Below are positions 1 to 64,000 of a DNA stretch of 64,000 nucleotides, piece by piece. The translations under genes were made by a program, and so were the position numbers. The notes beneath the pieces are model-generated. The model did no database searches and was not told the DNA's origin. It was given only the letters and a program-made list of their open reading frames with translations. Numbering within the stretch: the first letter of the stretch is position 1; each line of letters begins with the position of its first letter. The stretch is from the sequence record MN988561.1. One strand, given 5' to 3'.

Positions 1-26
1 AAATTCAGCATGACTTAACTTCTCGA

Positions 27-67
27 TAGGTTCACTTCACGTCCTTAAGGGATTCTTCTTTGAAGGG
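27..67 (+). promoter_or_regulatory. Bipartite promoter-like motif copy 1
   Basis: TAGGTTCACTT(27-37)-13nt-GATTCTTCTTTGAAGGG(51-67), followed by GGAG and ATG 83. Confidence 0.8.
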
Positions 68-82
68 TCGAAGGAGCCACCT

Positions 83-355
83 ATGTTTTACACGATCAAG
101 AAGAACTCTGAAAATTCGGACTATAAAATCTCGTCGTTTAACGACTATGAAACTCATCCGAACAATACCTATGAATTGAAAGTCAGAGGTAGAGCAGTCT
201 ATTGCAATTGTCCTGCAAGTAGACATGCTTGTCGTCACGTACAAATGTACTGGCGTACTAAAGAACAGAGTCTCCTTGATAAGCCTAACCTCATCGACTT
301 CACTAACAATAGTGAAATGATTGTCAAACCTATCAAAGCTTTCATCGTGGAGTGA
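83..355 (+). CDS. SWIM-type zinc finger protein
   Basis: YCNCPASRHACRHV fits the CxC-x(n)-CxH SWIM signature, preceded by a beta-rich Y-x-V segment. Confidence 0.75.
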   Translation: MFYTIKKNSENSDYKISSFNDYETHPNNTYELKVRGRAVYCNCPASRHACRHVQMYWRTKEQSLLDKPNLIDFTNNSEMIVKPIKAFIVE

Positions 356-358
356 ATC

Positions 359-583
359 ATGGCTAAGCCTACATGCTGCTGGGTAATCCGTCCTGCTTCC
401 TATAATAAGGAGACTGGTGAATCTGTTAAGGCTATCTATTGTGGTAAGCCTGTACGCTACAAGATTGAAATTGACGACGATATGAATAAACGTCGTAAGT
501 ACAACAATCTTTGTGATACTCATCAGAAAGAGTCTGATGAGATTTCTAAGAATAATCCAGATGATGATTGGGATTTTACCTGA
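359..583 (+). CDS. Hypothetical small Cys-containing protein
   Basis: ORF track; + strand, follows 83..355 by 3 nt. Confidence 0.6.
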   Translation: MAKPTCCWVIRPASYNKETGESVKAIYCGKPVRYKIEIDDDMNKRRKYNNLCDTHQKESDEISKNNPDDDWDFT

Positions 584-607
584 TCATCTACAGTAAAGGA
601 GAGTAGT

Positions 608-1123
608 GTGAAACTTATCGTAGCTGTTAGTCAGAATGATGTCATAGGTACAGAGTTGAATGGTAGACATATCATTCCCTGGAGTCTACCTTCTGATATG
701 GCTAGATTTGCAAGATTGACAAGTAATCATACTCTGATATGTGGAAGGAGGACTTATGAATCTCTACCTTCCACTTTTGAATTAGGTAATCGAGATATTA
801 TCATTCTTACTAGAAAGAATAGAATGAAATCTTCTGATCCTCGTATTCGTTATGCGAGTAGTCGAACTGACGTCATGGAAATGATTCAAGGAGAGGAAGA
901 TCGTACTGCAGTCATTGGAGGATCTGAAGTTTATGCTCAGTTCGTCGATGATTGCGACGAGGTATGCATCACATTCGTTCAAGTAGAAGTTGAATACGGT
1001 ACAGCATATTTTCCATCGAAGTTCTTGAAGTCAAATGGATGGACTCCGATGCTTACTCATATTGAACGTCATGTTGACGATGAGTACGATACTGTATTCC
1101 AACATTACAAGAGGTCGTCATGA
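608..1123 (+). CDS. folA: Dihydrofolate reductase
   Basis: LIVAVSQNDVIG...IPWSLPSDMARF...ICGRRTYESLP...VIGGSEVY...YFP motifs; GTG start with AAGGAG SD. Confidence 0.95.
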   Translation: MKLIVAVSQNDVIGTELNGRHIIPWSLPSDMARFARLTSNHTLICGRRTYESLPSTFELGNRDIIILTRKNRMKSSDPRIRYASSRTDVMEMIQGEEDRTAVIGGSEVYAQFVDDCDEVCITFVQVEVEYGTAYFPSKFLKSNGWTPMLTHIERHVDDEYDTVFQHYKRSS

Positions 1124-1446
1124 AGTATCATTTAGAGATTTTCAGTTTCATCAACGATCGTGATCGTCTGAAACGCGATAATCCTCTACTTCCTGCAGGT
1201 CCTGTACTGAAAGGAGAAACTCTGTACACTATTCGAGATATCGTGTCTGATCGGTATTTCAATTGGTGCTACATTCACCAGCACTCAGCTGAATTCATCA
1301 TGAAGAAGATGATGGAGAACTGGGAAGCTCATCCTGAGATGGTGGAGAGGAATCTGAAGTCGTCATTCTTACCGACTTATCAGAAATCTGTCCACTCCAC
1401 CCGTACACCTAGTGAATTGGAGGCTACGTTCCATGAAACTGATTAA
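1120..1446 (+). CDS. Hypothetical protein
   Basis: ORF track; ATGA overlap with DHFR stop. Confidence 0.6.
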   Translation: MKYHLEIFSFINDRDRLKRDNPLLPAGPVLKGETLYTIRDIVSDRYFNWCYIHQHSAEFIMKKMMENWEAHPEMVERNLKSSFLPTYQKSVHSTRTPSELEATFHETD

Positions 1447-2221
1447 AGGTAAGGACTACTACGATAGTGCTCTTGCATTCGGACGAGATGAGTCTATCAT
1501 CTTCGTACGTAAGAGTGAGACGCTGAGTCGTAAAGATGCCAGAGAGCGTCAACTATCCTATACAGGTATGCATTGGACTCCTACGATTTACATGAAGAAT
1601 CATCGAGGAGATACCATGAAGAATCATCGAGGAGATACCATCAAGAAAGATATGAGCACATGGAAGCATCCTGATGGTCATTCTATAACGATGGATGCGA
1701 TATCTATACTTCTTGCAGGTAAGCTTTATCGTGGACTGAAGACCACCAAGAAGGCTCACTGGACTCATGGTAGTCTATCTGACGAGATTGAGATCTTCTG
1801 GGCTAAGGACTCTTTCACAAGATACATGAACAAGCACGACATGTATCCGTTTCAGTCTGAGTCCTTCACTCATCCGAATTCTACGATTGACATGTACTTC
1901 TTGCCTGACAATCAGACTCAGCAGAAGACGATGGAGTTTATGATCGAACATAAGATGTCGATCATGACAGTTGACGATAGTGTAGGTGAGTGGCACGATC
2001 CTAATGGATATGTCGTCATCGATGGAGATAACCTGAAGGACTACTGCTTGCAGAAGATCGTAGGTCCGTATACGGTTATGCAGGAATTGTCAATGTGGAT
2101 CGGAGGAGTTCTTCCTAAGGATGGACCTCCTATGGTTCAGATCGAAGATGACAAGACCAAGATCAAGAAGCATGGCATGGATCGTTGGTCATTCAGAAAG
2201 ATGGGATCTAAATCCAGATGA
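1433..2221 (+). CDS. Hypothetical protein with an internal 8-aa duplication
   Basis: GGAGG SD at 1419-1423 favours ATG 1433; MKNHRGDT x2. Confidence 0.7.
   Translation: MKLIKGKDYYDSALAFGRDESIIFVRKSETLSRKDARERQLSYTGMHWTPTIYMKNHRGDTMKNHRGDTIKKDMSTWKHPDGHSITMDAISILLAGKLYRGLKTTKKAHWTHGSLSDEIEIFWAKDSFTRYMNKHDMYPFQSESFTHPNSTIDMYFLPDNQTQQKTMEFMIEHKMSIMTVDDSVGEWHDPNGYVVIDGDNLKDYCLQKIVGPYTVMQELSMWIGGVLPKDGPPMVQIEDDKTKIKKHGMDRWSFRKMGSKSR
1592..1639 (+). repeat. Exact 24-bp tandem duplication
   Basis: ATGAAGAATCATCGAGGAGATACC twice (1592-1615, 1616-1639), in frame. Confidence 0.97.
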
Positions 2222-2420
2222 CTGCAAGTGCACTTTTGAGAATCAAGGATTCGCATCTCGTCATTCCTCATATCATTCATGTATCTTCTGTCAGAGAAGA
2301 TGGATTTGCTAAGATATATGAGGTGACGATGTCAAGCGGTTTGAGAATAGATATGCATGATAACATATTAACTAAAGAACGACTCCTAGAGGAGATCGAG
2401 GTTTACTGGAGGAATAGATA

Positions 2421-3071
2421 ATGGAAATTCGTAGGTTTATCGGAGACGTACACGGTAAGTACTCTCAGTACAAGAAGATCCTGAAGGAGTCTCCATATCC
2501 TACGATTCAAGTTGGTGATATGGGAGTAGGCTTCTACGAAAGAGATCGTGTTACTCATGAGATCAAGGCATCTGCCAATCCTCCGTATGATCTCATGGTG
2601 AAAGCTGAAGCTAGATTCGAAAGAGGTAATCATGATAATCCGAGAGTATGTAAGAATCATACTCAGTGGATTCCTGATGGCCATACAGAGACAATCGGTA
2701 AGTCTAAGGTCATGTTCATTGGAGGTGGCCTCAGTATCGATCGTGGAATGCGTATCGAAGGTGAATCTTGGTGGCCGGATGAAGAACTCAGTATGACTGA
2801 GTTGTATGATATGGTCGACAAGTATGCTGAATATCGTCCAGACGTTATGGTAACTCATGACTGCCCAGACATTATGGCTGCTATTATCTTCGGTGTGACA
2901 GATAAAGGTAATTATCCATCACGTACTCGGCAGGCATTTCAATCTATGTTCGAGATCTATCAACCTAAATTGTGGATCTTTGGTCATTGGCATAGGTCAG
3001 CCAGGTATCATCACAACGGAACGAAATTCATATGCTTAGCAGAATTAGAATACTTGGATATCGAACTTTAA
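2421..3071 (+). CDS. Calcineurin-like metallophosphoesterase
   Basis: GDVHG, QVGDMG, RGNHD, VTHDCP, FGHWH motifs in canonical order. Confidence 0.92.
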   Translation: MEIRRFIGDVHGKYSQYKKILKESPYPTIQVGDMGVGFYERDRVTHEIKASANPPYDLMVKAEARFERGNHDNPRVCKNHTQWIPDGHTETIGKSKVMFIGGGLSIDRGMRIEGESWWPDEELSMTELYDMVDKYAEYRPDVMVTHDCPDIMAAIIFGVTDKGNYPSRTRQAFQSMFEIYQPKLWIFGHWHRSARYHHNGTKFICLAELEYLDIEL

Positions 3072-3083
3072 ATGAACTCAGTG

Positions 3084-3127
3084 AATGCAGATTAGCGATA
3101 CAGATAATGGCATTGCTAATCTGCATT
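3084..3127. repeat. 16-bp intergenic inverted repeat (hairpin)
   Basis: AATGCAGATTAGCGAT (3084-3099) pairs with ATTGCTAATCTGCATT (3112-3127), one G-T pair. Confidence 0.85.
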
Positions 3128-3367
3128 GATTTCTGGGTAGCAGTCCTGAAATATGGTTTCAGACTATGGTGAATAAGATGTTTCAAGACAACGTATCAAA
3201 GGTCCTCAAGCCTTCCTCTGAGTGGAGCGTTCTGAAGAACGTTACTGTTATGGATCCTGATGGATGGGATCGTCAGAACTTCGAGATCAGTTGGAATGAA
3301 TTGATCTCAGAGGAAGAATTCGATCGACGTGCAATGATGTCAACTGTACTCTTTGTTAGGAAAGACG

Positions 3368-4096
3368 ATGTTCAATCTGACATTAGCTAAATTTGTACTC
3401 GAAGCTCATAAGTCTGATAAAGACATCACCAGTCGTAATGGATACGGTGGATACAATATCCACAAGGAATCTTATGGATTTCTTCAGAAGATTGAGAAGA
3501 AGTTCGGAGCTAAGAGTGTAGCTGATCTCGAACGAATGATCAAGAAAGAAGAGACCAGACGTAAGACTCCTGTACCAGATCCTAATCCGATCTACAAGAA
3601 TCAGCGTGCTCGGTATCGTCTTCTCAGAGACTATCTTGGAAATAGTTCAGACCTGAATGTTTACATCAGCAGCCAGGAATGGGACGTACATAACTATTTA
3701 GGTCAAGGATGGGTTGAGAAATTTAAGAGTGATTCCATTCTCCACCGTTGGTGCTGGAATGTGATGAAGCTCCAGTTTGATCTCGATGCTTTGATCATCA
3801 AAGTGCGTACTCATTCTAATGTTGTAGGCTTCGAGAAAACTAATGAAGAGAATGATATCACCTGGACTGAATTCGTCCTAGGTGAGCAAGCTCTCAATAA
3901 GTATATTGAGATCCTGGAGATCCGTGCTAATCGTAAAGCTGAACGTGAGTACGAAGAGCATCAAGAGTATCTTCGTCGTCTAGCTATTGAAGATTGGAAA
4001 CGTGAACAGTTAGCTAAGATTCGTCTTGTACAAATCAGAGACGATGTCAAGGATAAGTCTCGAGCTGACAAAAGGAAGAGGAGAGTAGCAGTATGA
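3368..4096 (+). CDS. Hypothetical protein, charged helical C-terminus
   Basis: ORF track 3353..4096; ATG 3368 follows AGGA. Confidence 0.65.
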   Translation: MFNLTLAKFVLEAHKSDKDITSRNGYGGYNIHKESYGFLQKIEKKFGAKSVADLERMIKKEETRRKTPVPDPNPIYKNQRARYRLLRDYLGNSSDLNVYISSQEWDVHNYLGQGWVEKFKSDSILHRWCWNVMKLQFDLDALIIKVRTHSNVVGFEKTNEENDITWTEFVLGEQALNKYIEILEIRANRKAEREYEEHQEYLRRLAIEDWKREQLAKIRLVQIRDDVKDKSRADKRKRRVAV

Positions 4097-4785
4097 CTAA
4101 GATTCGACATATTTCTTTCGACGTATGGAATACTCTAGTAATTCCTAATCCAGATTATGCCAGAGCACGATCCATGTACCTTGGTAAGGTATTCGATATG
4201 GTCTCGGAGGATTCTGCTAAGCTCTACTCGAGAGTTAAAAAGTGGATCGATGAACTTGCTGTCCAGACTGGTATGGGTCCTGATGCTGAGAGCAATGTAC
4301 TCATGCTTCTGAATACGGCTGATCGTTATGCAGATCCTCAGGAGATCCTTATTAACTTTGAGAATCTCTTCTTCAAGTATCCTCCGATTATTCATCATGC
4401 AGTACGTGATGGACTTCGTACGCTGAAGCATCACGGGTATACGTTCTCCGTTGCTAGCAATAGCAATTTCATATCTGGCAGAACGATGACTAAGTTCATT
4501 CATGCTGAATTTGGATGCATGGCTTATGAAGTTTACTCTGATCTCGAAGGTTATGCTAAGCCTCATCTCAGATTCTTTGAAGAAGTATTTCATGGTGCGA
4601 GGTTACAAGGTCTCGCAGACTACTCGAGTGAAATTCTACATGTCGGAGATCACGAGATCTGTGACGTGAAGGGTGCAAGCGACTACGGATTTAAGTCATT
4701 ACTTTTCACCAATCCTGAAGATATGTCCAAAGTTATTAAGAGAGTCCAGCAAAATGAACAACCACCAAGTGTATTATGCGCATAA
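4093..4785 (+). CDS. HAD-superfamily hydrolase
   Basis: Motif I ISFDVWNTL, motif II SVASNSN, motif III KPH, motif IV HVGDHEICDVKGA. Confidence 0.9.
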   Translation: MTKIRHISFDVWNTLVIPNPDYARARSMYLGKVFDMVSEDSAKLYSRVKKWIDELAVQTGMGPDAESNVLMLLNTADRYADPQEILINFENLFFKYPPIIHHAVRDGLRTLKHHGYTFSVASNSNFISGRTMTKFIHAEFGCMAYEVYSDLEGYAKPHLRFFEEVFHGARLQGLADYSSEILHVGDHEICDVKGASDYGFKSLLFTNPEDMSKVIKRVQQNEQPPSVLCA

Positions 4786-5608
4786 ATTTACTTCTATGGA
4801 AGATCTTCCATTCGATGCTGTAGACTACTGTGCTCTTAAGTTCGGATCTGACGAGGTAGCTCGTCGATTTGGATATGAATTAGCTGAGAAGTTCTTCGAG
4901 GAACATTCCAGTCGAATCGTGACGAATCATTGTGCAGTGATTCCATCTCCTTATAACTTCGTACCGAATGCAGCAACCATTCTATCGAAGCATTTCATTA
5001 ATCGTCTGAATGAACTCATCGTTGAGGTCAATGGCGATTACGTTGACTACGTTAGAATCCATCGTAAGGTCACATATACTGGTGACTTTGGTAAGCTCAA
5101 TGAGGATGCTCGTCGAAAGCTTATTGGACAGGATTCATTCTATGTCAACAAGCAGATTCTGAAGAATAAGCTCCTGATCTACTTGGACGACGTGATCATT
5201 ACTGGTGCTCACGAAGATCGTCTCAAGGAAGTCATGGTCAAGAACAAGATGAAGAATGATTGTTTCTTCGTCTACTATGGTAAGTACTTCGGTACTGAAC
5301 CTACGATCGAGAATAAGATCAACTTCGGAGGTATTGAAACTGTCGAAGATTATGTTAATTTTATTACCGATCGAGATCATCTCATTGTTCGTCCGATCAA
5401 GTACCTCCTAAGTCTACCTAATGAACAATTTAAGTTCTATCTCAACAAGACAAGTAGAACTCGTCTTGAGGAACTATTCCACTCATGCTTAGGTGAAGGG
5501 TACAATCGTATTCCTCAGTACCAGGAGAATTTTGTAGCTCTGAGAGATCAGGTCAAGTATCTGTCTGAAGAGAATAGAGTATCTCGAATTTATGACAAGG
5601 TAGGTTAA
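4754..5608 (+). CDS. ComF-like phosphoribosyltransferase (PRTase_3-like)
   Basis: PRPP-binding loop LIYLDDVIITGAHE; N-terminal Y..LKFGSDEVARRFGYELA; ATG 4754 likely start. Confidence 0.75.
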   Translation: MNNHQVYYAHKFTSMEDLPFDAVDYCALKFGSDEVARRFGYELAEKFFEEHSSRIVTNHCAVIPSPYNFVPNAATILSKHFINRLNELIVEVNGDYVDYVRIHRKVTYTGDFGKLNEDARRKLIGQDSFYVNKQILKNKLLIYLDDVIITGAHEDRLKEVMVKNKMKNDCFFVYYGKYFGTEPTIENKINFGGIETVEDYVNFITDRDHLIVRPIKYLLSLPNEQFKFYLNKTSRTRLEELFHSCLGEGYNRIPQYQENFVALRDQVKYLSEENRVSRIYDKVG

Positions 5609-5802
5609 TGATTAATAAAATTGAGATCACTGAGCAGGAGTCAATAGAATTCAAACTTGAATTCGATCTTGCTGAAGTACGTAAATCTAACTATGTTATG
5701 GTCCCTATCAGTCTAGCTCGTAAGATTGATGCGTACTTCACAGAGGAGTTCAAGCGTAATCCTACGTTTGATCCTACGACTAACACCTTCAAGTAATCAT
5801 CG

Positions 5803-5836
5803 GCCCTCATCTATGAAAGTAGGTGAGGGCTATTTT
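5803..5836 (+). terminator. Intrinsic terminator
   Basis: GCCCTCATCTA-tgaaag-TAGGTGAGGGC followed by TATTTT. Confidence 0.8.
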
Positions 5837-5856
5837 CATGCATCATAGGTGGAACC

Positions 5857-6420
5857 ATGATCTTTAGTCTTAGTAATTCAGAATACTTCAGTCTTGCAGA
5901 TGCAGTATGCACAGCTGAAGACTCTCAAGGTCGAGTACCTGTTAACAAGAATATCGTCAGGAAACTTATTACATATCTCGAAGCTGAGAAGTTCTTTAAT
6001 CTCGGTACGGTATGTTGTGTATTGCTACCAGTCGAAGATGGTCTACTATTGATTCGTCGTAATCGTAAGAGTGATCCTGGATTTGGTATGGTAGCACTTC
6101 CTGGTGGATTCCAGAAGGGTAAACAAGCTCAAAATATGTACGATGCTGCAGTAGAAGAAGTCCTAGAAGAGACAGGGATCGTAATTCATAAAGAGAATCT
6201 AAAGCTCGTGTACGGCGATACGGACGAATATGAGCACAATGTTCTATTCTTCTTGCATAATGGTCTACTTGGTAAGGCATCAATGTACATTGAGAAATTC
6301 GTACCTTCAGATGACGAGGTATCGGAGCTAGTCTACATTACTGAGCCTGTTGATACTGCATTCCCAATGCATAGTGAACAGATCAAGAAATTCTTCGAGA
6401 AGAAGTTCGCTCGACGATAG
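5857..6420 (+). CDS. Nudix hydrolase
   Basis: LLLIRR...ALPGGF...AAVEEVLEETG Nudix box. Confidence 0.9.
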   Translation: MIFSLSNSEYFSLADAVCTAEDSQGRVPVNKNIVRKLITYLEAEKFFNLGTVCCVLLPVEDGLLLIRRNRKSDPGFGMVALPGGFQKGKQAQNMYDAAVEEVLEETGIVIHKENLKLVYGDTDEYEHNVLFFLHNGLLGKASMYIEKFVPSDDEVSELVYITEPVDTAFPMHSEQIKKFFEKKFARR

Positions 6421-6458
6421 GTGCAGTTGGGTCCTTCGAAGGCTTCTTCCTTGTAAGG
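6418..6458 (+). promoter_or_regulatory. Bipartite motif copy 2
   Basis: TAGGTGCAGTT-13nt-GCTTCTTCCTTGTAAGG; the TAG is also the Nudix stop codon. Confidence 0.72.
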
Positions 6459-6503
6459 CCTTCGAGCCTTCTCCATCATCGTCTTAAATCGCAGGAGATT
6501 GAA

Positions 6504-7376
6504 ATGAGCATGCAGTTGGATACTTTGTTCCCGTATAAATTCCTTCACGACTACTGGTACTCTCAAGGGAGTATCATTCACTTCGGTCGTCAGTACTGGA
6601 AGCAGTACGGATTCTGGAAGGTCGACGGTAAGATTCTTGTACGCGTCGATATGGAAGGTCAGGAGATACTCCCTCTCGAGACAGATACCATTCCCACGAA
6701 TCCACGAGGATGGCATCTCGTCCATAAGGTACCAAATCGGTTTATCGTCCAACCTGCTCTGATCTCCTACAATGCTAAGGCACTCGAGATCTATATGCTC
6801 GAGCCTGATGAAGTCGTCATCGAACGTGAACGACTTGCAGAGGAAGATCGTCAACGTCGGATCCGTGAGTACGATGAATGGTATGAAGCTGCAACTCCTC
6901 TGATGAGGAAAATGAGAGGATTCGACTGGTCGTTCAAGATGGCGGATCAGTCCTACCCTGACAAGTATCGTCAAGAGGATGAGATCATAGCAGAGCTCGA
7001 GACTCTTCCATACGAAGAAGCACTTGATCTCATGGCTAAGTATGGTGGAGGTCAGACTGATGGATCTGATAAGCCAGATTATCGGAAATGCCCTGGATTC
7101 AAGTATCCAGATGTAGCTCTCGTATCCTATAACTACAAGGATCACAAGAAGGATTGCTGGGATAAGTGGTCTCTGGTCCGTAATGGAGTTGAGGATGTGA
7201 TCTATGATGGTCCAGCTCGTCGCTACAAATACGAGACAGATCATCTTGGGATCATCTTTGAGAAGTATCTCAAGACTGGTCTCATCACTCTCGATACTCC
7301 CATCTTCACTGAAGGTCGTCAATGGTCGACCGTAGGTGGACTTGAACAATTCAAGCAGAAGGATCAGGTAGCATGA
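6504..7376 (+). CDS. Hypothetical protein (290 aa)
   Basis: First ORF after motif copy 2, AGGAG SD. Confidence 0.75.
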   Translation: MSMQLDTLFPYKFLHDYWYSQGSIIHFGRQYWKQYGFWKVDGKILVRVDMEGQEILPLETDTIPTNPRGWHLVHKVPNRFIVQPALISYNAKALEIYMLEPDEVVIERERLAEEDRQRRIREYDEWYEAATPLMRKMRGFDWSFKMADQSYPDKYRQEDEIIAELETLPYEEALDLMAKYGGGQTDGSDKPDYRKCPGFKYPDVALVSYNYKDHKKDCWDKWSLVRNGVEDVIYDGPARRYKYETDHLGIIFEKYLKTGLITLDTPIFTEGRQWSTVGGLEQFKQKDQVA

Positions 7377-7849
7377 TGACAGGTGAAGCAGGTCTCCTCG
7401 AATCGTCTAGACCTCAGATGAATAAGGAATTCATCGAATTCCTCGAGGCTAATAGCAAGGCAGTATCTGCTCCAGCTTATTGGCATGCTCGAGGGATCGG
7501 ATATGAGTGGAATCTGCCATGCTTGGTCACAGGAGTGCACGATAAAAATGCTCTCATGGAGAACATCAGTGGATTCGTATCCACTCGTGAAGAAGGATAT
7601 CGTGTCGTCAACATGTTCTTTGGTGGACGTGCTAGACTCGATGTGCGTAAGCATGAACCTAACTATCTTCAAGTGAAGGTAGGAGTCATGAAGGAACATC
7701 GAGAAGTTCTTGAACGACTCATGGATGCCAATACGATCTCTGGTGGTATTCTTACCATCAAGAATGTTATGTGGGCTATCGATCCTGAGAATCATCCTGG
7801 ATACGATCCCATCAAGAAGCTCAAAGAGATAGCGGAGTACTATAAATGA
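7373..7849 (+). CDS. Hypothetical protein
   Basis: ATGA-coupled to upstream ORF. Confidence 0.65.
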   Translation: MMTGEAGLLESSRPQMNKEFIEFLEANSKAVSAPAYWHARGIGYEWNLPCLVTGVHDKNALMENISGFVSTREEGYRVVNMFFGGRARLDVRKHEPNYLQVKVGVMKEHREVLERLMDANTISGGILTIKNVMWAIDPENHPGYDPIKKLKEIAEYYK

Positions 7850-7927
7850 TTTAGATCTGAGCACAATCGTCAACTCAACCTCAGTGAAAATGTGAATAAA
7901 ACTCAAGTGATTCAAGGAGAATCCAAA

Positions 7928-8719
7928 ATGAATAATCCTTTCAGCAAGAACATGATGGACCGTATGTTCAAGCAGGTCGACGGTGTCGTCTGGGACCTGA
8001 TGTCTGGTTCGAAGATCGGTATCAAGACGAAGGAAGGTATTGCTACTGTCGATCTCAATCTCGAAGATGAGACTGCAGCAGTAGCTCCTGTCAAAACGAC
8101 TCGTCGTAAGGCAGGTGCAGAACCTGTAGCTCCTCTCGCTATTCCTACTCCGTCTCCGATCATGGAAGCTCCGGATGCTCAGGTTTCGATCAATCTGTTC
8201 GATGACTTCGGTATGGCTCTGCCTGCATTCGCTCAATCGACTCCTGTCGAGGCTATCGGTCTCGGCGACATGATCTGGAACTCGGCTCAGAATCGTGTCA
8301 TGGGATGGGTCGTCAAGGTCAGTCCCAATCGTAAGAGCTTCAAGGTCCTCAAGACGGATGGTACTCGTAGCGAGTGGTCTCCTCCGAAGGTCAATGTACT
8401 CGGATTCGAGACTGGTACGATGGTCGTACGTTCTCTGATCAACATGCTTCCTGGTGGAGCTACTGGTCAGAATGGTCTGGAAGGTATGCAGTCGTCTCTC
8501 GGTCAGATGCTCATGATGTCGTCCATGATGGGTGGCAGTGAAGGTGACTCTGAGAACATGCTCAAGGACATCATGCCGATGATGCTCATGTCGCAGATGG
8601 GCATCGGTGGTGCTCAGGGTGGTATGGGTCAGATGATGCAGACCATGATGATGATGAAAATGATGGGTGGTATGAATCGCGGTAGCGGTGGTACCAAGCG
8701 TAGTTTTTTCGACAACTAA
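7928..8719 (+). CDS. Met/Gly-rich low-complexity protein (263 aa, short isoform)
   Basis: AAGGAG SD then ATG 7928; central SH3/KOW-like segment (IGLGDMIWNS...GWVVKV); C-terminus GQMMQTMMMMKMMGGM. Confidence 0.85.
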   Translation: MNNPFSKNMMDRMFKQVDGVVWDLMSGSKIGIKTKEGIATVDLNLEDETAAVAPVKTTRRKAGAEPVAPLAIPTPSPIMEAPDAQVSINLFDDFGMALPAFAQSTPVEAIGLGDMIWNSAQNRVMGWVVKVSPNRKSFKVLKTDGTRSEWSPPKVNVLGFETGTMVVRSLINMLPGGATGQNGLEGMQSSLGQMLMMSSMMGGSEGDSENMLKDIMPMMLMSQMGIGGAQGGMGQMMQTMMMMKMMGGMNRGSGGTKRSFFDN

Positions 8720-8780
8720 GCTCTGATTCTGGAGAGGATGGATCTCGGATTAGACTCCGAGATCTGTCTTCGGAGCTTAG
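8704..8780 (+). other. Predicted programmed -1 ribosomal frameshift signal
   Basis: Slippery heptamer T_TTT_TTC (8704-8710) in phase with 7928..8719; 5-nt spacer; stem-loop 8716-8780; the -1 frame opens right after TAG 8701-8703 and stays open to 9147. Confidence 0.75.
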
Positions 8781-9147
8781 ACATCTCCGTATCGTAGGAG
8801 AGACATATAGATCACGGTATGCACAAAATGTGTATCGTGATGTTAAAGAAAATGATCCAGTCATCCTCGAATGGGAGAAGACCAATCGTATGGATGGATG
8901 TGCTCATAAGGTCTTCGTCTACGATCCAATCAATGAACGAGGTACCCATGTAGGGTATGTCGACCGAAATCAAGCAGCTAGGATTGTTAGTGAACTTGCC
9001 AAGTATAAATACACTGAGAAAACTCATCGTATTGTTGGTAAGATCACGAGGAACAATCCTGGTAAGTACAACGAAATCGAGATACTAGGACTCATCAGCA
9101 CTACAGAGTCTGAACAGCATCTCAAAGATTATTATAGAAGGAAATAA
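8710..9147 (+). CDS. HIRAN domain, predicted as the -1 frame extension of 7928..8719
   Basis: IVGETYR...VILEWEKTNRMDGCAHKV...HVGYVDRNQAARI matches the HIRAN pattern (V.G..Y...V.L..E..N..D..A..V....GY.....A); IVGETYR lies upstream of the only canonical in-frame start (GTG 8830), which has no SD. Confidence 0.75.
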   Translation, partial: RQLSSDSGEDGSRIRLRDLSSELRHLRIVGETYRSRYAQNVYRDVKENDPVILEWEKTNRMDGCAHKVFVYDPINERGTHVGYVDRNQAARIVSELAKYKYTEKTHRIVGKITRNNPGKYNEIEILGLISTTESEQHLKDYYRRK

Positions 9148-9151
9148 CCAC

Positions 9152-10075
9152 ATGGGTGGCGGACGTTTTGATACTAATGCATATGCAAGCCTGTCGACTG
9201 CTCGTACAGTTCGTACTGACGGTACTCGTATGCATCACACTGAAGTCTTCAAAGCTAAGGTCGTGGATAGCAAGTTCTCTCCTCGCAGCATCAAGGTACG
9301 TGAGTCGGTTGACTCTGAGACATCTCCGAATTCTCGTCCGATCATCGTCGGTCTTGACTTCAGTGGATCGATGGGATCGATTGCAGGTGAGATGGCTAAC
9401 AATCAGCTTGGTAAGCTGATGGAGAATGTCGTTGGTACGAAGGCAGTAGCTGATCCTCATCTGCTGTTCCTCGGTATCGATGACGTTCATGCATCCTTCT
9501 CGTCTGAATCTCTTCAGGCTACTCAGTTCGAAGCTGATATTCGTATCGCTGAACAGCTGACTGAACTGAAGAATATCGGTCGAGGTGGAGGTAATGGATT
9601 CGAATCCTACAATCTCGCATGGTACTTCGCTGCATACAAGACGAAGATCGACTCCTTCAAGAAGCGTGGTAAGAAGGGACTCCTCTTCACTATCGGCGAT
9701 GAAGGTGTACCTGCAGATTTGAATGCATCTCATCTTGAGACTGTCTTCGGATCAGGTGATCTTCCTGTTCTCAGCAACGATAGTCTCCTGAGCACTGTTC
9801 GTCAGGAATGGGATGTATTCCACATCATTGCTGAGGAAGGTGACTACTGCAGAAATGGTAGTAGCCATGTCAGCAGGCAGTGGTATGGTCTCCTCGGCAA
9901 TCGTGCTATTCTGATGAGCGACTATCGCTACGTCTCGGATATCATCGTTGCTACGATCGCTGTCAATGAAGGTCGTGATCCGGATGATCTCCTGTCTTCT
10001 TACGAGGACAAGGAAGCTCGTAAGGTTATCGAGCGTGCACTCTACGGTATGCGAGATTTCGCTAAGTCTCTGTAA
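9152..10075 (+). CDS. von Willebrand factor A (vWA) domain protein
   Basis: MIDAS IIVGLDFSGSMG, GGGNGFESY, LLFTIGDEG; N-terminal MGGGRF. Confidence 0.88.
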   Translation: MGGGRFDTNAYASLSTARTVRTDGTRMHHTEVFKAKVVDSKFSPRSIKVRESVDSETSPNSRPIIVGLDFSGSMGSIAGEMANNQLGKLMENVVGTKAVADPHLLFLGIDDVHASFSSESLQATQFEADIRIAEQLTELKNIGRGGGNGFESYNLAWYFAAYKTKIDSFKKRGKKGLLFTIGDEGVPADLNASHLETVFGSGDLPVLSNDSLLSTVRQEWDVFHIIAEEGDYCRNGSSHVSRQWYGLLGNRAILMSDYRYVSDIIVATIAVNEGRDPDDLLSSYEDKEARKVIERALYGMRDFAKSL

Positions 10076-10100
10076 TCTGCTCCAATAATCTTGGACTGAA

Positions 10101-10142
10101 TAGGTGAACTAGAGCTCCCTAAGAGATTTCTTCTTAGGGAGC
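10101..10142 (+). promoter_or_regulatory. Degenerate motif copy 3, embedded in an 11-bp hairpin
   Basis: TAGGTGAACTA-13nt-GATTTCTTCTT; GCTCCCTAAGA (10114-10124) pairs with TCTTAGGGAGC (10132-10142). Confidence 0.55.
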
Positions 10143-10175
10143 AATCCCGTTTAACTCAACTAGGATTTCACTACT

Positions 10176-11426
10176 ATGAAGAATGCTCATATCGTTATTG
10201 GTGCACAATACGGAGATGAAGGGAAGGGTAGTACTGTTAATCTCCTTGCTCAGAAATATCCAGATGCATTGAATGTCAGGTTCAATGGTGGAGCTCAAGC
10301 AGGACATACTGTGACACTCGAGGATGGTCGTCGTCACGTATTCTCTCACTTTGGATCAGGTAGTCTCCAAGGACTGGATACGTATTTCAACGAGTCTTCC
10401 ATCGTGAATCCTTGGAGATTCAAGGATGAGCATACTGTAATCATGAGTGAATTCGGTCTGAGTCCTCTTGTTTTTGTACATGAGAATGCTCTGGTCACGT
10501 CGCCATACGATATGGCAATCAATCAACTCTGGGAGACTTGCCGTAGTGGAGATCGTCACGGATCCTGCGGTATGGGTATTTATGAGACGATCCTGAGATC
10601 TCGTAATCCTGAATCTCTTGTACGAGTACATGAACTAGTTTATCATGTCTTTGAAGACATCAATGATCGGTACAAAGAATATGCGTATCGTAGACTCCAA
10701 GATGTCAGGGATTTTCATCCTGACTGTGAAGAATTCATTAAGGATACTGAGAAATTTATTGATAGTGAAGATGTTACTCGTCAGTTCTTTCTCGACTATT
10801 CATTCTTCATGTCGATGATTAATGTTGTTAAAGACGATATTAATATCTATCCGCAGTACGATACTGTGATCTTCGAAGGAGCTCAAGGTCTCCAACTCGA
10901 CCAGAATTATGTTGAGTATCTAGGTAATCTGCCTCATGCTACTCCATCCAATCCTGGACTAGGTAACAAGTCACTCCACGATGCATTCGAGAAGTATGGT
11001 CTCACTGAAGACCATATTCACGTGTACTATCTGACGAGATTCTATCAGACTCGTCACGGTAATGGACCATTCGATCGTGAGGTTAATCCTGACGCTCTAG
11101 GCGACATTGTTGATCTCACCAATATCGACAATCCTCATCAAGGATCGATTCGGTATGCTCCACTCAATGTCTTCAGTCTACTCGAAGCAGTCGAGTTCGA
11201 TCTTCAGTACATCGATAACTGCAGACCATATCTTGTGGTCACATGTGTTGACCAAGTTGTCAACGATGAAGTTGTCATCAAAGCATTGCATGATGACAGT
11301 CACGTTAAGATTCCATTCGAGGATTTGAAGATGATCCTACGGGATAACTTTGAATTCATGTACGGTATCTTCTACTCTGACGGAAAATCTATGAAATACG
11401 AGGAACATCTTTATGTCGCAGCATGA
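10176..11426 (+). CDS. purA: Adenylosuccinate synthetase-like protein (divergent PurA clade)
   Basis: GAQYGDEGKG, RFNGGAQAGHT, IFEGAQG, TRHGNGPF; Asp-binding loop and TKLD motif diverged (TNIDNPHQGSIRY; TCVD). Confidence 0.85.
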   Translation: MKNAHIVIGAQYGDEGKGSTVNLLAQKYPDALNVRFNGGAQAGHTVTLEDGRRHVFSHFGSGSLQGLDTYFNESSIVNPWRFKDEHTVIMSEFGLSPLVFVHENALVTSPYDMAINQLWETCRSGDRHGSCGMGIYETILRSRNPESLVRVHELVYHVFEDINDRYKEYAYRRLQDVRDFHPDCEEFIKDTEKFIDSEDVTRQFFLDYSFFMSMINVVKDDINIYPQYDTVIFEGAQGLQLDQNYVEYLGNLPHATPSNPGLGNKSLHDAFEKYGLTEDHIHVYYLTRFYQTRHGNGPFDREVNPDALGDIVDLTNIDNPHQGSIRYAPLNVFSLLEAVEFDLQYIDNCRPYLVVTCVDQVVNDEVVIKALHDDSHVKIPFEDLKMILRDNFEFMYGIFYSDGKSMKYEEHLYVAA

Positions 11427-11970
11427 CTCTGAGGGAGATCAGATCGAACAAGCGATCGCTGAATACTTCCAGATGAAGCATAGTGGAACTAGTTTCACTG
11501 TTAGTGAACCATTCAAGTTCACGATTGAGACTACTCGACGAGAGAAGACATTATGCATTGCTGAAGATAAGATGCATCGTGGTGGAGTGACGATGTGGTA
11601 CGCAGAGGATCAAATACTACCTGATCCTGAAACTGCTACTCTACGTGAAATTTCTGACGCAATCTCCAGATTGCAGAATCTTGTTCTCAATAGTAGTGCA
11701 GGTTCTGCTAGAGATGATGCTGTCAGAGACCGTGATCGATTGAATAGAGCTATCACAGTAAAGATGGGATCACATAAGGCTATGGAGTATCTTGGAGGTA
11801 TTCTTCATTATCTCCAAGACCTGCATCCAGATGATCAGTGTAAAGCATATGACGATGCTCTGTTCTTCTACAACTTCCATAATCCCAACTCACGAGTAGA
11901 ACCTACTGGTCTAGGCTATACTAGTCTCGTGCAGCCTTCCTTGTTAGGAGATGATAGTGAATCGCGTTGA
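11413..11970 (+). CDS. Hypothetical protein
   Basis: ORF track; overlaps the purA-like stop. Confidence 0.65.
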   Translation: MSQHDSEGDQIEQAIAEYFQMKHSGTSFTVSEPFKFTIETTRREKTLCIAEDKMHRGGVTMWYAEDQILPDPETATLREISDAISRLQNLVLNSSAGSARDDAVRDRDRLNRAITVKMGSHKAMEYLGGILHYLQDLHPDDQCKAYDDALFFYNFHNPNSRVEPTGLGYTSLVQPSLLGDDSESR

Positions 11971-12282
11971 TAAGATTAAAGCATTGGATAATGCTACTGA
12001 ATGTAGGTGGTACGTCGATATCGCATTTGACGTAGGTACCGCAGAAGCTCGTACTATGATGTACGGATCAGAAATGAATCGATGGAAATTCAGTGGATCA
12101 CCTGAAGATCTTGACGAACTTATCGACAATTCTCTCCAAGCTGCTTATGAAGAAGTAGTAGAACATAAAGTTAAGCTGTACTCTGATATGCCTTGTCATG
12201 ACTTTCTACCTGATGATCGTAATCTGATGAACTCGTACGATAATGCATCTTTCCATAACCTAGAACATCTGTGGGTAGGACT

Positions 12283-12681
12283 ATGAGTGGATTTGAACGT
12301 ATTAAACCTGAAGATATTGACGTAGGCGTATACATCTGGTATGGTGGACAGATGTCAGTATCTGGATGGGATTGCCCAGGTATCATCTATGAGGTCAATG
12401 AAGAGGAGCAATGGTTCCGTATCCAGTCTCTAGACGATCTCAATAAGAATGAACAGAAGTATGAGTTCGTACCTGATGATCGTAGTGCTACGTCTAGTCT
12501 TACTATTCGTAAGATTTCTGTTGAGGAGGCATTCGACTATGTCCGTAAGATTAAGGATGCTAAGCATTCTCGTATCGGTGATGTCGAAGAGACTCTCCGT
12601 AAGGCTAAGCAGGATGCACTGAATTTTCAGGTGTTCTTTGACAATATGAAGAAAGAGATCAAGAATGTTGAATCTGTCTGA
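12283..12681 (+). CDS. Small SH3/KOW-like domain plus coiled coil
   Basis: EDIDVGVYIW...GIIYEV beta-barrel pattern then a charged helix; similar layout to 12665..13048. Confidence 0.45.
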   Translation: MSGFERIKPEDIDVGVYIWYGGQMSVSGWDCPGIIYEVNEEEQWFRIQSLDDLNKNEQKYEFVPDDRSATSSLTIRKISVEEAFDYVRKIKDAKHSRIGDVEETLRKAKQDALNFQVFFDNMKKEIKNVESV

Positions 12682-13048
12682 GATTAAGGTAGGAGACTAC
12701 CTGTGGATGGAATTTGAATTCGAAGATGACTATCCTGGACGAGAGGATATTGATGAGCCTCTCAGAATTATGGCGATCAATGGAAATGTTCTTCTAGTAA
12801 TGTACTTGAAGAGTCTCTCAGGTACATTACGATCGATTGATCTTGATACTATTCATTCTCGTACTAAATTGTACAAACCTACTACTGACAAATTGAGATC
12901 ATTCCTGCTTCATCTTGCTGCTAAGACGAGAGATCGTATTGAGGCTTTGAAGAAAGAGAAGAGTGACAACGATGTTCTCCTTAATAATACTCGTAGCATT
13001 CTCAAAGAATTGATGGAATCAGATGATGCAAGCAAAGCTACCGTATGA
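12665..13048 (+). CDS. Small SH3/KOW-like domain plus coiled coil
   Basis: SEIKVGDYLW...LRIMAI then a heptad-rich helix. Confidence 0.45.
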   Translation: MLNLSEIKVGDYLWMEFEFEDDYPGREDIDEPLRIMAINGNVLLVMYLKSLSGTLRSIDLDTIHSRTKLYKPTTDKLRSFLLHLAAKTRDRIEALKKEKSDNDVLLNNTRSILKELMESDDASKATV

Positions 13049-13904
13049 TCTTGTGATTGACAATGATACTATGTGGTTCGCAGGAGATGATGTCAAGTTT
13101 GAATGCCATGTATGGAGTGACGGATCTATGTCCATCATGATACATCGAGGTACTGAATCTGTTCTTCTCCATTTTGATAACATCAGTGAAGCTGAAAAGT
13201 CAGGATGGAATGTATGATGTATAATACGAATCTCGGATTCTGGGTAGATCTCAATCAGATCGCTATGATTAGTGAGTTCCTCAAAGGACGAGATCATCAT
13301 TCGATTAAATTCTGCATATTGTACAAATATAGCTCTCAAGAAATATGGTACGAGTACGGAGTATTTGGTGACTCTACTCCGTACTTCATTCAGAAGAAGA
13401 TGTATGAAGCATACAGGAAACTGAATGAAGCTTACGATTACAGTGAGATACCGAAGTTTACGACTGAGTTCTACCTCGAGATGTTTGAAGACTTGGTAGA
13501 GTCTATCGAAGAGCATCTTATCAACCTTATTAATGAGAAGATTAAGCACGATGCTAAGTAAGAGATTCTATGATACTGGTCTGGGATTTTATGTCGATCT
13601 CGAGCATATCCAAGCAGTTTCTAATGCTCAGGATACTCATCGATATGGTGAAGTGTGTTTCTCGATAAAGTACATGATGGGTGCAGGTAATCACACATTG
13701 TATAACTTTAGTACGTACTATGGTGATACTGAATTCGAGAAGGAAGTACTCGCAGCTACCAGAGCACTTTCAGACTCTCCTGAATGGAGAAAGCTCACTC
13801 AAGATCCTGACAAGAGGAGAATGCTAAGTAGAGTTACGATACCTATTCTCCAAAAGTACATTGACAGGATGTGGGAAGCTAAGAGCGAATTCCTCTCATC
13901 ACAA

Positions 13905-13945
13905 TAGGTTCACTTAGGGTCCTAAGAGGATTCTTCTTTGAAGGG
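13905..13945 (+). promoter_or_regulatory. Bipartite motif copy 4
   Basis: TAGGTTCACTT-13nt-GATTCTTCTTTGAAGGG; TAG is the stop of 13533..13907. Confidence 0.8.
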
Positions 13946-13980
13946 TGCGAGGGCATCCGAAATTCAACGGAGAAAAGATT

Positions 13981-14559
13981 ATGACGCAGATTGCAGAAGA
14001 ATTCCAGAAGATTGGTCTCATCTCGGAGAAGATGAAGAACGATCTCGAGCTCGATCTTGACGAGCAGTTCATGGTCGGTCTGGAACTTGGTAACAAGTAC
14101 GACCTCGTGAGCTGGGGATCCTTCAATGAGTTCATCAAACCGACTCTGAAGAATTTCTTCAAGGAGTACGTCAACTATCGGTTCTCGATCGGGATCGTAA
14201 TCCTCCGTGAAGATCTCGAAAGGATCCTGATTCGGATTCTTGAGGAGCGCTGCAAGGGAGTTATCGCTACGACCTGCAAGGCTAAGAAAATCAATCCCTT
14301 CCAGATTCGAGAAATCGAGAAGGATAAGGGATTGACGATGGGAATCGTCCGAGGCATTCGTGTCTTCAAGAAGCGTCGTAAGTTGATCGTGAAAGAAGAC
14401 CAGATCCTCCAGTACGATTCTCAGCTTCGCTCGGTCAACATCGTCTACCTCTGGGAGATGGTGAAGAAGGTCCGTCAGGATATGGAGAAGGCTAATCGCG
14501 ATCTCGTCGCATCCTTCGATCCTTCCAAGATCACTCGAGTAGAAGTGGCTAAGAAGTAA
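13981..14559 (+). CDS. Hypothetical protein, first gene after motif copy 4
   Basis: GGAG SD then ATG 13981 (the track start 13945 lies inside the motif). Confidence 0.75.
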   Translation: MTQIAEEFQKIGLISEKMKNDLELDLDEQFMVGLELGNKYDLVSWGSFNEFIKPTLKNFFKEYVNYRFSIGIVILREDLERILIRILEERCKGVIATTCKAKKINPFQIREIEKDKGLTMGIVRGIRVFKKRRKLIVKEDQILQYDSQLRSVNIVYLWEMVKKVRQDMEKANRDLVASFDPSKITRVEVAKK

Positions 14560-15923
14560 ACGTGGAGAAGTAGTAAAGGAGTCGCACGTGAATGAAGTGA
14601 AATCAGAGATCTCCCTATCGGACAAGTCTGTTAAGGAGATCGACCAGATCATTCTTGAGAGATGTCACGAGATCGAGAGTGAACATGATGGAATCGACCA
14701 TGATGTAGCTCTCGCTCAAGCGACTGAAGAGATCGTCAAGAAACTGTCTGAAGAATTTCGAGCAGTCTAATGCTGGAAGTGCTCAGCTTTAAACTAGTAG
14801 CTACGGGTATTTATTATATCCGTAGCAGAGGTACCGAAAGAGTAGGCAGTAGATTCTACGACACATCATATGTCAATGAGTCTACTGCCAATCTTTTAAA
14901 GGATTTTCTCATCAAACGATGGGAAGAATGTCCAATTGAGCGAATTACCGACCTAAGAGACTTCTTTGTTATACCTCATGGGCATATCTCCTTCTCATCT
15001 ATGACACCTAAGGAATTATTTGACTCACAATTTAGTCGATTCAAATTTGGTACATCTAAGATGAAGAGAAACGTTATGAAACATCTAATTGGATTGTATC
15101 CAGATTTGAAATAGTACTAATGAGCTTTACGCATAAAATTATCTTTATTGTAGTTATAGTTTTGACGATTGGATTCACTTCATTGTTCCTGTTCGACGAA
15201 TCCATGTACTACCCATCAAATAGGTTGAGACAAGTATGTAGACCTGTCTCCCAGAACAAGTGCGCGATTTATATCTACGAGGTCAAATAATGAAAGCTAA
15301 GCATGTCTCTGATGAACGTAAGCTCTATGATCTCTGTAAGGAATTCATCGAAGAGCAGTTTATCCATGACAAGGATGATGCTGAATGGGTCACTGAAGAT
15401 GACAAATTTAAGTTCATCATGAAAGTTTGTGAGATCATAGGATTCAAGGAATTGGTGAAATGAAATTACTAGGTGAGACTATCGAAGTCACTACATCAAC
15501 TGTCTTCAAAGGAGAGCTAGGTACTGTTATCGAACAGTCGAGGACTACTCTGACAGTAGACTTCGATGGTCGCATCGGTAAGTATGATCTGTTCAAGAAT
15601 GAGTTCATCGTCTACAAGAACTTCAAACTCGAGAGACCTGTCGAATTGATCAGTCTCAAATCTATCGAAGGAGAGTTAGTCTATGCAGAATATTCAGAGC
15701 GAGTCATGTGACCGGCTAAGTGTTAAGAGACCTGATCCTATGGTCTCTCCTAGTCGTCCTCTCACGAATGATGAGAGATACCATCTCATCAAAGCTTCTC
15801 AGAGGACTCAGTCGGATTATCCTAAGGTACGTCTCTGGTATGAATACTTCAGAGACAGTGGTCAGTGCAGTATGATGGATATTCAATACGTTATCTCAAT
15901 CGCTATCACAGCGATGATCCAAG

Positions 15924-16358
15924 ATGAGCTCGAATCCAATGAAGTATGATCAGGACTTGTATAGCAAATACGGATACTGGATTAAGTCCGACGGTACGAT
16001 TCTGTACCTGGACTCGATCTATGGTCACAACGATCTCGCTAAGGAGAGTGGTGATTTCGATCCAAGTATGTCTGGTAATGACTGCTACTCTGCTGCTATT
16101 GACAGTGGATGGATTCGGATTAACATCAGTGCATATACTGCAGCATGGGGACTTCATTGGAACTATGCTGAAGCCAAGATCACTGATGAAGCAGTCAAGG
16201 GATTCAAGCATCTGATCAGATTGCATGGACCTGATGAAGTCGATACTGGTGTAGCTCTCCAGATTCACTACAAAGATGCGATCGAACTTATGCAAGGTCG
16301 GATGAGCATCGATCAATTGAATGAGAAAATCAAGAAGAAGGAAGATGAATATTACTGA
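15924..16358 (+). CDS. Hypothetical protein
   Basis: ORF track, + strand; YGYWIKSDG...GHND...GWIRI. Confidence 0.6.
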   Translation: MSSNPMKYDQDLYSKYGYWIKSDGTILYLDSIYGHNDLAKESGDFDPSMSGNDCYSAAIDSGWIRINISAYTAAWGLHWNYAEAKITDEAVKGFKHLIRLHGPDEVDTGVALQIHYKDAIELMQGRMSIDQLNEKIKKKEDEYY

Positions 16359-16817
16359 CACTATTTCATGGTATCTCACGTTTGTTACTACTGTATCTTA
16401 TTTGATGATACTGGTTGTAATGCGAGTCCATTACATTCATAATTATTCAAGAGATACAAGATGGTACTATGCATCGATGATGATCATCTTTAGTATTCAA
16501 GGTACGGTCGGATTGATGCTTCTCATGATTCACAATGGAGTTATTAGATGAAAAGATACAGAGAGTGGCGATATGGATTCCGAATAGGTACCAACTATTC
16601 GGAGTTATCCAATGTCAAGTCAAAGTGGAGGATCTGGATTCGTATGTGAGTCCATGAGTCCTCAGCGCATGCCTAATATGAAGGCATTCAAACCATTCTG
16701 CTTGTGCTGTGTAGGTAAGGTATATCGTAAGGGATACGTTCTCAGCAAAGCTAAGTCTCGATTTAAGAATCGTCGACTTCATCGCGGTAAGCCTCGTTAT
16801 AAGGATCATCGCGCATA

Positions 16818-17129
16818 ATGTCTAGGACCACGAGACTCTGCAAACCTTATATCATTTACTACAATTACCATAACCTCGGAGATCCTGATCCTCGAGATGC
16901 GTCTCAGAATGGACGTGATGGTAGTAAGTACAAGAGTGCACTGTACGACGATTACATAAAACAACCTGGATGGTCTCGAGATCATTATGTTGGCATGAGT
17001 ATTCGTCGTAGTTGCAAGAAATCTGCTCGTCGTCATCGTCGACGTGAAGATCTTCAGACTGTCTGCAAGGAGATTCTGGAGTACTTTCATGACGACGAAT
17101 TCAGCGTTGATGAGCCTTCCTCTTTGTAA
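16818..17129 (+). CDS. Basic Arg-rich small protein
   Basis: MSRTTR start; RRSCKKSARRHRRRE; TAATG-coupled to basic Cys-containing 16612..16818. Confidence 0.6.
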   Translation: MSRTTRLCKPYIIYYNYHNLGDPDPRDASQNGRDGSKYKSALYDDYIKQPGWSRDHYVGMSIRRSCKKSARRHRRREDLQTVCKEILEYFHDDEFSVDEPSSL

Positions 17130-17146
17130 GTAAGAATATATTTTAT

Positions 17147-17188
17147 AGGCCTCATTTAGTAGAAATGCTAGATGAGGCCTTTTCTTTT
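17147..17188 (+). terminator. Intrinsic terminator
   Basis: AGGCCTCATTTAG...CTAGATGAGGCCT then TTTCTTTT. Confidence 0.85.
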
Positions 17189-17205
17189 ACCTTATTGGAG
17201 CATCA

Positions 17206-17781
17206 ATGAATTACAACATTGACACGACTGAAGCAGAGCTACGAGAGCAGCTTCAGCAGAAGAATCGTGAGTTAGATCTGAAGTCACCTGATCTTCCCGA
17301 TTTCACAATCAGCAAGAACATGAAGAAAGATCGGGATGATCTCAAGAAGTATCTTTACTTCTTGATCAGTAATCAATCCGATTTTGTCAAGACACTTTAC
17401 AAATACAGTGACAAGACTATGGAGATGACAGTCTCTTCAGACGAGTGTGGATGGAGACCTAAGTCACATATCTCTCGTGTCGTATGTAACTTGAATCTGA
17501 AGACTCTTAAAGTCACGTACGAAGCATATGAGACTTCATTTGGTACTCTCAATTCATATGCGAATCGTCCAGTTGAACATAAACTTATATTCAAGTACAA
17601 GTTTATTATTCCTCCATCTGCACTAATGAAGCTTACTGAAAGATTCGAGAATGCTGCATGTGAGTGTATGAAGAAGCTCGAGATCGATCGTGAGATTGCT
17701 AAGAAGAAGCAAGATGAGAAGGATCGTCTACTCGGACTGATTGACTTTGAGGTAGAGCAACAATTAAATCGTAAGTCGTAG
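17206..17781 (+). CDS. Hypothetical protein
   Basis: GGAG SD; ends at the TAG of motif copy 5. Confidence 0.7.
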   Translation: MNYNIDTTEAELREQLQQKNRELDLKSPDLPDFTISKNMKKDRDDLKKYLYFLISNQSDFVKTLYKYSDKTMEMTVSSDECGWRPKSHISRVVCNLNLKTLKVTYEAYETSFGTLNSYANRPVEHKLIFKYKFIIPPSALMKLTERFENAACECMKKLEIDREIAKKKQDEKDRLLGLIDFEVEQQLNRKS

Positions 17782-17818
17782 GTGCAGTTAGAGTTCTCGA
17801 GGGATTCTTCTTTGAAGG
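17779..17818 (+). promoter_or_regulatory. Bipartite motif copy 5
   Basis: TAGGTGCAGTT-13nt-GATTCTTCTTTGAAGG. Confidence 0.8.
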
Positions 17819-17848
17819 CTCCGAAGGTCGGAGTTCAAGGAGAATGAT

Positions 17849-18172
17849 ATGTCGACTTCTGTTACAACTGCGACGTACTACGTAGCCAAGACGAAGGCTA
17901 CTCGTACTCGTGACGATCAAGTCCTCAAGCACAATATCGGTGATGAGTTCACTCTCGTCGCTGGTGAGTGGATTGGTATGGATGGTTATCGTATGCCTGG
18001 ATGGACTGAGTATCTTCCTGCCAAGTTCCCTCTCCTCATCAATGCGATGGACTACATCAAGCATCTTCCTGGAGAGATGTACGGATTCAAGGTGATCCCT
18101 GATACGGTCAGTTTCAGTAAGGTCACGGTAACGACTACGACTGAAGAAGAGGAGGTCACTCTCGATGCCTAG
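17849..18172 (+). CDS. Hypothetical protein, first gene after motif copy 5
   Basis: AAGGAG SD then ATG 17849. Confidence 0.75.
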   Translation: MSTSVTTATYYVAKTKATRTRDDQVLKHNIGDEFTLVAGEWIGMDGYRMPGWTEYLPAKFPLLINAMDYIKHLPGEMYGFKVIPDTVSFSKVTVTTTTEEEEVTLDA

Positions 18173-18349
18173 CAAGGAAATGCAGGAGATTCAGAAGAGA
18201 TGGAATGACAAGTATGGTCATCTGTCTCTCGAGGATCGTGAAGCACTGATCAAGAAGGAGACTGAAGAAGGTCTTCGTCGATTGAAAGATGCAGGCATTG
18301 TACCTACGATGACTGCTGATGAACTCATGAAACTCACGAGGGATAGATA

Positions 18350-18742
18350 ATGGCATACGGAGACTATAACGGACCTAACAAGTCTGATAAAGGTCAGGAG
18401 AACGGTAGCTGTAATCGTACCAGATGCCAGTGCTCTCCTGCAATCTGGTATAACCATGGATCATTTTCATGGTATTGTACTGAGTGCAAGAACGATATAT
18501 GGAATGCTAATAAGCATACCTTCCATATCGATATGCCGAATGTCAAGCATCCGATGTTCGAGACTCGTGAGATGATCGACAAGAGAGTCGCTAATGAGTT
18601 CTTCTCAAGCTTCGGTACAGGTACTGGCAAGGGTATGCTAGAGGATCAGGTCAGGAGAAAGCTGGTCATCGACAAATCTGAGCCATTCTCAGATGTTCTC
18701 ATGAAACTGATGATGTATCGTGGACTTGAGGAGGTATCCTAA
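18350..18742 (+). CDS. Cys-rich putative zinc-binding protein
   Basis: GSCNRTRCQC...YCTECK. Confidence 0.55.
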   Translation: MAYGDYNGPNKSDKGQENGSCNRTRCQCSPAIWYNHGSFSWYCTECKNDIWNANKHTFHIDMPNVKHPMFETREMIDKRVANEFFSSFGTGTGKGMLEDQVRRKLVIDKSEPFSDVLMKLMMYRGLEEVS

Positions 18743-19224
18743 TGGCATATGGTGAGTATCGTGGTCAGACTCTTGGTCGCATCATGCACTTCTTGTACAA
18801 GATGGACTTCAACTCCGACTCATGGGCTCGGATCGGATTCGATAAGGTGAAGGGTAAGATTGTAATCTACAATACTTACTTCTCTCATCCTGACAATCTT
18901 CGATTCGAGTCTAAGGACTCGCATCCTGATGGTCGTATCTTCGGATACATCACGTGGGAGAATGATGGCGACTCCGATTATCCTATCCTTGAACTCGATG
19001 AATTCTTCAAGGATGACATTCATAACTCCTGGCAGGAGAGATGGGACGAGGCAGTCAGACGTATCAAGCAGACTGACAAGTATCTCGATCGTCCAATGTA
19101 CTCCAAGAAGGAAGACGATTATCGTAAGCGTATCAAGGATATGACCGATAGAGCACATCTGACAGCAGGTGTCTTTGAGTATCCTTATTCCAAGGTCGTT
19201 CAGCAGATACGTGTATCATCTTAA
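18742..19224 (+). CDS. Hypothetical protein
   Basis: TAATG-coupled, GAGGAGG SD. Confidence 0.7.
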   Translation: MAYGEYRGQTLGRIMHFLYKMDFNSDSWARIGFDKVKGKIVIYNTYFSHPDNLRFESKDSHPDGRIFGYITWENDGDSDYPILELDEFFKDDIHNSWQERWDEAVRRIKQTDKYLDRPMYSKKEDDYRKRIKDMTDRAHLTAGVFEYPYSKVVQQIRVSS

Positions 19225-19260
19225 TTAGCATTATCTTTTATAAAACGAGGAACAGTTAAT

Positions 19261-19788
19261 ATGCATGAATTCTCTGGTACGTTTGCATGGCTTCATCCCG
19301 ATCGTCAAACTCTTATCAACATGCTTGGATGGCTTGAAGATAATGAAGTCGAGGAGCCATGCATTACTCAGTATGGTCGTCATCTGCATACGACTATCTA
19401 CAATCATGGCTACGAGATCTTTGTACCTCGTAAGAAACTCGAGAAGCCTATTGTAGTTACTCCGGATCAGCTCGAATACAAGAATCTGAGTGGTCGATTC
19501 TTGATTCGTCTCAACAATCCGACTCTGAAGAATTATGCTCGTGGATACTACAGTCGTATCCCTGAGTTCAATATGGCAGAATGGGAGTCGACGTTCAGTC
19601 CTCACATGTTGCTAGGTATGGTAGGTCGTAAGAGAAGTCTGAAGAAGCCTATCGACTTTCCTATTGTATTCATAGGTGTCAACTCTAGTCCTCGTCTGAA
19701 GACTAAGGCAGATATCATCGAGGAGATTCGTGCTAAGACATTGAGTCAATCTCGTAAGAATCACATTGTCAAACTCATGGAGAGTTAA
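19261..19788 (+). CDS. 2H phosphoesterase resembling T4 gp57B/Acb1 (anti-CBASS nuclease family)
   Basis: SGTFAWLHP, HLHTTIY and FSPHMLL align by eye with gp57B TGLYVAAKF, IHSTICY and YTPHITL; similar length. Confidence 0.65.
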   Translation: MHEFSGTFAWLHPDRQTLINMLGWLEDNEVEEPCITQYGRHLHTTIYNHGYEIFVPRKKLEKPIVVTPDQLEYKNLSGRFLIRLNNPTLKNYARGYYSRIPEFNMAEWESTFSPHMLLGMVGRKRSLKKPIDFPIVFIGVNSSPRLKTKADIIEEIRAKTLSQSRKNHIVKLMES

Positions 19789-20429
19789 GTGGACTCTAAG
19801 AAATTCCATGGATTCGATGAGTACTGTGATACTATCGCAGACGATATCAAGTCACAAGAAGATCGTAGAGTTTTGAGTGAACTCTACATAAATAGAGACG
19901 ATCCAGAGTATCTGAAAGATCCTATAGGCTATGCTGTGAAGACATTCTGGAGAAGTCTCGATAACACTCCATCAAAAGGAAATTCTTGATGTTCAAGACA
20001 TGGACGTTCTTTGGATTAAGGTTCCAGATACACATCTTACCTAGATTCAAAGTACGTCTATATTTTGACTCAGGTAAATATTGGAGAAAGAATGAATGAT
20101 TGTATGTGTGGTAGTATTCACAATCGTCACCCATTTTCTATCAGGTCGACGCAGACGTTACTGGAAAGTACTCTAAGAATTATTTAATGGAGTTGGATTT
20201 GTGATCATTCAACATGAAGAGAAATGGTGGATTAAGATTGTTCAAGATATCTATCCTGAGAAAGATGATGTCTTCTATGTATACGAAGGTGACCTCGATA
20301 CAGAGAATATGATCGCCATTGGATTCATTAGTCCCAATCGTACGATTCGAGGACTGAAGATCATCAAAGAACTCGGTACTCTGGAGGATTGGAAGATCGT
20401 CTGTGAGGCTGTTGAGAGGATTATACTGA

Positions 20430-20906
20430 ATGTCAAGCATTAGTTTCGCAGATATGGATCGTTATGAGAAGATGATTCTCAATAATCTCACGGTTCCTGA
20501 TAGTGAGAGGAAAGATATCTGGTCAGAAATCGCTCGTGAGCGTCTAGGTAAGCAAGATGTCTCCATTGAAGAACGTAGAGCAATCAAGTTACTGTACTGG
20601 CAGACTGCATATGGTATCGAGAAGAAGCCTCCTTCTGAACCTTGGGATACTCTCGATATCAAGATTAAATCTCTTACGCTAGGATCGATTGCATGTCCAT
20701 CAGCATGGGATATTGTTGATGAGAATGGTAAGAAGTACTATGCAAGATATCGTGGAGCTACTCTTCGAGTATATGAAGATCCTGCTCACAATGAGATCTT
20801 CAAGATTGTAGTCAGTGACATTCCACTTGACGGTATGATGCCGACAATCGTGATGCTTAATCTGACAGGTATGGAACTTGTCGATGGAGCTACTGTCGAA
20901 ATCTGA
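20430..20906 (+). CDS. Hypothetical protein
   Basis: ORF track; ACPSAWD...YYARYRGATL. Confidence 0.6.
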   Translation: MSSISFADMDRYEKMILNNLTVPDSERKDIWSEIARERLGKQDVSIEERRAIKLLYWQTAYGIEKKPPSEPWDTLDIKIKSLTLGSIACPSAWDIVDENGKKYYARYRGATLRVYEDPAHNEIFKIVVSDIPLDGMMPTIVMLNLTGMELVDGATVEI

Positions 20907-20945
20907 GAAAATAAAACGCCGATTATTGCGAATAAAAGAAAAAGA

Positions 20946-20986
20946 TGGGTGCAGTTGTGGGCTCAGAAGGATTCTTCTTTGAAGGG
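20946..20986 (+). promoter_or_regulatory. Bipartite motif copy 6 with upstream A-tracts
   Basis: TGGGTGCAGTT-13nt-GATTCTTCTTTGAAGGG; A-rich 20907-20944. Confidence 0.78.
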
Positions 20987-21068
20987 GCTGGAATGGTTCT
21001 ACCCTTCTGGTAAGCTCCATCTTACGCACAGGATGGAGTAGATTGTTGATTGTGCGTTAACAAGGAGA

Positions 21069-21401
21069 ATGGAAATGTTCGCAGTTTATGCTCGTACGAC
21101 GAAGGATGGTACCGATCATATCGAAATGTATGAACGGAAGCAGGATCGCAACTTCGTCGAGACCATGGACCAGATGTCCAAGAACTATGGTCACAAGATG
21201 CACAAGGCTCAGGTCTTCGAATCGGAGGAGAATCTTCGTGAGTGGGTCAAAAAGGAACTCGGTGCTAACTGGATCACGCTCCTGGACAAGACGATCGAAG
21301 ATCAGAAGAAGGACCATCGTCTGAAGGGCAATCGTGGTGACACGGCTCCTCAGAAGGCAGCTGATGCCAAGAAGGATTCTGGTCAGTCTGCAAGCAGGTG
21401 A
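21069..21401 (+). CDS. Hypothetical protein, monocistronic after motif copy 6
   Basis: AAGGAG SD; bounded by the motif and the terminator at 21426. Confidence 0.75.
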   Translation: MEMFAVYARTTKDGTDHIEMYERKQDRNFVETMDQMSKNYGHKMHKAQVFESEENLREWVKKELGANWITLLDKTIEDQKKDHRLKGNRGDTAPQKAADAKKDSGQSASR

Positions 21402-21425
21402 TCCTGACCAGGACTAAACAATATC

Positions 21426-21463
21426 GCCTAGTGGAGAGCAATCTTCACTAGGCCTTTTCTTTT
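21426..21463 (+). terminator. Intrinsic terminator
   Basis: GCCTAGTGGAGA-GCAA-TCTTCACTAGGC then CTTTTCTTTT. Confidence 0.85.
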
Positions 21464-21958
21464 ATCTAAACGTGACATATGATATTTCTTGAAGATACTG
21501 ACATTGATACAGTTAATACAACATCCACTCACTTTGAGAAACTGGAAGGACCATTCTTTCAGATCACTCACAATACTGCATATACTCGTGCGACTTATAC
21601 GATTAAGAGAGCTCTCATTATCAAGAAGAGTCTTGAAGAGAAGAAGGTCGATAAGAGACCATTTCACATTCGCATGAAAGATCATCCTAGTAGCAGGAAA
21701 CATAAATAATGGCATATGACTTGAATATCCTCGACGACGGTGAGACAGAGATCGTCGCTAATGTCATGGGAAATCTAGGTCTCGAAGAGGGAGACGATGA
21801 TGATCATGAGAAATTCGTCAAGTTTCTAGAGACTGCTGACGAATTCGACATCCTGGATAAGTATCTCACATGGATCGGTATCATCGGATTCACTAACGAG
21901 ATCCTCGATGTGATCGAGAAGATCAGAGAAGCTAAGATTAATACTGAGGACGAATCTA

Positions 21959-22915
21959 GTGATTGAAGAAAATCAGAATGTAGCCAATCATCTTAATCGT
22001 CTTGTCTCATTCTACAAAATTGCAGGTGAGACGAATAAGGCTACATCATTCGCTAAGGCTGCTGCGACTATCCTCGCTATGGAAGAGTCTGTTCAAGGAT
22101 ATGACTTCTGGAAGAATAAGATTCCAGGAATTGGTGGATCGACGATTAAAGAGATCAGTGAGTACCTGAAATGGGGTACGACTGAGAGAATGAAGGATCT
22201 AGAATCCAAGCATGCGACTCGTAATCCTGATCTTGCAGGACTTCAGACGATTCCTGGAGTAGGGATCATGAAAGCTCTGGAGTTATGGAAGAAGTATGGA
22301 GTAGCTGACGTCATCGAAGCTATCAAAGCTGCTCAGAATGGACGCATTCCTGATGAAGAACTCAAGAAGAACATCCTCTCAATGGCAATTCAGCAGGATA
22401 CTCTTGTTTACAGTGATGTGATTATCGCTGCTCAAGATCTATGCAATGCTGTAGGTAAGATCAACGGGTATGCACATACTCAATTCGTAGGGTCGATCCG
22501 TCGTAAGATCGAGACATTGACAGAGATTGAGATCTTGTCAACGATTGAGGATGGAGATCTCATTCAAGTTCTAAGTAGTCGAGATATTGACAAGATCGAA
22601 TGGGTTGATCAAAGTCATGCTCGATTCAATCTACCTATTGGTGACAAGAGCATCACTACTTCCATCTACCTCACGACTCCTGAAGAGTACTACACAGGAT
22701 TGTTGTATCGTACTGGTCCTAAGTCGTTCATCAAAGCTATCCAATCCTTCGCTAAGGAGAGGGGATGGAAGATGAATGAGCATCGACTCTTGTTGATCAG
22801 TGACCCTAAGATTTCCAGACATATGCCTACTGAAGAACTACTGTTCAGATTCCTAGGACTTGAGTATGTAGCTCCTGAAGATCGAGTTGATGAAACCTCA
22901 ATCAAGAAGATATGA
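21959..22915 (+). CDS. polX: X-family DNA polymerase homolog, predicted catalytically inactive
   Basis: 8-kDa domain, two HhH motifs (IPGIG, IPGVG), GSIRR, YRTGPKSF...NEHRL, LFRFLGLEYVAPEDR; DxD replaced by EIE and third Asp by Ser. Confidence 0.88.
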   Translation: MIEENQNVANHLNRLVSFYKIAGETNKATSFAKAAATILAMEESVQGYDFWKNKIPGIGGSTIKEISEYLKWGTTERMKDLESKHATRNPDLAGLQTIPGVGIMKALELWKKYGVADVIEAIKAAQNGRIPDEELKKNILSMAIQQDTLVYSDVIIAAQDLCNAVGKINGYAHTQFVGSIRRKIETLTEIEILSTIEDGDLIQVLSSRDIDKIEWVDQSHARFNLPIGDKSITTSIYLTTPEEYYTGLLYRTGPKSFIKAIQSFAKERGWKMNEHRLLLISDPKISRHMPTEELLFRFLGLEYVAPEDRVDETSIKKI

Positions 22916-23325
22916 AGATGATTATAAATAATGTCCTTCAGTCCTTAGATAAGATACCTGAAGCAGTATCTGAGTATCTGCTAGTTGATTTGAATGTATT
23001 TCATGGCAAAGGATATCTTGACGTAGAAAGGATGATGAATGACTATCTACGTCAAGCTAAGTATCAACGTAAGTTGCTAGTCATCACGATTCCTGCAGCT
23101 GATCTCAAAGTCAGATGGAAGATTGATGCTTACAATGCTCGAGATTATGAGATCCCTATGTGGACAGCACCGTATTCTCGATCTGTGTATCAGTTAGCTC
23201 ATATCGTTGTAGCTTATGGTGATAGGATTGTTCTCATCAAAGGACGACCTGATCGTAGGCATGATGAGAGAATCAAGTATGAAATTCATCAGCAAATAAA
23301 GATGCTTCAAGATAATTCTAATTAA
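22912..23325 (+). CDS. Hypothetical protein
   Basis: ATGA-coupled to polX. Confidence 0.6.
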   Translation: MKMIINNVLQSLDKIPEAVSEYLLVDLNVFHGKGYLDVERMMNDYLRQAKYQRKLLVITIPAADLKVRWKIDAYNARDYEIPMWTAPYSRSVYQLAHIVVAYGDRIVLIKGRPDRRHDERIKYEIHQQIKMLQDNSN

Positions 23326-23343
23326 GCCAATTAAGCGGTCAGG

Positions 23344-23379
23344 AGCCTTCCTCGTTGTGAGGTTCCCTATGGAGACTAT
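23344..23379 (+). promoter_or_regulatory. Second conserved leader element, copy A
   Basis: AGCCTTCCTCGTTGTGAGG...TATGGAGACTA, near-identical to 52517-52550. Confidence 0.6.
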
Positions 23380-23381
23380 CT

Positions 23382-23984
23382 GTGACTCTTTCCATTCATC
23401 CTAGAATCATTTACTTCCAGAATATTGTAGCAGAACATCATTCGAATCTTGAAAATGATTGCTCTATATACAGAGTCATCAATGGTAATTTCTACATTAA
23501 GGTAGATCATAAGACCAATGAGGTATATGATATTCCGAGAGGTGACGGTACATCTCGTAAAGACAGATTGAAGATCGAGTATACAGGTCCATTCCCTACA
23601 TGGTATGACTACAATGGACTTCTTATGCATGCTCAACGAGCACTAGTTGACGATAGTGTTAATGATGCATATCGAAAGTATGAGAGTGGTGAACCTATCC
23701 ACGTTCAGCAGGATTTCGTTGAGACTAAAGAGTACTTCACTCTACATGGTATGCATGGAGCAACTAGAGTTTACTATGGTTCTCATGGATACGGAGCAGT
23801 AGAGTGGTCATCAAGTGTAACTCCTTATCAATTTAGTACAGCAGAAGAAGCTCAGTCTACTTTGACAGGTAAATATTCTGACCCTCCACCTAAGAGTTTG
23901 ACAGATATCGTTATTACTCATGTCAAACGACGAGTCACGAAGACTGTTGAGACTGAGACATCAATCATTAAGGTTAAATCATGA
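23382..23984 (+). CDS. Hypothetical protein
   Basis: GTG start 7 nt after GGAG. Confidence 0.7.
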   Translation: MTLSIHPRIIYFQNIVAEHHSNLENDCSIYRVINGNFYIKVDHKTNEVYDIPRGDGTSRKDRLKIEYTGPFPTWYDYNGLLMHAQRALVDDSVNDAYRKYESGEPIHVQQDFVETKEYFTLHGMHGATRVYYGSHGYGAVEWSSSVTPYQFSTAEEAQSTLTGKYSDPPPKSLTDIVITHVKRRVTKTVETETSIIKVKS

Positions 23985-24262
23985 CAACTCATACCGTAAA
24001 GAGCTGGTCTCATTTCTATGACGAGATCGTCGCAGGTCGTAAAATGCACGATATGCGAGACATGAAGGATCGAGACTACAAGGTAGGTGACTTCCTTGAT
24101 CTCCAGAGATACGATAACGTGAATGGTAAGTATACTGGCGAGAGTGCTCTCGTAGAGATTACCTATATCACGTCAAGAAATACTCCATGTGCATTCAGTA
24201 GTTCTGCACTGGATCGAGACTATTGCATCCTAAGTCTGAAACTCGTACCTGACGGAGAGTGA
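23981..24262 (+). CDS. DUF3850 / ASCH (PUA-like) domain protein
   Basis: HTVKSWSHFYDEIVAGRK...DRDYKVGDFL.L..Y...YTG....VEITYI. Confidence 0.82.
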   Translation: MTTHTVKSWSHFYDEIVAGRKMHDMRDMKDRDYKVGDFLDLQRYDNVNGKYTGESALVEITYITSRNTPCAFSSSALDRDYCILSLKLVPDGE

Positions 24263-24498
24263 AGTGAGTAGAATCGAGATTATGTTTGACATGGAACTGA
24301 AGAAGCCTGCATGTGTATTGCTACAAGCTGCACATGGATGTAGTGAAGCACGATCACTCGTAGGTACTCTTGTTGATCCAGGACTATGGCTACTTGCACC
24401 TACTGAGCATATGCAGAAATTCTCTGGTCCTTATGATCTGATCAGACAGAATCTCGAACAATTGAATGACTATCATAATAATCTGAAGGATTCATCCT

Positions 24499-25176
24499 GT
24501 GAAGTTCGAACCTAGACAATTTTCAGACGTCACTAAAGACGATCCGTACAGTATTCTTAATTATGTTAAGTCCACGTACATTCAATTTTGCAGATTGACG
24601 AGATGGAAGACTCTGAGTGAAAGTAATGAGACAATCGCTCAATTGAATAAAGATATCGGCAATGTCATCAACGTTGTAGGTATCGGAACATATGACCAAG
24701 CTGAGTGCTATCGTCATTACTTGAATGACTTCAATTCTGCATTGAGGATCATTCGAGATGATTGGTTCCATATTAGTCATCTCGAAATGTCTTATATACC
24801 TACAGTAGGGTCTGTCGTATCTAATTCCAAAATGTATGACGATAGTGGTCGACCAATCTCCTTCAGGACTCTTGTAGATCTTGATGTTGATCATTCTGTA
24901 GAGCTGTCGAGAGATATTGTAGATGTATATCTACAAGCATGTCTAGGTTACATGATTAGTATTACTGCACGTATCAGTCTGAAGGATAAAATCTTCCAAA
25001 GTTCATTAGGTCCTACCATCGTCTCCAAGAATGGTAGATATTATAAATTACCTCACGATCTATACTTTGACGTGGAAGGTCTTCGTCCTCGTACTCGAGA
25101 AGATCGTGGTGGAGTTAATCCTGCAACATACGCAGGAGGAGTCAGAGTTAATAGCAATGGATACTTTGAAATCTGA
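24499..25176 (+). CDS. Hypothetical protein
   Basis: ORF track, + strand. Confidence 0.6.
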   Translation: MKFEPRQFSDVTKDDPYSILNYVKSTYIQFCRLTRWKTLSESNETIAQLNKDIGNVINVVGIGTYDQAECYRHYLNDFNSALRIIRDDWFHISHLEMSYIPTVGSVVSNSKMYDDSGRPISFRTLVDLDVDHSVELSRDIVDVYLQACLGYMISITARISLKDKIFQSSLGPTIVSKNGRYYKLPHDLYFDVEGLRPRTREDRGGVNPATYAGGVRVNSNGYFEI

Positions 25177-25344
25177 GAATGTAAGAAGACTGTTGAATGC
25201 AGTTGAGTCAGCAGTCGAGCCTTATCTTGACCATCCGATTCATGAGGTAGTCAAGGAAGATTATGGTCCTGACCCAATTGATCATCGATTCTACGCCAGA
25301 AAATCTCAGACAAGGACTCATCCAACATCCGTTAAGAAAGGACG

Positions 25345-25719
25345 ATGGCGATGAATAGACTTGTAATTATCCTTGCTATCTCAGGAGCTATTGCTACTGC
25401 TAACTTCACTCGTGCACGAGGATCGAGTCTGGAGACAGATGCATATGCTTGGGAGATCTGTCAGATGATGCAATCTACCTACAATGAGTTTGTCGGTGAG
25501 GCAGATAACAATGTGACGGATGAGAAGATCATGTCTCGCATTCAGATCAAACTGGATAAGGATTATGTTTATCCTGGCATCTTCTATAATGCGACAGTAG
25601 TGACTGAACGACTTGACAACAACCATAAGGAATTCGTAGTCTTAGCTAAGTTGAATGAAGGTCCTGCATGGATTGAGATCCGTGCATCAGATCCTGAGTG
25701 TTATGAATTTCCAAGATAA
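25345..25719 (+). CDS. Putative secreted protein
   Basis: N-terminal MNRLVIILAISGAIATA signal-like; two Cys. Confidence 0.55.
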   Translation: MAMNRLVIILAISGAIATANFTRARGSSLETDAYAWEICQMMQSTYNEFVGEADNNVTDEKIMSRIQIKLDKDYVYPGIFYNATVVTERLDNNHKEFVVLAKLNEGPAWIEIRASDPECYEFPR

Positions 25720-25732
25720 TTGAGATATAAAG

Positions 25733-26152
25733 TTGACTACAGTCGCATATCGTAATGGTATTTTAGCAGCAGACTCATTAATCAACGTGTCAGGTACTCG
25801 TGTAGGGAAGATAGTTAAGGTACGTCGTATTAACGACTACCTCGTAGGATTCTCAGGTGATGTGGCTTGTTCCATGAGATTCATCAGAGGATTTGAACTA
25901 TCTGAATTTAAGTATCCAGTTCCTAGTGATATGACTGCACTGATCGTTGATCGTAAAAACAGAGTCATGAGAGTCGAAGGTGGAGAGTTCTTTGAATTTC
26001 TGAGAACTGACTATGACTCTATTGGTAGTGGATTTAACTTTGCACTAGGTGCTATGGCTCATGGAGCTAATGCAGTAGATGCTGTTAAATGTGCTATGAA
26101 GCATGATGTATATACAGGTGGACGTATTATGTCTATCTCGTTTAAGGATTAA
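25733..26152 (+). CDS. Ntn-hydrolase (HslV/proteasome-beta-like) peptidase
   Basis: TTG start giving (M)TTVAY...AADS; GFSGD; SIGSG...ALGAM..GA.A..AV..A...D..TGG. Confidence 0.8.
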   Translation: MTTVAYRNGILAADSLINVSGTRVGKIVKVRRINDYLVGFSGDVACSMRFIRGFELSEFKYPVPSDMTALIVDRKNRVMRVEGGEFFEFLRTDYDSIGSGFNFALGAMAHGANAVDAVKCAMKHDVYTGGRIMSISFKD

Positions 26153-26153
26153 T

Positions 26154-26606
26154 ATGAATCGCAGATTATTTTTATCAGCATTAGCGTCTACCTTATTACT
26201 ATCCTCGACTCCTGCATTCTCTATTCTAGAAAACGATATTGCTGAAGTACCTCCTCTCATGAAGTTAAGGTACCGTCAAATCGTTAATCGTATTAGAGAT
26301 GCTATCCTCACATCCTACCTCGATACAGAGGAAGAGTCAGATAAGACTCAGAAGCGTAAGTATATTGCGAGTTACGCTACCAATCTCCTGAACTACTACA
26401 AAGACAATCGTATCATCCACGACTACGGAGCACTTGTCTACAATACAGTTCAATACGGTACTTTCACTCCGATGAGTGAGGAGACTGTAGTATCAATCTG
26501 TGTTGAGCTCGTGAAAGATGCTAAAGTCTACATGATATTCGCTCCGTACTATGTTGAAAGAGATCCTGATCTCGTTTTGGCTGAGCAATATACCTCGACA
26601 CAATAG
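26154..26606 (+). CDS. Tat-signal protein with a tail-sheath C-terminal-like segment
   Basis: MNRRLFLSALASTLLLSSTPAFS; RQIVNRIRDAI...LLNYYKDNRIIHDY resembles the sheath C-terminal domain pattern. Confidence 0.5.
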   Translation: MNRRLFLSALASTLLLSSTPAFSILENDIAEVPPLMKLRYRQIVNRIRDAILTSYLDTEEESDKTQKRKYIASYATNLLNYYKDNRIIHDYGALVYNTVQYGTFTPMSEETVVSICVELVKDAKVYMIFAPYYVERDPDLVLAEQYTSTQ

Positions 26607-26641
26607 GTTCAGTTAGCGTCCTGAAGGGATTCTTCTTTGAG
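26604..26641 (+). promoter_or_regulatory. Bipartite motif copy 7
   Basis: TAGGTTCAGTT-13nt-GATTCTTCTTTGAG; TAG is the stop of the upstream ORF. Confidence 0.8.
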
Positions 26642-27282
26642 TGAGGGTTGGCCTTGCGATTAAAGGAGAGTCAAATGTCAGGTAGTGTGTTCGTATTTAA
26701 AGCAGGAGTCAAGGAATTCGAGAGTCTGTGCGAGCAGATGGAAACTCAGGATGTTGACTTCGTCGTCCGTGTCGATATCAATCAGAACAAGACTCTGCTT
26801 GTTGATGATCTGATCATCGCTCACCTTGTAGGTGAGGAATCTCACATCTACCTTAACATCTGAGGAGACGGTCATGGCACTTGGTCATACGATCTTCGAG
26901 TACTCTGCATTTGTACTCGAGAGAAACAAGATGAAACTCTCGAATGTAGATCTTGCGACTACACTTCAGCAGATTTACTATACGGATCTGACTGTCTACG
27001 GATACACTGGAGTTCTGCTCAAGGACGAGAATGAGAAGGATGTCATTATCCACGATATCGTTCTTCAGGATGAGCAGTCGTTCTTCAATCACACAGGATA
27101 TGTCCGACTTCCTGAACTACTCTCAAAATATCACAGTCTCTTGAATAAGACGATCGGACATGATTTCGTCAAGTTACATTATCGAGACGGAAGATGGTAT
27201 GATCCTGCTGAGCTTACAAGCATGCCAGGATATGTCGATGCTGCACTTCTGGAGTATCTGAGAAAATGTGACTATTAACGCT

Positions 27283-27326
27283 ATGCCGTATCTGGGATGA
27301 GGGTCCTAGGTACGGCATTTATTTTT
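27283..27326 (+). terminator. Intrinsic terminator
   Basis: ATGCCGTATCTGGGA / TCCTAGGTACGGCAT 15-bp stem then TTATTTTT. Confidence 0.85.
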
Positions 27327-28162
27327 GCCTATATGAACCTGAGGGAGATTAAAATGAATACTCGTATGGTCAATATCAAATGGCCTAGTGGTAAAGTCGA
27401 AGCTTATCCATTCGACGAGGTAGATTATCCTACGAGATACGGACCTCTACCTGTACTCATGCCACCTGAGATTCCTGGATGGAAGATTAGGAATACTGGT
27501 ACTGAGTGGATTGCAATTGTTGATGAGGATTATGTTAATGAAGACTCGTGAAGAAGATCTCGAGCAAGCACTGAAGTGGACTCTTCAGTACATCGATGCG
27601 ATTCCTAAAGATATCGATCTACCTACGATGCCAGGATTCGATCGAGACTACGTTGATAGTCTTCTGACTCCTGTTATCGTACCGAGATACAGTCAAGACC
27701 TGACTCTTCAAGATAAGATGACATTGATTCAGGATATCGATGTAAATGCTTGTATCGAGAAAGGAGTGGCTCACGGATACTATCATTTCAATTCTAGGAT
27801 TAGTCTCTGGAATGAGCATAGTGAGAAGATGGTACCCTATCCATTCAGATTAGTACCTGAAGCAGTCACATATGACGTGTTTGAATTGATGACGAATAAG
27901 TATATAGTTCTTTCATTCAGACGACAAGTCAATGAGAATATCTCATGCTTCAAATGGAATGGTGAAAGATTCATCAAAGTATCTCGCAGCAAGTACAAGT
28001 GGATGGATAGATGAGTGAAGCTCAGAAAGAATTAGCTCGGAAGGTCATGGAGATGAAACATGGTGGTAGGTACAACATCATGGGACTCTTCAAGAGGAAG
28101 CCTCAGTGGGTAGAAAATAAAGAGCTACCGAATCGATTCAGGACTAAGAAGAGGAAGAGTTA

Positions 28163-28966
28163 ATGTACTGGATTCTGCAGGACTTCGAGGACAATCATAA
28201 ACTCGGAGACGTTCTCGAGAGAATGGGTAAGGAGTATTCCTACCACAAGGTCGTACCATTCGTAGGTGAGCTCATGCCTAAGCCTACGGACATTGTTGAA
28301 CTCGACCGTGTGGTCATGTTTGGGTCATATAGTCTGAGACATTACGCTAAGAAGCATGGATATACTCCAGGAGTATTTAAACTCAATCCGTACTTCGATG
28401 AATCAAGATGGTGGCCATATCTTCTGAATGGTCCTCACAATATGAAGACTGCTGAGCTCAGAGATTTGTTGTATGAACTTCAGATCAATCCTCAGGAAGC
28501 ATACTTCATACGTCCTGTCGAGGATAGTAAGGAGATTGCAGGTCGAGTAATGGATCGTCAAGAGATCATCGACATGGTTGAAGGAGTACTAGCTCTCGAA
28601 CCTAATGAGTTGATCGGAGGGTCTCTCGCTCCTCAGACAAGAATGATGTTCGGTGAACCTCAGAAGATCACTCGTGAGTGGAGACTCTGGGTAGTTAACG
28701 ATAAGATCATTACTGCAAGTCTCTACAAGGAAGGATCTCGTGTAGTCTATCGAGAAGAACTGGATCCGTATGCTGAGGAGTTCGCTAAGTTCGTTATCTC
28801 TCTGAATCCTAAGTACTCTCCTGCATATGTTCTTGACATTTGTCGTACGAGAGATAGCTACAAGATCATTGAGACGAACTGCATTAATGCTGCAGGGTTC
28901 TATGCTGCTGATCTTCAGAAGCTAGTGATGGCTATCGAAGAACTCAACCACTGGGATATCGTATGA
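28163..28966 (+). CDS. ATP-grasp domain protein (DUF4343/R2K-like)
   Basis: YFIRPVEDSKEIAG, EWRLWVVNDKIITASLY, YVLDIC, IIETNCINAAGFY. Confidence 0.85.
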   Translation: MYWILQDFEDNHKLGDVLERMGKEYSYHKVVPFVGELMPKPTDIVELDRVVMFGSYSLRHYAKKHGYTPGVFKLNPYFDESRWWPYLLNGPHNMKTAELRDLLYELQINPQEAYFIRPVEDSKEIAGRVMDRQEIIDMVEGVLALEPNELIGGSLAPQTRMMFGEPQKITREWRLWVVNDKIITASLYKEGSRVVYREELDPYAEEFAKFVISLNPKYSPAYVLDICRTRDSYKIIETNCINAAGFYAADLQKLVMAIEELNHWDIV

Positions 28967-29286
28967 ATCGTCGATCATTTATGTTAGGTCTCTTAGGTAC
29001 GACTGTCTCAGCATCTCTACCTAAGATTCCATCTGCACCTATATCAGGTGATGTCGGTATGTTCTATTGTCCATACATTCCAGATTTGACAGGAGTGTAC
29101 TTATCTGATGTACCACCTGTAACGTACATTACTAGCTTATCTCAATTCGTCAGTCTGTATGGACGTCCGACTAGTAATGCCACATATGTCTTAGATCTTG
29201 AGACTAACAAATTAGAACTAGAAAATTATATGGAAGAAAGAGGATATGAGAAAGTCATTGCAGAATCGAGTCATGGAAGGACTTAA
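28963..29286 (+). CDS. Tat-signal protein carrying gp23-like and gp18-like fragments
   Basis: MNRRSFMLGLLG; DVGMFYCPYIP; YITSLSQFVSLYGRPT. Confidence 0.55.
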   Translation: MNRRSFMLGLLGTTVSASLPKIPSAPISGDVGMFYCPYIPDLTGVYLSDVPPVTYITSLSQFVSLYGRPTSNATYVLDLETNKLELENYMEERGYEKVIAESSHGRT

Positions 29287-29523
29287 TAATCTCCGTCGAA
29301 ACATCGCTAGCTACCCGTTCATCTGCTATACGAAAGGATTGACATATCCTCCTCGATCTGTAGAGGTAGATTTCTCTCCATGTAAACGATTTGAATTGAG
29401 TAATCGTGTCGTATGGATGTTCAAAACTCCTGATGAGATGCGTCAATTCAAGAGAACATACGTGACTATCGACAATAGTATGGGGAATTATTCTCCTGAA
29501 TCAGCGTATTATCCGAATGAGGA

Positions 29524-29564
29524 TAGGTGCAGTTAAGGTGTATAAAGGATTCTTCTTCAGGAAG
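29524..29564 (+). promoter_or_regulatory. Bipartite motif copy 8
   Basis: TAGGTGCAGTT-13nt-GATTCTTCTTCAGGAAG. Confidence 0.78.
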
Positions 29565-30930
29565 CGTCGTGGGGATGCCTTCCTAACCATCAAGCATTAA
29601 AGGACATAAGATGCTTAAACTCATTGAAGCTCAGAATTCCACTAACTTCGTCAACGAGATCATCGCTGGTATCTTCCAGTCGAATGTGGTGGAATCTGAT
29701 CTGCAAGAAGAACTGAGTGCGCTGAGTGATGAGTTCGCGACTTCGTTCTTCTGCATGGCAGTTGAGGGACTGTCTTTCTGGACGTACGTAGGAACTCGTA
29801 AGTCCTGGGAGATCTGCGGTCATACGATCTTGACCAAGGAGATTCTTGGGATTCTGAATTCCTAAGTTCGATCGTTAATGCTCCCTATCAATCCTGGTAG
29901 GGAGTTGTCCCTCTAACTTACTAAGGTAAGATGATGCAATTAGATGTTGCTCTATTTGAATCCCACCGTATCGCTGTCATAACGAAGGCGATCATCGATT
30001 GTGGTCGAGTTAATGGAGCATTGATGTTCCAATTGATCGACTCTGAGGAAGAGTTTCTCATTGTCGATCCGCAGTTGATCATTACCGTAGGTCCTCATCG
30101 TCTCTCTGGAGTTGATGAAATGACCTGCGTACGTAACTACGACGCTCTGAAAGTCAACCTGAATACTCTCCGAGTCGTCAGAGTCCACTAATCCTGTAAT
30201 CCTCCAAATCCGTTTAACTCATAGGAGAATTAAAATGTCGAAATGGAATTCACTCTCTGGTCTCATCCAGACTCATGGTCTCAAGAATCTCCGATTCTTC
30301 TTCGAGACAACGATGCCTACGAAGAAGTTCTTCGGACTGGTCACGATCTCTGAGCCATTCAGTCAGAGGTACGTCGTCGAAGGTCGAGCTATTCGTTCGA
30401 TCAAAGATGGGAAGATCTTCCTCCGTACTCTCGACAAGAAGTACGCATCTCTGAACTTCCATGTCTCGGATCTGGAGATGCTCAGTTCATCATTCCCTGA
30501 TCGTTACTACGTGATGGTCGGGAATGTCAAGTACAATCTCGGAGAGGATCTCACTCTTCCAGTTCTTGAGGAGGCATGAAATGTCTGCAGTAGTCGCTCG
30601 TCTCAAGTCGATCGATATCGACAATACGGACAATCTCTTCTCAGGAGCATTCAAGCTTCTGATCGCAGGAGTAGGATTCCGTACTGAAGATAACAAGTTC
30701 TATGAAGTCTTCTCGCACTATGGAGATTACTGCGGGAAGATACCGACCTACATGGTCAACTCTCTTCAAGCTCATCTGAAGAGACAGTACCAATTACTGT
30801 CTGAGAAGATTCCGTACAATCCTTCTCATGAACGTGATAACCTGACGTACGGATGGATGAATCTTGTTCCATTCGATAAGGTCGAAGATATGATGGAATT
30901 TTATGCTGACAAGCCACTGGAGATCGCATA

Positions 30931-31533
30931 ATGTCTGCTTCATTCACAGGTCTGGACTTCCTCATCAATGGTCTCAAGGATCAGATCCTTGGTCGTCAGC
31001 CTACTCGTCGTACGGACAATCCGTGCTTCATCGTATGCTTCGATACTCGTACGTCGGATCATGGATACGATCCTAACGATGGTAACAAGCAATTGTACGA
31101 TGAGATCAGCGATGCTCGATCCTTCTACTTCGTCTTCTGCAACAATACGACTGTATGGTCGCTCGTACGTAAGGATGAGATCTTTCCTGATCCTAAGGAT
31201 CTCGAATACATCCGAGATAATGCTACGATGAATGTTCTTCTTCCTGCATTCAAACATGAGAGCGATCATGATTCATGCTGGAGAAGTATTACGAGTGATG
31301 TTCTCTTCAAACATCACTGCGAGATTTATGAGAAGCTCTCAGTTCATCGCTTAGCTGCTGGAGAGAAGATCGTTCCTAACGATTATACTCCTTTCATCAC
31401 TAACTTCAAGATCGCTACTGGTACTCTTGACTATGAGTACCATGGCTATGATAAACCTGTCAATGGTAATACGTCGACTCTCCTGAAGGTGACTGTCGAT
31501 GATGTTATCACCAATAGGAAAATCGAACGATGA
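30931..31533 (+). CDS. Hypothetical protein
   Basis: TAATG-coupled ORF, 200 aa. Confidence 0.65.
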   Translation: MSASFTGLDFLINGLKDQILGRQPTRRTDNPCFIVCFDTRTSDHGYDPNDGNKQLYDEISDARSFYFVFCNNTTVWSLVRKDEIFPDPKDLEYIRDNATMNVLLPAFKHESDHDSCWRSITSDVLFKHHCEIYEKLSVHRLAAGEKIVPNDYTPFITNFKIATGTLDYEYHGYDKPVNGNTSTLLKVTVDDVITNRKIER

Positions 31534-31742
31534 GAGTCCATCGAGCTACATCTATCACTCGACGTTGTTCTGCGTATTCTGTTGAGTACTACATCGACGT
31601 ATCTGTGAGTGGATTTGAAGCTCGAGGTAGTCTATTCTACAAGGGTAGTTTGATCAGGTCATTCCAGGCAATCAAGATCAAGAATAATAAGTTCTCAGTT
31701 ACGATTGGTATGAATGGTCACAAGGCTACATTTGTAGTCACG

Positions 31743-31784
31743 TAGGTTCAGTTAGCTTCTTGGAAGGATTCTTCCTTGAAGAAG
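31743..31784 (+). promoter_or_regulatory. Bipartite motif copy 9
   Basis: TAGGTTCAGTT-13nt-GATTCTTCCTTGAAGAAG; here spacer and tail form a hairpin with a GATT loop. Confidence 0.8.
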
Positions 31785-32058
31785 CCAAGGAGAATTGTCG
31801 TGGAAATCGCAGATTTAAAGTTCGTTGACAAGGAAGTCAACAACTGGATGTACGAGTGGGGACGTAATTGTGCCACCATGTTGTACTCCAAGGAGACTAC
31901 TCAGAAAGTCCTCGAAGGATGGCAGACTGAGACTCATCAGTTCAGTGCTGACGATGTCGATCAGTACTGGGTAGGATTCAATGAGGGTCCTCGTGAGACG
32001 CAGGAGATCTTGGTGATCCCTCCTCATGTGACTCCAGGTATCAATAAGGAGATTTGAA

Positions 32059-32235
32059 ATGCGCAAGTATCGTAAAGTCTGTGAGAAGTGCAATGGTGAT
32101 GGATACGTCTCCAAGACTGATTGGGGATATACTATAGCCACCATCGGTATGGCATTCCTGTTCGGAGCTCATCAAGATCATGAGCGATGCAAGGTATGCA
32201 CAGGTAACGGATACATCGTCGTGGAGGAGTGCTGA
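32059..32235 (+). CDS. Small DnaJ-type zinc-finger protein (58 aa, not in ORF track)
   Basis: CEKCNGDG and CKVCTGNG flank hydrophobic YTIATIGMAFLFGA; AAGGAG SD. Confidence 0.7.
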   Translation: MRKYRKVCEKCNGDGYVSKTDWGYTIATIGMAFLFGAHQDHERCKVCTGNGYIVVEEC

Positions 32236-32237
32236 TC

Positions 32238-32876
32238 ATGCGTTATGAAGTTGGTCAAAAGTATCCATTCATCGACGTCAAGTTTCATGCACGTGATGGA
32301 GTCATTAATCCGTTCATGAATCTCTTTCATCCTCAGTACCATGAACTCGACTCGATCGAAGTCAAGATGCTTGAAGTCACTGAGCATCACAAGGTACCTA
32401 TCGAGTACTCGAATGCGACTGCTGATGGATTTATCCTGAAGGAAGTCAAGGGATCTGAGATCGATCGTATCTGGTACAATCAGTATCCTACTGCTCATTA
32501 CGGTCAGATCAGTACTGATAACGACTGGAGAGTCAATCGTCATCTTACGGATGATGAAGGTAATCGTGTCGATAAGATGTCGAATGAAGAGATTGACTAT
32601 CTTGTCGAGCGATGGGACTATGCTCTATCCTTCGTAGGATCGATCTTCCGTGCACTCAATGGTCCTGCTAATCAGAGGTTGACTCTGACATCTGAGGTTC
32701 GATCGGCATTCGTCACGTATCTCGATCAGGTCGTCGAAAAGATCGAGGATGCAACTGAGATGAAGGTCATCTTCGAAGAACTCACGATGAAGAAGATTGA
32801 TGGTACCTTCACTGAGCCAGTTCCTCTCTATTGGGTTGCTCGTCTTGTTAAGGTCGAGGATAGGAAGGCAGCATAA
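32238..32876 (+). CDS. Hypothetical protein
   Basis: GGAGGAG SD then ATG 32238. Confidence 0.7.
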   Translation: MRYEVGQKYPFIDVKFHARDGVINPFMNLFHPQYHELDSIEVKMLEVTEHHKVPIEYSNATADGFILKEVKGSEIDRIWYNQYPTAHYGQISTDNDWRVNRHLTDDEGNRVDKMSNEEIDYLVERWDYALSFVGSIFRALNGPANQRLTLTSEVRSAFVTYLDQVVEKIEDATEMKVIFEELTMKKIDGTFTEPVPLYWVARLVKVEDRKAA

Positions 32877-34057
32877 TGTCTGAGAAACATCTCGATCTCG
32901 AGCGTATCCAGATGATCTGTAATGCGATCATCATGTCTCGAGGTCTACCTGATGGACGCGTACAATTCACTCACGTGGATGGATACGTTGTAGTCCTGAA
33001 GGATCCTGAGCTCCATGTGAGTCACGCACTCAATCGAATCTCTGGGAAGGGTCCTTTCAAGACGACTAAGTCGTACGACATTTGGGAGATCAAGCGGGAT
33101 ACTATTCAAATCCTTAGTGCAGGACAAGTCGTATGAGTTTCGAACAGGCTATGAAGAGACCTAAGAACTACTTCAAACTCGGAAGTGGTGAGCAATGGTT
33201 TATCGATAAGGAACTTGGCATCCTTGACTGGGATGGCAGGATGACTAAGGAACAAGAAGATCAGATGTATGAACATTTCAATCTGAAAAGGAGACGTCGT
33301 GAAGATCTTATCCTACAAGGATAGCATGTATCCTGAAGACAATCGCATCCTTGGTATCTTCGACGACGATACTGATGAAAGTATCCTCAACGAGATGGTC
33401 AAGGATGAAATCCTCTCGAGCATCATGGCAATAGGTCGTCGTGAAGGATTTCATAAGCAGAACGAGATGTACTACCATATCGAGTACGATGTCCCGTATC
33501 TCGGTAATAAATTGAAGGAGGATGAAGATGACGAAGCGTCAGTGGCGTAGGTATCGAGGTAAGATCATTGCTAACGGTAATGGTCTCGAGAATCTCCGTA
33601 ATGTGAGATTCTCCTCGATGGTCATGACTGACCTCACCAATGTGTTCCACTTCAAGACTGAGTCTAAGTGGCACCTCGATTTCTGGTATCAATAACAGGA
33701 GAGTAAAATGGCTATTTATCAAGTACGTAAGAGTGGTGGTGGATGGGAAACTGTCACTAAGAAGCAGTGGATCGAAGAAGAACGTGCATGTGGATTTCGT
33801 CCGAAAGATATCTCTGGTAGCGATCCTGACTACTGGACGACATGTGCTACTGCAGGATTCTCGTGCACTCGTGGAGGATCCTCGGTAGAAGGTCAGATCC
33901 TCGAAGAGGATGATTGATCTAGAAGCTTATGTCAACGATGAATGGGTTGTCTTAAGATTTAGGATCGTCTATACGAGAGTTGATCAATTCGGTAAGAAAT
34001 GGTTAGTCTGTTACAATAAAGAATGGGACAGACTCGTTATGGTCAAGGAGAGATTAA

Positions 34058-34492
34058 ATGGAATTGTCAAGACGTAATCTGATTGTCGGATCTGCTGCAG
34101 TACTTGCTATGAGTGCAGTACCTGTAGTAGCAACTGAGATCGTAGAGAGAAAGATCAGTCCTGATCTTATTGTACCTGATGTCATGAAACTATCGATCAG
34201 TCGTGACGAGTACAGGTTCGCTAACTATGAGATGAACACTTGGACCTATGTCTACGACTGGATGGAGAGATGGTTTCTTGACGAGAATGGTAAGATCACA
34301 TCTATCCAATCCGTCCATCGTATTCGAGATAAAGAAATCTACGATCGATGGGTTTATGAAACAGGTCGATGGAATATTCCTCCTCATATTGTATTCGGTG
34401 GAGCCATCGTAGCAGGTGAAGGTGACTTTCTTTTCTATCAGAAATGGGAAGATCATACCAAGATGCTTCTACGTACTGGACAACTATCTTAA
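34058..34492 (+). CDS. Tat-signal protein
   Basis: MELSRRNLIVGSAAVLAMSAVPVVA. Confidence 0.6.
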   Translation: MELSRRNLIVGSAAVLAMSAVPVVATEIVERKISPDLIVPDVMKLSISRDEYRFANYEMNTWTYVYDWMERWFLDENGKITSIQSVHRIRDKEIYDRWVYETGRWNIPPHIVFGGAIVAGEGDFLFYQKWEDHTKMLLRTGQLS

Positions 34493-34499
34493 ACCTGGA

Positions 34500-34538
34500 T
34501 AGGTTCACTTAAGGTGAAGGAAGGATTCTTTCTCAGGG
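34500..34538 (+). promoter_or_regulatory. Bipartite motif copy 10
   Basis: TAGGTTCACTT-13nt-GATTCTTTCTCAGGG. Confidence 0.78.
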
Positions 34539-34957
34539 AAGAAGGTTGTCCCTAACTTTAAGGAGAAATAAGATGCAAGTTGTAATTCGTGATGATGGCA
34601 AGGAGAAGGATCAGAGCTTCGAGGCAACTATCGAACTGTCCGATTCTGAGTATGGAAGTTCTGCTACTTTCACTGCGACTGGGTATGGGTCCAGTGAGAT
34701 CGAAGCTCGATCCAACCTCCTCGCTATCGTAATGAGAATGCATGCTCAGATTGGTCAACTGGAGATCGGCTAGTGGAATACGAAACTGAAGAGAAGGTCT
34801 TGGCTACGATGGCTAGGGCACTCGATGCTCATCGGAATAAAGGATTCGATGGCAAGGAACATCCTGAACTGATCCCTGAGATCAAGACGATGTTCAATAG
34901 TGTCTACCCATTCAAGGTCGAACATATCGCAGCTATCCTGAACGGAGGGAAGATCGT

Positions 34958-35437
34958 ATGAGTGATATGATGATTACTGTAGTCGAAGTCGAGGTTAATG
35001 AAGACTTCATCAAGCATCCTGCTACTCTCAGTACATCTGAGGTATACTTCCTGAAGGATGGTAAGATCGTCGGTGAAGGACGTATCGGTGGTCGTTATAT
35101 GGGGATAGTAAATGTCTATCCTACTAACGATCAAGCATTCGAGTTCTTCAAGGATGACTTCATTCTTCAGACTCTCGATATGCTAGAGACTGATGAACGT
35201 AAGAAGTGGATACACTTCAAGTTCCATCAGTACACTGGAGAGTATGCTGGTACATTCAGTGATGAACCTGAGAATCGAGGAGAAGGTCTGTCAGTCGTCG
35301 ACAAGTTCTACTTCGACTTCGGTATTCATTCGAAGAGGTACGAGCATATCGAAGGATTTGGTAAGACGAATACTGCTCGATCTCAGAATGTTACTCAGGA
35401 ATCTCTTCAGGCACTGGCAGATCGATTCAACAACTGA
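34958..35437 (+). CDS. Hypothetical protein
   Basis: ATGA-coupled ORF. Confidence 0.65.
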   Translation: MSDMMITVVEVEVNEDFIKHPATLSTSEVYFLKDGKIVGEGRIGGRYMGIVNVYPTNDQAFEFFKDDFILQTLDMLETDERKKWIHFKFHQYTGEYAGTFSDEPENRGEGLSVVDKFYFDFGIHSKRYEHIEGFGKTNTARSQNVTQESLQALADRFNN

Positions 35438-35510
35438 AGTCACTGTGTGATAGGAAGTCAGAGTCCTATCCTACGGTCACTTCCGACCGATTTCCTAGAA
35501 AGGGATATTA

Positions 35511-36215
35511 ATGCGTAAGTATAATATTGCACTGGCAGCTGCATACTCGCTCTCTGCCGTACTCTTTTCCTCAACTGCATCTGCTGCTACATGTGGTGGT
35601 CAGGCATGGTCATGGAAATCCTTCCTGAGTGGTGGATGCTCACCATCAGGTGTATCCAATCCTGGAGATAACAAGCCTCAGCCTGGAGTACGTGGATCGG
35701 TACGTACTGTCCCGAGTGGATTCGCTCCTTCGAATGGATCATCTCCGTCGACATCTCCATCGACTGGCGTCTCTGATCCTGGTACCGATAATCCTGGTGG
35801 CGATGATCATGGAAATGATAATCCCGGACATGACAATCCGGGTGGTGATCACAATGACGATGGTCACAACGATAATGGCGACAATGGCAACCATGACAAC
35901 GATGATAATGGGAACCATAACGGTGACGACAATGGTCACAATAATGATCATGGAGATCATGATGGTGACAATGACTCTGGCAACAATGGTCATGACAATG
36001 ATCATAACGGTCCATCTGGCGATCATAACAATGATGGCCATAACGACAATGGCCAGGATAATGGTCACGGTCAGGATCAGTCTGGTAACAACGATAATGG
36101 CGGCGATCAGCCTTCTAATAATGAAGGCTCGAACAATGATCACGACAACAACCATAATGACAATGGTCACGGTAATGACGATAATGGTGGCAAGGGACCA
36201 GGCAAAGGTAAGTAG
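35511..36215 (+). CDS. Secreted Gly/His/Asp/Asn-rich low-complexity protein
   Basis: Sec signal MRKYNIALAAAYSLSAVLFSSTASA; two Cys; about 140 aa of GHDN-type imperfect repeats. Confidence 0.8.
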   Translation: MRKYNIALAAAYSLSAVLFSSTASAATCGGQAWSWKSFLSGGCSPSGVSNPGDNKPQPGVRGSVRTVPSGFAPSNGSSPSTSPSTGVSDPGTDNPGGDDHGNDNPGHDNPGGDHNDDGHNDNGDNGNHDNDDNGNHNGDDNGHNNDHGDHDGDNDSGNNGHDNDHNGPSGDHNNDGHNDNGQDNGHGQDQSGNNDNGGDQPSNNEGSNNDHDNNHNDNGHGNDDNGGKGPGKGK

Positions 36216-36232
36216 TACCTGAGTCCGATGAT

Positions 36233-36271
36233 GTGGGAGGTATCAGAAATGGTATCTCCCACTTTTATTTT
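36233..36271 (+). terminator. Intrinsic terminator
   Basis: GTGGGAGGTATCA-GAAA-TGGTATCTCCCAC then TTTTATTTT. Confidence 0.88.
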
Positions 36272-36923
36272 GTCTGGAGGTCATATGAGAATAATAATGG
36301 TGGTAGTATACGTCCTCATATCACTAGGATTCTATACTACGCTTGGTACGATTGATCCGTCTAAGCAGACTGAGGCAGTTATCCGATCACTACTCTGGCC
36401 ATTGGAATTTGGTAGACAGATTGGTGAGAAATCGAAGGAGTATCGAAATGTGGATGGAAACGATTAAAGCTATCGGAATGTTTATCATACTACCGATAGT
36501 TCTACTCATGGTAGGTGCAGTGATAATTCAGAGTATACCTCAAGCTGATGCTGCATCAGGGTCTGTTCAGATTCTCACAGTACCTGGTCAGTCGAATATC
36601 GTCTGCATGACCAGAGGTGGTAATACTCTTTCATGCGTGAAGGTCTAATCAATGCAAGACGTTACTAAGACTAACATGTGGAAGATCAAGGCTATGAAGT
36701 TGCAAGCTGATATCCTGATGATGGACATGTTCAAACAATTGATCGAGACTCAGGATGAATTTGGTAATCCTATTCGAATCATCCAACCTCAGATTCTCAC
36801 GACCTACGAACATTTTACGATCATAGGTGTTGATGAGAAAGCACTATTAGAAGAAGGACGTGAAGAGCCTATCATGCTTTATCATGACTGGTACATGACG
36901 TATGAAGTTAAGGATAGAATTCT

Positions 36924-37199
36924 GTGAAAAATCTTATTTTAGTATCTCTCGTTCTACTTGCAGGATGTGAAGTTCATATCGGAAGATATCCTGAAGGTTC
37001 TAAGACCGAGACTAAAGCTAGTGTCGATCGTACAGTTGTACCATTTCCGTATGATACCAAGATCTATTACTTCAAAGATCCTCGTACATCAGTATGTTTC
37101 GCAGTTAGTGGGTATCAGGATAATCGGATGTTAACTACAGTAACTTGCAGTGATGATGTACTGAAAGCTATTGACGATGATGAAATAAGGGCACGATAA
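36924..37199 (+). CDS. Putative lipoprotein
   Basis: MKNLILVSLVLLAGC lipobox. Confidence 0.75.
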   Translation: MKNLILVSLVLLAGCEVHIGRYPEGSKTETKASVDRTVVPFPYDTKIYYFKDPRTSVCFAVSGYQDNRMLTTVTCSDDVLKAIDDDEIRAR

Positions 37200-37792
37200 T
37201 GAAATGGGTACTCGCTGATCCTCATCTTTTCCACAAGAAGATTGTAACACACTTTATGTTCAGACCTTATGCATCTGTCGAGGAGATGAATGAGGACATC
37301 ATCGATACCATTAATCAATATGTCAAAGAGAGTCATACTCTGTATCTCTTAGGTGATATCTCTTTTGAGTACGATCCAGATAAGAATCTCGAGATTCTCA
37401 AGAAGATTAATTGTAAGAATATTCACTTAGTTGTAGGTAACCATGATCACACAGAGATGCGTGAACTTCCGATCTGGAAGTCTGTCAATCATTATCTCGA
37501 AGTCAAGAACGATAAGAAATTCTTTGTACTGTGTCACTACCCATTCGAGAGTTGGAACAAGTCCTCTAAAGGATCCATTATGGTCCACGGACATTGCCAT
37601 GGATCTTCTAAGAAAGTCCCTAATCGATTCGACGTCGGTTGGGATGTCAGAGGTAGACCAGTCTCGCTCGATGAGTTGATCCTTGAATGGAATGACAATC
37701 CTGACTCTTGGGTTGATCATCATGCTCATGAATCTGATGGAACTGTGAAGAGTCTCTGGAAGAGAATCTCTAATCTAATAGGAATGAAATAA
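37199..37792 (+). CDS. Metallophosphoesterase (second family)
   Basis: ADPHL, LLGDI, VGNHDH, CHYP, VHGHCH, DVGWD. Confidence 0.92.
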   Translation: MKWVLADPHLFHKKIVTHFMFRPYASVEEMNEDIIDTINQYVKESHTLYLLGDISFEYDPDKNLEILKKINCKNIHLVVGNHDHTEMRELPIWKSVNHYLEVKNDKKFFVLCHYPFESWNKSSKGSIMVHGHCHGSSKKVPNRFDVGWDVRGRPVSLDELILEWNDNPDSWVDHHAHESDGTVKSLWKRISNLIGMK

Positions 37793-38061
37793 TGCGTAAT
37801 GTTCTTGTAGTAGCATCTCTTGCTGTAGTACTAGTATCCTGTGGTAAGTCTCCTGAGGACCTTCAGACGGACAAAATGAATATTGATCGTCAGCTACCAG
37901 AGGGATGTGAGTTTCACTTCTATGGTTGGTACGACAACATGAGAGTAGCTGCTATCGTCTGCGATAATTCTAAAGTGACCAATACTAATGTCAGATGGTC
38001 CGAAGGTAGTGGTAAGAATGAGACAATTCATAATGGTCTCGTAGCAAGGATTGAGAAATAA
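37792..38061 (+). CDS. Putative lipoprotein
   Basis: MRNVLVVASLAVVLVSC lipobox. Confidence 0.72.
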   Translation: MRNVLVVASLAVVLVSCGKSPEDLQTDKMNIDRQLPEGCEFHFYGWYDNMRVAAIVCDNSKVTNTNVRWSEGSGKNETIHNGLVARIEK

Positions 38062-39043
38062 GATGGGAAGCCTGCATAACGATCTAGCATCCTGGGCTAG
38101 TAAATCTAATGCTCAAGGTCAAGACAGGATTGAGATCACTAACGAGACTGCTCTGAAGATTGCTGATCAGATAGTTGAGATGGCTACTCGTATTGAGGAA
38201 CTTGAGTATCACGTTCGTAATCCTCGTCATCCTGCGTACAAGGATCTGACAGATTATCAGTACGGTCTCAATCCGTGGCGTCGATTCAGACCATACAAGC
38301 CAGATCAGATTCGTATCGAACGAGGTGAGGACTATCGAGCTGGTACTCATACGATATGTGATCATTGTGGATGTGAGTATGCAGACCACGAACCGGTCGT
38401 AGGGTACGAATTCTTGAATAGATTATGCAATGGAAATCTGGTGAAGCTATGAGTGAAGAACGTAAATGTCCTCCTGGAATCACATGGCGAGATCCTGAGT
38501 ACTTGAAGTTCTATACTCCTTGTGATGTCTGCAAGAAGTATGGTGATGAAGGATCTCCAATCCACTGGGTAGGAGGATCTAGTTGTACCGTATGTTCTCG
38601 ACCTGAATGTGAAGAGATCGCTAAAGGATGGTACGAGGATACTGCTCGTCATGTTGAAGAACAACTAGCAGAGACTCGACGTCAATTCTATAGTGATGAG
38701 GATGAATAACATGTGGAGTGACTGGTTTCATCTAATCCCTAAACAGACTCTCAGTGAGAAGATACGTAGGAAGATCTTATTGGTCGGATTCATTCTCTCA
38801 TTAACTATACCTTGGATCTATGGTGCGTACACATTCTACAGGGACTATGTGCAATGAGTCCTGTACGTGTCATTCAAACATTTATTCGAGTATGTGCTGA
38901 TTGTCCACATTGTACTTATTACTCTGGTGGGATGAGTCATTGTACTTTGACAGAAGCACTCATTCGACCAGATGATAAAGCATACTCGATTCATGAGAAT
39001 TGTCCTCTACCGTATGCTGGACCTCCAGTAATTAGGAATACGA

Positions 39044-39427
39044 ATGATTGAGTCTTTTGAACAACGATTAAGTAATTATGAATTAGGTTCATGGTTTCAT
39101 GTACATGACATTGATGAGATGGAGAAATTCTATCTGTCTCGACTACCTGCAATCAGATCAGCTGCTCGTCAGTTAGGGTACGCTATTGGAGTCCATGGAT
39201 CTTGTCGACGAGACTTTGATCTGATGGCGATGAGATGGACAGACAAGTATGCTAGCAAGGATACTCTAGCTCGAGCTATCCAGAATGCAGCATGTGGGAT
39301 TATGTCCTCCAGATATACGTGGGAGACTAAGCCTAGTGGTCGAGTAGCTACTTCTATGGCTATCTGCTGGCCTGAGTGGTATGAAATGATCGGTGCAGGT
39401 ACGATCGATCTTTCGATTTTAGAGTAG
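39044..39427 (+). CDS. Minimal nucleotidyltransferase-like protein
   Basis: YAIGVHGSCRRDFDLM fits the Pol-beta superfamily hG[GS]-x(n)-DxD motif; later TIDLSI may supply the third Asp. Confidence 0.55.
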   Translation: MIESFEQRLSNYELGSWFHVHDIDEMEKFYLSRLPAIRSAARQLGYAIGVHGSCRRDFDLMAMRWTDKYASKDTLARAIQNAACGIMSSRYTWETKPSGRVATSMAICWPEWYEMIGAGTIDLSILE

Positions 39428-40238
39428 GGATTCTATTAATGTTTTATCAACAAATACCTATGGGAGCAGGAGATCACTCATCTGCTCAATGTTTCAGACT
39501 GACATCTCTGTTGCACGATACTCTAAGTGACATCTCAACTCTTCAACAAGCTGGTGGAAGAGATCCTTCATTTGATAACGATTATGATCTCCGTATCAAA
39601 GTAGCTGCATGTGAGATCTTTCTGAAGTTGACAGGTTACAAAATCAGTGACATTAAATTGTTAGATCTATTGAAGGAATACGAATAATGTCTGAGAATGT
39701 ATTTGACTACGGATTCATGGTACCTCTGAAAGAGAAGATGACCGATGATGATCGATATGATCTCTCTGAGAGACTCTGGAATGAGAAGACTGGAATCCAT
39801 ATTAATCATGAAGGTACGATAATCTACTCTGCTATTCGAGGAAACGAGTATGGGATTAGATTCATTCAGACGTCTGAGATGGATTCCTCTGCATTCATGG
39901 ATTCGATTCCTGACTACGTACCTGAGGTCGACGATACGGAGATTCGAGGATACTCGTGCTACTGGTACAATGGATCTGATAGCGATATGGACTGCATGAC
40001 TTTGGAAAGATATAGGAGTTACAATAATGACTCAGAAACGTGATCGACTAAAGATGACTCTCCGAGAAGAAGTAGCATTCGTCTTCGGAGGAGTAATGGC
40101 TATCAATCCTGAGTGGTACAAACAAGCACTCGAGATGATAGCGAAGAATCAGAATGTATCTGTCGATGAGGTGAAGAAAGCCGTCGAGAGCCTTCCTTCT
40201 GAGGACTTCGACTGAATCAATTTAAAGGAGAGGGTGAC

Positions 40239-40730
40239 ATGACTTCTGAATTGACAGTATCCCAGGTCTGGGGAATCGATCTGACTAAGGTCGATGATAT
40301 GTGCAAGATACTCACATGGTATGAGTATCGTAGAAATATGGCAATCAATGCATTGCTACCAGATAGGATGACTGAAGATGATCTTCGATGGAAGGATGTC
40401 ACTCTCACAAGAGATCGTAGACAAGCAGATAGAGTCGTACGAGTAACTCTCTGTTTGAAAGATGAGAATCATACTCGGATCAGTCACAAGTTTACTCAGA
40501 ATGAATTCTTCTCTGACGGAGATCTGAAAGAGATTTATCGTAAGCATCTAGCTGAAGAGAAAGAACGTAAAGCTGCTGAGAAGAGAGAACAGGAGAAGAT
40601 ATTTGCACTGTCTGAGGAGAGTAAACGAGAGAAGGAACTCGAGCATCTCAGAGGTCTAATGAAGAAGTATCCTCTCGAGATCGATGAGGAGATCAAACGT
40701 CGTCAACGTGAAATAGATCTGGATGATTAA
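40239..40730 (+). CDS. Hypothetical protein with a coiled-coil C-terminus
   Basis: AAAGGAG SD; charged helical tail. Confidence 0.65.
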   Translation: MTSELTVSQVWGIDLTKVDDMCKILTWYEYRRNMAINALLPDRMTEDDLRWKDVTLTRDRRQADRVVRVTLCLKDENHTRISHKFTQNEFFSDGDLKEIYRKHLAEEKERKAAEKREQEKIFALSEESKREKELEHLRGLMKKYPLEIDEEIKRRQREIDLDD

Positions 40731-40965
40731 TTATGAAGCATGAAATCCGTATTGTAGTCGATACTTCTGAAATCGATGATAAGTTTGATAACTTCGATGC
40801 TGAGTCACTACTGAGAGATTTGTACTTTCACAAGGTAGTTCAGAATATCAATGAGATCAATCGAGTTGCTCAGATGACCTCTTCTTCGACAGGAGGTAAT
40901 CCGTACATGCTCGCTCTGAAGAACATGGTCACGTATGCTGGTATTAACATCACGAGGATTGACTG

Positions 40966-41457
40966 ATGAAACCTGAGTATGAAGCATATCTCCGAGAGCT
41001 TATCGACGAGGATAAGAAACGTACCCATTATCTAGGCTACGATGAGAAGGGCCCTCCTGACTCTGCAGTACTGCGTGCTAAGTGCATGGAGTACACTAAG
41101 AAGTTCATCGAGAAGTTCCCTCATCTTAAGAGAGTGAGTGGATTTATTGCTAACAAGGATTTCATCTTCAATCCTGAGGAGGACGTATCTCCAGGTACTG
41201 AACATTGGTGGTGTGTTGACGTAGATGGGATGATTGTTGATCCTACTCGAGGTCAGTTCACTCGTAATGTTGAACTTAAGTACATTGAATTTGATGAGAA
41301 GATCCATCAGATCCAGATTGGTAAGTGTCCTAATTGTGGCATGGAGATCTACGGTCTTGTATCTGATGCTGGTAAGCATGGTGGACTGTGCTCAGAGAAA
41401 TGCTTCGACGATTACTCAGAATATATGAATGGTGAAATGAAGTCATGTCGATCTTGA
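40966..41457 (+). CDS. Transglutaminase/papain-fold protein with a C-terminal Zn ribbon
   Basis: AKCMEY...EHWWCVD.DG.IVDPTRGQF (Cys-His-Asp order); CPNC...CSEKC. Confidence 0.6.
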   Translation: MKPEYEAYLRELIDEDKKRTHYLGYDEKGPPDSAVLRAKCMEYTKKFIEKFPHLKRVSGFIANKDFIFNPEEDVSPGTEHWWCVDVDGMIVDPTRGQFTRNVELKYIEFDEKIHQIQIGKCPNCGMEIYGLVSDAGKHGGLCSEKCFDDYSEYMNGEMKSCRS

Positions 41458-41702
41458 ATACTGAAAATGTTAAGTCTCTCAAGTGGTCTCCTCTAGAGGA
41501 GAGTGGTACTATATACGCATGGTCTCCATTCGGTGGAATTTACTCGATTCAGATGACGCCTAATGGAGCATGTACTGTCAACTTCCGTAATGATAAGTTT
41601 GAGAACTACGGTAGTCTAGAAGATGGAATCGTAGCTGCACAGAATCATCATGTCTCTAAAATCACGGATCTTTTTGATTCTGAACCTACATGGAATATTT
41701 AG

Positions 41703-41936
41703 ATGTCTGCCAATTTAAGCACCGTATATTATGCAATTAAAGATCCTGTCACTGATACTCTGCAATGCGGGTACACATCTCTGACGAATGGACTGTATTC
41801 GACTCCAGGTAAGGCTCAGTCGTACATCGATCGTAAGGTCAGACGTTCTCGATATCCATCTCAAGCTGAAGAATATAAGAAATGGAAGATCGTACCTGTC
41901 AAGATCGTTGAGGTGACTGAAGATGAAGCTAATTGA
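41703..41936 (+). CDS. Small protein, paralog of 42478..42759
   Basis: YYAI...NGLYST..KA..Y...IVPVKIV. Confidence 0.6.
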   Translation: MSANLSTVYYAIKDPVTDTLQCGYTSLTNGLYSTPGKAQSYIDRKVRRSRYPSQAEEYKKWKIVPVKIVEVTEDEAN

Positions 41937-42471
41937 TTATGTAATGGTGCTTGACAATGTCCTGGATCATCAGACATGTCATCAGATCATCGACAAGTTT
42001 CAGAGTCATGGTGAACTAGAGTCTCAGAGACGTGAGGGATTGTATCAGTTTGATCAGCTCAATCTCAATACTGCTGGACCTAACTGGGATGGTGAGCTGC
42101 GTACGATCATTACTGCTCTACGAGGATCACTGACCACCTATCGTCAGGAAGTACCTACATCTGGATGGCCTCAGCAATTCGGATGGGAGCAGGTACGTAT
42201 GAAGAGATATCTACCTAACGATAACGATCAATTTCCTGTACATGTGGACGTAGCTGACTACAAGTCTGCTCGACGATTCCTCGTATTCTTCATGTACCTG
42301 AACGATGTCGATGAAGGTGGAGAGACTACATTCCCAGAATTGAATGTAGCAGTGAAGCCTAAGGCTGGACGAGTACTCATCTTCCCTCCGATGTGGCAGT
42401 ATCCTCATACTGGTGAGAAGCCTATCTCTGCTCCTAAGTTCATCATCGGGAGTTATCTCCATTATGTGTGA
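41923..42471 (+). CDS. 2OG-Fe(II) oxygenase (P4H-like)
   Basis: FPVHVD (HxD), FMYLNDVDEGGETTF, distal His PHTG, KFIIGSY. Confidence 0.92.
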   Translation: MKLIDYVMVLDNVLDHQTCHQIIDKFQSHGELESQRREGLYQFDQLNLNTAGPNWDGELRTIITALRGSLTTYRQEVPTSGWPQQFGWEQVRMKRYLPNDNDQFPVHVDVADYKSARRFLVFFMYLNDVDEGGETTFPELNVAVKPKAGRVLIFPPMWQYPHTGEKPISAPKFIIGSYLHYV

Positions 42472-42477
42472 GTCGAC

Positions 42478-42759
42478 ATGTTAAATATCAACAGGACATA
42501 TTATGCTCTGATCACAGAGAGTGGAGACATTCTCAAGGGATCTCAATCAATGCTGAATGGATTGTATGACTCTCATGCTAAAGCTACTAGGTACAAGAAA
42601 TCTCTCATTGATAAAGCTAAGCCGTTCAGTAGTCAAAGTACTAGTCCTCACAAACATCTGTGGGATCCTAGGAATACAGCAGAATGGGATAAGACTCTGG
42701 AGACGTATGAGTCTCTTGAAGTCACTCCTGTCAAGATTGTAAAGGATAAGGTAGAATGA
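42478..42759 (+). CDS. Small protein, paralog of 41703..41936
   Basis: YYAL...NGLYDS..KA..Y...VTPVKIV. Confidence 0.6.
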   Translation: MLNINRTYYALITESGDILKGSQSMLNGLYDSHAKATRYKKSLIDKAKPFSSQSTSPHKHLWDPRNTAEWDKTLETYESLEVTPVKIVKDKVE

Positions 42760-43035
42760 TCCGAGGACGTAAGAGTATCAAGAATGCAGCGACTGATGAG
42801 TGGATGAAAGAATGGGGTAGTCTGGAAGGACCTGGATATCCTGTCTGGAAGTTGTACGACATCCCTGAGATCATGAGTACTGCTAGTCGAATCATGGACG
42901 CTACTCGTAAGGAGTACGTCAAGAAATCCAAGAGTAACGATCTACCACAAGTATCATATATGCTGCAAGCTAATGATGAAGGTGTGTATGTCGAGTATGA
43001 GATCCGATAGTAAAGAAAATAAAGTCGTAGCAAAA

Positions 43036-43076
43036 TGGGGTCGATCGACGTCTTCGAGAGATTCTTCTTTGGAGGG
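43036..43076 (+). promoter_or_regulatory. Motif copy 11 (degenerate upstream box) with A-tracts
   Basis: TGGGGTCGATC-13nt-GATTCTTCTTTGGAGGG; AAAGAAAATAAA and CAAAA upstream. Confidence 0.68.
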
Positions 43077-43122
43077 TCGCTGGTCGGTCCTTCTAGAGAA
43101 TTGTCTTTGATTGGAGATTGTG

Positions 43123-43731
43123 ATGTCGGTGCTGCTGGAATTTGAGGGTCCTTCGATTGGATCCAAGAAGAATTGGTTGACTCTGGATCTTGAGACTGAA
43201 AAGATCTTCGGATCTTTCTCATGGGAATCTGGTGAGAAGAATGGTCGTCGATGGCGTCCCTATGCTTGTGGAATTGGCCACCAATCGGATCGTCTCCTGG
43301 AAATCAAAGTCTTCTCTTCGTTCGATGAGCAAGAAATGGCCGACTGGATCTCCGAGTCCTTGGTGATTCTCGGTGGAAATGTCCAGGATGTGGTCTTTCA
43401 GAATTCGAGAAATCGGTTCGATGAAATGGTCTGCTCCGGACGGTTCATAAATGCTCGTCGTCCTCCAACTCGTCTCCCTGGATCCTGGCCAATTGTCTCG
43501 ACTGATCCTGTGATGGTCTGGAAGAAAACTCCTCGGACTGATCGGATTCCAATTCCAAGAAATGAGGTGGATGGGATTGGTGGTTCTGCTGATCTCGTCC
43601 GTCGTGGAGATCTGGATCCTCTCCGCCATTGTGGTCGGGATGTTCTTGAGAATCTCTGGAATCTCGAGGATTGTCCTTCTCTTCCTCCTGAGTGGGTCGA
43701 CTTCTGGAAATCTCCATTCTCTGCTTCCTGA
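43123..43731 (+). CDS. Hypothetical protein encoded by an almost TA-free gene
   Basis: GGAG SD at 43113 then ATG 43123; only 2 TA dinucleotides in 609 nt; a single Tyr. Confidence 0.75.
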   Translation: MSVLLEFEGPSIGSKKNWLTLDLETEKIFGSFSWESGEKNGRRWRPYACGIGHQSDRLLEIKVFSSFDEQEMADWISESLVILGGNVQDVVFQNSRNRFDEMVCSGRFINARRPPTRLPGSWPIVSTDPVMVWKKTPRTDRIPIPRNEVDGIGGSADLVRRGDLDPLRHCGRDVLENLWNLEDCPSLPPEWVDFWKSPFSAS

Positions 43732-43742
43732 TTCTGAGTCCT

Positions 43743-43772
43743 GGGCCATGACTTAAAACTGGTCCCTATTTT
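43743..43772 (+). terminator. Conserved-loop hairpin / terminator
   Basis: GGGCCA-TGACTTAAAAC-TGGTCCC then TATTTT. Confidence 0.6.
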
Positions 43773-43791
43773 CATAGCTAAAGGTAAGATC

Positions 43792-44268
43792 ATGACACTT
43801 GAAGAAGTCCTCGAGACTAAGAAATACTATATCAATTCTCTTCGTGAGTACTCTCGTAAGCAGGTAGATCTATGGAGACAGGTACCATGGCTAGCTCTGC
43901 AGGCTCAAGGTAGATCTGGATGGTCTGACGCATATGGTCGATGTATCCGTAATGGTATCTGGACAATTAACTCTGCTACCAATGGAGGATATTGTGCTAC
44001 GTCAGTCGACTGTGATTCAGGTGAATTGATGTACTTCAATAAGCCTATGCGTGACAACTGTAAAGAATTGATGCTGATCGATCCTAAGGAACTGGATGCA
44101 AGTCTTGTAATCGCATACCTGAATCAACGTATCCTGAATGACAAGGAGGATCACTCAATTAAGCAGAAGGGTCCTACGTGGAGAAAGGATACTGCTGAGG
44201 AGCTAGGTATCGAGAGAGTATATCACAGGACTCGTACGATCCCTGAACCGTCATGGAGTTACGACTAA
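43792..44268 (+). CDS. Hypothetical protein
   Basis: ORF track, + strand. Confidence 0.65.
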   Translation: MTLEEVLETKKYYINSLREYSRKQVDLWRQVPWLALQAQGRSGWSDAYGRCIRNGIWTINSATNGGYCATSVDCDSGELMYFNKPMRDNCKELMLIDPKELDASLVIAYLNQRILNDKEDHSIKQKGPTWRKDTAEELGIERVYHRTRTIPEPSWSYD

Positions 44269-44287
44269 CGAATTTACCTCGAGGAGA

Positions 44288-44328
44288 TAGGTTCACTTAG
44301 CCTCCTCGAGGGATTCTTCTTTAGAGGG
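44288..44328 (+). promoter_or_regulatory. Bipartite motif copy 12
   Basis: TAGGTTCACTT-13nt-GATTCTTCTTTAGAGGG. Confidence 0.8.
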
Positions 44329-44840
44329 TCCGGATCGTCTGGGTCCTCTGGAAAAGGAGAATCGTATGTCAATGGCTGTGTCTCTGTATCGTGCTAAGTT
44401 TTCTAGCAAGTTCGCAGGATCTGGTGAGTTCCCGATCTATGCTTTGAACTTGAAGGATGCTGAGGATCGTGCTGAGAAGATCTTCTTCCTCATGAATGTG
44501 AAGGTCGATGGTGATACCTTCACATCTGAAGTCGCTCTGGTTGAATTCTGAGGAGAACGATCTTGTACATTAATGGTTGGATGACCAATGTCAATGTGAG
44601 TGAGATCGCTCAGACCAAGAAGTTCATCGAGGAGAACGATGGTCTCGATCTCAAGGTCGATACAACTGGTGCTAATGGTCCTGAGTACAAGTGGACCCAG
44701 TACTGCGATGACGATGAGGACATGGTGAAGATCGCTGCGGTCATGATGTTCTACAACGATCGTAGTCCTGAGCAGATCGAGGAGTTCAAATCTGATCTCC
44801 GTGAACTGATGAAGAAGTATCCACGTGTATAACTCAATCT

Positions 44841-44871
44841 GGGAGCATGTCTTCGGATGTGCTCCCTATTT
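44841..44871 (+). terminator. Intrinsic terminator with a UUCG tetraloop
   Basis: GGGAGCATGTC-TTCG-GATGTGCTCCC then TATTT. Confidence 0.85.
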
Positions 44872-45331
44872 CTCTGGAGATATGAAATGTCAAGTCGTCA
44901 AGATCTGAGTACTCCTCATCGTTGCCTCGTATCGAAGTGCAAGGGATCTCTTGTAGATCCTAAAGACTCGTATGGGAAGTATGCATACTGGTGGGGTAAG
45001 GTAGATCATCCTCGTGATAGTGGATGGCACAATGCTCCTCGTCCTGAGAACTATGGAGCACAGTCATGACGTCAGTCGTAGCTGAGTGGTACAATGTCAA
45101 GTTCGTTGACATGAATGAGGAGTTCAACTTCTCTGAGATGTCTCTCGTTCGTCGATCCTTGGATATCTCGTACTCCAAGATCCCTGATCAGAAACCTACG
45201 ATGGTCGCTGAGCCTCAGGTACCTGGACTGTGGTATCTGATGGATGCTAACAATCAGTGCGTAGGTCAGGTCAAGCATATGAGATTCGGATCAACGATCC
45301 TCACTGAGCCGACTCACTTCTGATTAATTAT

Positions 45332-45368
45332 GGGTAGTATGCCGAGAGGTATGCTACCCTATTCTTTT
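45332..45368 (+). terminator. Intrinsic terminator with a GNRA loop
   Basis: GGGTAGTATGCC-GAGA-GGTATGCTACCC then TATTCTTTT. Confidence 0.82.
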
Positions 45369-46064
45369 GTCCATATGGAGATGACTACAATGAGAATGTC
45401 CAGTATTAAGCATGAGATGAAATTGTTCATCGTCAAGTCAGCTGATGGTACTCAGACTCTTGTCGAGAATGATGGAGATGGTCCTGAGTTCATCTTCACA
45501 GAAGATACAAAGATCTCTTCTGGAGACGATACTCGTCAGATCGTAGTATCGTCGAACAAGGGTGATCTCCAGATGGTATGTGGATCATTCTTGACGGATG
45601 AAGAACGATCCAATGTCAAGATTATCGAGACCACAGGATCGATCAGGATCTATGTCGCTCCAGGAGATCTTCTCTGATGTCGTATGAAGGATACGGAGAG
45701 TACATCTGCCTGAGTGGTCACTATGTGAAGGCTCGAGACATCTATGATCATCCTGAGACTGAATGTGCTATCTGCAAGTCAGGGATGAAGTACTACCACT
45801 CAGTTGATGTAACCAATGGTTACGATGAGACGAGTGCGATGTCATGTGATGCTCCCAAGATCGTGATCGGATCTGATGACTGGTGGCAGACTGATCACTA
45901 CGACAATCGATATGCTCAGAGGATCCATCTGTATGGGATTCCTGAGGGTATGAATCCATGGATCGATTTACAATCGTCAGAATCCTAACATGTTGAGGGG
46001 TACAGGATTCTGATGGTCGACCTGAGCATGTCGTTATAAAGGCTCAATCTTTTATTGTAAGAGA

Positions 46065-46107
46065 TAGGTGCACTTGAGGTCGTAGAAGGATTCTTCTTCA
46101 GGAAGGG
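46065..46107 (+). promoter_or_regulatory. Bipartite motif copy 13
   Basis: TAGGTGCACTT-13nt-GATTCTTCTTCAGGAAGGG. Confidence 0.8.
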
Positions 46108-46147
46108 TTGCCCTGGTAGGGAACTCGAGAATTGTCTTTAAGGAGAA

Positions 46148-46570
46148 ATGGAAATGTTCGCTATCGTTGCTGCTAATGAAAGATCCTCTCAGCCGATCCG
46201 CAAGACTGGTCAGGAGACGATCTGGGGACTTGATGATGTGAAGAGGATCAAGCAGTTCAAGACTGCTAAGAAGGCTCAAGAGTTCATCGACGAGAAGTTG
46301 TCCTGGGATGGGTACTCCTTCGAGGTTGTACCGATGTCTGAAGTTCACAAGTACTACTGGATCAATCGTGAACTCAGTCAGGACGCTTCGATGGTAGCAA
46401 TGTTCTCCGACAAGATCAAGAAGTTCCGTGAGCTGGTCGAGGATGCTACCAAGCAAGGTGATGTGAATCGTGCTGCCTATCTCAATAGCGTTATCCGCGA
46501 CAGTCTCTTCCGGATCATCGGATCTGGTCAGACTGAAGAGGAATTCCACTACTCCGGTATCGCTCGCTAA
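46148..46570 (+). CDS. Hypothetical protein, monocistronic after motif copy 13
   Basis: TAAGGAG SD; followed by the conserved-loop hairpin at 46582. Confidence 0.75.
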   Translation: MEMFAIVAANERSSQPIRKTGQETIWGLDDVKRIKQFKTAKKAQEFIDEKLSWDGYSFEVVPMSEVHKYYWINRELSQDASMVAMFSDKIKKFRELVEDATKQGDVNRAAYLNSVIRDSLFRIIGSGQTEEEFHYSGIAR

Positions 46571-46581
46571 GAATACCTCCT

Positions 46582-46610
46582 GAGCCATGAGGTTAAACTG
46601 GCTCCATTTC
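46582..46610 (+). terminator. Conserved-loop hairpin / terminator
   Basis: GAGCCA-TGAGGTTAAAC-TGGCTC then CATTTC. Confidence 0.55.
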
Positions 46611-46640
46611 TTGTATCTGAACGTAATAGTTACTACGAGA

Positions 46641-46682
46641 TAGGTTCAGTTAGGGTCCTAAGAGGATTCTTCCTTAGGAGGG
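46641..46682 (+). promoter_or_regulatory. Bipartite motif copy 14
   Basis: TAGGTTCAGTT-13nt-GATTCTTCCTTAGGAGGG. Confidence 0.8.
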
Positions 46683-49600
46683 CTTGAAGAACCAGCCCAG
46701 AGAATTGTCTTTAAGGAGAAATGCAATGAACAAGATTTCTGAAGTAGTCCGCGATGTTGAGTTCACCTTTTATTGCACTGGTGGATTCCGTACGAAGGAC
46801 ATGACAATCTTCGCTAAAATTGATCAGCACTTCTTCAATGAAATCTGTGCTCGTCAGTACGCTAACTTTCCTAAGCAGCTTCCTCTGAAAGGTAAGGAGA
46901 CTGCTGATGGTGTACTGATCGGATGGCTCGATTACAAGAAGAATCGGTACCATGCTGAAACGACTATCGGTCATGCAATGTACTACAATCGCCTTCGCGA
47001 TACAGTCTAAGGAGAATATGTAATGGCTGATAAGTCAAAGGATAAGGATCGTGAGAAGAGATCTCGTCGTTATGCTGATCTCGTCTCGAGATTCTACTCT
47101 CGTCAGGTAGAAGGAGACTTGGATAAGTCTCTGGTCAATGCTTACATCTCCAGTCAGTCTGCTCCGTCAATGGATCTCGTTGACGTGATGGATGCTATTG
47201 TCGCGTATGGTGATGCGAGAGTAGCTGAAGCTAAGCAGAAATGGAAAGGATCTAAGTGATGGCTAAGAAGTATTCTCGTAGCGAGCAGGTTTATGCTATC
47301 GCTAATCTCTTGATCGTACTCGGTCAAGAGAAATCAATTGTGGATCTGATGAATCAGGTTCTCGCCTATCCTGACTTGACGACGGATGATGATCTCGAGA
47401 TTTATCTCAGAGCGATGATCAAGCCTGTCGAGTCTGACTGGAAACTCAAAGGATCCAAGACGAAGATGGACGATGAAGTAATCGTCGAAGTCGATCCTTA
47501 TCTCGAAGGGATTAAGAATCGTGGACAGTAATAAAATGAATCTCGTAGCAGAGTCTCCTGAAGAGAAGATGGAGAATCTCGCTCATGAAATCTGGGCAGT
47601 AGCTCAGACATCTCCAGGTGAAGGTATCGAGGATGGAGTACAGCGTATCCTCGATCTTCTGAAGGAGACTGTCATCATGAAGATGGATGATAAGGATATG
47701 GATATCGAGAATGACCCTACCTGGGATGAGTTCGAGATTCCTCGTCCTCCTAAGGAGTGGAAGTGATGGCACATTCAGTTGATCGTCAGGAAGATGGTAC
47801 CATTGTCGTCACATGGGATAATGGACGTAAGACTGTACGTACTGCTAAGTTCAGCAGTGACTCTATCATGCGTACGGATCCTCTTGGTGGACTAGTGAAG
47901 GATCATACGGACGAGGAGATCTTCGCCTATGCTCAGTACTCCATCAAGGCGATCCGTAAGATGAAGAGATCAATGAAGGGATTATTGTAATGGTTTATCA
48001 TGCGGTTGAGGCTCATCGAATTGCATGTCACTATGCTAATGAGATGACGGACATCGAGTACCCTGATGTTGTTCATGTGACAGATACTCGTGACTCTCAT
48101 GAGTACTGGCTGAAGATGTACGACGAGAAGATTCTGGAGCAGATGAAGAAGTCTGTCATGGAGGAGAATAACAATGGCTGACTATCTCCGACTCTATCGT
48201 CCTGAAGGTAAGGGAGTATGTCTCGAGTTTGCTCGTGCGAACGACTATGAGACTGCTACCAAGTTCGCTGATCTCTTCAAGGAGATCATGCCTAAGAAGT
48301 TCAACTGGTTTCATCAAGGTGGATATACCTCCAGTGGTGAACCATCGGACTGGCATCTCTTTGAATTCTGGGGATATGATAGTAATCCTCTCAGGATCCG
48401 ATGCTACTGTGTAGTCCTGGCGGACATGTTGGGACTATCGCTGATGATCCATGACTCTGCAGGAGAGGCTGTGACGATATGATCAAGATATACATTCAAC
48501 GTATAGGCTCTCAGAGCGGTGACCACCTTATTCAGGAGATTCCTGAAGAAATAAAGATCAAGGATTGTCATGTAGATCTCGAGAGACTGTTCCAGAGTGT
48601 CTACAATCTTGGTCGACGTGATGAGCGTGATGAGATCAATAGCGATCTCATTCAATTAATGAACAGGAGACGTTAAGATGATTTATCGTGTATGGTACTG
48701 GTCGTCCAATGGATACTGGAAGCATTTTCAGGATCATGAGAAGGTCGAAGCTGCAAATGAGTGCATGGCGATCTTGATGAGATCTGATAGTCTCAAGCCT
48801 GGACTGATGCATATCGTTCCTAAGAATCATCCGTTCACTGATCGTGTCGTTGACATGACTGAAAACTTCTACATTCCTGAGGATGGTGAGGACTTCGTAC
48901 CTTCTGAAGGTCAGATCATCTACGGTCAGAAAGCGATTGATGCATTCAATCCGACGTTCAATGTCGTCAGTAAAAAGTCCTCATGGTCTCCAATGGTAAG
49001 GAAGTACGACTGGTGATTGAAGAAACTCACAAGAATCATCCTGGAGTGACTGCTAGTGAATGTCCTGCCAGGATCACTGTTAATGCTCAGCCATCTTCCA
49101 ACCATGGCAGTGGATACGCATGTAGTGTAACTGGTGGTCATTGCATACCATCATCTGACTGTGATGCTCGGAGAAAGATCTGGAGGGATCATAATGAAGT
49201 TCAAACGTGAATTCTATACTGTTGAGGATAGCACAGGTAAGCTGATCCTCATTCGAGATGAGATCGGATCGTACATCTTCATGTTGAAGGAAGTGATCGA
49301 ACGTCTCGAACTCCAGGATCAGATCGTAATGGACTCTGATCGTCGGCATCTTGTAGGAGTCTGTGTAGATTGGCATCTACCTACTCCGAAGATCGTACCT
49401 GTGTCCGTCGAAGTTGAGATCGTTGTCAAGGAGTCTGCATAATGTGGAAGTGGCTATGTGGATTCTTTGGTTCATTCGAGGATCCTATTGTTGCATCAGA
49501 GGATCCGTCTGTTCCGACATTCGTCACATGTTCGTACAACTACGTGCATCGTGACAATTCGAATAAGATCCATTTCTGGAGTCATCCGTACAGACATCCG

Positions 49601-51509
49601 TATCAAGTCTATGGTGGTCCTCATCATCCTGAACCTAGTACTGCTACTCAGTCTGAGAGAAGACAGATATGGACTAATGTCTACGATCTGCCAGGATATG
49701 AGCTCATCGAGGATGACTATACGGATCGTCTGTATCTCGTATGGAGACATGAAGGATATGTCAACGAGTACGAGCCATATGCTAGTGCATTCGGGTCACG
49801 TAGGAAGAAGGTAGCACTGGCATGAGCGGACCTCGAATGAAGTACGTGACTGTAGCAGGTTATGGTGAGGATGAGATATACATCTTCAACGAGACATTGT
49901 CTCATCAGAACTTCTGCTTCAGGATGAACATCGATCCTAAAGATGTTATGACTGCAGGATTCTTCACTGTCGATCCTAGCAATGGTCCGAAGTTCTTCGG
50001 TAAGTCGACTACTCTGAGGAAAGAGTCGAGTCCTGCTGATCTGATAATCTTCAAACGTCATTGTGGATGGGACGATTAAGATGAATGACTTATTCACATC
50101 TAACAAATTCAGTGAGCTTAAGTCGACTGGACTGAGTCTCACTAAGAAAGAGACCGTTGTCGTACATAAGTATGTATCGATCGGAGGAGTCTCTTTCGAT
50201 GTCGAGGAGTTGTTAGACTTCTTTGATGACATCGACTCGAATGTATGGACTGTCGAGAAGACTGGTAAGATTCTTATCGAGTACGGAATCCTCGAGAGTC
50301 TTGGTAGTCAGAGATGGATGACAGGTGCTGGTAAGGGACCTAACTTCGACGAATTTCAATCTATGTTAAGGAATATTGCAGATGAATGACTTGATCGAAT
50401 CACTTCAGATCTTCTCGAAGTATTTCAGAGCAGATAGCTATGCTCCGATTCATTGTGAACATGACATCCTAATGTTATGTGTAGCAGATGTGGAGGTCTT
50501 TAATCATATCGACCATACTGATGCTAATCGAGTCATCGAGTTAGGATGGCACTGGTCAAATGAATTCAACTGCTGGTGCTCATTTAGATTCGGGAGTTGC
50601 TGATATGTCCCAGAGAGTATCCGAGTTGATGAAGAAAGAACTACCTCATGTCGAGGACCATGGATCTGTGAAGATTACCTATTCACTCAGTCCGAATGGA
50701 TTGATCCTTGGTATCCATGCTGGTTATCTTACCTTCATGATGGATAAGAAAGCAGTAGGTGAGTTTGTCGATGAACTTACTGATCAGTACAGAAAGATGA
50801 AGGAAGAATAAGATGCGCATTGCAGATGTCCTCGTAGGTCAGCATTTCACATTCGATCTTGCCAGAGGTCGATTCACCTACGAGAAACTCAAGAAGGGAT
50901 ATGTTCGATCAGATGGATTGAAGATCCGTAAGGCTCAGTGGCTACCTGACTTCGAAGTAGAACTTGTACAGACTCCTCGTGGGATCGAAGAGCTTCACTC
51001 TCATTCTGATGAGAATGGATCTGTCCGAGTACTGAAGGTACCTATCGAGAATGTCCAGATGATTGTCCAGATGCACTTTGCAGGAATGAAGGATGGAGTC
51101 AAGTCCAACATCCTTGTGAAGTCGTCTGATGGCAAGGATCTAGAAGTGGATCATATGCTCGTATTTCTGGAGCAGAGAGTGTGACTGAATCAGATAAACC
51201 TATCAGACCTACTGGTAAATCGATCTCAACTGGTAAGTCTATGAGTCCTCTCGAGTATATGAAGATATACGAGGAGACTGTCAAAGTCGTTGTAGTTGAT
51301 CATCGGAGGAGATTCTATGAAAGATCAGAAACCTAGACTAGGTGAGATCATCGAAGATTGCTATCTCTATGGACATACAACATTGTTGACAGGATTCGTT
51401 GTAAGGATTCTCGAGATCGACGGTGATGATGTCTCGATTGAATTCGAGGATTATCGAGACAATACTATCAACTGGACTATCAAGTCGAATTTCATTAAGG
51501 AGATTACTG

Positions 51510-51806
51510 ATGAAACAACTTGATCTGACTCCTGAGCAGATTGAGTTCCGAGATCTACTCCTGGAGAATATCTATCAGAGTTATCCAGACGACTGGAAGA
51601 CATGGACGATCGATGAGAAGGTACGTAATCGTTGTGGGAATATCTCTCCTCCATTCTCTAAGTTCTTCGGTTTGACAATTGCATCAGGATTCTGTAATGA
51701 TCAACCTCACTTCTGGTGTAAGGATAGTGAAGGTAATATCATCGATCCTACACGTGAACAATTTGGTCCTGGACCATACGAATATGAGGAGAATGCACAT
51801 GACTGA
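51510..51806 (+). CDS. Transglutaminase/papain-fold protein, paralog of 40966
   Basis: NRCGNIS...PHFWCKD.EG.IIDPTREQF; AAGGAG SD then ATG 51510. Confidence 0.6.
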   Translation: MKQLDLTPEQIEFRDLLLENIYQSYPDDWKTWTIDEKVRNRCGNISPPFSKFFGLTIASGFCNDQPHFWCKDSEGNIIDPTREQFGPGPYEYEENAHD

Positions 51807-52516
51807 ACATAATCATCGTCGAGGTACGAAATCAACAACTCGACATACTAAAGAATCGGTCGAGAGCAGACTGTACACTCGAGCAGATATCGGTGGATTC
51901 AATAAGTTCTTGAATCGATTCATTACACCTAACTGTGGACTTGAAGTGATTGAGAGAGGTAAGGTAGGACTAGCTCACTCTAAAGCTGGTGCTAAGAAGT
52001 ACGTCAGATCTCGTACTCGATTCCATGAGAATGCTGCTACTCGTCAATTAGCTAAGGAAATCAGTGATGACTGAAGTCGTAATGAATACCACATACTACA
52101 CGATGATGGATGAGGACAAGAAGATGGTCCTCACTGACTATCAAGGTCGACGTATGTTCATGTTAATGAGTGAGCTCATCCAACGTAATATCGAGGACAT
52201 GATTGTCCTTGGTGATCAGGATAGCTTGTACGAAGAGTCCAAGCATTTCTCAGGCATTAAGATCATCATCGTACCTGTCGCTACAACAATGAGGATTCAA
52301 GTATGAGTGAACCTACCTACGCGATCCACGTCCTGGATACTCTGAAGTCATCTTATCATTGTTCATATAATGAGGCTATGGTAAGAGGTCAGACGATCAG
52401 TCGTAGTCGAGGTCATACGAAGATTGATGATCGTACCATAGCATTCTTCGACAAGGAAGGATCTCTGAAGGTACTCGTTCAACGAGAATAACAATTCAGC
52501 TTATTCCAGTGGGATA

Positions 52517-52550
52517 AGCCTTCCTAGTTGTGAAGGAATATGGAGACTAC
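52517..52550 (+). promoter_or_regulatory. Second conserved leader element, copy B
   Basis: AGCCTTCCTAGTTGTGAAGG...TATGGAGACTA, near-identical to 23344-23379. Confidence 0.6.
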
Positions 52551-52551
52551 A

Positions 52552-52797
52552 ATGGGTATGTTTAATGAAGTCATCATCAAATGTCCTAAGTGTGAAGGTA
52601 CATTCATCGAGCAGACTAAGTCAGGTTCATGTTTGCTGAAGACATTCAGACTGGAATGTGCTCCTGCAGAAGAGCTCAATGGACTACTGACAGATGATGG
52701 TAGTGTATGGTGCCAGAATTGTGGAGCTAAGCTAGGTCTTCAGATTCAGGTACGTGTCGTAGAGAAAGATAGCGAAGATGGATGGAGAAGTATCTGA
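52552..52797 (+). CDS. Zinc-ribbon protein
   Basis: CPKC...CQNC; GGAG SD then ATG 52552. Confidence 0.65.
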   Translation: MGMFNEVIIKCPKCEGTFIEQTKSGSCLLKTFRLECAPAEELNGLLTDDGSVWCQNCGAKLGLQIQVRVVEKDSEDGWRSI

Positions 52798-53179
52798 GGA
52801 TCTTGAAGAGGTAGCTCGGAATCTAGAAGAGATCACTCGAAAGATGCATGAGGAAGCTCGAGAGATTCTGAGGAATCGTCCTAAGAGATTCAAGATTCCT
52901 CGTGCTAAGATCATTGATCCTATCGAGAAGATTATCATGGATGGTCTCGATAAGGCTAACATTAAATACATCCATGACAGTAACAATCCTAAGCATCATC
53001 GTCTGGATTTCTATCTTCCAACCATAGGAATCTTTATTGAAGTTAAACAATTTCATTCAATGAGAATTGCTGAGCAGATGGCACGAGTTGATAATGTGAT
53101 TGTAATCCAAGGTCGTCATGCAGCAGAAATGTTCGTCAAGATGATTAACTCTTCAACTGACATTAAGGATTACGACTGA
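52778..53179 (+). CDS. PD-(D/E)xK nuclease-fold protein
   Basis: RLDFYLPTIGIFIEVKQF matches the D...ExK pattern of DUF559/Vsr-like nucleases. Confidence 0.65.
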   Translation: MDGEVSEDLEEVARNLEEITRKMHEEAREILRNRPKRFKIPRAKIIDPIEKIIMDGLDKANIKYIHDSNNPKHHRLDFYLPTIGIFIEVKQFHSMRIAEQMARVDNVIVIQGRHAAEMFVKMINSSTDIKDYD

Positions 53180-53617
53180 TGAGATGGGGACGACATAATC
53201 AGAGTGACTGGTATAAGGATAGTGGACTGTATGTCCTGGAGTTATGTGGATCTTACTACATGACTGTATGGAGTAAGGATTCACTACCTCAGGCTCTACG
53301 TACTCTGAGTAACTGGAATAGTGAAGTCATCTCCGTAGTAAGATCTGACGAGGATGGATGGGAGTTCACCTATACGATTGTATCGAAGGTATCTCATCGA
53401 GTAGCAGATCAGAATAAAGTACAGTTTCACTTGATGGAGACTCTCAAGAATGTAGGTCACTATGAGGGATAGGTTGATGCGATACGAAGAAGCATTGAGT
53501 ATGCGTAAGGATGGTCAGTACATCTATCGTGCAAGTGAGAAGTACGTCAAGTACTATTCTGGCGATGAGGTACCGGATATCTATAAGGGTGCATCTGATT
53601 GGAAGATAGGGAATTAA

Positions 53618-55021
53618 ATGGATAAGATTACTGGCGATACTTTGATCCAGATGGGATACTTTCCAGGATCATGGTTCAAGAAGACTATCGAAGCTGCTGA
53701 CAATATGTTGAAAGCTGGATGGACTATGGAGATGATCGAGCAGTACATTGGAGAATGTGCTCCTAAGGCTACTCCTGTAATCCCTGCTCAGATGGCTGGA
53801 GATGTACCGATCTTCTTCAATATCGATGCAGAGACGGATTACGAGATCGACAATCTTGCTCAGGTCATGAAGCATATGGACGAGATTGCACGCATCCCTA
53901 CCATCCGAGCACTATCAGTTATGCCTGATGCATGTCCGTCAGGTAAAGAATTAGGCACTATCCCAGTAGGAGGAGTAGCAGTTGCCCATAATGCAATACA
54001 TCCTGGAATGCACAGTAACGATGTCTGCTGCTCTGTCGCTATATCAGTTTTTCCATCCGAGACCGATCCCACATCCATTCTCGACGCTGGTATGGTCATC
54101 TCTCACTTTGGTCCAGGTGGTCGTACTTACTCTAATGACATGCAGGTTTCATCAGATCTTCTAGCACGATTCGAGAGTAATCGATACCTGAAGATGCTCA
54201 CTGGTATTGCTCAGAAGCATATGGCTACTCAGGGAGATGGTAATCACTTCTTCTACGTAGGACGACTGCAGAGTACTGGTCAGGTAGCACTAGTGACTCA
54301 TCATGGATCTCGTGGAGTAGGTGCAGCATTATATAAGCTAGGCATCGAAGCAGCACATAAGCAGACCCAGGAGAGGGCTCCGTGGATGAGTAAGCTCAAC
54401 TCATGGTTGGATGCTGACTCTGAAGAAGGAGAGGAATACTGGGAGGCACTGCAGATTGTACGCCTATGGACGAAGAAGAATCACTTCAATATCCATGATG
54501 CAGTCGCTAAAGCAGTGAATGCCAAGCTAAAGGATCGTTATTGGAACGAACATAACTTCGTATTCAAGCGTGGAGACATGTTCTACCATGCTAAGGGTAG
54601 CACTCCAAATTATACTGGATTCGCTCCTGAATATTCTGATAAATGTTTGATTCCATTAAGTATGGGTGATCCTATTCTTATCACTAAAGTCCATGATGAC
54701 GAGTGGTATGGAGAAGCTCCTCAATCTCCTAGCTTAGGATTTTGTCCACATGGAGCAGGTAGAAATATGTCTCGTACTCAATTCCAGAAGGAGTTGATCG
54801 AGAAGAATATTTCTCCAAAAGATCTGATCAAACAGATGACTGACAACTACGATATCAGAGCTTACTCAGGTAAATATGATATCTCAGAATTTCCCATGGC
54901 ATACAAGAATGCTAATCAGATTATTGAATCAATCAAGAAATATAATCTGACGACCATTGTTGATCAAGTTATTCCTTATGGATCAATTATGGCAGGGCAT
55001 TCATCTTACAGTAAGAGATAA
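53618..55021 (+). CDS. rtcB: RtcB RNA ligase (2',3'-cyclic/3'-phosphate to 5'-OH)
   Basis: MPDACP, PVGG, NDVCC (D/C ligands), GDGNHF, HHGSRG, EHNF, HAKG, HGAGR (guanylated His) all present. Confidence 0.95.
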   Translation: MDKITGDTLIQMGYFPGSWFKKTIEAADNMLKAGWTMEMIEQYIGECAPKATPVIPAQMAGDVPIFFNIDAETDYEIDNLAQVMKHMDEIARIPTIRALSVMPDACPSGKELGTIPVGGVAVAHNAIHPGMHSNDVCCSVAISVFPSETDPTSILDAGMVISHFGPGGRTYSNDMQVSSDLLARFESNRYLKMLTGIAQKHMATQGDGNHFFYVGRLQSTGQVALVTHHGSRGVGAALYKLGIEAAHKQTQERAPWMSKLNSWLDADSEEGEEYWEALQIVRLWTKKNHFNIHDAVAKAVNAKLKDRYWNEHNFVFKRGDMFYHAKGSTPNYTGFAPEYSDKCLIPLSMGDPILITKVHDDEWYGEAPQSPSLGFCPHGAGRNMSRTQFQKELIEKNISPKDLIKQMTDNYDIRAYSGKYDISEFPMAYKNANQIIESIKKYNLTTIVDQVIPYGSIMAGHSSYSKR

Positions 55022-55747
55022 ATGAACGAAGAATTATTAAAGAGTATGTTCGAGAGATCTGATAATCTTCTTTATACAGGTCGATATGTTAGATTTCTCG
55101 AGCAGTATAAACATGACGGTAGTAAAGGTGCATGGCATCATATTCTACCAAGATCATTATTTCCAGAATATCAAGACACAGATGGAAATGTGATTTATCT
55201 TTCACATCGAGCTCATTTCATAGCTCATAAAATGTTAGCGAAAATATTCGATTGTCCACAAATGCATCAAGCGTTATGGTGGATGATGAATATTAATTCA
55301 ACTATTAAAGTTACTGCGAGTCAATACGAATTGTATCGATCTCGATTTGTTAAGAATGTATCAGATCGTCAAAAGAAAAGACTATCTGAAGGAACTCACC
55401 ACTGGAGTGGAGATCAAAATCCTAACTTCACAAGAGTATCAAATGGGACACATCATTTTCTTGACGTCAGTCCTTGGCATCACTGGAAATCTCACGAAGG
55501 TAGTAAAATCGTATGGTGGCTAGCTGACGAGATTGTTGACTTTCATAAAGAGAATAAAATTGACGTCATGAAGTATCGTGATGGTCGACAGAAGACATGG
55601 AGATTCATCCAAGATAGATGCAGAGAATACTCTGTCGAGTTATCTGGATGGTCTTTAAAGAATATGTACAAGAAATTCAAGTCAGGTTGGAATCCTACTG
55701 AGGATCCTGACTGGATAAAGTTTAAATCAGAATGGAGCATAAAATGA
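55022..55747 (+). CDS. Free-standing HNH (homing-type) endonuclease
   Basis: WHHILPRSLFP...NVIYLSHRAHFIAHKML; AT-richer than neighbours; starts immediately after the rtcB stop. Confidence 0.85.
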   Translation: MNEELLKSMFERSDNLLYTGRYVRFLEQYKHDGSKGAWHHILPRSLFPEYQDTDGNVIYLSHRAHFIAHKMLAKIFDCPQMHQALWWMMNINSTIKVTASQYELYRSRFVKNVSDRQKKRLSEGTHHWSGDQNPNFTRVSNGTHHFLDVSPWHHWKSHEGSKIVWWLADEIVDFHKENKIDVMKYRDGRQKTWRFIQDRCREYSVELSGWSLKNMYKKFKSGWNPTEDPDWIKFKSEWSIK

Positions 55748-58096
55748 AATATTTCCAATGCGATCTCTCCCAAGGTACTGGACGTACTACTGCTTACATT
55801 GAAGAGCGTGGTGCTAAGGTAGGAGCATTCGTAGAAGTGAAGGACGAGAACTTTAATGGACTCTGGAGAGTCGATCAGGTCTCAGATCATGGAGTAGAAG
55901 GTGAACATCTTCGTGACCTCCAGAAGAACAATCGTAACATCTTTGGCTCTATTGCTCCGAGGACTTAATCAATGAACGATCGTGGCAAGGCACTCTGGAA
56001 AATTCTAGAGGATGCAAGAGATAATACCGAACAACGTCTCAGGGAACATGGATTCGCAGGTAACTTGATTGCTATCCGTGCTAAGAAATGTCTCGTCAAG
56101 GGATGTATGAACGAGTCTGATCAAGGTACATTCATAGGAGATCTCTGCTTACCTTGCCACGATATGATTACTACTGGTAAGATTCATCATACGAATCCTA
56201 CTTTTATCGGTGATCTTCAACGTCAGATAGGAAAGTATGACAAGATTGCTAAATTTCATCAACAATTCATGGAGGTAATGAAGGATGAGTGATCGATTTG
56301 TTGCACTCAGACATGTTCTGAACGCTATGATCAACAATGAGAATACGGACTGGTGTGTCAGTGAACGTAGTGCAAATACTGCTATGAAACTGATCGATGT
56401 TCTGGAATTTGCTAATGCTGAAGCACCTTTGATCTTACCTGAGGATGGTCTAGTCGTTCTCACATACACAGATCGTACTAAGAAATACTTCATCCGATGT
56501 GATGAGGATATAGATATTCAGGTACTGGAGAAGTCAAATGTCAGATCAAACTGAAGAAAAGCTGGTAGAACGATCCGAGTACTACACAGTAGAAGTACGT
56601 ACTTGGCATCTTCATGAAGTTGGATTACAACGTGAGGTCGATGCAGATGTATGGAATGATTGCATCTGGCATTTACTATTCGACTCACCTGGTAGTGTTT
56701 ATACTCAGAAGAGTGAAGCTATCGACGTACGTAATCGAATCGTTAATGAGGCTCACATTCCCTCAGAGGATATTAGAGTTACTCGAGTCATCCATGAAGT
56801 ATTGGATATTGAATGAAAATCTCATCCATGAAACCTCTGATGAGTACAGAGGATCTTAAAGATTACAATTACTCTATCGCAGCTATTACTACTGAAAGTG
56901 TAATGGTGATGGCAGACCTATTTCAATTTCCTCCATCTGAAGATGATATCATTGACTTCATCAAGAAGGTCGAAGAAGATCCTGATATGGTTCAGTACGG
57001 TGAACTCACTGTAGGTCTAGGTGACCAAGAGTTTACTGAATGGGTACGATCAGTTGTCAGTGATCGTTTCGATGAAGTCACGATGGAAGATCATAAACGA
57101 TTGAACTAACTTAGGTCACTAGAGCCTTCCTAGTTACTAGCGACCTCATTGGATATTGTGATGACAAATATTAAAGGATATCTACCAGGATTCCTGATTC
57201 TAGCCGTATGTTTAACGATTACTTTCGTAGCTAAACATTATTATAATCCTGCTCCTGTGCAGGTATTTGATTATACGAAGAAGGAGTCATCGAATGGATG
57301 CTCATAGTCATCTCGAAATGATCATACAAGAAATCATTTATGAGCATGGAGGATTCATCAAGTCAGTTAATCTCGTATCTCAAGTCTATGGTCGACTGTC
57401 AACGACTTTTAGTAAGGACATCATTACAGAAGAGATGTTCAAGGAACTTACTGAAATCAATCTTGTCGAGAAGTTGAATCAGATGGTCACTGACAAGAAA
57501 CTAGGTGAGATTGAGTACTCAGATATGAACTTAGCTTATCGTATCAAATCTGTTTACTATAATCCTGAGATTACTAAAGATGTTAGGATTGTCCAGTGAG
57601 CGATCAGAGTAAGAATCTGAAATGGCCTGAGGATCATGACCCTAACAAATTTCTATTCTCTGTGCATGGAGTATTTGCACTAGCACCTGATGGTTATATC
57701 CAGAGGAAATATAATGGTATCAAAACTCGTGACTCTGATAGCCTTGTGCATGATCATCTATGTGATAGTGATGGTAAGGTAGACATGATGAAGCTGAAGC
57801 AACTTCTGATCGAAGCACGTCAGCACGGTTATGCAACTGCTAAGAATGAAGTCACGTATGCTATTACACGTACGACATTCAAAGGAGTACCAGGACTTGA
57901 TACAGAGTGATAATCGTAGATTAGCTCAGTCTGGAGATCAGTCTCATCGAGTATGGGTCATTATTTATGAAGATGCAGATATGAGTACTGCAGTCTTTAC
58001 AGGACCTGATGCAGAGAAGGAGGCTCGTGAGCAGTATGAACGTAGTAAGATCGGATGGAATTGTTATCTGATGTGTACTGCATATGAGGAAGCATA

Positions 58097-58348
58097 ATGC
58101 CTGCATCATATTTAAATGATACTATCCATCGAAAGAGTTATCATCGAGTAGCTCAACTCCGTGCTACTCATGGATACACTCAGAAACAAGTAGCTGAAGC
58201 TATCAACATGAGTCGTGACCATCTTGCATCTATCGAGTCGGGTCGTTGTTGGATGAGTACTAAATCACTCGTCAATCTCTCAAGATTCTATGGTGTCTCG
58301 ACTGACTATCTACTAGGACTCTCTGATGTGAGGACTAGAGCAGCATGA
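58097..58348 (+). CDS. XRE-family HTH transcriptional regulator
   Basis: LRATHGYTQKQVAEAINMSRDHLASIESGR...LSRFYGVSTDYLLG. Confidence 0.92.
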   Translation: MPASYLNDTIHRKSYHRVAQLRATHGYTQKQVAEAINMSRDHLASIESGRCWMSTKSLVNLSRFYGVSTDYLLGLSDVRTRAA

Positions 58349-58746
58349 CATTAACAGGTACTGACGCATTAATAATTTCATCCATTATTGCTATTGTTCT
58401 AGCTATCTTGTATATCATGATCAAGATAGGATTTCTAGACTGTCTGGCTATGCTTGTAGTAGCCATCATCGAGAGTATATTTGATTAATGTCATCCATTC
58501 ATTTAGTTGTAGTTACAATTCAACCTACGTATGTCGAGTCACGTATAAGAATGTGGCAGAGACGACTAGGTGCAGACCGTGATCTCAAGCCTGGTGCTAC
58601 ATTCTCCTTGTACAAGATTGTCGAGTCTGAGAATGATTACATTAAAGTGATGGGCACATTAGATGTTTATGTTCAGAGACATCTTCATCTCAAACCTTAT
58701 CGAGAGAACATTCCACCATTCAGACTATCTTTAGTCCAGTGATATT

Positions 58747-58784
58747 AGGCCTACTAGGAGAGATCTTAGTAGGCCTTTTCTTTT
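58747..58784 (+). terminator. Intrinsic terminator
   Basis: AGGCCTACTAG / TTAGTAGGCCT stem then TTTCTTTT, directly before motif copy 15. Confidence 0.85.
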
Positions 58785-58792
58785 ACCCTCAG

Positions 58793-58833
58793 TAGGTTCA
58801 CTTAAGGTCCTGGAGGGATTCTTCTTTGAAGGG
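58793..58833 (+). promoter_or_regulatory. Bipartite motif copy 15
   Basis: TAGGTTCACTT-13nt-GATTCTTCTTTGAAGGG. Confidence 0.82.
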
Positions 58834-59582
58834 AGCGTTGTGCTCCGAGTCTTTAAGGAGAATTGTCTTGAGGTACAAGTTCGAGCATCAGTCCGTAATT
58901 CCTGAATCCGACTTTGATCCGGATGGACTGGACATTATCTGGATCGACGATACCTATGCGTCGGCAGATAGCTTGGATACGATTTCCAAGTACATGTGCT
59001 GCGAAGTCGATGAGATCCAGCAGTATACTTCTGTCGAGGAGATCTGAGATGGCTAAGCTTGATCGTGCGAAATGGCCTACTCTGGCTAAAGCATTTGATG
59101 AATATGGACATTCGTATAAGTTCGACGATATGTTCGATGCGAAGGTACGTAGCGACAGTAACTACGTAGTCCTCTGCTGGAAGATCGACGAGGATTTCTA
59201 TGAGATGGCTGATCTCGCTAGTGATGGGAATGGTAATTGGGAGATGCAGAACGACATGTTCGATGGCATCAGTCTCAAGCAGTGGAAGTCCCTGAAGATC
59301 ACTCCTCAGTGTGACTGGTTTACTTACGATGGGGACGGTAACTAAGATGATTCTTCTCGTTAGAATGTTCTTATTCTCAGTTCGGATCTATGAGTTCTTC
59401 ACTGGAGACAAGTCAGGTCTCGAAGTCCTCATCAAGGTACGTGAGGATAAGTGGGACAAGTACAAATCGGATCTACTGAAGGATGGATTCGTCTTTCATG
59501 AGATCGATGGAACAATTCGTGTGACCAATGTAAAGTTCAATGGACGATACGTTGAGGTCATCGCTACGAGGGAGGATGCAGC

Positions 59583-59822
59583 ATGAATGGTCTTGAGAAG
59601 CATCGTCGAGAAGCTACCGAGTATCGTATGAAGTACGAGAATGGGATTGATCCTCGTAAGGTCAAGCGATATGAAGCTTCTCATCTCGATCCTGTCCATT
59701 GGGCATACGTCGAAGGATCTGATGCTGGATACTTCAACTATGGTAATCGTAATCCCTATCCTCCTGGTCGTCGTCATGACGAATACAATCGTGGATATGA
59801 AATCTCAAAGGATGAAGCATAA
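59583..59822 (+). CDS. Rmf-like (ribosome modulation factor fold) small protein
   Basis: AYVEGSDAG...NPYP...EYNRGY resembles the RMF pattern A...G..AG......CPY.......W..GW. Confidence 0.45.
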   Translation: MNGLEKHRREATEYRMKYENGIDPRKVKRYEASHLDPVHWAYVEGSDAGYFNYGNRNPYPPGRRHDEYNRGYEISKDEA

Positions 59823-60596
59823 TGGCTAAGAATAAGCAGGACAAGAATAATACTCTTGTCAACTTCATGGATGTCTTCAATGATATCTCTGAGGAGAATC
59901 GTCGGAAGGATAATGAGTATCTCAAGCTTCGTACTGAGTCGTTTGATAGTGACTGCGAAGACATTATCAAAATGAGCGACTTTGATCTCATCGACTACCT
60001 CAGCTCTTATCGAGGATATAGCGATCCTCGTATCGTTGAGATTGAAGGTAAGCTTAAGGAGGTAGCATTCAATGAAGCACTCAGGAGGATGAAACGTGGC
60101 GATCAAGCTTGATGCTCGTATGGGAGAGTATACTGGTCGTCAGGGTATCTCCTATCTGTTCAAAGATGAGAAGGGATATCCTCATCGTCTCGCAGCAGCT
60201 GAGATTAAGGACATTGATCTCAGCGATCTCGTACCTGGTCATAAGGTATGGCTAGAGAACTGGAAACATCATGGTGGCATCACTCAATGGTATGCTACTC
60301 CTAGACACATATAAGGAGACTATCATGCAACATCGTTATGTGAATGAACGTAGGATACCTGAACCAGTCACAGGATCGGATATGGTATCTGCACTCATGA
60401 GCTATTGTGAGGAGTACAATGTCGAGATCGAAGATATCGTCATCCTCGCAGATAAGATGGATGCTGATGTAGGTCATATAGCTGATGCTATCATTATCTG
60501 CACTCGTCATCTCGGAGACGAGGTGGATCCCTCCTAGTCCCCAGGAGGACCCTTCGTGGAAACTAACTCAAAATAAAGCATAAAAGGAGTAAAGAA

Positions 60597-60752
60597 ATGT
60601 CTTTCATCATGGCGTGGGTCACATTGATCCTCGTCTTCCTTCTGTACTGCGTAGGTATCATAACAGCGGTAGCTATCTTCTTTCTACCATATATTTTGAT
60701 CGGTATCGTTTCTTATTTAGTTGTAAGAATCCTTACTAAAGCTGCCAAGTAG
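60597..60752 (+). CDS. Small two-TM membrane protein (51 aa, not in ORF track)
   Basis: AAGGAG SD; MSFIMAWVTLILVFLLYCVGIITAVAIFFLPYILIGIVSYLVVRILTKAAK. Confidence 0.7.
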   Translation: MSFIMAWVTLILVFLLYCVGIITAVAIFFLPYILIGIVSYLVVRILTKAAK

Positions 60753-61030
60753 GAGACGTGGATGAGCATGAAATTTCAGGAAGGTATGCACTTCAAATTG
60801 GAAGGAGCTACTCTGAAAGGTAAGAATAGGATTCGAGATAACGGATCTGAATGGCAAGTCGTCAGTGTCAAGGATGGAGAAGTCTTGTTCGAATCTGTTC
60901 TGACAAGCTATCTGAAATGGCATCCTCTCAATGAAGAATCTGACTTCATTGTAGTTGAGAGAATGCAGGATGTCGAAGATGTGAATGACTCGATCGAAAT
61001 CGAAGGTCATTTCCTATAAGGAGTAACGAA

Positions 61031-61651
61031 ATGCAATTCGAAGTCAATCTGAATAACTATCCTGTTATGCGTAAGGCATTTCAGTTCATCGAGGTAGACA
61101 ATGGTGCAGGCATTATTCCTGGAGTACCTCTGAAGAATTCATATGTCGTTGATTTGAGTGATGAGTCTTCACTCGAAGAGATGTACGGTATGCAGTCATT
61201 CTCAGATAATGGTGCAGGTGCTCTCATGAATGCTGTCGAGGCCACTCTTGCTCAGATGAGTGATGATGAACTTCTTACATTCTGCACAGGTGGTGATCAT
61301 GAAGTCAAGATGATCGCCGAGAAGTACGAGTATGGCGCTATCGCTAGTGAGTTTCTGGATGCATGGTTCGAAGGTCACTTCGATGAGACTCCAAGATTCA
61401 CATGGCATCAGGTCTGGTACTTCACTAAAGTTTATCCTGAGACTGTTACTCCGGATGAAGCATATGAAGCATGGGTCAAGGAGAATCCTGACCCTAATGG
61501 CATGACAACCTACAACGAGGAAATATGGGAGGGTGATGAGTCCTGGGTTAAGTCAGTTTGTAGACTACTTCGAGTTGAACTGACTGATTACATTCCACCA
61601 CCGAAGGATGAAGGTGATGAACCGATCAATACTGAGAAGGTTAACCAGTGA
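61031..61651 (+). CDS. Acidic hypothetical protein
   Basis: TAAGGAG SD; 206 aa. Confidence 0.7.
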   Translation: MQFEVNLNNYPVMRKAFQFIEVDNGAGIIPGVPLKNSYVVDLSDESSLEEMYGMQSFSDNGAGALMNAVEATLAQMSDDELLTFCTGGDHEVKMIAEKYEYGAIASEFLDAWFEGHFDETPRFTWHQVWYFTKVYPETVTPDEAYEAWVKENPDPNGMTTYNEEIWEGDESWVKSVCRLLRVELTDYIPPPKDEGDEPINTEKVNQ

Positions 61652-61845
61652 GGAGTACGAAATATCTGGTCCAGAGAAATACTGGATGAGATTGTACATA
61701 TTGCCGATAGCTTCTATCTATTTTATATCGGCAATACTTCTATTTCCATTCTATGGACCGTCTATTTTCAGGACGGTCCAGGATATGATCAAGAGTCACT
61801 TCAATAGTTAGTAACGAGTTGATGCGTTTGAGTATTTGAATAAGT

Positions 61846-61884
61846 GGCTCTAGGCGAATCATTGTGCCTAGAGCCTTCCTTTTT
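61846..61884 (+). terminator. Intrinsic terminator
   Basis: GGCTCTAGGC / GCCTAGAGCC perfect 10-bp stem then TTCCTTTTT. Confidence 0.82.
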
Positions 61885-61909
61885 ATTAGAATAACATTGA
61901 AAGTTTAAA

Positions 61910-62428
61910 ATGCAGTCTTTTGGATATACAATACTAGCTCTCGTAGTAATTCTTATTCTCTACAAGATCATCAGATCACTTATCGTTCATGAGCAGAAAG
62001 CATCTGAATCAACCATTGACAATGGATACAATCTTCCGATCAAAGAAGCAGTTGATACGTCGATCAGTACGAGGACTACGACGTCTACTGCTATACGTCG
62101 TCAACCTGAGCATCGTAGACAGGAAGTCAAGTCTGAGAAACGTCAGTCATATGACAATGATACGGTTGCCACTTCATACGATGATAATTCGGATACTGTA
62201 ACTGCTGCAGTTATCTCAACGATCCTCTCGATTGAATCCAACAATTCTAGCTCGTCTCATTCAGATCATTCAAGTAGCTCGTCGTCTTCTCACTCAGATA
62301 CCTCGAGTAGTTGGTCGTCATCTCACTCGGATAGTTCATCTTCTCACTCATCGTCTTACGACTCAGGATCGTCCAGCTCATACGACTCTGGTAGTAGCAC
62401 GTCAGACTCTGGTGGTGGAGGATGGTAG
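61910..62428 (+). CDS. Membrane-anchored protein with a Ser/Gly-rich tail
   Basis: N-terminal TM (TILALVVILILYKII); C-terminal SSSYDSGSSTSDSGGGGW. Confidence 0.75.
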   Translation: MQSFGYTILALVVILILYKIIRSLIVHEQKASESTIDNGYNLPIKEAVDTSISTRTTTSTAIRRQPEHRRQEVKSEKRQSYDNDTVATSYDDNSDTVTAAVISTILSIESNNSSSSHSDHSSSSSSSHSDTSSSWSSSHSDSSSSHSSSYDSGSSSSYDSGSSTSDSGGGGW

Positions 62429-62447
62429 GCGAATTTATTTTAACGAA

Positions 62448-62488
62448 TAGGTTCACTTGAGGTCGTTAAGGGATTCTTCTCTGAAGGG
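62448..62488 (+). promoter_or_regulatory. Bipartite motif copy 16
   Basis: TAGGTTCACTT-13nt-GATTCTTCTCTGAAGGG. Confidence 0.82.
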
Positions 62489-62521
62489 TCGGGTGGTCCG
62501 TCCCTCCTAGGAGAATTTAAA

Positions 62522-62653
62522 ATGAAACTCTCTGCTCTTGTTCTGCTTTCAGTTGGTCTCGGTTGGTACTTGATGGGTTCGACTCAGTCGGATGCAATCA
62601 ATAAGTGCCTTCAGAAGTTCTCTGAATCGACGTGCATTAATCAATACCGTTAA
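62522..62653 (+). CDS. 43-aa exported two-Cys peptide (not in ORF track)
   Basis: AGGAG SD; MKLSALVLLSVGLGWYLMGSTQSDAINKCLQKFSESTCINQYR. Confidence 0.65.
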   Translation: MKLSALVLLSVGLGWYLMGSTQSDAINKCLQKFSESTCINQYR

Positions 62654-62682
62654 GTTCACTCCATCAAAAGAGGGGAATCAAG

Positions 62683-62886
62683 ATGGTAATGTTCGGTGTA
62701 TCGAAAGATCCCATCGTACGTAAAGGATTTGAGGTACTGGCTCATCAAGCTGGTACCTCAGCAGCAAGAGATAATGAGCAGAGGGTAGTACCTGATCCGT
62801 GGATAGGTTTTGAGGACCACTGGAAATCTGGATACGACTCCTTTGTTAAAGGAGTTATGAGTTACGACTTCCTTCGACGTACGTAA
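62683..62886 (+). CDS. Possible Rmf-like small protein
   Basis: AHQAGTSAA...DHWKSGY loosely matches the RMF AHQRGYQAG...W..GW pattern. Confidence 0.35.
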   Translation: MVMFGVSKDPIVRKGFEVLAHQAGTSAARDNEQRVVPDPWIGFEDHWKSGYDSFVKGVMSYDFLRRT

Positions 62887-63598
62887 CTGGTGAATTGTCT
62901 GGGATACTTGCTTAGGTAGGTATCCCAGATTACTTGTTTCTAGACTAACTCTGAGGATCGTAAGATCCGATGAGGGATGCATTATTATTACACGGACCCC
63001 TCCCTTGGAGATTGTTAATGACTAAGACATATGAGACTCGAGAGATTAGTCCAGGTCAATCTGTATCTGTTGACAAGGCTAAGTTTACATTCTACAAGGA
63101 ATCAGGAAAGTATTACACAGAGGGTGAGGGTATTGCTCCATTGTACTCTCATTATGACAACTCTCGTGAAGCTCTCATGAAGTTGAATGGAGGTAAGATG
63201 CCAGGACTCAGTGGTCCAGGAAATGATTTCTATCTTGTAATCTATCCTCTCAATGACGAGAGCGATATTGTCCCACGTTTACTGAAACCAGGAGAGTAGT
63301 ATGAGTGACGTGCGTCTTCAGGAATTGGATGAGATAGTTGAAGTTTCTCGTCAATCGAACACTCTGGATATCACATATCCAGTTTCACATATTCTGAGAT
63401 ACTATCATGAAGACTCAGATAAATATGATGTGGATCAGATGCTCGAGATCTTCAACAAATGGCTTGATAGTTATCTGCGCACTCATATAAATTCTGAAAT
63501 GCACATACTCTCGATTGATGCTATTCTTGTGAAATTCTTTGAAGATCACAAGGTAGAATTTCCATCGTACCTCATTTCTAACAAGGACCTTGACTAGC

Positions 63599-64000
63599 AT
63601 GAGAGACTATAATCTTAGATATGATCAGGATGCACTGGTATCGGTAAAATTGAAGAAGGGTAACGATCGTAGAGATCGTAATTCTAGATCTCTTAAAGAA
63701 CTGACTGGTAAGATTAAACTAGTCATTCCATCTGGTGCAGATGAGTACACTTATCTGAGATATAAAGGTTTAGTAAAGAGGCCTCGGAGGAATACTAAGT
63801 CATTAAAATCTGCACCTAAGACATCGATACGATACGCTATTGTTACTAGAAATGGTAATACAATATGTAATCACACTCGACTGAGATCAACTAAAGAAGA
63901 AACTGAGCGACGAAAACGGATTCGTGAGTTAGCTAATCGAGCTCGTGAGATGTTTGATGACATGGACTGTGATGTGTTCGCAGATAATGTCTGGAAGCTA
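63599..64000 (+). CDS. Basic hypothetical protein, truncated by the window end
   Basis: ATG 63599; read by eye as open to position 64000. Confidence 0.55.
   Translation, partial: MRDYNLRYDQDALVSVKLKKGNDRRDRNSRSLKELTGKIKLVIPSGADEYTYLRYKGLVKRPRRNTKSLKSAPKTSIRYAIVTRNGNTICNHTRLRSTKEETERRKRIRELANRAREMFDDMDCDVFADNVWKL

Follow-up and report, generated by a model that had tools for sequence, protein, structure and literature searches.

Among the described systems closest to the repeats analyzed here are the PeSL (promoter-early stem-loop) cassettes of the T4-like phages RB49/phi1, PST and nt-1 (PMC2839356, PMC4122927), which place a near-consensus sigma70 promoter (TTGACA-N17-TATAAT or a close variant) ahead of a Shine-Dalgarno site and start codon. 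The jumbo phages phiKZ and AR9 encode complete split sets of polymerase beta and beta' subunits in two copies, lack a recognisable sigma, and have phage-specific motifs (short AT-rich, TATG-type, or template-strand uracil motifs) in place of host-type promoters (PMC7598289). At the T4 middle promoters, which work by sigma appropriation through MotA/AsiA, the −35 element gives way to an activator box (TGCTT) centred near −30, and 13 bp separate this box from a downstream −10 hexamer (TAnnnT) keeping A−11 and T−7. The gp28 middle promoters of Bacillus phage SPO1 (AGGAGA-N17-TTTNTTT) are dependent on a phage sigma, have a non-host consensus and switch temporal classes. Morons, independent insertions of promoter, gene and terminator into phage genomes, have been described chiefly from temperate phages and use host-type promoters.

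The window, the whole stretch analyzed, comprises bases 1–64000 of the 203-kb genome (202,964 bp) of Rhizobium phage RHph_TM61, a member of the Kleczkowskaviridae, and contains 16 copies of a two-box motif, TAGGTKCASTT-N13-GATTCTTCYTT, spanning 41 bases (Table 1). A pattern search of the window allowing up to three mismatches gives 14 matches where shuffled sequence would yield 0.01, and a position weight matrix built from these 14 recovers two degenerate copies, at 10101 and 43036, and no others. These are the 16 plus-strand copies with a fixed N13 spacer that an initial annotation, made from the sequence alone, had described. When the matrix is run over the whole genome, as that annotation had proposed, 19 copies are found with a clean gap in score, no site in the genome falling between 5 and 20 bits; the three outside the window are at genome positions 107907, 142736 and 154290. 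All 19 lie on the plus strand, co-directional with the genes, and the minus strand has none. Set against the annotated genes, no copy lies inside one: all are in intergenic DNA or reach no further than the final codons of the preceding gene, as expected from the gene-boundary placement noted earlier, and the non-coding fraction is only 5–7%. The TAG of the motif is the annotated stop codon of the upstream gene in the five cases previously proposed, and at 107907 in addition. The repeated motif is real, and it is placed solely before genes.

Table 1. Copies of the two-box (class I) motif and associated features in the window
Feature	Position	Strand	Context
Class I, copy 1	27–67	+	First plus-strand signal after 0.8-kb AT-rich divergent non-coding region; EVB64_001 ATG at 83
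Class I, GCTTCT replacing GATTCT	6418–6458	+	TAG = EVB64_013 stop; next gene from 6504
Class I, degenerate (matrix score 20)	10101–10141	+	Upstream of purA-like gene at 10176
Class I	13905–13945	+	TAG = EVB64_026 stop; next gene from 13981
Class I	17779–17819	+	TAG = EVB64_037 stop; then perfect 8-bp 5' hairpin; gene from 17849
Class I, TGGG variant	20946–20986	+	Longest predicted leader, 94 nt; gene at 21075
Class I	26604–26644	+	TAG = EVB64_059 stop; next gene from 26675
Class I	29524–29564	+	Overlaps last 13 nt of EVB64_067; next gene from 29611
Class I	31743–31783	+	TAG = EVB64_073 stop; next gene from 31800 (GTG)
Class I	34500–34540	+	Upstream of gene at 34573
Promoter-gene-terminator module (putative promoter)	43010–43781	+	Copy 43036, EVB64_108, hairpin with T-run
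Class I, degenerate (score 32)	43036–43076	+	Heads variable cassette
Class I	44288–44328	+	Then 12-bp 5' hairpin (−15 kcal/mol); gene from 44366
Class I	46065–46105	+	5' edge = end of Y65/TM40 insertion
Class I	46641–46681	+	Preceded by moderate hairpin with T-rich tail (46582–46616)
Strong intrinsic terminator	58747–58776	+	13-bp stem, TTTTCTTTT tail; ends 17 nt before copy 58793
Class I, top score (61 bits)	58793–58833	+	Directly behind terminator
Class I	62448–62488	+	Upstream of gene at 62522

The 19 copies align without gaps over 50 columns, so that the spacing of the boxes is invariant, and the spacer itself is non-random, positions 12–23 carrying 0.4–1.0 bit each with the consensus ARGGTCCTnRAG. 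Comparison with relatives points to selection on the motif. Between TM61 and Y65 there are 0/154 substitutions in box 1 and 4/182 in box 2, every one of the latter at degenerate Y positions, whereas the 40 nt upstream of the motif differ at 10.7% of aligned positions. The within-genus genomes are 96–99% identical, which limits footprinting, and one diverged relative was found, with one copy (contig L024; flanking protein 63% identical); there the motif occupies the orthologous site with the same N13 spacing, and no perfect run in the spacer region is longer than GGAGGGATTCTT.

Some copies also coincide with gene gain and loss. The module at 43010–43781 is present in TM61 and Y65, TM30 and TM40 having a 186-nt small gene instead, and Y65 and TM40 carry an additional small ORF whose insertion stops exactly where copy 46065 begins. 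The module has exactly the layout of a moron and resembles one in its presence or absence among sister phages, although its promoter would be the phage's own repeated motif. The likeness to PeSL cassettes suggested by the initial annotation holds for architecture and genomic setting: many near-identical intergenic cassettes in one orientation within a region of small early ORFans, a putative promoter with a Shine-Dalgarno site and start codon downstream, some copies immediately behind a terminator stem-loop, and linkage to gene presence or absence between close relatives. It does not extend to the sigma70-type promoter, and the evidence for recombination is thin, consisting of two or three indel junctions abutting copies between sister phages. 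TM61, moreover, is not T4-like, and the regular stem-loop of its cassette lies downstream, in the leader.

These junctions bear on the proposal that the motif serves mainly as DNA bound by a phage regulator (for example a repressor, or as a shut-off operator) or used in PeSL-like recombination of cassettes, with the true promoters elsewhere. Box 1 (AGGTKCASTT) is a near-palindrome and forms an 11-bp-period direct repeat with GGTCC of the spacer, as is typical of protein binding sites, and a Cro-like helix-turn-helix protein is encoded in the window. However, the majority of TM61–Y65 indels are away from the copies, and intergenic indels are expected close to any intergenic signal. The 16 motif-bearing intergenic gaps contain no second recurrent promoter-like signal, and strict orientation together with a fixed distance to a −10-like box favours initiation over binding alone. 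We regard this proposal as improbable.

Each copy is followed in order by a purine run, a variable stem-loop, a Shine-Dalgarno site and an ORF, as the initial annotation had it for the last two elements, and the predicted leaders (T-run to Shine-Dalgarno site or ORF) vary between copies from 21 to 94 nt; a ribosome-site block, GAGAATTGTCTTTAAGGAGAAATG, is common to copies 46641 and 46065. Because the start codon lies at no constant distance, a translational operator is disfavoured. Over the 32 nt past the T-run the mean folding energy is −8.1 kcal/mol compared to −3.75 for random genomic 32-mers, a mean reached in 0/20,000 resamplings. The stems begin 1–6 nt past the T-run, and their sequences vary from copy to copy. 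Windows taking in the 3' half of the motif show folding similar to that of this downstream window, and part of the folding signal arises because the pyrimidine run adjoins the purine run. As to the terminators or hairpins that had been placed before three copies, the one at 58747 is a strong terminator (Table 1), that at 46582 is a moderate hairpin (6-bp stem, 11-nt loop; read by eye and listed by neither terminator scan), and no convincing terminator is seen in the gap sequence at 46023. Copies 58793 and 142736 lie 15–17 nt behind strong intrinsic terminators; in a departure from PeSL, an upstream terminator is present for only 2–4 of the 19 copies.

The folding could be taken to indicate an RNA-level element in longer transcripts, acting in processing, stability or translation control, or anti-termination, with no start site at the motif. 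The conserved pyrimidine and purine runs are able to pair in 87% of cells, and the six copies overlapping an upstream stop codon could be transcribed from upstream. This pairing is, however, no better than in column shuffles (86%), no consensus structure emerges from RNAalifold (−1.2 kcal/mol, no compensatory pairs), and the window has no Rfam matches. Copies right behind strong terminators would seldom be transcribed, the distance from motif to ribosome site is not constant, and the upstream box is conserved in sequence, not pairing. Such an element is improbable. The absent consensus structure and the shuffle controls also count against the N4-like hairpin that the initial annotation suggested within the motif. 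On this reading the hairpin would extrude from supercoiled DNA and act as the promoter for an injected virion polymerase. An inverted repeat, a short CTTC/GAAG, does cross the predicted start site, and host-type promoters are not enriched, but base composition accounts for the repeat (the observed pairing is reached in 177/500 shuffles), and no N4-like, crAss-like or YonO-like polymerase was detected, a 754-aa ORF having no Pfam or PHROG match and no DxDGD motif. We give this mechanism almost no credence.

Promoters of the SigA, RpoH or RpoE type are not enriched: sigma70-consensus matches number 29, below the 45 of shuffles, and SigA-like CTTGAC matches, counted by strand only, are equal on both strands (14 vs 18). 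As previously noted for its boxes, the motif is unlike host promoters, matching none of the consensus sequences reported for R. etli SigA, RpoH and RpoE4 (PMC4167512). Recognition by unmodified host machinery, either one of the many alternative (ECF) sigmas of R. etli or SigA with its methylation-dependent cofactor GcrA at GATTC, the CcrM site within the −10-like box to which the initial annotation had also pointed, nevertheless has points in its favor. The earliest genes, at copy 27, require a reader that is present before phage proteins; beta' is unlikely to be required for recognition because one copy precedes the beta' operon; the GGTKCA-N16-GATTCT geometry is that of the sigma70 family; and 17/19 copies carry GATTC. 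Yet GANTC is common throughout the phage genome (1428 sites, O/E 1.94), so that the site is not peculiar to the motif, and it is absent from a second motif class described below. Rhizobium genomes contain no match to the strict motif, and in bacterial contigs sampled at one genome per species it has 8 single matches, all in unrelated taxa. A purely host reader seems rather unlikely.

We propose that the motif is probably a transcription promoter specific to the phage genus, heading units of the early small-gene region and three later operons. That it is a phage-specific promoter was the view of the initial annotation, and this is supported computationally by strand, placement, spacing, terminators, modularity, conservation, the leader stem-loop and the lack of enrichment of host-type promoters. 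GGTKCA (motif positions 3–8) would serve as a −35-like box, separated by a partly conserved 16-bp spacer from a −10-like box, GATTCT (positions 25–30), that retains A at its position 2 and T at its position 6; the geometry fits a sigma70-family holoenzyme. A T-rich discriminator would follow, with the start on the purine run (GAAGGG or AGGAAG) some 6–8 nt further on, and the transcript would open with the variable stem-loop, probably mRNA-stabilising, ahead of the Shine-Dalgarno site and ORF. The motif itself, its placement, fixed spacing, conservation and modular behaviour are observed; that RNA polymerase starts at the motif, the exact start, and the identity of the reader are what we infer from this arrangement.

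As in the T4 MotA/AsiA promoters, an upstream box would replace the −35 element, 13 bp from a −10-like hexamer with the same two retained bases, and the copies are likewise interspersed among pre-replicative genes, but TAGGTKCASTT is unrelated to TGCTT, GATTCT differs from TAnnnT, and neither a MotA nor an AsiA homologue was detected in TM61. Two boxes at sigma70-family spacing, a pyrimidine-rich −10 element and a non-host sequence recall the SPO1 gp28 promoters, although a sigma-family protein is not detectable in TM61, and its putative promoters seem to be used by the earliest genes (copy 27 opens the plus-strand gene array) and not by a middle class.

Because the motif fits no known Rhizobium sigma, we infer a phage-specified recognition factor. 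As to the suggested phage-encoded sigma, activator or polymerase as reader, outside the window there is a gene for a full-length bacterial-type RNA polymerase beta' (NADFDGD intact; E about 1e-152 to cellular beta'), with a motif copy ~1 kb upstream, but Pfam, NCBIfam and PHROGs detect no sigma, MotA/AsiA-like factor, beta or single-subunit RNA polymerase, and the reader is therefore hypothetical. It could be a sigma-like protein that escaped detection, an activator binding the near-palindromic upstream box, or a polymerase modified through the phage beta' subunit. TM61 thus resembles phiKZ and AR9 in encoding a homologue of a cellular polymerase large subunit, in lacking a recognisable sigma and in having a phage-specific motif in place of host-type promoters, whereas its beta' is single and unsplit, with no beta, and its motif is unlike theirs.

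The second bipartite motif (class II), AGCGAA-N14-GCCTTCC, also of fixed spacing, lies at replication and tRNA genes and marks middle genes. If the class I motif drives the earliest genes, its reader would be needed before phage proteins are made and would be either a host factor or one delivered by the virion. Two motif classes, each with its own fixed spacing, are what a temporal promoter program would be expected to look like.

The genome of Rhizobium phage RHph_TM61 (TM61; MN988561.1; Kleczkowskaviridae, Cuauhnahuacvirus; host R. etli NXC12), whose bases 1-64000 are the window, is 202,964 bp long. Every gene up to about 159.5 kb lies on the + strand, and the structural genes (159.6-202.2 kb) lie on the - strand. 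The window carries about 170 small genes, mostly unannotated, and opens at a divergent non-coding region, possibly an origin or a packaging region. This region ends in a long TTATTATA/TAATAAT repeat run, immediately 5' of the first copy of the class I motif, copy 27 (copies are named by their start coordinates). The GenBank record is labelled 'partial genome' and contains 13 short N runs between 72603 and 193077, of which the window is free.

The class I motif, TAGGTKCASTT-N13-GATTCTTCYTT, gives 14 matches with up to 3 mismatches, all on the + strand, against 0.01 expected, and each lies exactly at a start read in the initial annotation. A weight matrix built from these 14 copies additionally picks up degenerate copies 10101 and 43036, and the whole-genome scan that had been proposed as a check adds three more outside the window, giving 19 in all with none on the - strand and an empty score range from 5 to 20 bits. 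All 19 copies can be aligned ungapped and the 13-nt spacing is therefore invariant, as claimed, with 16 bp between GGTKCA (the core of box 1; positions 3-8) and GATTCT (the core of box 2; positions 25-30) in every copy; the spacer is itself partly conserved (ARGGTCCTnRAG). GATTCT is present in 17 copies, the exceptions being 6418 (GCTTCT) and 10101 (GATTTC). Placement at gene boundaries likewise holds, all copies being either in non-coding DNA (5-7%) or overlapping just the final codons of the upstream gene, and each is followed by a Shine-Dalgarno sequence and an ORF, with predicted leaders of 21-94 nt. At all five copies for which this had been suggested, and at 107907 besides, the motif's TAG doubles as the annotated stop codon. 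The terminators thought to precede three copies fare unevenly: that at 58747-58776 stands, that at 46582 is weak, and that at 46023 is unsupported.

Comparison with related phages indicates that the boxes are held more tightly than their surroundings. Y65, a sister phage with about 96% identity, has all 14 class I copies of its first 50 kb at orthologous sites, and between it and TM61 there are 0/154 substitutions in box 1 and 4/182 in box 2, each at one of two degenerate Y positions, versus differences at 10.7% of aligned positions in the 40 nt upstream. A more distant relative, a 1.2-kb contig from run ERR1198915 whose homologue of the TM61 gene EVB64_323 is 63% identical, has TGGGGTAACTA-N13-GATTCTTCGTT 79 nt upstream of that gene, with GGAGGGATTCTT as the longest perfect run within a spacer region that is otherwise diverged. 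Exact-pattern scans of IMG/VR find no class I motif, and metagenomes and bacterial genomes yield only single, chance-level matches in unrelated taxa (16 and 8 respectively, against our own estimate of 15-30 by chance), none in Rhizobium and never two copies on one contig. As far as these sequence collections go, the motif is absent outside this lineage. A search of IMG/VR with the TM61 beta' protein gives no match, EVB64_116 has no homologues outside the genus, and the metagenome neighbours of the NUDIX gene have only that gene in common with TM61 and no class I motif.

We consider it probable that the class I motif is a phage-specific promoter, as initially proposed. Its boxes have, at the level of sequence, the geometry of the sigma70 family, with a 16-bp spacer and, in the 17 copies with GATTCT, a -10-like hexamer in which A2 and T6 are kept, bearing out the suggestion that the conserved A and T of the -10 element are retained. 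A sigma70 scan calls no site at any copy, as had been expected from the boxes, and none of the consensus sequences quoted for SigA (cTTGAc-N16-cnATAA), RpoH and RpoE4 of R. etli (PMC4167512) is matched. The predicted promoter resembles a phage sigma-type or activator-type promoter, and fits no named family. GATTC, a GANTC (CcrM) site of the kind expected in the core of CcrM/GcrA methylation-dependent promoters, falls within the core of 17/19 copies, but GANTC is over-represented throughout the genome, with an observed/expected ratio of 1.94.

The sequence downstream of the copies provides further insight into where transcription would begin. The T-rich 3' end of the motif leads into a purine run (GAAGGG, AGGAAG or AGAGGG), beyond which lies a stem-loop that in 18/19 copies starts 1-6 nt past the T-run although its sequence varies between copies. 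The 32 nt after the T-run fold with a mean of -8.1 kcal/mol, compared with -3.75 for random genomic 32-mers and -4.8 for shuffles, and 0/20,000 resampled means are as low; the signal is gone in windows shifted 10 nt further downstream. A stem-loop with a fixed start and no conserved sequence is what a hairpin at the 5' terminus of the mRNA would look like, so that the start of transcription is likely to be on the purine run.

A hairpin within the motif itself, resembling the promoters of the N4 virion RNA polymerase, had also been put forward, and the motif does contain a candidate stem, TTCTTC/GAAGGG. In N4 promoters a stem of 5-7 bp, closed by a 3-nt loop, is conserved at a set position, whereas the class I motif has no such stem: RNAalifold finds essentially no consensus structure among the copies (-1.2 kcal/mol) and zero compensatory pairs, and pairing of the candidate stem reaches 87% of cells versus 86% in column shuffles. 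TTCTTC/GAAGGG is a pyrimidine run adjoining a purine run and not a selected helix, and both the N4-type reading and that of an RNA element therefore lose their main support. An Rfam search of the window returns no known RNA family, and no gene for a giant virion RNA polymerase is found by annotation, Pfam or PHROGs.

Promoters of the host type are not enriched in any of the regions examined. Matches to the E. coli-type sigma70 consensus are depleted at 40-60 kb (29 versus 45 in shuffles), SigA-like CTTGAC patterns are strand-symmetric (14 on the + strand, 18 on the -), and the divergent region has no convincing host-type promoter.

To identify what might read class I, Pfam was run on 239 + strand ORFs, three - strand ORFs and 16 selected proteins, and NCBIfam and PHROGs on candidate proteins. 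No beta, sigma, MotA/AsiA or single-subunit polymerase is found among them, and no alpha subunit gene is detectable in TM61; the only transcription-related matches are beta', a DksA/TraR zinc finger, PC4 and one HTH_3 protein. The promoter reading is supported computationally, and the proposed survey of the rest of the genome for sigma and RNA polymerase genes turns up just the beta' gene. The product, of 1127 aa, is of the full-length bacterial type (E ~1e-152 to cellular beta') and apparently active, with NADFDGD and the N-terminal zinc motif both intact. Class I copy 154290 is situated about 1 kb upstream, ahead of the beta' operon, from which we infer that beta' is probably dispensable for reading class I, with autoregulation possible. 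Two other proteins were considered: the annotated 'Rho' has no Pfam, NCBIfam or PHROG match and its annotation looks unsupported, and a 754-aa ORF was rejected as a YonO-like polymerase, having no matches and lacking the catalytic motif.

The beta' operon opens with EVB64_323, a 218-aa protein that is weakly similar (tblastn E = 2e-7) to a Vibrio phage Va2 protein encoded two genes ahead of the lone beta' there. Its AlphaFold2 model is poor (pLDDT 54, confident only at residues ~120-213) and Foldseek finds nothing in the PDB below E=1, which gives no grounds for regarding it as a sigma-like factor; it is a candidate partner, nothing more. Since class I is unlike any host sigma consensus and the lone beta' of the phage comes with no detectable sigma or beta, a hybrid host-phage polymerase may read the motif, or else a specificity factor of a new kind.

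Of a second motif, class II (ATTnAGCGAA-N14-GCCTTCCTT), the + strand has about 25 copies and the - strand a single one, with invariant spacing, mainly at 52-150 kb and upstream of replication, nucleotide-metabolism and tRNA genes. Judging by this placement, it is probably a second, middle class of promoter, and the complementary distributions of class I and class II are consistent with a temporal program. Some class II copies sit within hairpins or terminators, such as that at 61849-61888. Lone or split beta' genes are also present in Va2, in E. coli phages EP_H11 and IME392, and in others. Va2 has a repeated, promoter-like intergenic box, tAACCTTGCT, in at least 27 + strand copies (AACCTTGCT; also given as AGGCnGTT...ACCTC-N4-ACCTTGCT, often with a covarying hairpin), the core of which resembles that of class II, and EP_H11 has its own repeated intergenic boxes, AAAGGCTGTTAA and AAGCCCGTTC (also given as AAAGCCCGTTCTTTTGGG). 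We treat these as leads that lie beyond class I itself.

A further explanation, and one we regard as improbable, is that TM61 dispenses with host-type promoters and that both classes are read by a polymerase containing the phage beta'. In this model the full-length phage beta' would replace the host subunit alongside an unrecognised specificity factor, for which EVB64_323 is one candidate; class I would serve the early genes and class II (AGCGAA-N14-GCCTTCC) the middle genes, and a virion-delivered factor would be needed to read the earliest class I promoters. As Va2 and EP_H11, which likewise have a bacterial-type beta' gene, carry repeated boxes of their own, 'subunit-replacement' transcription could on this model be a general, so far undescribed, phage strategy.

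Among known systems, the PeSL cassettes of T4-like phages and the middle promoters of T4 come nearest in layout and setting to the phage-specific promoter that we favour for class I, although it lacks the defining feature of each, sigma70 or MotA. As in PeSLs, to which it had been likened, a Shine-Dalgarno sequence and start codon lie at the 3' end, among variable small ORFs; PeSL promoters, however, are near-consensus sigma70 early promoters and class I is not, and of the upstream terminator stem-loop typical of PeSLs, 58793 and 142736 have a strong form, 46641 a moderate one and most copies none. T4 MotA promoters have an activator box at -30 and a host -10 element 11-13 bp downstream. Class I has a similar arrangement, with the centre of box 1 about 30 nt 5' of the purine run and a 13-bp gap, but the sequences are unrelated, and the MotA and AsiA homologues that early genes would encode in such a system go undetected by Pfam in the 239 + strand and three - strand TM61 ORFs scanned.

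Indels between sister phages involve or abut class I copies at two loci. At the first, EVB64_108 lies between degenerate copy 43036 on its 5' side and a terminator, and in sister phages TM30 and TM40 this promoter-gene-terminator module gives way to a 186-nt small gene, Y65 having both; like a moron, it is a promoter, gene and terminator inserted together between conserved neighbours. At the second, an insertion that stops right at the 5' boundary of copy 46065 adds an extra small ORF in Y65 and TM40. Most of the remaining TM61/Y65 breakpoints lie away from class I copies, and a PeSL-like role in recombination is accordingly a possibility, not a result. The cassette layout may help to account for the gain and loss of small genes in such phages.

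Several other features bear on how these genes are expressed or annotated (see table). Five strong intrinsic terminators with no promoter motif after them are located 20-30 nt upstream of the next start codon, and the downstream genes would need read-through or anti-termination; one terminator, at 36233-36263, falls within the annotated start of EVB64_087. The block AAGGAGAATTGTC-TTG after copy 58793 is a conserved ribosome site that recurs before the GTG start at 31800, and the sequence suggests that EVB64_158 (143 aa) starts at this TTG rather than at the annotated ATG. The purA-like gene, for which the sister-phage entries in RefSeq give the name '2-aminooxy adenylosuccinate synthetase', is a divergent member: it scores 99 against a 402-bit cut-off for PurA and 36 against 300 for PurZ, far under both, and a 2-aminoadenine genome (Z-genome) is not supported. 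Neither class I nor class II is present in the structural-gene gaps (genome 194520-194610 and other - strand gaps), some of which hold TATAAATA-like sequences, such as ATATAAATAG upstream of EVB64_370, that recall T4-type late promoters.

Coordinates of predicted promoter motifs, terminators and genes in TM61
Feature	Coordinates	Strand	Remark
Class I motif	107907	+	outside window
Class I motif	142736	+	outside window
Class I motif	154290	+	outside window
Class II motif	17090-17129		window
Class II motif	23321-23360		window
Class II motif	40166-40205		window
Class II motif	52494-52533		window
Class II motif	57100-57139		window
Class II motif	61849-61888		window
Class II motifs	64-150 kb		genome
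Class II motif	160746	-	genome
Class II motif	202719	+	genome; upstream of class I copy 27
Strong terminator	17150-17190		no promoter motif after
Strong terminator	21425-21465		no promoter motif after
Strong terminator	27285-27328		no promoter motif after
Strong terminator	36233-36273		no promoter motif after
Strong terminator	45332-45370		no promoter motif after
Divergent region	202235-202964 plus 1-26		0.8 kb; genome plus window
purA-like gene	10176-11426		window
Annotated 'Rho'	35511-36215		window
Module with copy 43036	43010-43781		window
Cro-like HTH protein	58097-58348		window
EVB64_158	58914-59345		TTG 58914; annotated ATG 59049
PC4-like single-strand-binding coactivator	69691-69903		outside window
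DksA/TraR-type zinc finger	102243-102455		outside window
beta' gene	155268-158651		outside window

We found no publication describing the class I motif or the lone beta' arrangement of TM61, neither promoters nor RNA polymerase are mentioned in the paper from which these genomes come, and we found nothing in the literature on transcription in Kleczkowskaviridae. The class I motif marks out 19 predicted transcription units and supplies a defined DNA probe for a protein that would redirect Rhizobium RNA polymerase, and if active only in infected rhizobia it would be a compact orthogonal promoter, useful in phage and rhizobial genetics. It would matter considerably more if the lone beta' proved to belong to the mechanism.

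Follow-up and report, generated by a model that had tools for sequence, protein, structure and literature searches.

Rhizobium phage RHph_TM61 is annotated with a gene for a 263-aa 'hypothetical protein' and, downstream on the same strand, a short gene for a HIRAN protein. A first-pass annotation of 64,000 nucleotides of this genome (record MN988561.1; hereafter, the window) had instead proposed a programmed −1 ribosomal frameshift that appends a HIRAN domain to a Met-rich protein. The locus therefore raises the question of whether it holds two genes or a single recoded one. On the comparative sequence evidence set out below, we consider it highly probable that the annotated genes 7928..8719 and 8830..9147 are one gene, recoded by programmed −1 frameshifting.

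A Met-rich phage gene ends on a slippery heptamer

The 3′ part of the upstream gene contains the following features.

7928–8719, + strand: Met-rich gene, GenBank EVB64_016 'hypothetical protein', 263 aa
8687–8692, + strand: GGTGGT, candidate weak internal Shine–Dalgarno (SD)-like stimulator, 11 nt 5′ of the heptamer
8704–8710, + strand: slippery heptamer T_TTT_TTC, X_XXY_YYZ in the 0-frame register
8717–8719, + strand: 0-frame stop codon TAA, two codons past the heptamer and within the base of a hairpin

The Met-rich protein consists of a beta-rich N-terminal domain, three Met-rich helices and a C-terminus ending in ...KRSFFDN, with Met and Gly enriched in its C-terminal third (AF2 model, pLDDT 73). 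Its family comprises at least 400 homologues. The protein has no match in Pfam, PHROGs, NCBIfam or PDB sequences. Foldseek against the PDB returned nothing at E ≤ 0.001 and only weak SH3/Tudor-like pieces, and a structure search of BFVD returned uncharacterised family members only.

The gene closes with AGT TTT TTC GAC AAC TAA, as first described, and the canonical heptamer is present in register. The P-site and A-site tRNA-Phe can both re-pair in the −1 frame at this site, which belongs to the H_HH.U_UU.Y class, a class that ranked with the most efficient −1 motifs when measured in E. coli (PMC4066793). The T6 run within the heptamer is the sole A or T run of at least 6 in the window, where ~15 would be expected under a first-order Markov model and ~48 with independent bases. 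The next 50 kb of the genome contain none, leaving this run as the only one in 114 kb. Homopolymer avoidance this extreme, broken only at the slip site, shows that accidental slippage is selected against. Codon usage follows the same pattern: the 30 Phe-Phe pairs in 77 long ORFs are encoded by TTC_TTC (20), TTC_TTT (9) and TTT_TTC (1), the last being the heptamer itself. Seven independently assembled Cuauhnahuacvirus genomes have an identical T6 and hairpin.

Two subsidiary proposals of the first-pass annotation are not supported as features of the family. The T6 run is as unusual in the window as it had suggested, but a special role for the homopolymer is not borne out, most relatives having C_CCU_UUC instead. 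Likewise, the GGTGGT proposed as an internal SD is present and would form an anti-SD duplex of −6.4 kcal/mol, but it is not conserved: upstream anti-SD pairing is not enriched in the family (mean −3.9 kcal/mol versus −3.1 kcal/mol in loci without a heptamer).

The −1 frame encodes a HIRAN domain

An open frame begins exactly at the heptamer.

8704–9147, + strand: −1 frame ORF, 147 codons plus stop, closed upstream by TAG 8701–8703 and ending with TAA 9145–9147; residues 1–25 form a linker, residues ~27–132 (nt 8782–9099) the HIRAN domain, followed by a C-terminal helix
8830–9147, + strand: HIRAN gene as annotated in GenBank (EVB64_017), 105 aa from GTG

Both the extent of this frame and its assignment to HIRAN, first made from a sequence pattern, were confirmed. 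Pfam HIRAN (PF08797) matches residues 32–110 of the ORF with E = 1.3e-8 and 34.9 bits (cut-off 24.7), and also matches 14 of 19 relatives. An AF2 model of the ORF has a pLDDT of 83.3 and a pTM of 0.78. When this model was compared with the PDB by Foldseek, the top 16 matches were HLTF HIRAN and lp_0118, with probability 1.0 and TM to target of 0.55–0.74; a profile of 18 relatives matches the same two PDB proteins by sequence. Residues N61 and D64 hardly vary within the family and, by sequence alignment only, correspond to those of HLTF NNPYDKNA. Y35 aligns with the first Tyr of HLTF VGLRYY, and in the window Met replaces the aromatic residue before Asp. In HLTF, the 3′-OH end is held by the Asp of the NxYDxNA motif together with stacking aromatics. 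By analogy, we infer that the HIRAN part encoded here may bind 3′-OH DNA ends as in HLTF.

The first ATG, GTG or TTG in the −1 frame is GTG 8830, at residue 43, and no GGAG-type SD precedes it. The PF08797 match begins 11 codons 5′ of this codon. The first HIRAN strand (β1, residues 27–31 of the model) also lies upstream of it, in agreement with the first reading of the locus. The same HIRAN annotation appears in all seven Cuauhnahuacvirus records. On the structural model, GTG 8830 is probably a mis-set start, because a protein read from it would lose β1 and half of the first helix. Substitutions in the linker show no codon-position bias, being spread evenly over the three positions; its assignment as coding sequence is based on its freedom from stops, its frame-preserving length and a few conserved residues.

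The predicted fusion comprises 261 + 145 = 406 aa, against 263 aa for the short form, matching the product sizes originally estimated. Its trans-frame sequence is ...KRSFF-RQLSSDSGEDGSR..., with −1 reading resuming at codon 8710–8712 (R), and the predicted junction peptide is ...SFFRQLSSDSGEDGSR.

A two-tier hairpin lies 5 nt past the heptamer

RNAfold returned exactly the stems, loop and 5-nt spacer that had been described for the downstream region.

8716–8780, + strand: putative frameshift-stimulatory two-tier stem-loop, 5 nt past the heptamer
8731–8788, + strand: possible pseudoknot-like pairing of GGAGA 8731–8735 with TCTCC 8784–8788, speculative

The outer stem pairs 8716–8726 with 8770–8780 and the inner stem pairs 8736–8749 with 8756–8769, enclosing a loop at 8750–8755; a 9-nt internal loop lies on the 5′ side. 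The structure has a folding energy of −41.3 kcal/mol (z = −3.7), and none of 200 dinucleotide shuffles was as stable. Among the seven close genomes, the sole hairpin polymorphism is at 8755, in the loop. Hairpins in other relatives are alike in architecture and different in sequence. Fold z averaged −3.9 over 21 loci with a heptamer and −0.13 over 22 that lack one. The signal was weaker in a second sample, drawn from metagenome contigs (mean z of −2.0 versus −0.8), and some loci (L093, L145, L151) have no strong downstream structure.

We analysed covariation in the C_CCU_UUY subgroup using a gapless, structure-blind alignment of 8 sequences. Double changes occur at 10 of 12 inner-stem pairs, and 87.5% of cells can pair, compared with 33–41% when partners are slid; none of 500 shuffles reached the observed values. 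RNAalifold on MAFFT alignments of all hairpins gave no consensus structure, since sequence does not suffice to align the stems, and no Rfam family matches the hairpin. The GGAGA/TCTCC duplex in the window has an energy of −7.6 kcal/mol, against −3.9 kcal/mol for shuffled loops (fraction 0.03). Three sequences (the window, L013 and L045) give suggestive evidence for pairing of this kind between internal loop and 3′ flank, but the family as a whole does not (median fraction 0.2).

Two other roles for the hairpin were considered and rejected. As an intrinsic terminator it lacks a following T-tract, and a terminator scan makes no call; as a repeated genomic element it has no counterpart, the rest of the window containing no inverted repeat like it.

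The arrangement recurs across the Met-rich family

We surveyed 100 distinct loci of the Met-rich family for an in-frame X_XXY_YYZ heptamer 0–4 codons before the stop and for a HIRAN ORF overlapping that stop. A heptamer together with a −1 HIRAN ORF was found in 35 loci, a heptamer alone in 5 and neither in 57; the remaining 3 have a HIRAN ORF with a non-canonical U_CCU_UUU or U_UUU site. Heptamer and HIRAN are thus strongly associated (Fisher p = 4e-18, 100 loci), and every adjacent HIRAN ORF (38/38) lies in the −1 frame, overlapping the stop of the Met-rich gene. These comparative data strongly support the programmed −1 frameshift first proposed for the window. The same arrangement, as recognised from sequence, is present but unannotated in roughly one in three members of the Met-rich family, in phages that differ widely.

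The 35 heptamers comprise C_CCU_UUC (18), U_UUU_UUC (8), C_CCU_UUU (5), G_GGU_UUY (2), A_AAU_UUU (1) and A_AAA_AAG (1), and the stop in relatives is invariably 0–4 codons further on. T_TTT_TTC is at the same place in L012, L013, L015, L057, L074, L099 and L151, and other canonical heptamers fill that place in 27 further loci. The first three of these relatives are informative in their divergence: with HIRAN domains only 28–42% identical to that of the window, they keep T_TTT_TTC, a stop 1–2 codons on and a hairpin of other sequence, and their open −1 frame encodes ..EL[RQ]xLRIVG.. ahead of any start. Met-rich family members without HIRAN likewise keep Phe-Phe or Pro-Phe close to the C-terminus, and the heptamer is therefore explained in part by protein sequence.

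No in-frame Met-rich–HIRAN fusion occurs among the 120 best family members, all of which are ≤302 aa, or among matches to the HIRAN ORF in 1.84 billion representative proteins. The latter search gave 5 matches; the key relative L012 was reached through one of them, P0003. Pattern scans of IMG/VR for HIRAN-ORF homologues, using a single protein or a 2-sequence alignment, found none, and a word-indexed search found nothing further. In the comparison with related phages that the first-pass reading had called for, conservation of heptamer and hairpin in diverged loci and the lack of an in-frame fusion homologue in these searches favour programmed frameshifting.

The gene downstream belongs to the same operon-like block as the Met-rich gene.

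9152–10075, + strand: gene of the phrog_2971 family (E = 8.8e-37), with a vWA-like DxSGSMG motif

Where Met-rich family members lack HIRAN, a phrog_2971-type gene directly follows the Met-rich gene.

Alternative explanations

The HIRAN ORF could be a separate gene with its own initiation, at GTG 8830, ATT 8749 or CTG 8764 and maybe coupled to TAA 8717, with the heptamer a by-product of a conserved Phe-Phe motif. GenBank places the start at GTG 8830, a GGAGAGG (8731–8737) lies 11 nt ahead of ATT 8749, and the FF/PF motif is conserved where HIRAN is missing. In Ralstonia phage RP13, an ATG that has a good SD lies 19 codons past G_GGU_UUC, and the linker of a few other loci contains a GTG or ATG; independent initiation of HIRAN is therefore possible in at least one lineage. 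Against this, GTG 8830 would cut into a confidently modelled domain without the help of an SD, the ATT and CTG are unconserved, and in the window the candidate SD and starts are sequestered in the −41 kcal/mol hairpin. In seven of 19 loci, the stretch from the heptamer to HIRAN β1 contains no ATG, GTG or TTG; in the rest of the 19, start codons are scattered and unconserved. L012, L023, L026, L028, L040 and L044 lack a canonical start, as the window does. A separate gene would need neither the −1 frame, which all 38 HIRAN ORFs occupy, nor a frame open to the heptamer, nor the X_XXY_YYZ upstream with which HIRAN is so closely associated. Elsewhere in the genome, moreover, Phe-Phe is written TTC_TTC or TTC_TTT, in 29 of the 30 pairs. 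We regard separate initiation as improbable.

The remaining alternatives place the frame change outside translation or deny it altogether. RNA polymerase slippage on T6 could add one U to some transcripts and so create the fusion in frame. The site is a homopolymer in a genome that otherwise avoids such runs, and polymerase slippage on A/T runs is well established as a way of making products of this type (review PMC5009743). Yet 27 of the 35 related loci lack T6, having C_CCU_UUC/U, G_GGU_UUY or A_AAU_UUU among their heptamers; the codon register of X_XXY_YYZ, which matters to ribosomes and not to polymerases, is always kept; and a structure 5–7 nt downstream has the geometry of a ribosomal stimulator. 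T6 is also short for efficient slippage by bacterial RNA polymerase, for which runs of ~9 or more are typical. Polymerase slippage in the window is accordingly very improbable. It is also possible, if scarcely credible, that nothing is programmed: the HIRAN ORF would be a start-less decaying remnant, or an assembly error in T6 would hide an in-frame fusion, and the hairpin would be an intergenic terminator or RNase III site. Homopolymers are prone to sequencing error, the hairpin has a terminator-like position just past a stop codon, and one surveyed locus, L060, is a frame-disrupted copy of its relative L059. However, the same T6 occurs in seven genomes, and the same −1 offset is found in relatives whose heptamers are not homopolymers. 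The HIRAN ORF is intact throughout, with the N and D of NxxD conserved and a high-confidence fold, and no relative examined has the in-frame fusion. The hairpin, for its part, lies within −1-frame coding sequence and co-varies, and has none of the marks of a terminator noted above. The variety of heptamers therefore rules out both homopolymer sequencing error and transcriptional slippage as a general cause.

Model for the decoding of the Met-rich gene

The frameshift signal, the start-less open −1 frame, the HIRAN fold and the conservation of the arrangement with differing heptamers are computed features of these loci, and they suggest how a programmed −1 frameshift would proceed. Most ribosomes would terminate at TAA 8717, the end of the Met-rich ORF, and so produce the 263-aa protein. 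Some would be slowed by the hairpin 5 nt past the heptamer and slip back by one base on U_UUU_UUC (8704–8710), the P-site tRNA-Phe moving from UUU to UUU and the A-site tRNA-Phe from UUC to UUU. The shifted ribosomes would then cross the ~25-residue linker, encoded by the hairpin itself, and translate the HIRAN domain, yielding a 406-aa Met-rich–HIRAN fusion that differs from the short form only past residue 261. We infer that this slip takes place, and that it does so at a set ratio. Its purpose may be to give a sub-stoichiometric share of a Met-rich assembly a DNA-end-binding module, a suggestion that rests on analogy with the short and long isoforms of phage G/GT and T7 10A/10B.

The closest parallel is lambda G/GT, with equivalents in most long-tailed phages. 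There, too, a −1 slip on X_XXY_YYZ near the end of the upstream ORF yields short and C-terminally extended forms from one mRNA; what very different phages have kept is the arrangement, not the sequence, and gene callers routinely miss it. The proteins are unrelated, however: the extension is a tape-measure-binding domain in G/GT and a HIRAN domain here. The heptamers here are of the X_XXU_UUY class, not G_GGA_AAG, and a long downstream hairpin is usual. G/GT is found almost throughout its own family; in the Met-rich family, only about a third of members have the extension.

In T7 10A/10B, ribosomes likewise slip by −1 at Phe codons, a few codons short of where the major form terminates, and a minority of molecules gain a C-terminal extension. 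The T7 extension is a short structural tail carried by a capsid protein; in the Met-rich family it would be a complete folded domain of a DNA-binding family on a non-structural Met-rich protein. E. coli dnaX and IS3/IS911 OrfAB share the combination of a heptamer with a stem-loop or pseudoknot 5–8 nt downstream, and OrfAB also joins a DNA-binding part to another module. Their upstream SD-like stimulator is not conserved in the Met-rich family, and the dnaX frameshift shortens its protein where the one proposed here extends it. IS3-family elements likewise use U_UU.U_UU.C (PMC4066793).

The domain of the −1 ORF has the fold of HLTF/Rad5 HIRAN and of the stand-alone bacterial lp_0118 (PDB 3k2y), whose VGxxY and NxxDxNA motifs are kept. 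In comparison with HLTF and lp_0118, the window HIRAN is diverged, as its Pfam score and the Met before Asp indicate. In HLTF/Rad5, HIRAN is fused in frame to an SNF2 ATPase; in the Met-rich family it would be joined to its partner through recoding only.

Discussion

The mechanism proposed here is canonical, and the Met-rich gene family is new to recoding. The first-pass annotation knew of no description of this arrangement, and we too found no published one: our literature search returned no paper linking HIRAN with frameshifting or slippery sites, and the Atkins 2016 review is silent on it.

A more far-reaching reading is that the frameshift sets the stoichiometry of an unrecognised two-isoform phage machine acting on DNA ends. 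We put this forward tentatively and think it rather unlikely. The Met-rich helices would drive self-assembly, and a fixed minority of subunits would carry HIRAN as a 3′-end sensor. Together with the always-adjacent vWA-like partner, such a machine would, for example, protect or process replication or nick ends, and would be part of a nucleotide/NAD-metabolism island (NMNAT/NUDIX, NAMPT or PRTase, PurA-like) through which phages cope with host defence. The family-wide C-terminal FF/PF 'motif' would then in part be the footprint of the slip site.

For phage biology, the finding adds a new and widely distributed recoded family to a short list of conserved phage frameshifts, so far made up essentially of tail chaperones and transposases together with some capsid proteins. 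It also corrects the calling of HIRAN genes as truncated or separate ORFs, both in all seven Cuauhnahuacvirus genomes and in other phages, RP13 and RDJL3 among them. The family also provides a natural experiment in recoding, in which function is kept while the heptamer turns over and the hairpin drifts with compensatory changes. In the relatives examined, the joining of HIRAN was never replaced by a plain fusion, which suggests that the ratio of short and long forms is under selection. For a Met-rich protein without recognisable domains, its predicted joining to a module of the DNA 3′-end-binding type in a third of family members offers a first functional handle.

The Met-rich gene ends on a slippery heptamer

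The window corresponds to the first 64 kb of Rhizobium phage RHph_TM61 (MN988561; Kleczkowskaviridae, Cuauhnahuacvirus), and its coordinates are identical to those of that record. In GenBank, 7928..8719 and 8830..9147 are two separate hypothetical proteins, here and in six other Cuauhnahuacvirus genomes, and none of the records examined carries a slippage annotation at the Met-rich/HIRAN junction. The first-pass annotation had proposed a −1 programmed ribosomal frameshift (PRF) at this junction, and we recovered the reading frames and the stem-loop that it described, the latter exactly with RNAfold:

Features of the junction (window coordinates, given strand)
7928-8719: Met-rich gene, 0 frame, ending AGT TTT TTC GAC AAC TAA
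8701-8703: TAG, after which the −1 frame is open up to TAA 9145-9147
8704-8710: T_TTT_TTC heptamer in X_XXY_YYZ register
8716-8726 with 8770-8780: outer stem of the hairpin
8736-8749 with 8756-8769: inner stem of the hairpin
8830: GTG, the earliest ATG, GTG or TTG in the −1 frame

GTG 8830 lacks a Shine-Dalgarno sequence (SD), whereas neighbouring genes carry AAGGAG or GAAGGA. All seven Cuauhnahuacvirus genomes share the same junction, apart from position 8755 in the hairpin loop, which is either C or T. This makes a homopolymer assembly error unlikely; the seven are too similar for further inference there. Between 8400 and 8825 (425 nt; C-terminal third of the Met-rich gene, junction and linker) they differ at four sites, compared with 6-12 variable sites per 100 nt in the flanking genes, which may reflect a recent recombination sweep or extra constraint.

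The T6 run had been called unusual, which proved an understatement. No other A or T run in the window reaches six, where a first-order Markov model would predict 15 such runs and base composition ~48, and the following 50 kb (64001-114000) contain none. Phe-Phe codon pairs are written TTC_TTC 20 times and TTC_TTT nine times, and TTT_TTC occurs at the slip site only. Homopolymers are strongly avoided throughout MN988561 1-64000 and 64001-114000: A5 occurs 7 times (68 expected), T5 6 times (56), G4 20 times (120) and C4 twice (56), G5 and C5 are absent, and the 114 kb hold one A/T run of six or more. Ignoring frame, XXXYYYZ patterns are depleted ~9-fold (31 versus ~290 expected by our own base-composition estimate).

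The −1 frame encodes a HIRAN domain

As had been anticipated, the −1 ORF matches Pfam HIRAN above the curated threshold (residues 32-110). An AlphaFold model built on an alignment of 18 relatives (pLDDT 83.3) assigns residues 27-31 to β1 and 38-45 to a helix, so that the annotated start, at residue 43, would cut into the predicted fold. Each of the best 16 Foldseek matches in the PDB is either an HLTF HIRAN domain or lp_0118, a HIRAN protein that stands alone, and a family profile search by sequence found the same entries. N61 and D64 align with the HLTF NxYDxNA motif and are nearly invariant among family members. The HIRAN part is proposed to bind DNA ends. Individual Pfam HIRAN matches were obtained for 14 of 19 −1 ORFs tested, and also for those of Ralstonia phage RP13 and Roseobacter phage RDJL3.

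Heptamer and HIRAN frame occur together across the family

The Met-rich family comprises at least 400 proteins of 200-300 aa from phages and metagenomes, and we found no entry for it in Pfam, PHROGs or NCBIfam. We surveyed 100 distinct loci, drawn from phage records in GenBank and from IMG/VR and JGI metagenomes. At each we located the Met-rich stop, sought in-frame heptamers and scanned all three forward frames of the downstream sequence with a profile of HIRAN derived from the −1 ORFs.

Survey of Met-rich loci
Canonical heptamer 0-4 codons 5′ of the stop, with a stop-overlapping HIRAN ORF: 35
HIRAN with a near-canonical site (U_CCU_UUU_U or U_UUU): 3
Heptamer without adjacent HIRAN: 5
Neither heptamer nor HIRAN, phrog_2971 vWA-like gene directly next: 57

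Heptamers by number of loci
C_CCU_UUC: 18
U_UUU_UUC: 8
C_CCU_UUU: 5
G_GGU_UUC/U: 2
A_AAU_UUU: 1
A_AAA_AAG: 1

Heptamer and HIRAN are associated across these counts (Fisher p = 4e-18), and all 38 adjacent HIRAN ORFs lie in the −1 frame. The heptamer varies by lineage; since runs of four or more are absent from most of them and every one sits in codon register, the common mechanism must be ribosomal, not transcriptional. When all 64 heptamers were measured in E. coli, H_HH.U_UU.Y was among the most efficient, and U_UU.U_UU.C has been reported in IS3-family elements (Sharma et al., PMC4066793). As for separate initiation of the HIRAN ORF, 7 of 19 loci lack any ATG, GTG or TTG from the heptamer up to the first strand of HIRAN; elsewhere start codons are scattered, and RP13 alone has an ATG whose SD is convincing. 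The first-pass annotation had also raised the possibility that homologues are in-frame fusions, and none was found among the best 120 family members or the HIRAN search matches.

Diverged relatives retain the signal. Searching 1.84 billion representative proteins with the HIRAN ORF gave five matches only, among them P0003 (38% identity), called from an ATG at the site equivalent to GTG 8830. In its 655-bp source contig, L012, the Met-rich gene ends in GPFFRN and a stop (CCT TTT TTC AGA AAC TAA), that is, the same heptamer, two codons and the stop. The L012 hairpin (−38.6 kcal/mol, z = −4.2) is unlike that of the window in sequence, and the −1 frame is open from the heptamer, encoding ELRRLRIVGS 5′ of the called start. 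L013 and L015, two loci reached via Met-rich homologues, show the same pattern with T_TTT_TTC. L012 carries a random-amplification primer, GTTTCCCAGTCACGATA, in opposite orientations at its two ends (1-17 and 639-655), which marks the contig as one amplified fragment with ends that do not derive from the phage.

A two-tier hairpin follows the heptamer

The window hairpin has a 9-nt 5′ internal loop, a 6-nt loop and a predicted energy of −41.3 kcal/mol (z = −3.7 against dinucleotide shuffles). In our first sample, a two-tier hairpin starts 0-7 nt (mostly 4-7) 3′ of the heptamer in every heptamer locus, with a mean z of −3.9 compared with −0.13 for the equivalent region of loci without heptamer. 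The contrast is smaller in a second sample of metagenome contigs (−2.0 versus −0.8), where a few loci lack clear structure. For covariation we used eight C_CCU_UUY loci, aligned without gaps from sequence alone: 10 of 12 inner-helix pairs show compensatory double changes, 87.5% of inner-helix cells pair, against 33-41% with slid partners, and 0/500 shuffles do as well. The outer helix does not vary among the eight, and no Rfam family matches the hairpin.

An upstream SD-like element, suggested earlier as an internal SD, did not hold up as a feature of the family, and a candidate pairing of GGAGA 8731-8735 in the internal loop with TCTCC 8784-8788 in the 3′ flank is inconsistent across it. A 19-codon 0-frame ORF (8738-8797), its ATG directly 3′ of GGAGAGG, lies entirely within the hairpin and is probably a coincidence; the 8755 polymorphism is synonymous in it and, read in the −1 frame, replaces L with F.

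Variant lineages and composite extensions

In RP13 (3627-4064), G_GGU_UUC lies immediately 5′ of the stop and the −1 ORF has an ATG with a GGGAGAG SD 19 codons in; with both present, RP13 may make HIRAN both in fused form and as a separate protein. In one lineage the Met-rich gene ends A_AAA_AAG TAG. Here the −1 frame of L093 runs on into HIRAN, while three IMG/VR loci (L035-L037, 3097-3342) have a 79-codon −1 ORF without recognisable domain and a HIRAN gene 2 kb further downstream; a different module may be appended there. Some extensions are longer and composite: RDJL3 (3573-4382) carries a DnaJ-type CXXCXGXG zinc finger ahead of HIRAN, and L099, L151 and L059 carry 100-140 additional residues of unassigned fold in that position. 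L060, an IMG/VR contig near-identical to L059, has its HIRAN-like ORF in the +1 frame and a −1 ORF of only 43 codons, owing either to an indel or to a sequencing error in one contig. P0054 (302 aa, from a 22-kb Logan contig), a family member with an in-frame topoisomerase-type C4 zinc finger (PF01396), provides a second link of the Met-rich family to DNA binding.

Genomic neighbourhood

The Met-rich protein is predicted to have an N-terminal β-rich domain, with weak SH3/Tudor-like similarities only, and three Met-rich helices. Its genomic neighbours offer a hint of function. Across 26 diverse loci the commonest are bifunctional NMN adenylyltransferase/NUDIX (11), adenylosuccinate-synthetase-like (10) and NAMPT (4) genes. 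The Met-rich and vWA-like genes sit in a nucleotide/NAD-metabolism island (flanks of L016-L060), which in the window comprises a HAD hydrolase, a ComF-like PRTase_3 and a NUDIX gene (4093-6420), with a diverged PurA-like gene also nearby. NAMPT and NMNAT/NUDIX form the NARP2 NAD+-reconstitution pathway, which counters NAD+-depleting defence; the paper does not mention the neighbours described here (bioRxiv 10.1101/2024.02.11.579819). The PurA-like gene (10176-11426, 'adenylosuccinate synthetase') is highly diverged, scoring 99.6 bits against a 402-bit PurA cut-off and matching the PurZ model weakly and partially. Such a gene lies just 3′ of the Met-rich/vWA-like pair in 10 of the 26 loci, for example in Vibrio phage pv27, whose copy bears a PurZ-type annotation, and in L014. 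The gap between the vWA-like and PurA-like genes (10114-10142) holds a perfect 11-bp inverted repeat, GCTCCCTAAGA / TCTTAGGGAGC, with a 7-nt loop, possibly a terminator or processing site.

Proposed mechanism

A −1 slip at U_UUU_UUC yielding a Met-rich-HIRAN fusion is most likely how the locus works. The analysis itself shows the signal, its conservation and the fold of the extension. A ribosome on the heptamer, its mRNA entrance facing the hairpin, would at some frequency move back by one base and go on to translate RQLSSDSGEDGSR..., the hairpin-encoded linker, and then HIRAN. A 406-aa fusion would thus be made alongside the 263-aa default protein. Judging from the known 'shifty stop' effects, the 0-frame stop, at most four codons after the heptamer, may contribute to the pause.

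In its proposed mechanism the locus is a −1 PRF cassette of the textbook type. Its closest known counterparts in frameshift signal are dnaX and IS3/IS911, and in logic lambda G/GT and T7 10A/10B, where a slip near the ORF end gives short and C-terminally extended isoforms. The first-pass annotation knew of no description of the arrangement, and our search of the searchable literature likewise found none for a Met-rich/HIRAN frameshift. The novelty lies in the gene family, in the domain that is appended and in how broadly the arrangement is conserved while its heptamer turns over; for work on recoding and on phage annotation, the proposed Met-rich/HIRAN frameshift is of solid interest.

Follow-up and report, generated by a model that had tools for sequence, protein, structure and literature searches.

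Gene arrangement of the locus

The window, a stretch of 64,000 nucleotides identical to GenBank record MN988561.1, is derived from Rhizobium phage RHph_TM61. Between positions 7928 and 11426, it encodes a Met/Gly-rich protein, a HIRAN domain in the -1 frame relative to it, a vWA-fold protein and a PurA-family enzyme, in this order and all on the plus strand (Table 1). A check of the open reading frames found all four where the first-pass annotation had placed them and the described gene set is real, with the products labeled in GenBank as hypothetical proteins and 'adenylosuccinate synthetase'. The region is conserved with an identity of at least 96.5% and the same annotated genes in 10 of 10 sequenced relatives, and the close relative TM30, which was checked directly, shows an identical architecture. 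The earlier description of strong Shine-Dalgarno sequences and short gaps holds for the AAGGAG preceding the Met-rich gene and for the 4 nt in front of the vWA gene, but not for the moderate and weak Shine-Dalgarno sequences of the vWA and PurA-like genes, nor for the 100-nt gap upstream of the latter, which contains a perfect 11-bp hairpin.

Table 1. Coordinates of genes and features at the RHph_TM61 locus.
Feature	Position	Strand	Basis
Two-frame gene (one part)	7928..9147	+	ORFs/frames; heptamer and open -1 frame conserved across lineages
Met-rich protein, 263 aa, zero frame	7928-8719	+	ORF
Conserved all-beta N-terminal domain, residues 14-167	7967..8428	+	AlphaFold2 model, family alignments
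Met/Gly-rich tail, residues 171-263	8437..8716	+	Composition, AlphaFold2 model, alignments
Long bipartite RNA stem-loop, predicted frameshift stimulator	8716..8780	+	Folding, shuffles
HIRAN domain, PF08797 (profile positions 6-77), -1 frame	8797..9033	+	Pfam 34.9 bits vs cut-off 24.7
vWA-fold protein, 307 aa	9152..10075	+	AlphaFold2, Foldseek PDB, PHROG 2971
PurA-family enzyme, 416 aa	10176..11426	+	Pfam PF00709 (Adenylsucc_synt), E = 4e-34

The N-terminal domain of the Met-rich protein, which includes a Pro/Ala-rich insertion (about 40 residues) specific to the lineage, found no significant match in a structure search of the PDB (E > 0.3), its matches in BFVD are confined to uncharacterised phage proteins, and Pfam searches with 400 homologues detected no domain except for a single zinc-finger match. 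The Met content increases from 6% in the first 169 residues to 24% in the 94 residues between positions 170 and 263, where Gly accounts for another 21%. For this tail, AlphaFold2 predicts three helices at low confidence, and its C-terminal end consists of a conserved Phe-Phe-acidic motif.

A predicted -1 frameshift at the end of the Met-rich gene

The frame encoding the HIRAN domain is open from just before the stop codon of the Met-rich frame to position 9147 and contains no ATG, GTG or TTG ahead of the GTG that is annotated as start at position 8830. This GTG, which corresponds to residue 43 of the -1 stretch, is located inside the Pfam domain spanning residues 32-110, and no Shine-Dalgarno-like sequence was seen in front of it. 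A C-terminal match to PHROG 8026 was also obtained. The shift site is placed within the short overlap of the zero and -1 frames, where a slippery motif is followed after 5 nt by a stem-loop with a minimum free energy (MFE) of -43.9 kcal/mol (z = -4.8), which folded equally well in none of 200 shuffles. As judged from sequence, heptamer and stem-loop together constitute a textbook -1 frameshift signal.

The same elements distinguish sequences with a HIRAN domain from those without. A slippery in-frame X_XXY_YYZ heptamer, of which three kinds were found, is present in 18 of 19 distinct HIRAN-bearing sequences compared to 2 of 30 without the domain (Fisher p = 3e-10), and the downstream region shows a median MFE of -43.9 kcal/mol (z -4.7) in the former compared to -18.4 (z -0.3) in the latter (Mann-Whitney p = 7e-7), with both p-values overstating the significance because the loci are not phylogenetically independent. 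An unusually stable stem-loop is located downstream of the heptamer in 14 of the 19 sequences, and in all six other lineages that were folded, equivalent stem-loops of different sequence start 5-7 nt after it. The HIRAN frame is the -1 frame in each of the 19 cases, and six lineages without HIRAN end in the same Pro-Phe C-terminal peptide with the heptamer missing. This comparative sequence and RNA-structure evidence strongly supports the proposal of the first-pass annotation that frameshifting generates a HIRAN-bearing isoform, and a programmed -1 ribosomal frameshift appears to add the domain to the Met-rich protein. Since the gene comprises two frames, with the -1 frame continuing beyond the first, its translation is predicted to yield a short isoform and a longer one generated by frameshifting.

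An unlikely alternative would do without a programmed frameshift, with HIRAN being a separate gene that starts at the GTG or a non-canonical codon, a decayed fusion or the result of a homopolymer sequencing error, and with the hairpin acting as a transcript-end or processing signal. It would be consistent with the separate 105-residue ORF in GenBank, with a start codon located 13-19 codons into the -1 stretch ahead of the domain in some lineages, and with the homopolymer run at the site. It is, however, at odds with an annotated GTG that truncates the domain and lacks a Shine-Dalgarno sequence, with the constancy of the -1 frame and the recurrence of the heptamer in three forms, with the conservation of the genes in all ten relatives and of an identical heptamer and -1 extension in TM30, with the maintained spacing of the stem-loop, and with a hairpin that is not followed by a T tract. 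The predicted frameshift resembles those of the phage tail-assembly chaperone G/GT and of E. coli dnaX with respect to its X_XXY_YYZ heptamer, the short spacer and the stable downstream structure, and in the expected products, a short and a C-terminally extended isoform with shared N-terminus, whereas it differs in concerning another gene family that is not located in a tail operon, with HIRAN as the added module. Similarly, the domain resembles HLTF-type HIRAN in its Pfam match above the gathering score, but it constitutes a small C-terminal appendage of a Met-rich protein with no attached helicase or nuclease.

The vWA protein and a remodeled relative of PurA

The MIDAS motif previously ascribed to the vWA protein is present in the form of DFSGS, a DxSxS-type motif that is found, like the conserved Asp following strand beta-4, in invariant columns of the alignment. 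The vWA fold is reflected in an AlphaFold2 model (pLDDT 93.3, pTM 0.92), which was matched by Foldseek to the vWA domains of integrin I, Ku80, Rpn10 and TFIIH-p44 in the PDB with a probability of 1.00, and neither Pfam nor NCBIfam returned a match to the protein. The family comprises 1767 homologues, with relatives in at least 593 bacterial species, and starts with a near-invariant Met-Gly (97 of 99 loci).

The PurA-like enzyme, with 3694 homologues, scores far below the NCBIfam thresholds for PurA (99.6 bits vs a cut-off of 402) and PurZ (35.8 vs 300, covering the N-terminal 112 residues only). In an alignment using E. coli PurA numbering, the P-loop GDEGKG and the residues Asp13, Lys16, His41, Gln224 and Thr239 are retained. 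Conversely, the family has an invariant His at the position of Val273, an aromatic residue at that of Thr300 and an invariant Gln at that of Thr301, and Arg303 is not conserved; Asn38 is changed to Gln and Thr128/129 to Ser/Cys, and Arg143 has no equivalent. In E. coli PurA, Val273, Thr300 and Arg303 are determinants of aspartate binding, and Asn38, Thr129 and Arg143 are ligands of the IMP 5'-phosphate. The protein is neither PurA nor PurZ, with catalytic residues kept and replacements throughout the aspartate pocket and in part of the pocket for the 5'-phosphate of IMP. The general chemistry assigned to it earlier, the ligation of an amine donor by PurA-family enzymes, is right, but the pocket for aspartate is remodeled in this case. 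In the C-terminal region, which was aligned by no tool, visual inspection allows the guanine-binding elements to be recognised.

An almost obligate pair with an exchangeable neighbour

Among cultured phages, four lineages encode the vWA and PurA-like proteins next to each other on one strand, namely phages of Rhizobium, phages of Vibrio, a gut phage and the mycobacteriophages of cluster C, of which there are about 200. The pair is found in 76 of 80 loci from IMG/VR, and the two viral sets taken together contain it in 116 of 122 loci. Of 80 bacterial loci, 76 carry both genes, and the remaining four are located at contig ends; two viral loci (L054 and L083) contain a vWA gene with no PurA-like gene within 5 kb. 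The two proteins thus form an almost obligate pair, as proposed in the suggestion of a conserved module, and its recurrence across hundreds of unrelated genomes indicates that the arrangement is more than chance. The first reading had missed that this module is widespread in bacterial chromosomes, and no published description of the gene set was found.

The third gene is variable. The first-pass annotation had suggested testing whether a Met-rich gene and HIRAN recur in this neighbourhood, and a Met-rich homologue is indeed located directly upstream of the pair in many jumbo-phage loci, but it is replaceable by a J-domain/kinase-like gene, with DnaJ and Pkinase matches, or by nothing. Among the 80 IMG/VR loci, 16 carry the Met-rich gene upstream, 37 the J-domain/kinase-like gene and 27 neither or a contig edge. 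In the 80 bacterial loci, the Met-rich gene was found in none and the J-domain/kinase-like gene in 54. The kinase-like partner may not phosphorylate anything, because the aspartate of its HRD motif appears to be replaced. Met-rich family and vWA/PurA-like pair are not strictly tied, as reflected in about 10 of 48 Met-rich loci with no vWA/PurA-like gene within about 4 kb, two of them with a HIRAN extension. HIRAN itself is limited to a minority of lineages, which are found among those with a Met-rich gene, and it is absent in the bacterial versions, which rules out DNA-end sensing, the role suggested earlier, as core function of the vWA/PurA-like pair.

The conserved pairing also bears on whether the enzyme functions as adenylosuccinate synthetase, which raises the AMP supply during infection as part of ordinary auxiliary purine metabolism, with the vWA, Met-rich and HIRAN proteins as unrelated neighbours. 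The significant PF00709 match, the preserved P-loop and catalytic residues, true PurA enzymes as best matches in the PDB and nucleotide-metabolic surroundings encoding DHFR, PRTase_3, HAD and NUDIX proteins are all compatible with this role, but we regard it as improbable in light of a score far below the PurA equivalog cut-off, the exchange of the three determinants of aspartate binding and of several ligands of the IMP phosphate for other conserved residues, the pairing with vWA that is maintained across phyla in about 95% of the more than 200 loci, and the lack of an annotated adenylosuccinate lyase within the initial 50 kb of TM30. While sharing fold, family, P-loop, Asp13, His41, Gln224 and Thr239 with PurA (EC 6.3.4.4), the enzyme thus differs in its equivalog score, in both substrate pockets and in its vWA-paired gene.

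Genomic setting and proposed mechanism

A further feature absent from the first reading is the link of the vWA/PurA-like pair, by neighbourhood, to NAD+/ADP-ribose metabolism. In 41 of 80 bacterial loci, the operon adjoins the gene of an NrtR-type regulator composed of a Nudix and a winged-helix domain. In phages, the module lies between NadM-Nudix (found in 29 loci) and NadV (found in 32 loci carrying the Met-rich gene). In Vibrio phage Va1, a NADAR gene adjoins the module, and in the window a NUDIX gene is located 1.5 kb upstream. The association with NadV, a frequent gene among phages as a whole (2013 records), and with NadM could partly reflect the shared synteny of related jumbo phages. 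For conflict systems, Iyer et al. (2022, PMC9503650) described NrtR-like regulators that sense ADP-ribose and vWA proteins that serve as peptide-binding chaperones. The present operons resemble these systems in their NrtR-type regulator and vWA component, whereas the described NrtR/WYL-regulated systems are centred on ADP-ribosylglycohydrolases and phosphatases; a search of the text of this study found no mention of a PurA-like enzyme, and HIRAN in unrelated contexts only. Since neither the vWA nor the PurA-like protein is matched by any known model of defence or anti-defence, it is from their neighbours only that we infer a role in conflict.

The surroundings in the window could also be viewed as part of a Ter-type stress or 'nucleoside-like metabolite' system, with the vWA protein as TerY analogue acting together with the upstream PRTase_3, HAD and metallophosphatase genes. 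PRTase_3 (E = 9e-46), HAD, Metallophos and NUDIX genes are indeed found 1.5-5.5 kb upstream, and the bacterial vWA gene adjoins a kinase-like gene, which is reminiscent of TerY-P triads. Yet, PRTase_3, HAD and Metallophos accompany the triad only in close Rhizobium-phage relatives and in 0 of about 215 other loci, TerD and TelA genes were not seen, and the vWA protein matches no Pfam or NCBIfam model, which together make this assignment very doubtful. Still less credible, and largely refuted, is an identity as PurZ, the marker of a 2-aminoadenine (Z) genome, since the label '2-aminooxy adenylosuccinate synthetase' of PHROG 1211 and the TM30 RefSeq annotation is countered by the weak NCBIfam score, by family-profile matches to the PurZ structures 6FM1, 6FKO and 7ODX at E = 1e-11 to 1e-7 compared to 1e-50 for PurA structures, by the loss of the aspartate-binding residues, although PurZ still uses aspartate, by the abundance of the family in bacterial chromosomes, and by the absence of annotated Z-cluster partners from the initial 50 kb of TM30. 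The enzyme and PurZ are both phage-borne PurA paralogues with altered substrate use, but PurZ changes its purine substrate (to dGMP) and keeps aspartate, whereas here it is the amine pocket that has changed, in a mostly bacterial family.

We thus tentatively favour a reading in which the locus represents, in jumbo phages, a widespread and as yet undescribed core of two genes that is combined with an exchangeable third subunit, a frameshifted HIRAN isoform and an NAD+/ADP-ribose setting. In its core, the vWA-fold adaptor would form a complex with the PurA-family enzyme, which most likely retains the activation of the 6-oxo group of a purine nucleotide by means of a nucleoside triphosphate and would then transfer an amine other than L-aspartate, resulting in an N6-substituted adenine-type nucleotide. 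The vWA protein, as obligate partner, would act as MIDAS-type peptide-binding adaptor or possibly as substrate. Targeting would be conferred by the third subunit, which is the J-domain/kinase-like protein in bacteria and some phages, and in RHph_TM61 the protein combining a novel beta domain with a Met/Gly-rich tail, for which the computed -1 frameshift near the end of the gene predicts a second, longer HIRAN isoform. HIRAN domains bind DNA 3' ends, and a fraction of the assembly would therefore be tethered to DNA ends. Of the earlier DNA-end model, the conserved module and the frameshifted HIRAN are retained, but not its generality, as HIRAN occurs in a minority of lineages and the Met-rich protein is replaceable. 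The neighbourhoods suggest that the assembly probably operates in phage-host conflict over NAD+.

This architecture recalls the pairs of MoxR and vWA proteins, the BchI/BchD and CobS/CobT chelatases and CbbQ/CbbO, where the gene of a nucleotide-using enzyme is likewise located beside that of a MIDAS-type vWA adaptor. In such NTPase-vWA pairs, the vWA domain is thought to hold an acidic peptide of a partner. The NTPase in these systems is an AAA+ ATPase, in contrast to the PurA-family (SIMIBI-class) ligase found here. A different parallel concerns NAD+ salvage by NadV and NadM (NARP2), the genes of which flank the phage module in the form of NadM-Nudix and NadV.

A recurring pair of vWA and PurA-like genes

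The region is identical, in sequence (100%) and in coordinates, to that of the Rhizobium phage RHph_TM61 (MN988561.1), a jumbo phage of about 203 kb that belongs to the genus Cuauhnahuacvirus of the Kleczkowskaviridae. Nine other matching records, which represent eight further phages, all share at least 96.5% identity with the region, in the case of RHph_TM21B again 100%. Every gene in this part of the genome is carried by the plus strand. The first-pass annotation had described a module of three consecutive genes with strong Shine-Dalgarno sequences and short gaps, and its account of these genes is correct apart from an adjustment of their signals and spacing, since a strong Shine-Dalgarno sequence is found at the Met-rich gene only and a spacer of 100 nt precedes the PurA-like gene.

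Features of the module and its upstream neighbourhood in the window
Feature	Position	Strand	Remarks
Metallophos	2421-3071	+	upstream of module
HAD hydrolase	4093-4785	+	upstream of module
PRTase_3/ComF-like phosphoribosyltransferase	4754-5608	+	Pfam E = 9e-46
NUDIX	5857-6420	+	1.5 kb upstream of module
Met-rich protein	7928-8719	+	263 aa; 24% Met and 21% Gly in last 94 residues
Annotated HIRAN ORF	8830-9147	+	GTG start; -1 frame relative to Met-rich gene
vWA-fold protein	9152-10075	+	DFSGS motif, fold match
Perfect 11-bp inverted repeat, 7-nt loop	10114-10142		in 100-nt vWA/PurA-like spacer; no T tract after it
Adenylosuccinate-synthetase-family (PurA-like) protein	10176-11426	+	Pfam E = 4e-34

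A tblastn search of 50,697 phage records has identified relatives of the vWA protein in 219 and of the PurA-like enzyme in 238 of them, with the same four groups accounting for almost all matches. These comprise ten records of Rhizobium phages, the Va1 group of six Vibrio phages with about 190 kb each, one gut phage contig and about 200 cluster C mycobacteriophages, and in each of them the vWA gene adjoins the PurA-like gene. A profile scan of IMG/VR has retrieved 519 vWA relatives, and in 76 of the best 80 of these loci a PurA-like gene is located downstream on the same strand. The corresponding scan of bacteria, which covered one genome per species, has found a vWA relative in at least 593 species; a PurA-like gene follows in 76 of the best 80 loci, with the other four being contig ends. 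The bacterial contexts that were inspected (Clostridium carboxidivorans and Massilia) are ordinary chromosomal regions and not prophages. Since the adjacency recurs across phage, IMG/VR and bacterial loci, the vWA and PurA-like genes constitute a real and widespread two-gene unit. The proposed larger module has thus survived in part, as it is this pair that recurs in phages and bacteria, whereas the Met-rich gene and HIRAN accompany it in a fraction of the loci only. A large protein database contains 1767 relatives of the vWA protein and 3694 of the PurA-like enzyme, and among the best 120 of the latter none is fused to another domain. In an alphaproteobacterial metagenome-assembled genome (L155, 6001-9250), two vWA genes are placed in tandem ahead of the PurA-like gene.

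We have found no description of the pair, of the triad that includes an upstream third gene, or of the frameshift discussed below, neither in the literature nor in the PADLOC, Pfam, NCBIfam and PHROG libraries. The PADLOC v2 models do not match the vWA, PurA-like or Met-rich proteins and provide nothing beyond weak PDC-M03B matches for HIRAN and generic kinase matches, and the assignment of the core proteins to a known anti-phage defence or anti-defence system was dropped on this basis. Each component corresponds to a known fold or mechanism, namely the PurA family, vWA, HIRAN and -1 frameshifting, and it is the association itself and the chemistry of the enzyme that may be new.

Structural features of the vWA protein

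The vWA protein was identified only through a fold search, as its sequence matches no Pfam or NCBIfam family and a sequence search of the PDB returned nothing useful. An AlphaFold2 model calculated from 60 homologues (pLDDT 93.3, pTM 0.92) is related with a Foldseek probability of 1.00 to the vWA domains of integrins (integrin I), SpaC, Ku80, Rpn10 and TFIIH p44, and the modelled protein displays the Rossmann-like fold of this family. Its putative MIDAS motif, of the DxSxS type, reads DFSGS in the window and DVTGS in most relatives, with Asp69, Ser73 and Asp183 being invariant. A second conserved feature concerns the N-terminus, for which 97 of 99 loci (window 9152-9190 and related loci) encode Met-Gly, encompassing 84 distinct N-terminal 12-mers, and which carries aromatic residues at positions 6 and 11. 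N-terminal conservation of this kind is unusual.

A divergent branch of the PurA family

The distinct character of the enzyme is reflected in its scores against NCBIfam models, where it misses the equivalog cut-offs for PurA (NF002223, 99.6 bits compared to 402; TIGR00184, 88.4 compared to 395.6), and in the residues of its predicted active site. In an alignment of 34 members to E. coli PurA, the P-loop GDEGKG, Asp13, His41 and Gln224 are invariant or nearly so, and Lys16 and Thr239 are equally kept. Other positions differ. In E. coli PurA, L-aspartate is recognised by Val273, Thr300 and Arg303, with which Thr301 was grouped in our residue test. In the PurA-like family, Val273 is replaced by an invariant His, Thr300 by an aromatic residue and Thr301 by an invariant Gln, and the position of Arg303 is variable. 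Similarly, of the residues that bind the 5'-phosphate of IMP in the E. coli enzyme (Asn38, Thr128/129, Thr239 and Arg143), Asn38 is changed to Gln and Thr128/129 to Ser/Cys, and Arg143 has no equivalent. From the retained catalytic residues combined with the altered aspartate and 5'-phosphate sites we infer that the enzyme would preserve the phosphoryl activation of a 6-oxopurine and that its amine substrate is probably not aspartate, and in its nucleotide a different group may take the place of the free 5'-phosphate. The product of such an enzyme could disclose new purine-nucleotide chemistry.

Two more conventional assignments have to be considered. Despite its preserved catalytic residues, the protein is unlikely to be a plain PurA, in light of the low score, the changed residues and the pairing with a vWA protein. 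The second assignment, as PurZ and thus as an enzyme of a Z-genome, has entered the databases by name, since RefSeq and PHROG label the gene in the window, gp019 of NC_070966.1 and relatives in mycobacteriophages and Vibrio phages as '2-aminooxy adenylosuccinate synthetase'. This PurZ-type name is not supported because the PurZ model NF038379 of NCBIfam yields 35.8 bits compared to a cut-off of 300, and the scores together with the residues essentially exclude such a role. A profile of the family, compared to proteins of known structure, matches PurA chains with E = 1e-50 and PurZ chains with E = 1e-11 to 1e-7, which places it by sequence nearer to bacterial PurA than to PurZ. The annotation of TM30, a close relative among the Rhizobium phages, lists no genes of the DatZ, MazZ or DpoZ type within the first 50 kb. 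A proposed link to the Kongming dITP system, which PurA-type enzymes would counter, was also dropped, as the Kongming preprint contains no such statement. Databases either refer to the family as 'adenylosuccinate synthase' or mistake it for a PurZ-type enzyme, whereas its sequence characterises it as a distinct branch of the PurA family with a putative new amine pocket and, as predicted from its genomic pairing, an obligate adaptor.

Alternative third genes upstream of the pair

In the window, the gene upstream of the pair encodes the Met-rich protein, and Va1, the gut phage and 16 of the 80 IMG/VR loci likewise carry a homologue directly upstream of the vWA gene. A conserved all-beta domain at the N-terminus is followed in these homologues by a Met-rich tail that ends in a Phe-Phe-acidic motif. 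The family counts 400 members that contain, except for one zinc-finger match, no Pfam domains. For the fold of the N-terminal domain, the PDB provides no significant match and BFVD only uncharacterised phage proteins. In other loci, the same position is occupied by a gene for a J-domain/kinase-like protein, as in the mycobacteriophages and in 37 of the 80 IMG/VR loci. The J-domain/kinase-like gene is also found in 54 of the 80 bacterial loci, and a Met-rich gene in none of the 80. The remaining loci show no conserved upstream gene. In the J-domain/kinase-like protein, of about 350 residues, a J-domain with an HPD motif, for which the DnaJ score reaches or approaches the Pfam threshold, is combined with a kinase-like domain. 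The aspartate in the HRD motif of this second domain is apparently replaced, and the protein may thus be a pseudokinase. In gp256 of Mycobacterium phage MoMoMixon (L004, 3835-4965) and in a second locus (L007, 4645-5760), His-Gly-Ala or His-Asn-Ala is found in place of the His-Arg-Asp of kinases.

Several peculiarities of the Met-rich family were encountered during its comparison. The N-terminal domain of the window protein contains a Pro/Ala-rich insertion of about 40 residues (approximately 8057-8180) that is absent from all other aligned members, and the Met-rich gene of Va1 (L003, 4222-4935) is missing from the GenBank annotation. Four IMG/VR loci (L215-L218) encode distant homologues with an additional N-terminal region of about 160 residues; an in-frame HIRAN domain suspected there by eye found no support from Pfam or a custom HIRAN profile and was dropped. 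In L215, the only one of the four that was checked, the preceding gene encodes a UvdE UV-damage endonuclease.

A predicted -1 frameshift extends the Met-rich protein by a HIRAN domain

The annotated HIRAN gene of the window is apparently part of a longer reading frame. The -1 frame is open from just ahead of the Met-rich stop codon and contains no ATG, GTG or TTG until 8830, and the annotated GTG at this position is not preceded by a Shine-Dalgarno sequence. Within this single stretch, the Pfam HIRAN domain (PF08797) is matched at residues 32-110 with 34.9 bits compared to a gathering cut-off of 24.7, and the domain therefore starts about 11 codons upstream of the annotated GTG. The same family is recognised at E <= 0.01 in six of seven lineages, four of which exceed the gathering cut-off. 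All loci in which at least 400 nt separate the stop codon of the Met-rich gene from the start of the vWA gene carry an in-frame heptamer of the form X_XXY_YYZ a few codons before the stop, and in these loci the -1 frame is open across the heptamer, continues for 143-214 codons past the stop and contains HIRAN. The heptamer occurs in three forms (U_UUU_UUC, C_CCU_UUC and C_CCU_UUU) and is present with an open -1 frame in the window. Since six non-HIRAN lineages encode the same Pro-Phe C-terminal peptide with other codons, the heptamer is not a by-product of this peptide.

In each of seven lineages whose sequences were folded, a long stem-loop begins 5-7 nt past the heptamer (MFE -35 to -51 kcal/mol, with 0 of 200 shuffles as stable in each case), and these stem-loops share a common architecture but differ in sequence. 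In a sample that was enlarged by a further scan of IMG/VR, with the Met-rich family as its seed, and from which identical sequences were removed, the in-frame heptamer is found in 18 of 19 distinct HIRAN-bearing sequences compared to 2 of 30 without HIRAN (Fisher p = 3e-10), and the median MFE of the following 100 nt is -43.9 kcal/mol (z = -4.7) in the former compared to -18.4 kcal/mol (z = -0.3) in the latter (p = 7e-7), with both p-values ignoring the kinship of loci that are not phylogenetically independent. Heptamer and stem-loop have, at the level of sequence, the canonical layout of a signal for programmed -1 ribosomal frameshifting, and they predict a major short isoform and a minor one with a C-terminal HIRAN domain. 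The frameshift-added HIRAN domain postulated in the first-pass annotation is thus borne out as a signal by heptamer, open -1 frame and predicted stem-loop. A separately initiated HIRAN protein, as implied by the annotated start, or an error in assembly are both unlikely in light of the conservation of frame, heptamer and stem-loop over many independent assemblies.

The predicted extension would constitute a clean and previously unreported case of a conserved programmed -1 frameshift outside tail genes, and it illustrates how recoding can place a DNA-targeting domain on a fraction of a protein pool. Current genome annotations split the Met-rich/HIRAN gene and truncate the domain, and a correction is due. 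Two IMG/VR loci (L213 and L214) contain the Met-rich gene, the heptamer and the -1 HIRAN extension with neither a vWA nor a PurA-like gene within about 3.9 kb downstream, and the Met-rich/HIRAN unit is thus not always accompanied by a nearby pair. In three others (L190-L192), a Met-rich homologue located away from vWA and PurA-like genes ends with a dnaX-type A_AAA_AAG heptamer, after which the -1 frame is open for 80 codons, encoding a sequence without Pfam match, and no strong structure was found downstream of the heptamer. The family may possess a further type of frameshift extension in these loci.

A neighbourhood of NAD+ and ADP-ribose metabolism

A fourth conserved gene emerged from the clustering of neighbours in 41 of the 80 bacterial loci, where it adjoins the J-domain gene on its upstream side and is mostly transcribed divergently. 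Its product combines a Nudix domain with an NrtR winged helix, as found in ADP-ribose-responsive regulators of NAD metabolism (PMC2330246; PMC9503650). The adjacent NrtR-type regulator is confined to the bacterial homologues and is absent from the phage window. A palindrome of the type TTATTTG-N7-CAAATAA, which recurs in several Competibacter-type intergenic regions between the nrtR-like and the J-domain gene (L093-L170), is a candidate operator of the adjacent Nudix-winged-helix regulator. In phages, a NadM-Nudix gene (cytidylyltransferase and NUDIX) is found near Met-rich-type modules in 29 loci and a NadV/Nampt gene in 32 loci, the latter placed directly ahead of the Met-rich gene or directly behind the PurA-like gene. 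Shared synteny may inflate these counts, and NadV is frequent among phages as a whole. By these two independent neighbourhood signals, in bacteria and in phages, the pair is tied to NAD+/ADP-ribose metabolism. Two genes upstream of the Met-rich gene of Va1, a gene whose function is unannotated (L003, 3203-3859) encodes a NADAR domain (Pfam E = 1e-48).

For predicted conflict systems, Iyer et al. (2022; PMC9503650) assign the sensing of ADP-ribose to NrtR-like regulators and a role as peptide-binding chaperones to vWA proteins, and their text mentions neither 'adenylosuccinate' nor 'PurA'. A Ter-type system would offer an alternative context, since the run of nucleotide-metabolism genes in the window (2421-6420: Metallophos, HAD, PRTase_3 and NUDIX) recalls the 'nucleoside-like metabolite' genes associated with Ter. 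This assignment lacks support, as the PRTase_3, HAD and Metallophos genes are not conserved together with the triad, with NUDIX being the only one of the four that has relatives near the triad elsewhere. Because the pair adjoins ADP-ribose-sensing regulators in bacteria and resides within NadV/NadM clusters in phages, we regard it as a candidate for a new player in the conflict between phage and host over NAD+. It has thousands of homologues, and its occurrence extends over more than 500 viral contigs and a minimum of 593 bacterial species.

A proposed mechanism

We have observed the pairing of the two genes, the exchange of the third subunit, a distinctive pattern of residues, the signal for frameshifting and the gene neighbourhoods. 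On this basis, we propose that the vWA and PurA-like proteins would act as a complex, in which the enzyme would use an amine other than aspartate to produce an N6-substituted adenine-type nucleotide. The third subunit would target or regulate this complex, part of which would be brought to DNA 3' ends by the HIRAN isoform, and the system would work while NAD+ is broken down.

A more specific version, to which we attach little likelihood, identifies the amine with that of the exposed N-terminal glycine of the vWA protein, which would be joined to the purine nucleotide via its C6. Such N-terminal purinylation of a protein would follow the reaction of PurA, with the protein alpha-amine replacing aspartate, and would release no free metabolite. 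It would jointly explain why the genes are obligately paired one to one, why the ligands of the aspartate carboxylates have been lost and why the initial Met-Gly is conserved. In bacteria, the ADP-ribose-sensing regulator would turn the modification on, and phages would use it inside NAD+ salvage clusters, with the frameshift isoform carrying part of it to DNA 3' ends.

Local features of the module in the window

The inverted repeat in the spacer between the vWA and PurA-like genes may form a hairpin that serves as a processing or regulatory element. The part of the window that contains the Met-rich, HIRAN and vWA sequences (8001-10000) shows a local bump in composition, with a GC content of 0.483 compared to about 0.41-0.45 in the flanking 2-kb bins.

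Follow-up and report, generated by a model that had tools for sequence, protein, structure and literature searches.

The window analysed here is the first 64 kb of the 203-kb genome of Rhizobium phage RHph_TM61 (MN988561.1; Kleczkowskaviridae, Cuauhnahuacvirus), hereafter TM61, which has nine sister phages of 96-100% identity. It contains a gene for a PurA-like protein, abbreviated here as PAL, whose neighbours are g16, a gene for a HIRAN protein, the gene g2 for a vWA protein and genes for proteins of no assigned function (Table 1). The small ORF between g16 and g2 is present in only part of the g16-type loci found elsewhere. The abbreviation PAL is used for what is, by sequence, a distinct and widespread clade of the adenylosuccinate synthetase (AdSS) superfamily.

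Table 1. Features of the PAL locus in the TM61 window. ORF calls start at the most upstream start codon, and some lengths are therefore overestimates.
Feature	Position	Strand	Length	Remarks
Nudix hydrolase	5857..6420	+	187 aa	1.5 kb upstream of the module
g16	7928..8719	+	263 aa	Met/Gly-rich C-terminal tail; phage-type third partner
Small HIRAN-domain protein	8830..9147	+	105 aa	between g16 and g2
g2, vWA-fold protein, phrog_2971	9152..10075	+	307 aa	MIDAS D69-x-S71-x-S73; immediately upstream of PAL
PAL (PurA-like protein)	10176..11426	+	416 aa	EVB64_019; full AdSS fold

The PAL of TM61 is labelled 'adenylosuccinate synthetase' in GenBank (MN988561.1) and JGI, and RefSeq records of the sister phages label it '2-aminooxy adenylosuccinate synthetase'. 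Searching the protein against Pfam yielded a match to PF00709 with an E value of 4e-34, in which residues 6-305 align to positions 1-278 of the 416 positions of the profile. The NCBIfam PurA equivalog models gave 99.6 bits against a cut-off of 402 (NF002223) and 88.4 bits against a cut-off of 395.6 (TIGR00184), and the PurZ model NF038379 gave 35.8 bits against a cut-off of 300. An AlphaFold2 model of PAL, built from a 46-row alignment, has a pLDDT of 90.4. Comparison of this model by Foldseek revealed AdSS structures over the whole length, with TM-scores of 0.62-0.72 and E values down to 7e-21, ranking above PurZ, PurZ0 and the short archaeal PurA. This whole-length superposition indicates that the C-terminal third of PAL is a sequence-diverged AdSS domain and not a new domain.

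The residues of PAL were compared with those of E. coli PurA (NC_000913.3) and phiVC8 PurZ by alignment; positions are given as TM61/E. coli mature protein, and residue roles as well as pocket assignments are transferred from E. coli PurA through the alignment. The pairs D14/D13, K17/K16, H44/H41, Q237/Q224 and T256/T239 are kept. Both GDEGKG (D14, K17) and AGHT (H44) are found in the phage protein, in agreement with the original prediction that the catalytic Asp and His are retained. The phosphoryl-transfer residues, namely the P-loop, the Lys, the Asp base and the His acid, are thus all in place, together with the equivalent of the purine-positioning Gln224 and part of the phosphate site (the Thr239 equivalent). 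In E. coli AdSS, Asn38, Thr129 and Arg143' hold the 5'-phosphate, and Arg131 belongs to the L-aspartate site. Asn38, Thr129 and Val273, which belong to the IMP phosphate/ribose residues of the E. coli enzyme, are replaced in PAL, as are the holders of L-aspartate, i.e. the Thr-Thr tip, Arg303 and Arg131. Arg303 contacts both the 2'-OH of IMP and aspartate, and the tip of the Thr-rich loop contacts aspartate and is conserved even in PurZ (PMC8342488).

The largest change was found in the aspartate loop. The segment DLTNIDNPHQGSIRY at residues 313-327 of TM61 PAL lies opposite KQGNEFGATTGRRRR of E. coli PurA, and the GATTGRRRR motif is replaced by N319-P-H321-Q322-G323-S-I-R326, with Thr300 becoming His321, Thr301 becoming Gln322 and Arg303 falling on a gap or on Ser324. 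The alignment of this loop, which is one residue shorter in TM61, was anchored on N316=N295, G323=G302 and the GWLD/APLN block. A second alignment moves the loop by 1-2 residues, and the T-T-G-R motif is restored in no placement, so that the predicted replacement of the aspartate-binding loop holds in both alignments. Because of this uncertainty of 1-2 residues, Arg326 could partly replace Arg303 or Arg305. In addition, GTTGRG is changed to GSCGMG in TM61 (S130/T128, C131/T129, M133/R131), in a block of about residues 128-135 that aligns without gaps. The guanine-recognition motif TKLD had been predicted to be remodelled as well, and residues 356-359 of TM61 indeed read TCVD at this place; Lys331 is replaced (Cys357), whereas Asp333 is kept as Asp359.

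A protein word search yielded 3,719 matches, the best 120 of which (about 35-44% identity, about 400 aa, metagenomic) were used to examine the conservation of these residues. Among these best 120 of the 3,719 homologues, D14, E15, K17, H44, T45, Q237 and T256 show no or almost no variation, and Q41, H128, S130, E137, R141, H294, T315/N316, Q322 and R326 are present in all 120. Cys131 is found in 118, Asn319 in 114 and Asp359 in 115 of the same 120 sequences; position 321 is aromatic throughout and position 357 is Cys or His, the replacement of Lys331 by one of these two residues extending across the whole PAL family. The substitutions N38Q, T128S/T129C, V273H and T301Q are clade-wide, with the RRRR loop cut to one Arg, and the signature residues of PAL are Q41, H128, S130, C131, E137, R141, H294, N316, N319, Q322, R326, C357 and D359. 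TM61 departs from the PAL consensus at a few non-catalytic positions, such as Met406, which is Arg in 108 of the 120. The identical pattern of kept and changed residues was found in 79 bacterial PAL and in 77 PAL from viral contigs, the bacterial ones having been reached through the neighbouring gene g2 and not through PAL, so that they form an independent set. As each replacement is invariant, or almost so, in all three independent homologue sets, the pattern lies far beyond chance. Comparison of the PAL genes of TM61 and its sister phage TM30 revealed 37 synonymous and 9 non-synonymous codon differences, indicating that PAL is under purifying selection. On sequence grounds, the substitutions are a family trait and not the mark of a decaying copy.

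A maximum-likelihood tree was built from 44 sequences. PAL contributed 27 of them (11 from bacteria, 13 from metagenomes and 3 from phages) and canonical PurA 12, of which 11 come from the same genomes as the bacterial PAL; the other five are 3 PurZ and 2 PurZ0. Three separate groups were obtained in this tree, which contains no archaeal short PurA and in which the position of the root is not fixed, namely PAL (support 100/100), PurA (98/94) and PurZ together with PurZ0 (100/99). A phylogeny of this kind had been proposed in the original prediction, and its claim that PAL belongs neither to canonical PurA nor to PurZ is borne out by the model scores, the residues and the separate clade. All eleven module-bearing bacterial genomes tested (Anaeromicropila, Massilia, Competibacter, Rhizobium esperanzae, Dyadobacter, Drouetiella, an acidobacterium, a melainabacterium, Paracoccus, a Chlorobiota member and Acetobacter) encode one full-length PurA scoring 542-620 bits and one PAL scoring 130-173 bits over its N-terminal part only. 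The presence of a normal PurA beside PAL in each of them indicates that PAL is not the enzyme of AMP synthesis in these cells, and PAL probably does something other than AMP synthesis.

The gene g2 was found to be the constant companion of PAL. A search of GTDB species genomes with g2 gave at least 586 matches, from which 80 loci were fetched. The order g2 then PAL on the same strand is present in 79 of the 80 bacterial loci and in 77 of 80 viral loci from IMG/VR, whose contigs may include misclassified bacterial fragments, and Vibrio phage phiKT1024, mycobacteriophage I3 and three long metagenomic contigs also carry the two genes as such a pair. In addition to at least 586 genomes of bacterial species, hundreds of viral contigs and about 200 mycobacteriophages of cluster C carry g2. 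The g2 protein of TM61 shares 39% identity (E 1e-75) with the 307-aa ORF immediately upstream of PAL in Anaeromicropila populeti. No fusion between genes of the module was found in the 160 loci.

The g2 protein matches phrog_2971, a PHROG without assigned function. Profile searches of g2 against Pfam and PDB gave no match, and in the ESM Atlas g16 had no match and g2 only weak leads to vWA proteins. The protein was therefore assigned by fold search: its AlphaFold2 model (pLDDT 91.7) matches vWA domains only, including integrin I-domains, NorD, Ku80 and CMG2, with a probability of 1.00. The MIDAS motif D69-x-S/T71-x-S73 is conserved among the homologues, and the N-terminus reads MGxxRWxxxDW, with M1-G2 invariant in 46 of 46 sequences. 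A third gene lies upstream of g2. In 64 of 80 bacterial and 33 of 80 viral loci this is g1, encoding a protein of about 350 aa with an N-terminal J-domain that carries HPD and with a kinase-like domain in which the catalytic-loop Asp is replaced (HNAIT-DN); VRK3, a pseudokinase, and the J-domains of DnaJ and CbpA are among its best PDB matches. The place of g1 is taken by g16 in TM61, in phiKT1024 and in 21 viral loci, the g16 proteins of TM61 and phiKT1024 sharing 39% identity. BLAST found no relation between g16 and g1, no g1 homologue was found in the TM61 genome, and Pfam gave no match for either protein. The PADLOC models have no match for PAL, g2, g16 or g1, so the module is not among the listed defence systems, and a full-text literature search found no published description of the PAL clade or of the module. 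As judged from gene neighbourhood, PAL works within a conserved module with the upstream vWA/MIDAS protein and a third partner.

The surroundings of the module were compared by clustering the flanking ORFs after shadow ORFs of GC-rich loci had been filtered out. Only one neighbour recurs in bacteria, a protein some 245 aa long that combines a NUDIX domain with an NrtR winged helix, i.e. an NrtR-family regulator, which adjoins the module in 40 of 80 loci, mostly in divergent transcription; the Anaeromicropila locus likewise has such a regulator. On viral contigs, the module most often has Nampt (NAPRTase + NAMPT_N) as its neighbour, in 14 loci, and a bifunctional NMNAT-Nudix protein, in 12 loci. 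One or both of them directly flank about 15 of the 21 g16-type viral modules, with the typical order NMNAT-Nudix, g16, g2, PAL, Nampt. Nampt and NMNAT-Nudix constitute the phage NAD+ salvage pair NARP2, a pathway of two genes in which no PurA-like or vWA protein has a described role and whose description does not contain the word 'adenylosuccinate' (bioRxiv 10.1101/2024.02.11.579819). Later NARP papers likewise mention no PurA-like or vWA gene, and NARP3 is a PnuC/NadR pair unrelated to the PAL module (PMC13464706). Most modules of the TM61 type thus lie inside or beside a known NAD+ salvage system (NadV/Nampt + NatV/NMNAT-Nudix), whereas TM61 itself lacks both NARP2 genes: Nampt was absent from TM61, phiKT1024 and I3, and among these three an NMNAT-type domain was found in phiKT1024 alone, elsewhere in its genome. 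For TM61, the NAD link is therefore a family association only. For the module as a whole, guilt by association from two independent directions, the regulator in bacteria and the pathway genes in phages, suggests a link to NAD/ADP-ribose.

Based on the kept and replaced residues and on the gene neighbourhood, we propose that PAL is a GTP-dependent ligase with a partner other than aspartate, acting in an NAD/ADP-ribose-linked module, a reading in which we place slightly better than even confidence. PAL would retain the first half-reaction of AdSS, in which GTP is used to phosphorylate a nucleotide at a carbonyl of the 6-oxopurine type. The phosphate would then be displaced by a nucleophile that is not free L-aspartate, and the product would not be adenylosuccinate. 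Because the aspartate determinants are missing, the most economical reading is that PAL uses either a different co-substrate from free L-aspartate or a different substrate altogether; the absence of three or four arginines speaks against a dicarboxylate as the partner. According to the alignment, the rebuilt nucleophile pocket would be lined by His294, Asn319, the aromatic residue, Gln322, Cys131 and Gln41. GTP is our best guess for the nucleoside triphosphate, because the Asp333 equivalent (Asp359), the S-x-G element and the P-loop are kept. The position of the genes suggests a role of the module in physiology related to NAD+/ADP-ribose; its induction in bacteria might run through the NrtR-type ADP-ribose-sensing repressor, and in phages it might be co-expressed with Nampt and NMNAT-Nudix, which rebuild NAD+ during infection.

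A more specific form of this proposal is that PAL joins a GTP-activated purine nucleotide to a non-aspartate amine, a chemistry not known from this fold. The amine could be ammonia, which would make PAL a one-step IMP-to-AMP synthase. More radically, it could be the invariant, Met-processed N-terminal glycine of the vWA partner, and the product would then be a conjugate of nucleotide and protein linked through N6. In either case the product would be the output of, or a signal from, an ADP-ribose/NAD-responsive module that bacteria and large phages share. We regard this specific form as improbable, and there is a modest chance that PAL performs genuinely new chemistry.

The partners of PAL leave room for a different role, since vWA and J-domain proteins are unusual beside a small-molecule enzyme and the role might be non-metabolic. 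PAL could then be no ligase at all but a GTP/IMP-binding switch or an NTPase partner of the vWA protein, with the J-domain recruiting Hsp70, in a protein-remodelling or sensing module. Its obligate pairing with a MIDAS-bearing vWA protein would suit such a role, as would the NorD vWA domain among the structural matches of g2, the J-domain of g1 joined to a kinase-like domain without the catalytic Asp, and the remodelled substrate pocket. The arrangement resembles the MoxR-vWA pairs, for example NorQ-NorD, in which a P-loop nucleotide-binding protein is genetically locked to a MIDAS vWA protein. However, PAL has the AdSS fold, with its acceptor site intact, and is not an AAA+ ring. The residues of acceptor chemistry, i.e. 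the Asp14 base, the His44 acid and the Gln237/Thr256 IMP site, are invariant in more than 270 sequences, and the new pocket residues are invariant too, as is usual where a pocket binds a defined ligand. AdSS without its acceptor has negligible GTPase activity, which also speaks against a switch. We therefore consider this alternative unlikely, while allowing it some weight for a regulatory or protein-directed role, because of the vWA and J-domain partners.

Two further alternatives stay closer to the known enzymes of the fold. PAL could be a PurZ-like enzyme making a non-canonical purine deoxynucleotide for the phage genome, for which the origin of PurZ and PurZ0 from the AdSS fold in phages is the precedent (PMC8342488, PMC12884076). 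PAL and PurZ/PurZ0 (succino-amino-deoxyadenylate synthases of Z-genome phages; NF038379) are both phage-borne offshoots of this fold with a shortened C-terminal domain, and both lack the equivalent of Arg303, the reader of the ribose 2'-OH; at about 149.2 kb, TM61 also encodes a YfbR-like HD hydrolase, a member of the DatZ-containing family. However, PAL keeps Asp14, whereas all phage PurZ/PurZ0 have Ser (PMC12884076). Our alignment confirmed the predicted Ser of PurZ at the Asp13 column (phiVC8, SH-Ab 15497, BCSR129, Wawa and Hiyaa), with Asp in TM61 and all PAL. The tip of the aspartate loop, kept even by PurZ (PMC8342488), is absent from PAL, and the Asp333 position, which is His or Asn in the ATP-using PurZ, remains Asp. 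The genes of PurZ/PurZ0 lie together with datZ, mazZ or dutZ/dmtZ and with the gene of a Z-specific polymerase, whereas PAL is found among vWA, J-domain and NAD genes, and its vWA and J-domain partners are not nucleotide-pool enzymes; the HD gene lies about 139 kb from PAL and forms no cluster with it, and no PurB-type lyase was found in the TM61 genome. The separate clade and the frequency of the module on bacterial chromosomes beside a normal PurA also argue against a PurZ-like function, which we judge very improbable. We give even less credence to the reading implied by the GenBank and JGI annotation, an ordinary divergent adenylosuccinate synthetase boosting AMP supply during infection. 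PAL does share with PurA (EC 6.3.4.4; PF00709, TIGR00184) the whole-chain fold and a catalytic core consisting of the GDEGKG Asp, the AGHT His, Lys16, Gln224, Thr239, the TRxG strand and Asp333. However, it scores four-fold under the PurA equivalog cut-offs and has lost Thr300, Thr301, Arg303 and Arg131, with N-x-aromatic-Q-G-x-L-R in place of GATTGRRRR, a hydrophobic residue in place of Arg131, Gln for Asn38, Ser/Cys for Thr128/Thr129, His for Val273 and Cys or His for Lys331. In addition, its C-terminal domain is short, it forms its own clade, it is a paralogue of the true PurA in 11 of 11 bacterial genomes tested, and it is fixed beside the vWA gene.

The preferred reading, a ligase with a non-aspartate partner, retains one part of the original prediction, namely an amine partner other than Asp, the determinants of Asp binding being gone. 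A further part, a phage-specific repurposing of the fold for a modified DNA purine, was not supported, as bacteria have the clade at least as often as phages do, in the form of a second copy next to the normal PurA, and as PAL is locked to the vWA protein and g1 or g16 and linked to NrtR and NAD salvage, not to DatZ/MazZ/DpoZ-type genes.

To our knowledge, repurposing of the AdSS fold in phages was known once only, as PurZ/PurZ0, a finding that opened the field of Z-genomes. PAL is a second offshoot, much larger than PurZ/PurZ0, with a differently rebuilt pocket and fixed protein partners. Its database labels are 'adenylosuccinate synthetase' or, wrongly, '2-aminooxy adenylosuccinate synthetase', a PHROG label meant for PurZ, so that metabolic reconstructions and Z-genome surveys using PF00709 or phrog_1211 miscount PAL. 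A published count gives 481 phage homologues of PF00709 and defines two groups, PurA with 251 sequences, of which nearly all are prokaryotic, and PurZ with 151 (PMC12884076). The NAD+ salvage clusters in phages and NrtR in bacteria make PAL a candidate for a missing component of NAD+/ADP-ribose physiology in phage-host conflict.

The Nudix hydrolase upstream of the TM61 module is weakly similar to one part, the Nudix half, of the phage NMNAT-Nudix proteins found beside g16-type modules at other loci, and is possibly, from this similarity, a remnant of an NAD-salvage context. The g1-type viral modules often adjoin TROVE-like proteins. Genes for NADAR and TROVE proteins are also found near the module of phiKT1024.

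The PAL proteins, the PurA-like clade of the adenylosuccinate synthetase superfamily, carry the product name '2-aminooxy adenylosuccinate synthetase' in records of Rhizobium and Vibrio phages and in about 200 from mycobacteriophages. This name is the label of phrog_1211, which was intended for PurZ and in which PurZ and PAL are pooled. Z-genome surveys based on phrog_1211 would therefore overcount, because the family merges the two.

The module of cluster C mycobacteriophages is of the g1 type, with the J-domain pseudokinase as third partner, and in mycobacteriophage I3 it is adjoined by a polynucleotide kinase gene (gp268). The cluster C PAL forms the most basal branch of the PAL clade in the maximum-likelihood tree of 44 sequences. 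In several viral contigs, TROVE/Ro60-like proteins (DUF2828, DUF7788 and VWA_2) are encoded immediately upstream of g1-type modules. Vibrio phage phiKT1024 has such a protein 2.3 kb downstream of PAL and, at an equal distance on the upstream side, a NADAR gene.

In TM61, a gap of about 110 nt separates g16, the gene of the Met/Gly-tailed protein, from a small HIRAN ORF (window 7928-9147). Of the 21 g16-type viral loci, only 9 have a small ORF here, and just one of the nine, that of L122, resembles the TM61 HIRAN ORF by BLAST.

Side by side at window 3368-5608 lie the genes of a 242-aa unknown protein, a HAD hydrolase and a ComF-like phosphoribosyltransferase. Together with the DUF4343 gene farther along, they are reminiscent of the 'nucleoside-like metabolite' biosynthetic module associated with Ter operons. 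The YfbR-like HD gene of TM61 lies about 139 kb from PAL; DatZ belongs to the same family as its product.

Coordinates and annotations of PAL and other features in TM61 and related viral loci
Feature	Record	Position	Remark
PAL (one example)	NC_070966.1 (RefSeq sister record)	10623-11873	labelled '2-aminooxy adenylosuccinate synthetase'
Module, gp270-273	mycobacteriophage I3 (L009)	1472-5320	
gp270	mycobacteriophage I3		annotated 'kinase'
gp271	mycobacteriophage I3		vWA-like
gp272	mycobacteriophage I3		small
gp273	mycobacteriophage I3		PAL
TROVE/Ro60-like proteins	viral loci L167, L174, L175, L184, L191, L192, L196	about 3000-4560	
TROVE/Ro60-like protein	Vibrio phage phiKT1024 (L010)	8403-9911	2.3 kb downstream of PAL
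HAD hydrolase	TM61 window	4093-4785	
ComF-like PRTase_3 phosphoribosyltransferase	TM61 window	4754-5608	PF15610, E 9e-46
DUF4343 protein	TM61 window	28163-28966	
YfbR-like HD-domain protein	MN988561.1, outside window	149222-149707	PF12917, 49.8 bits
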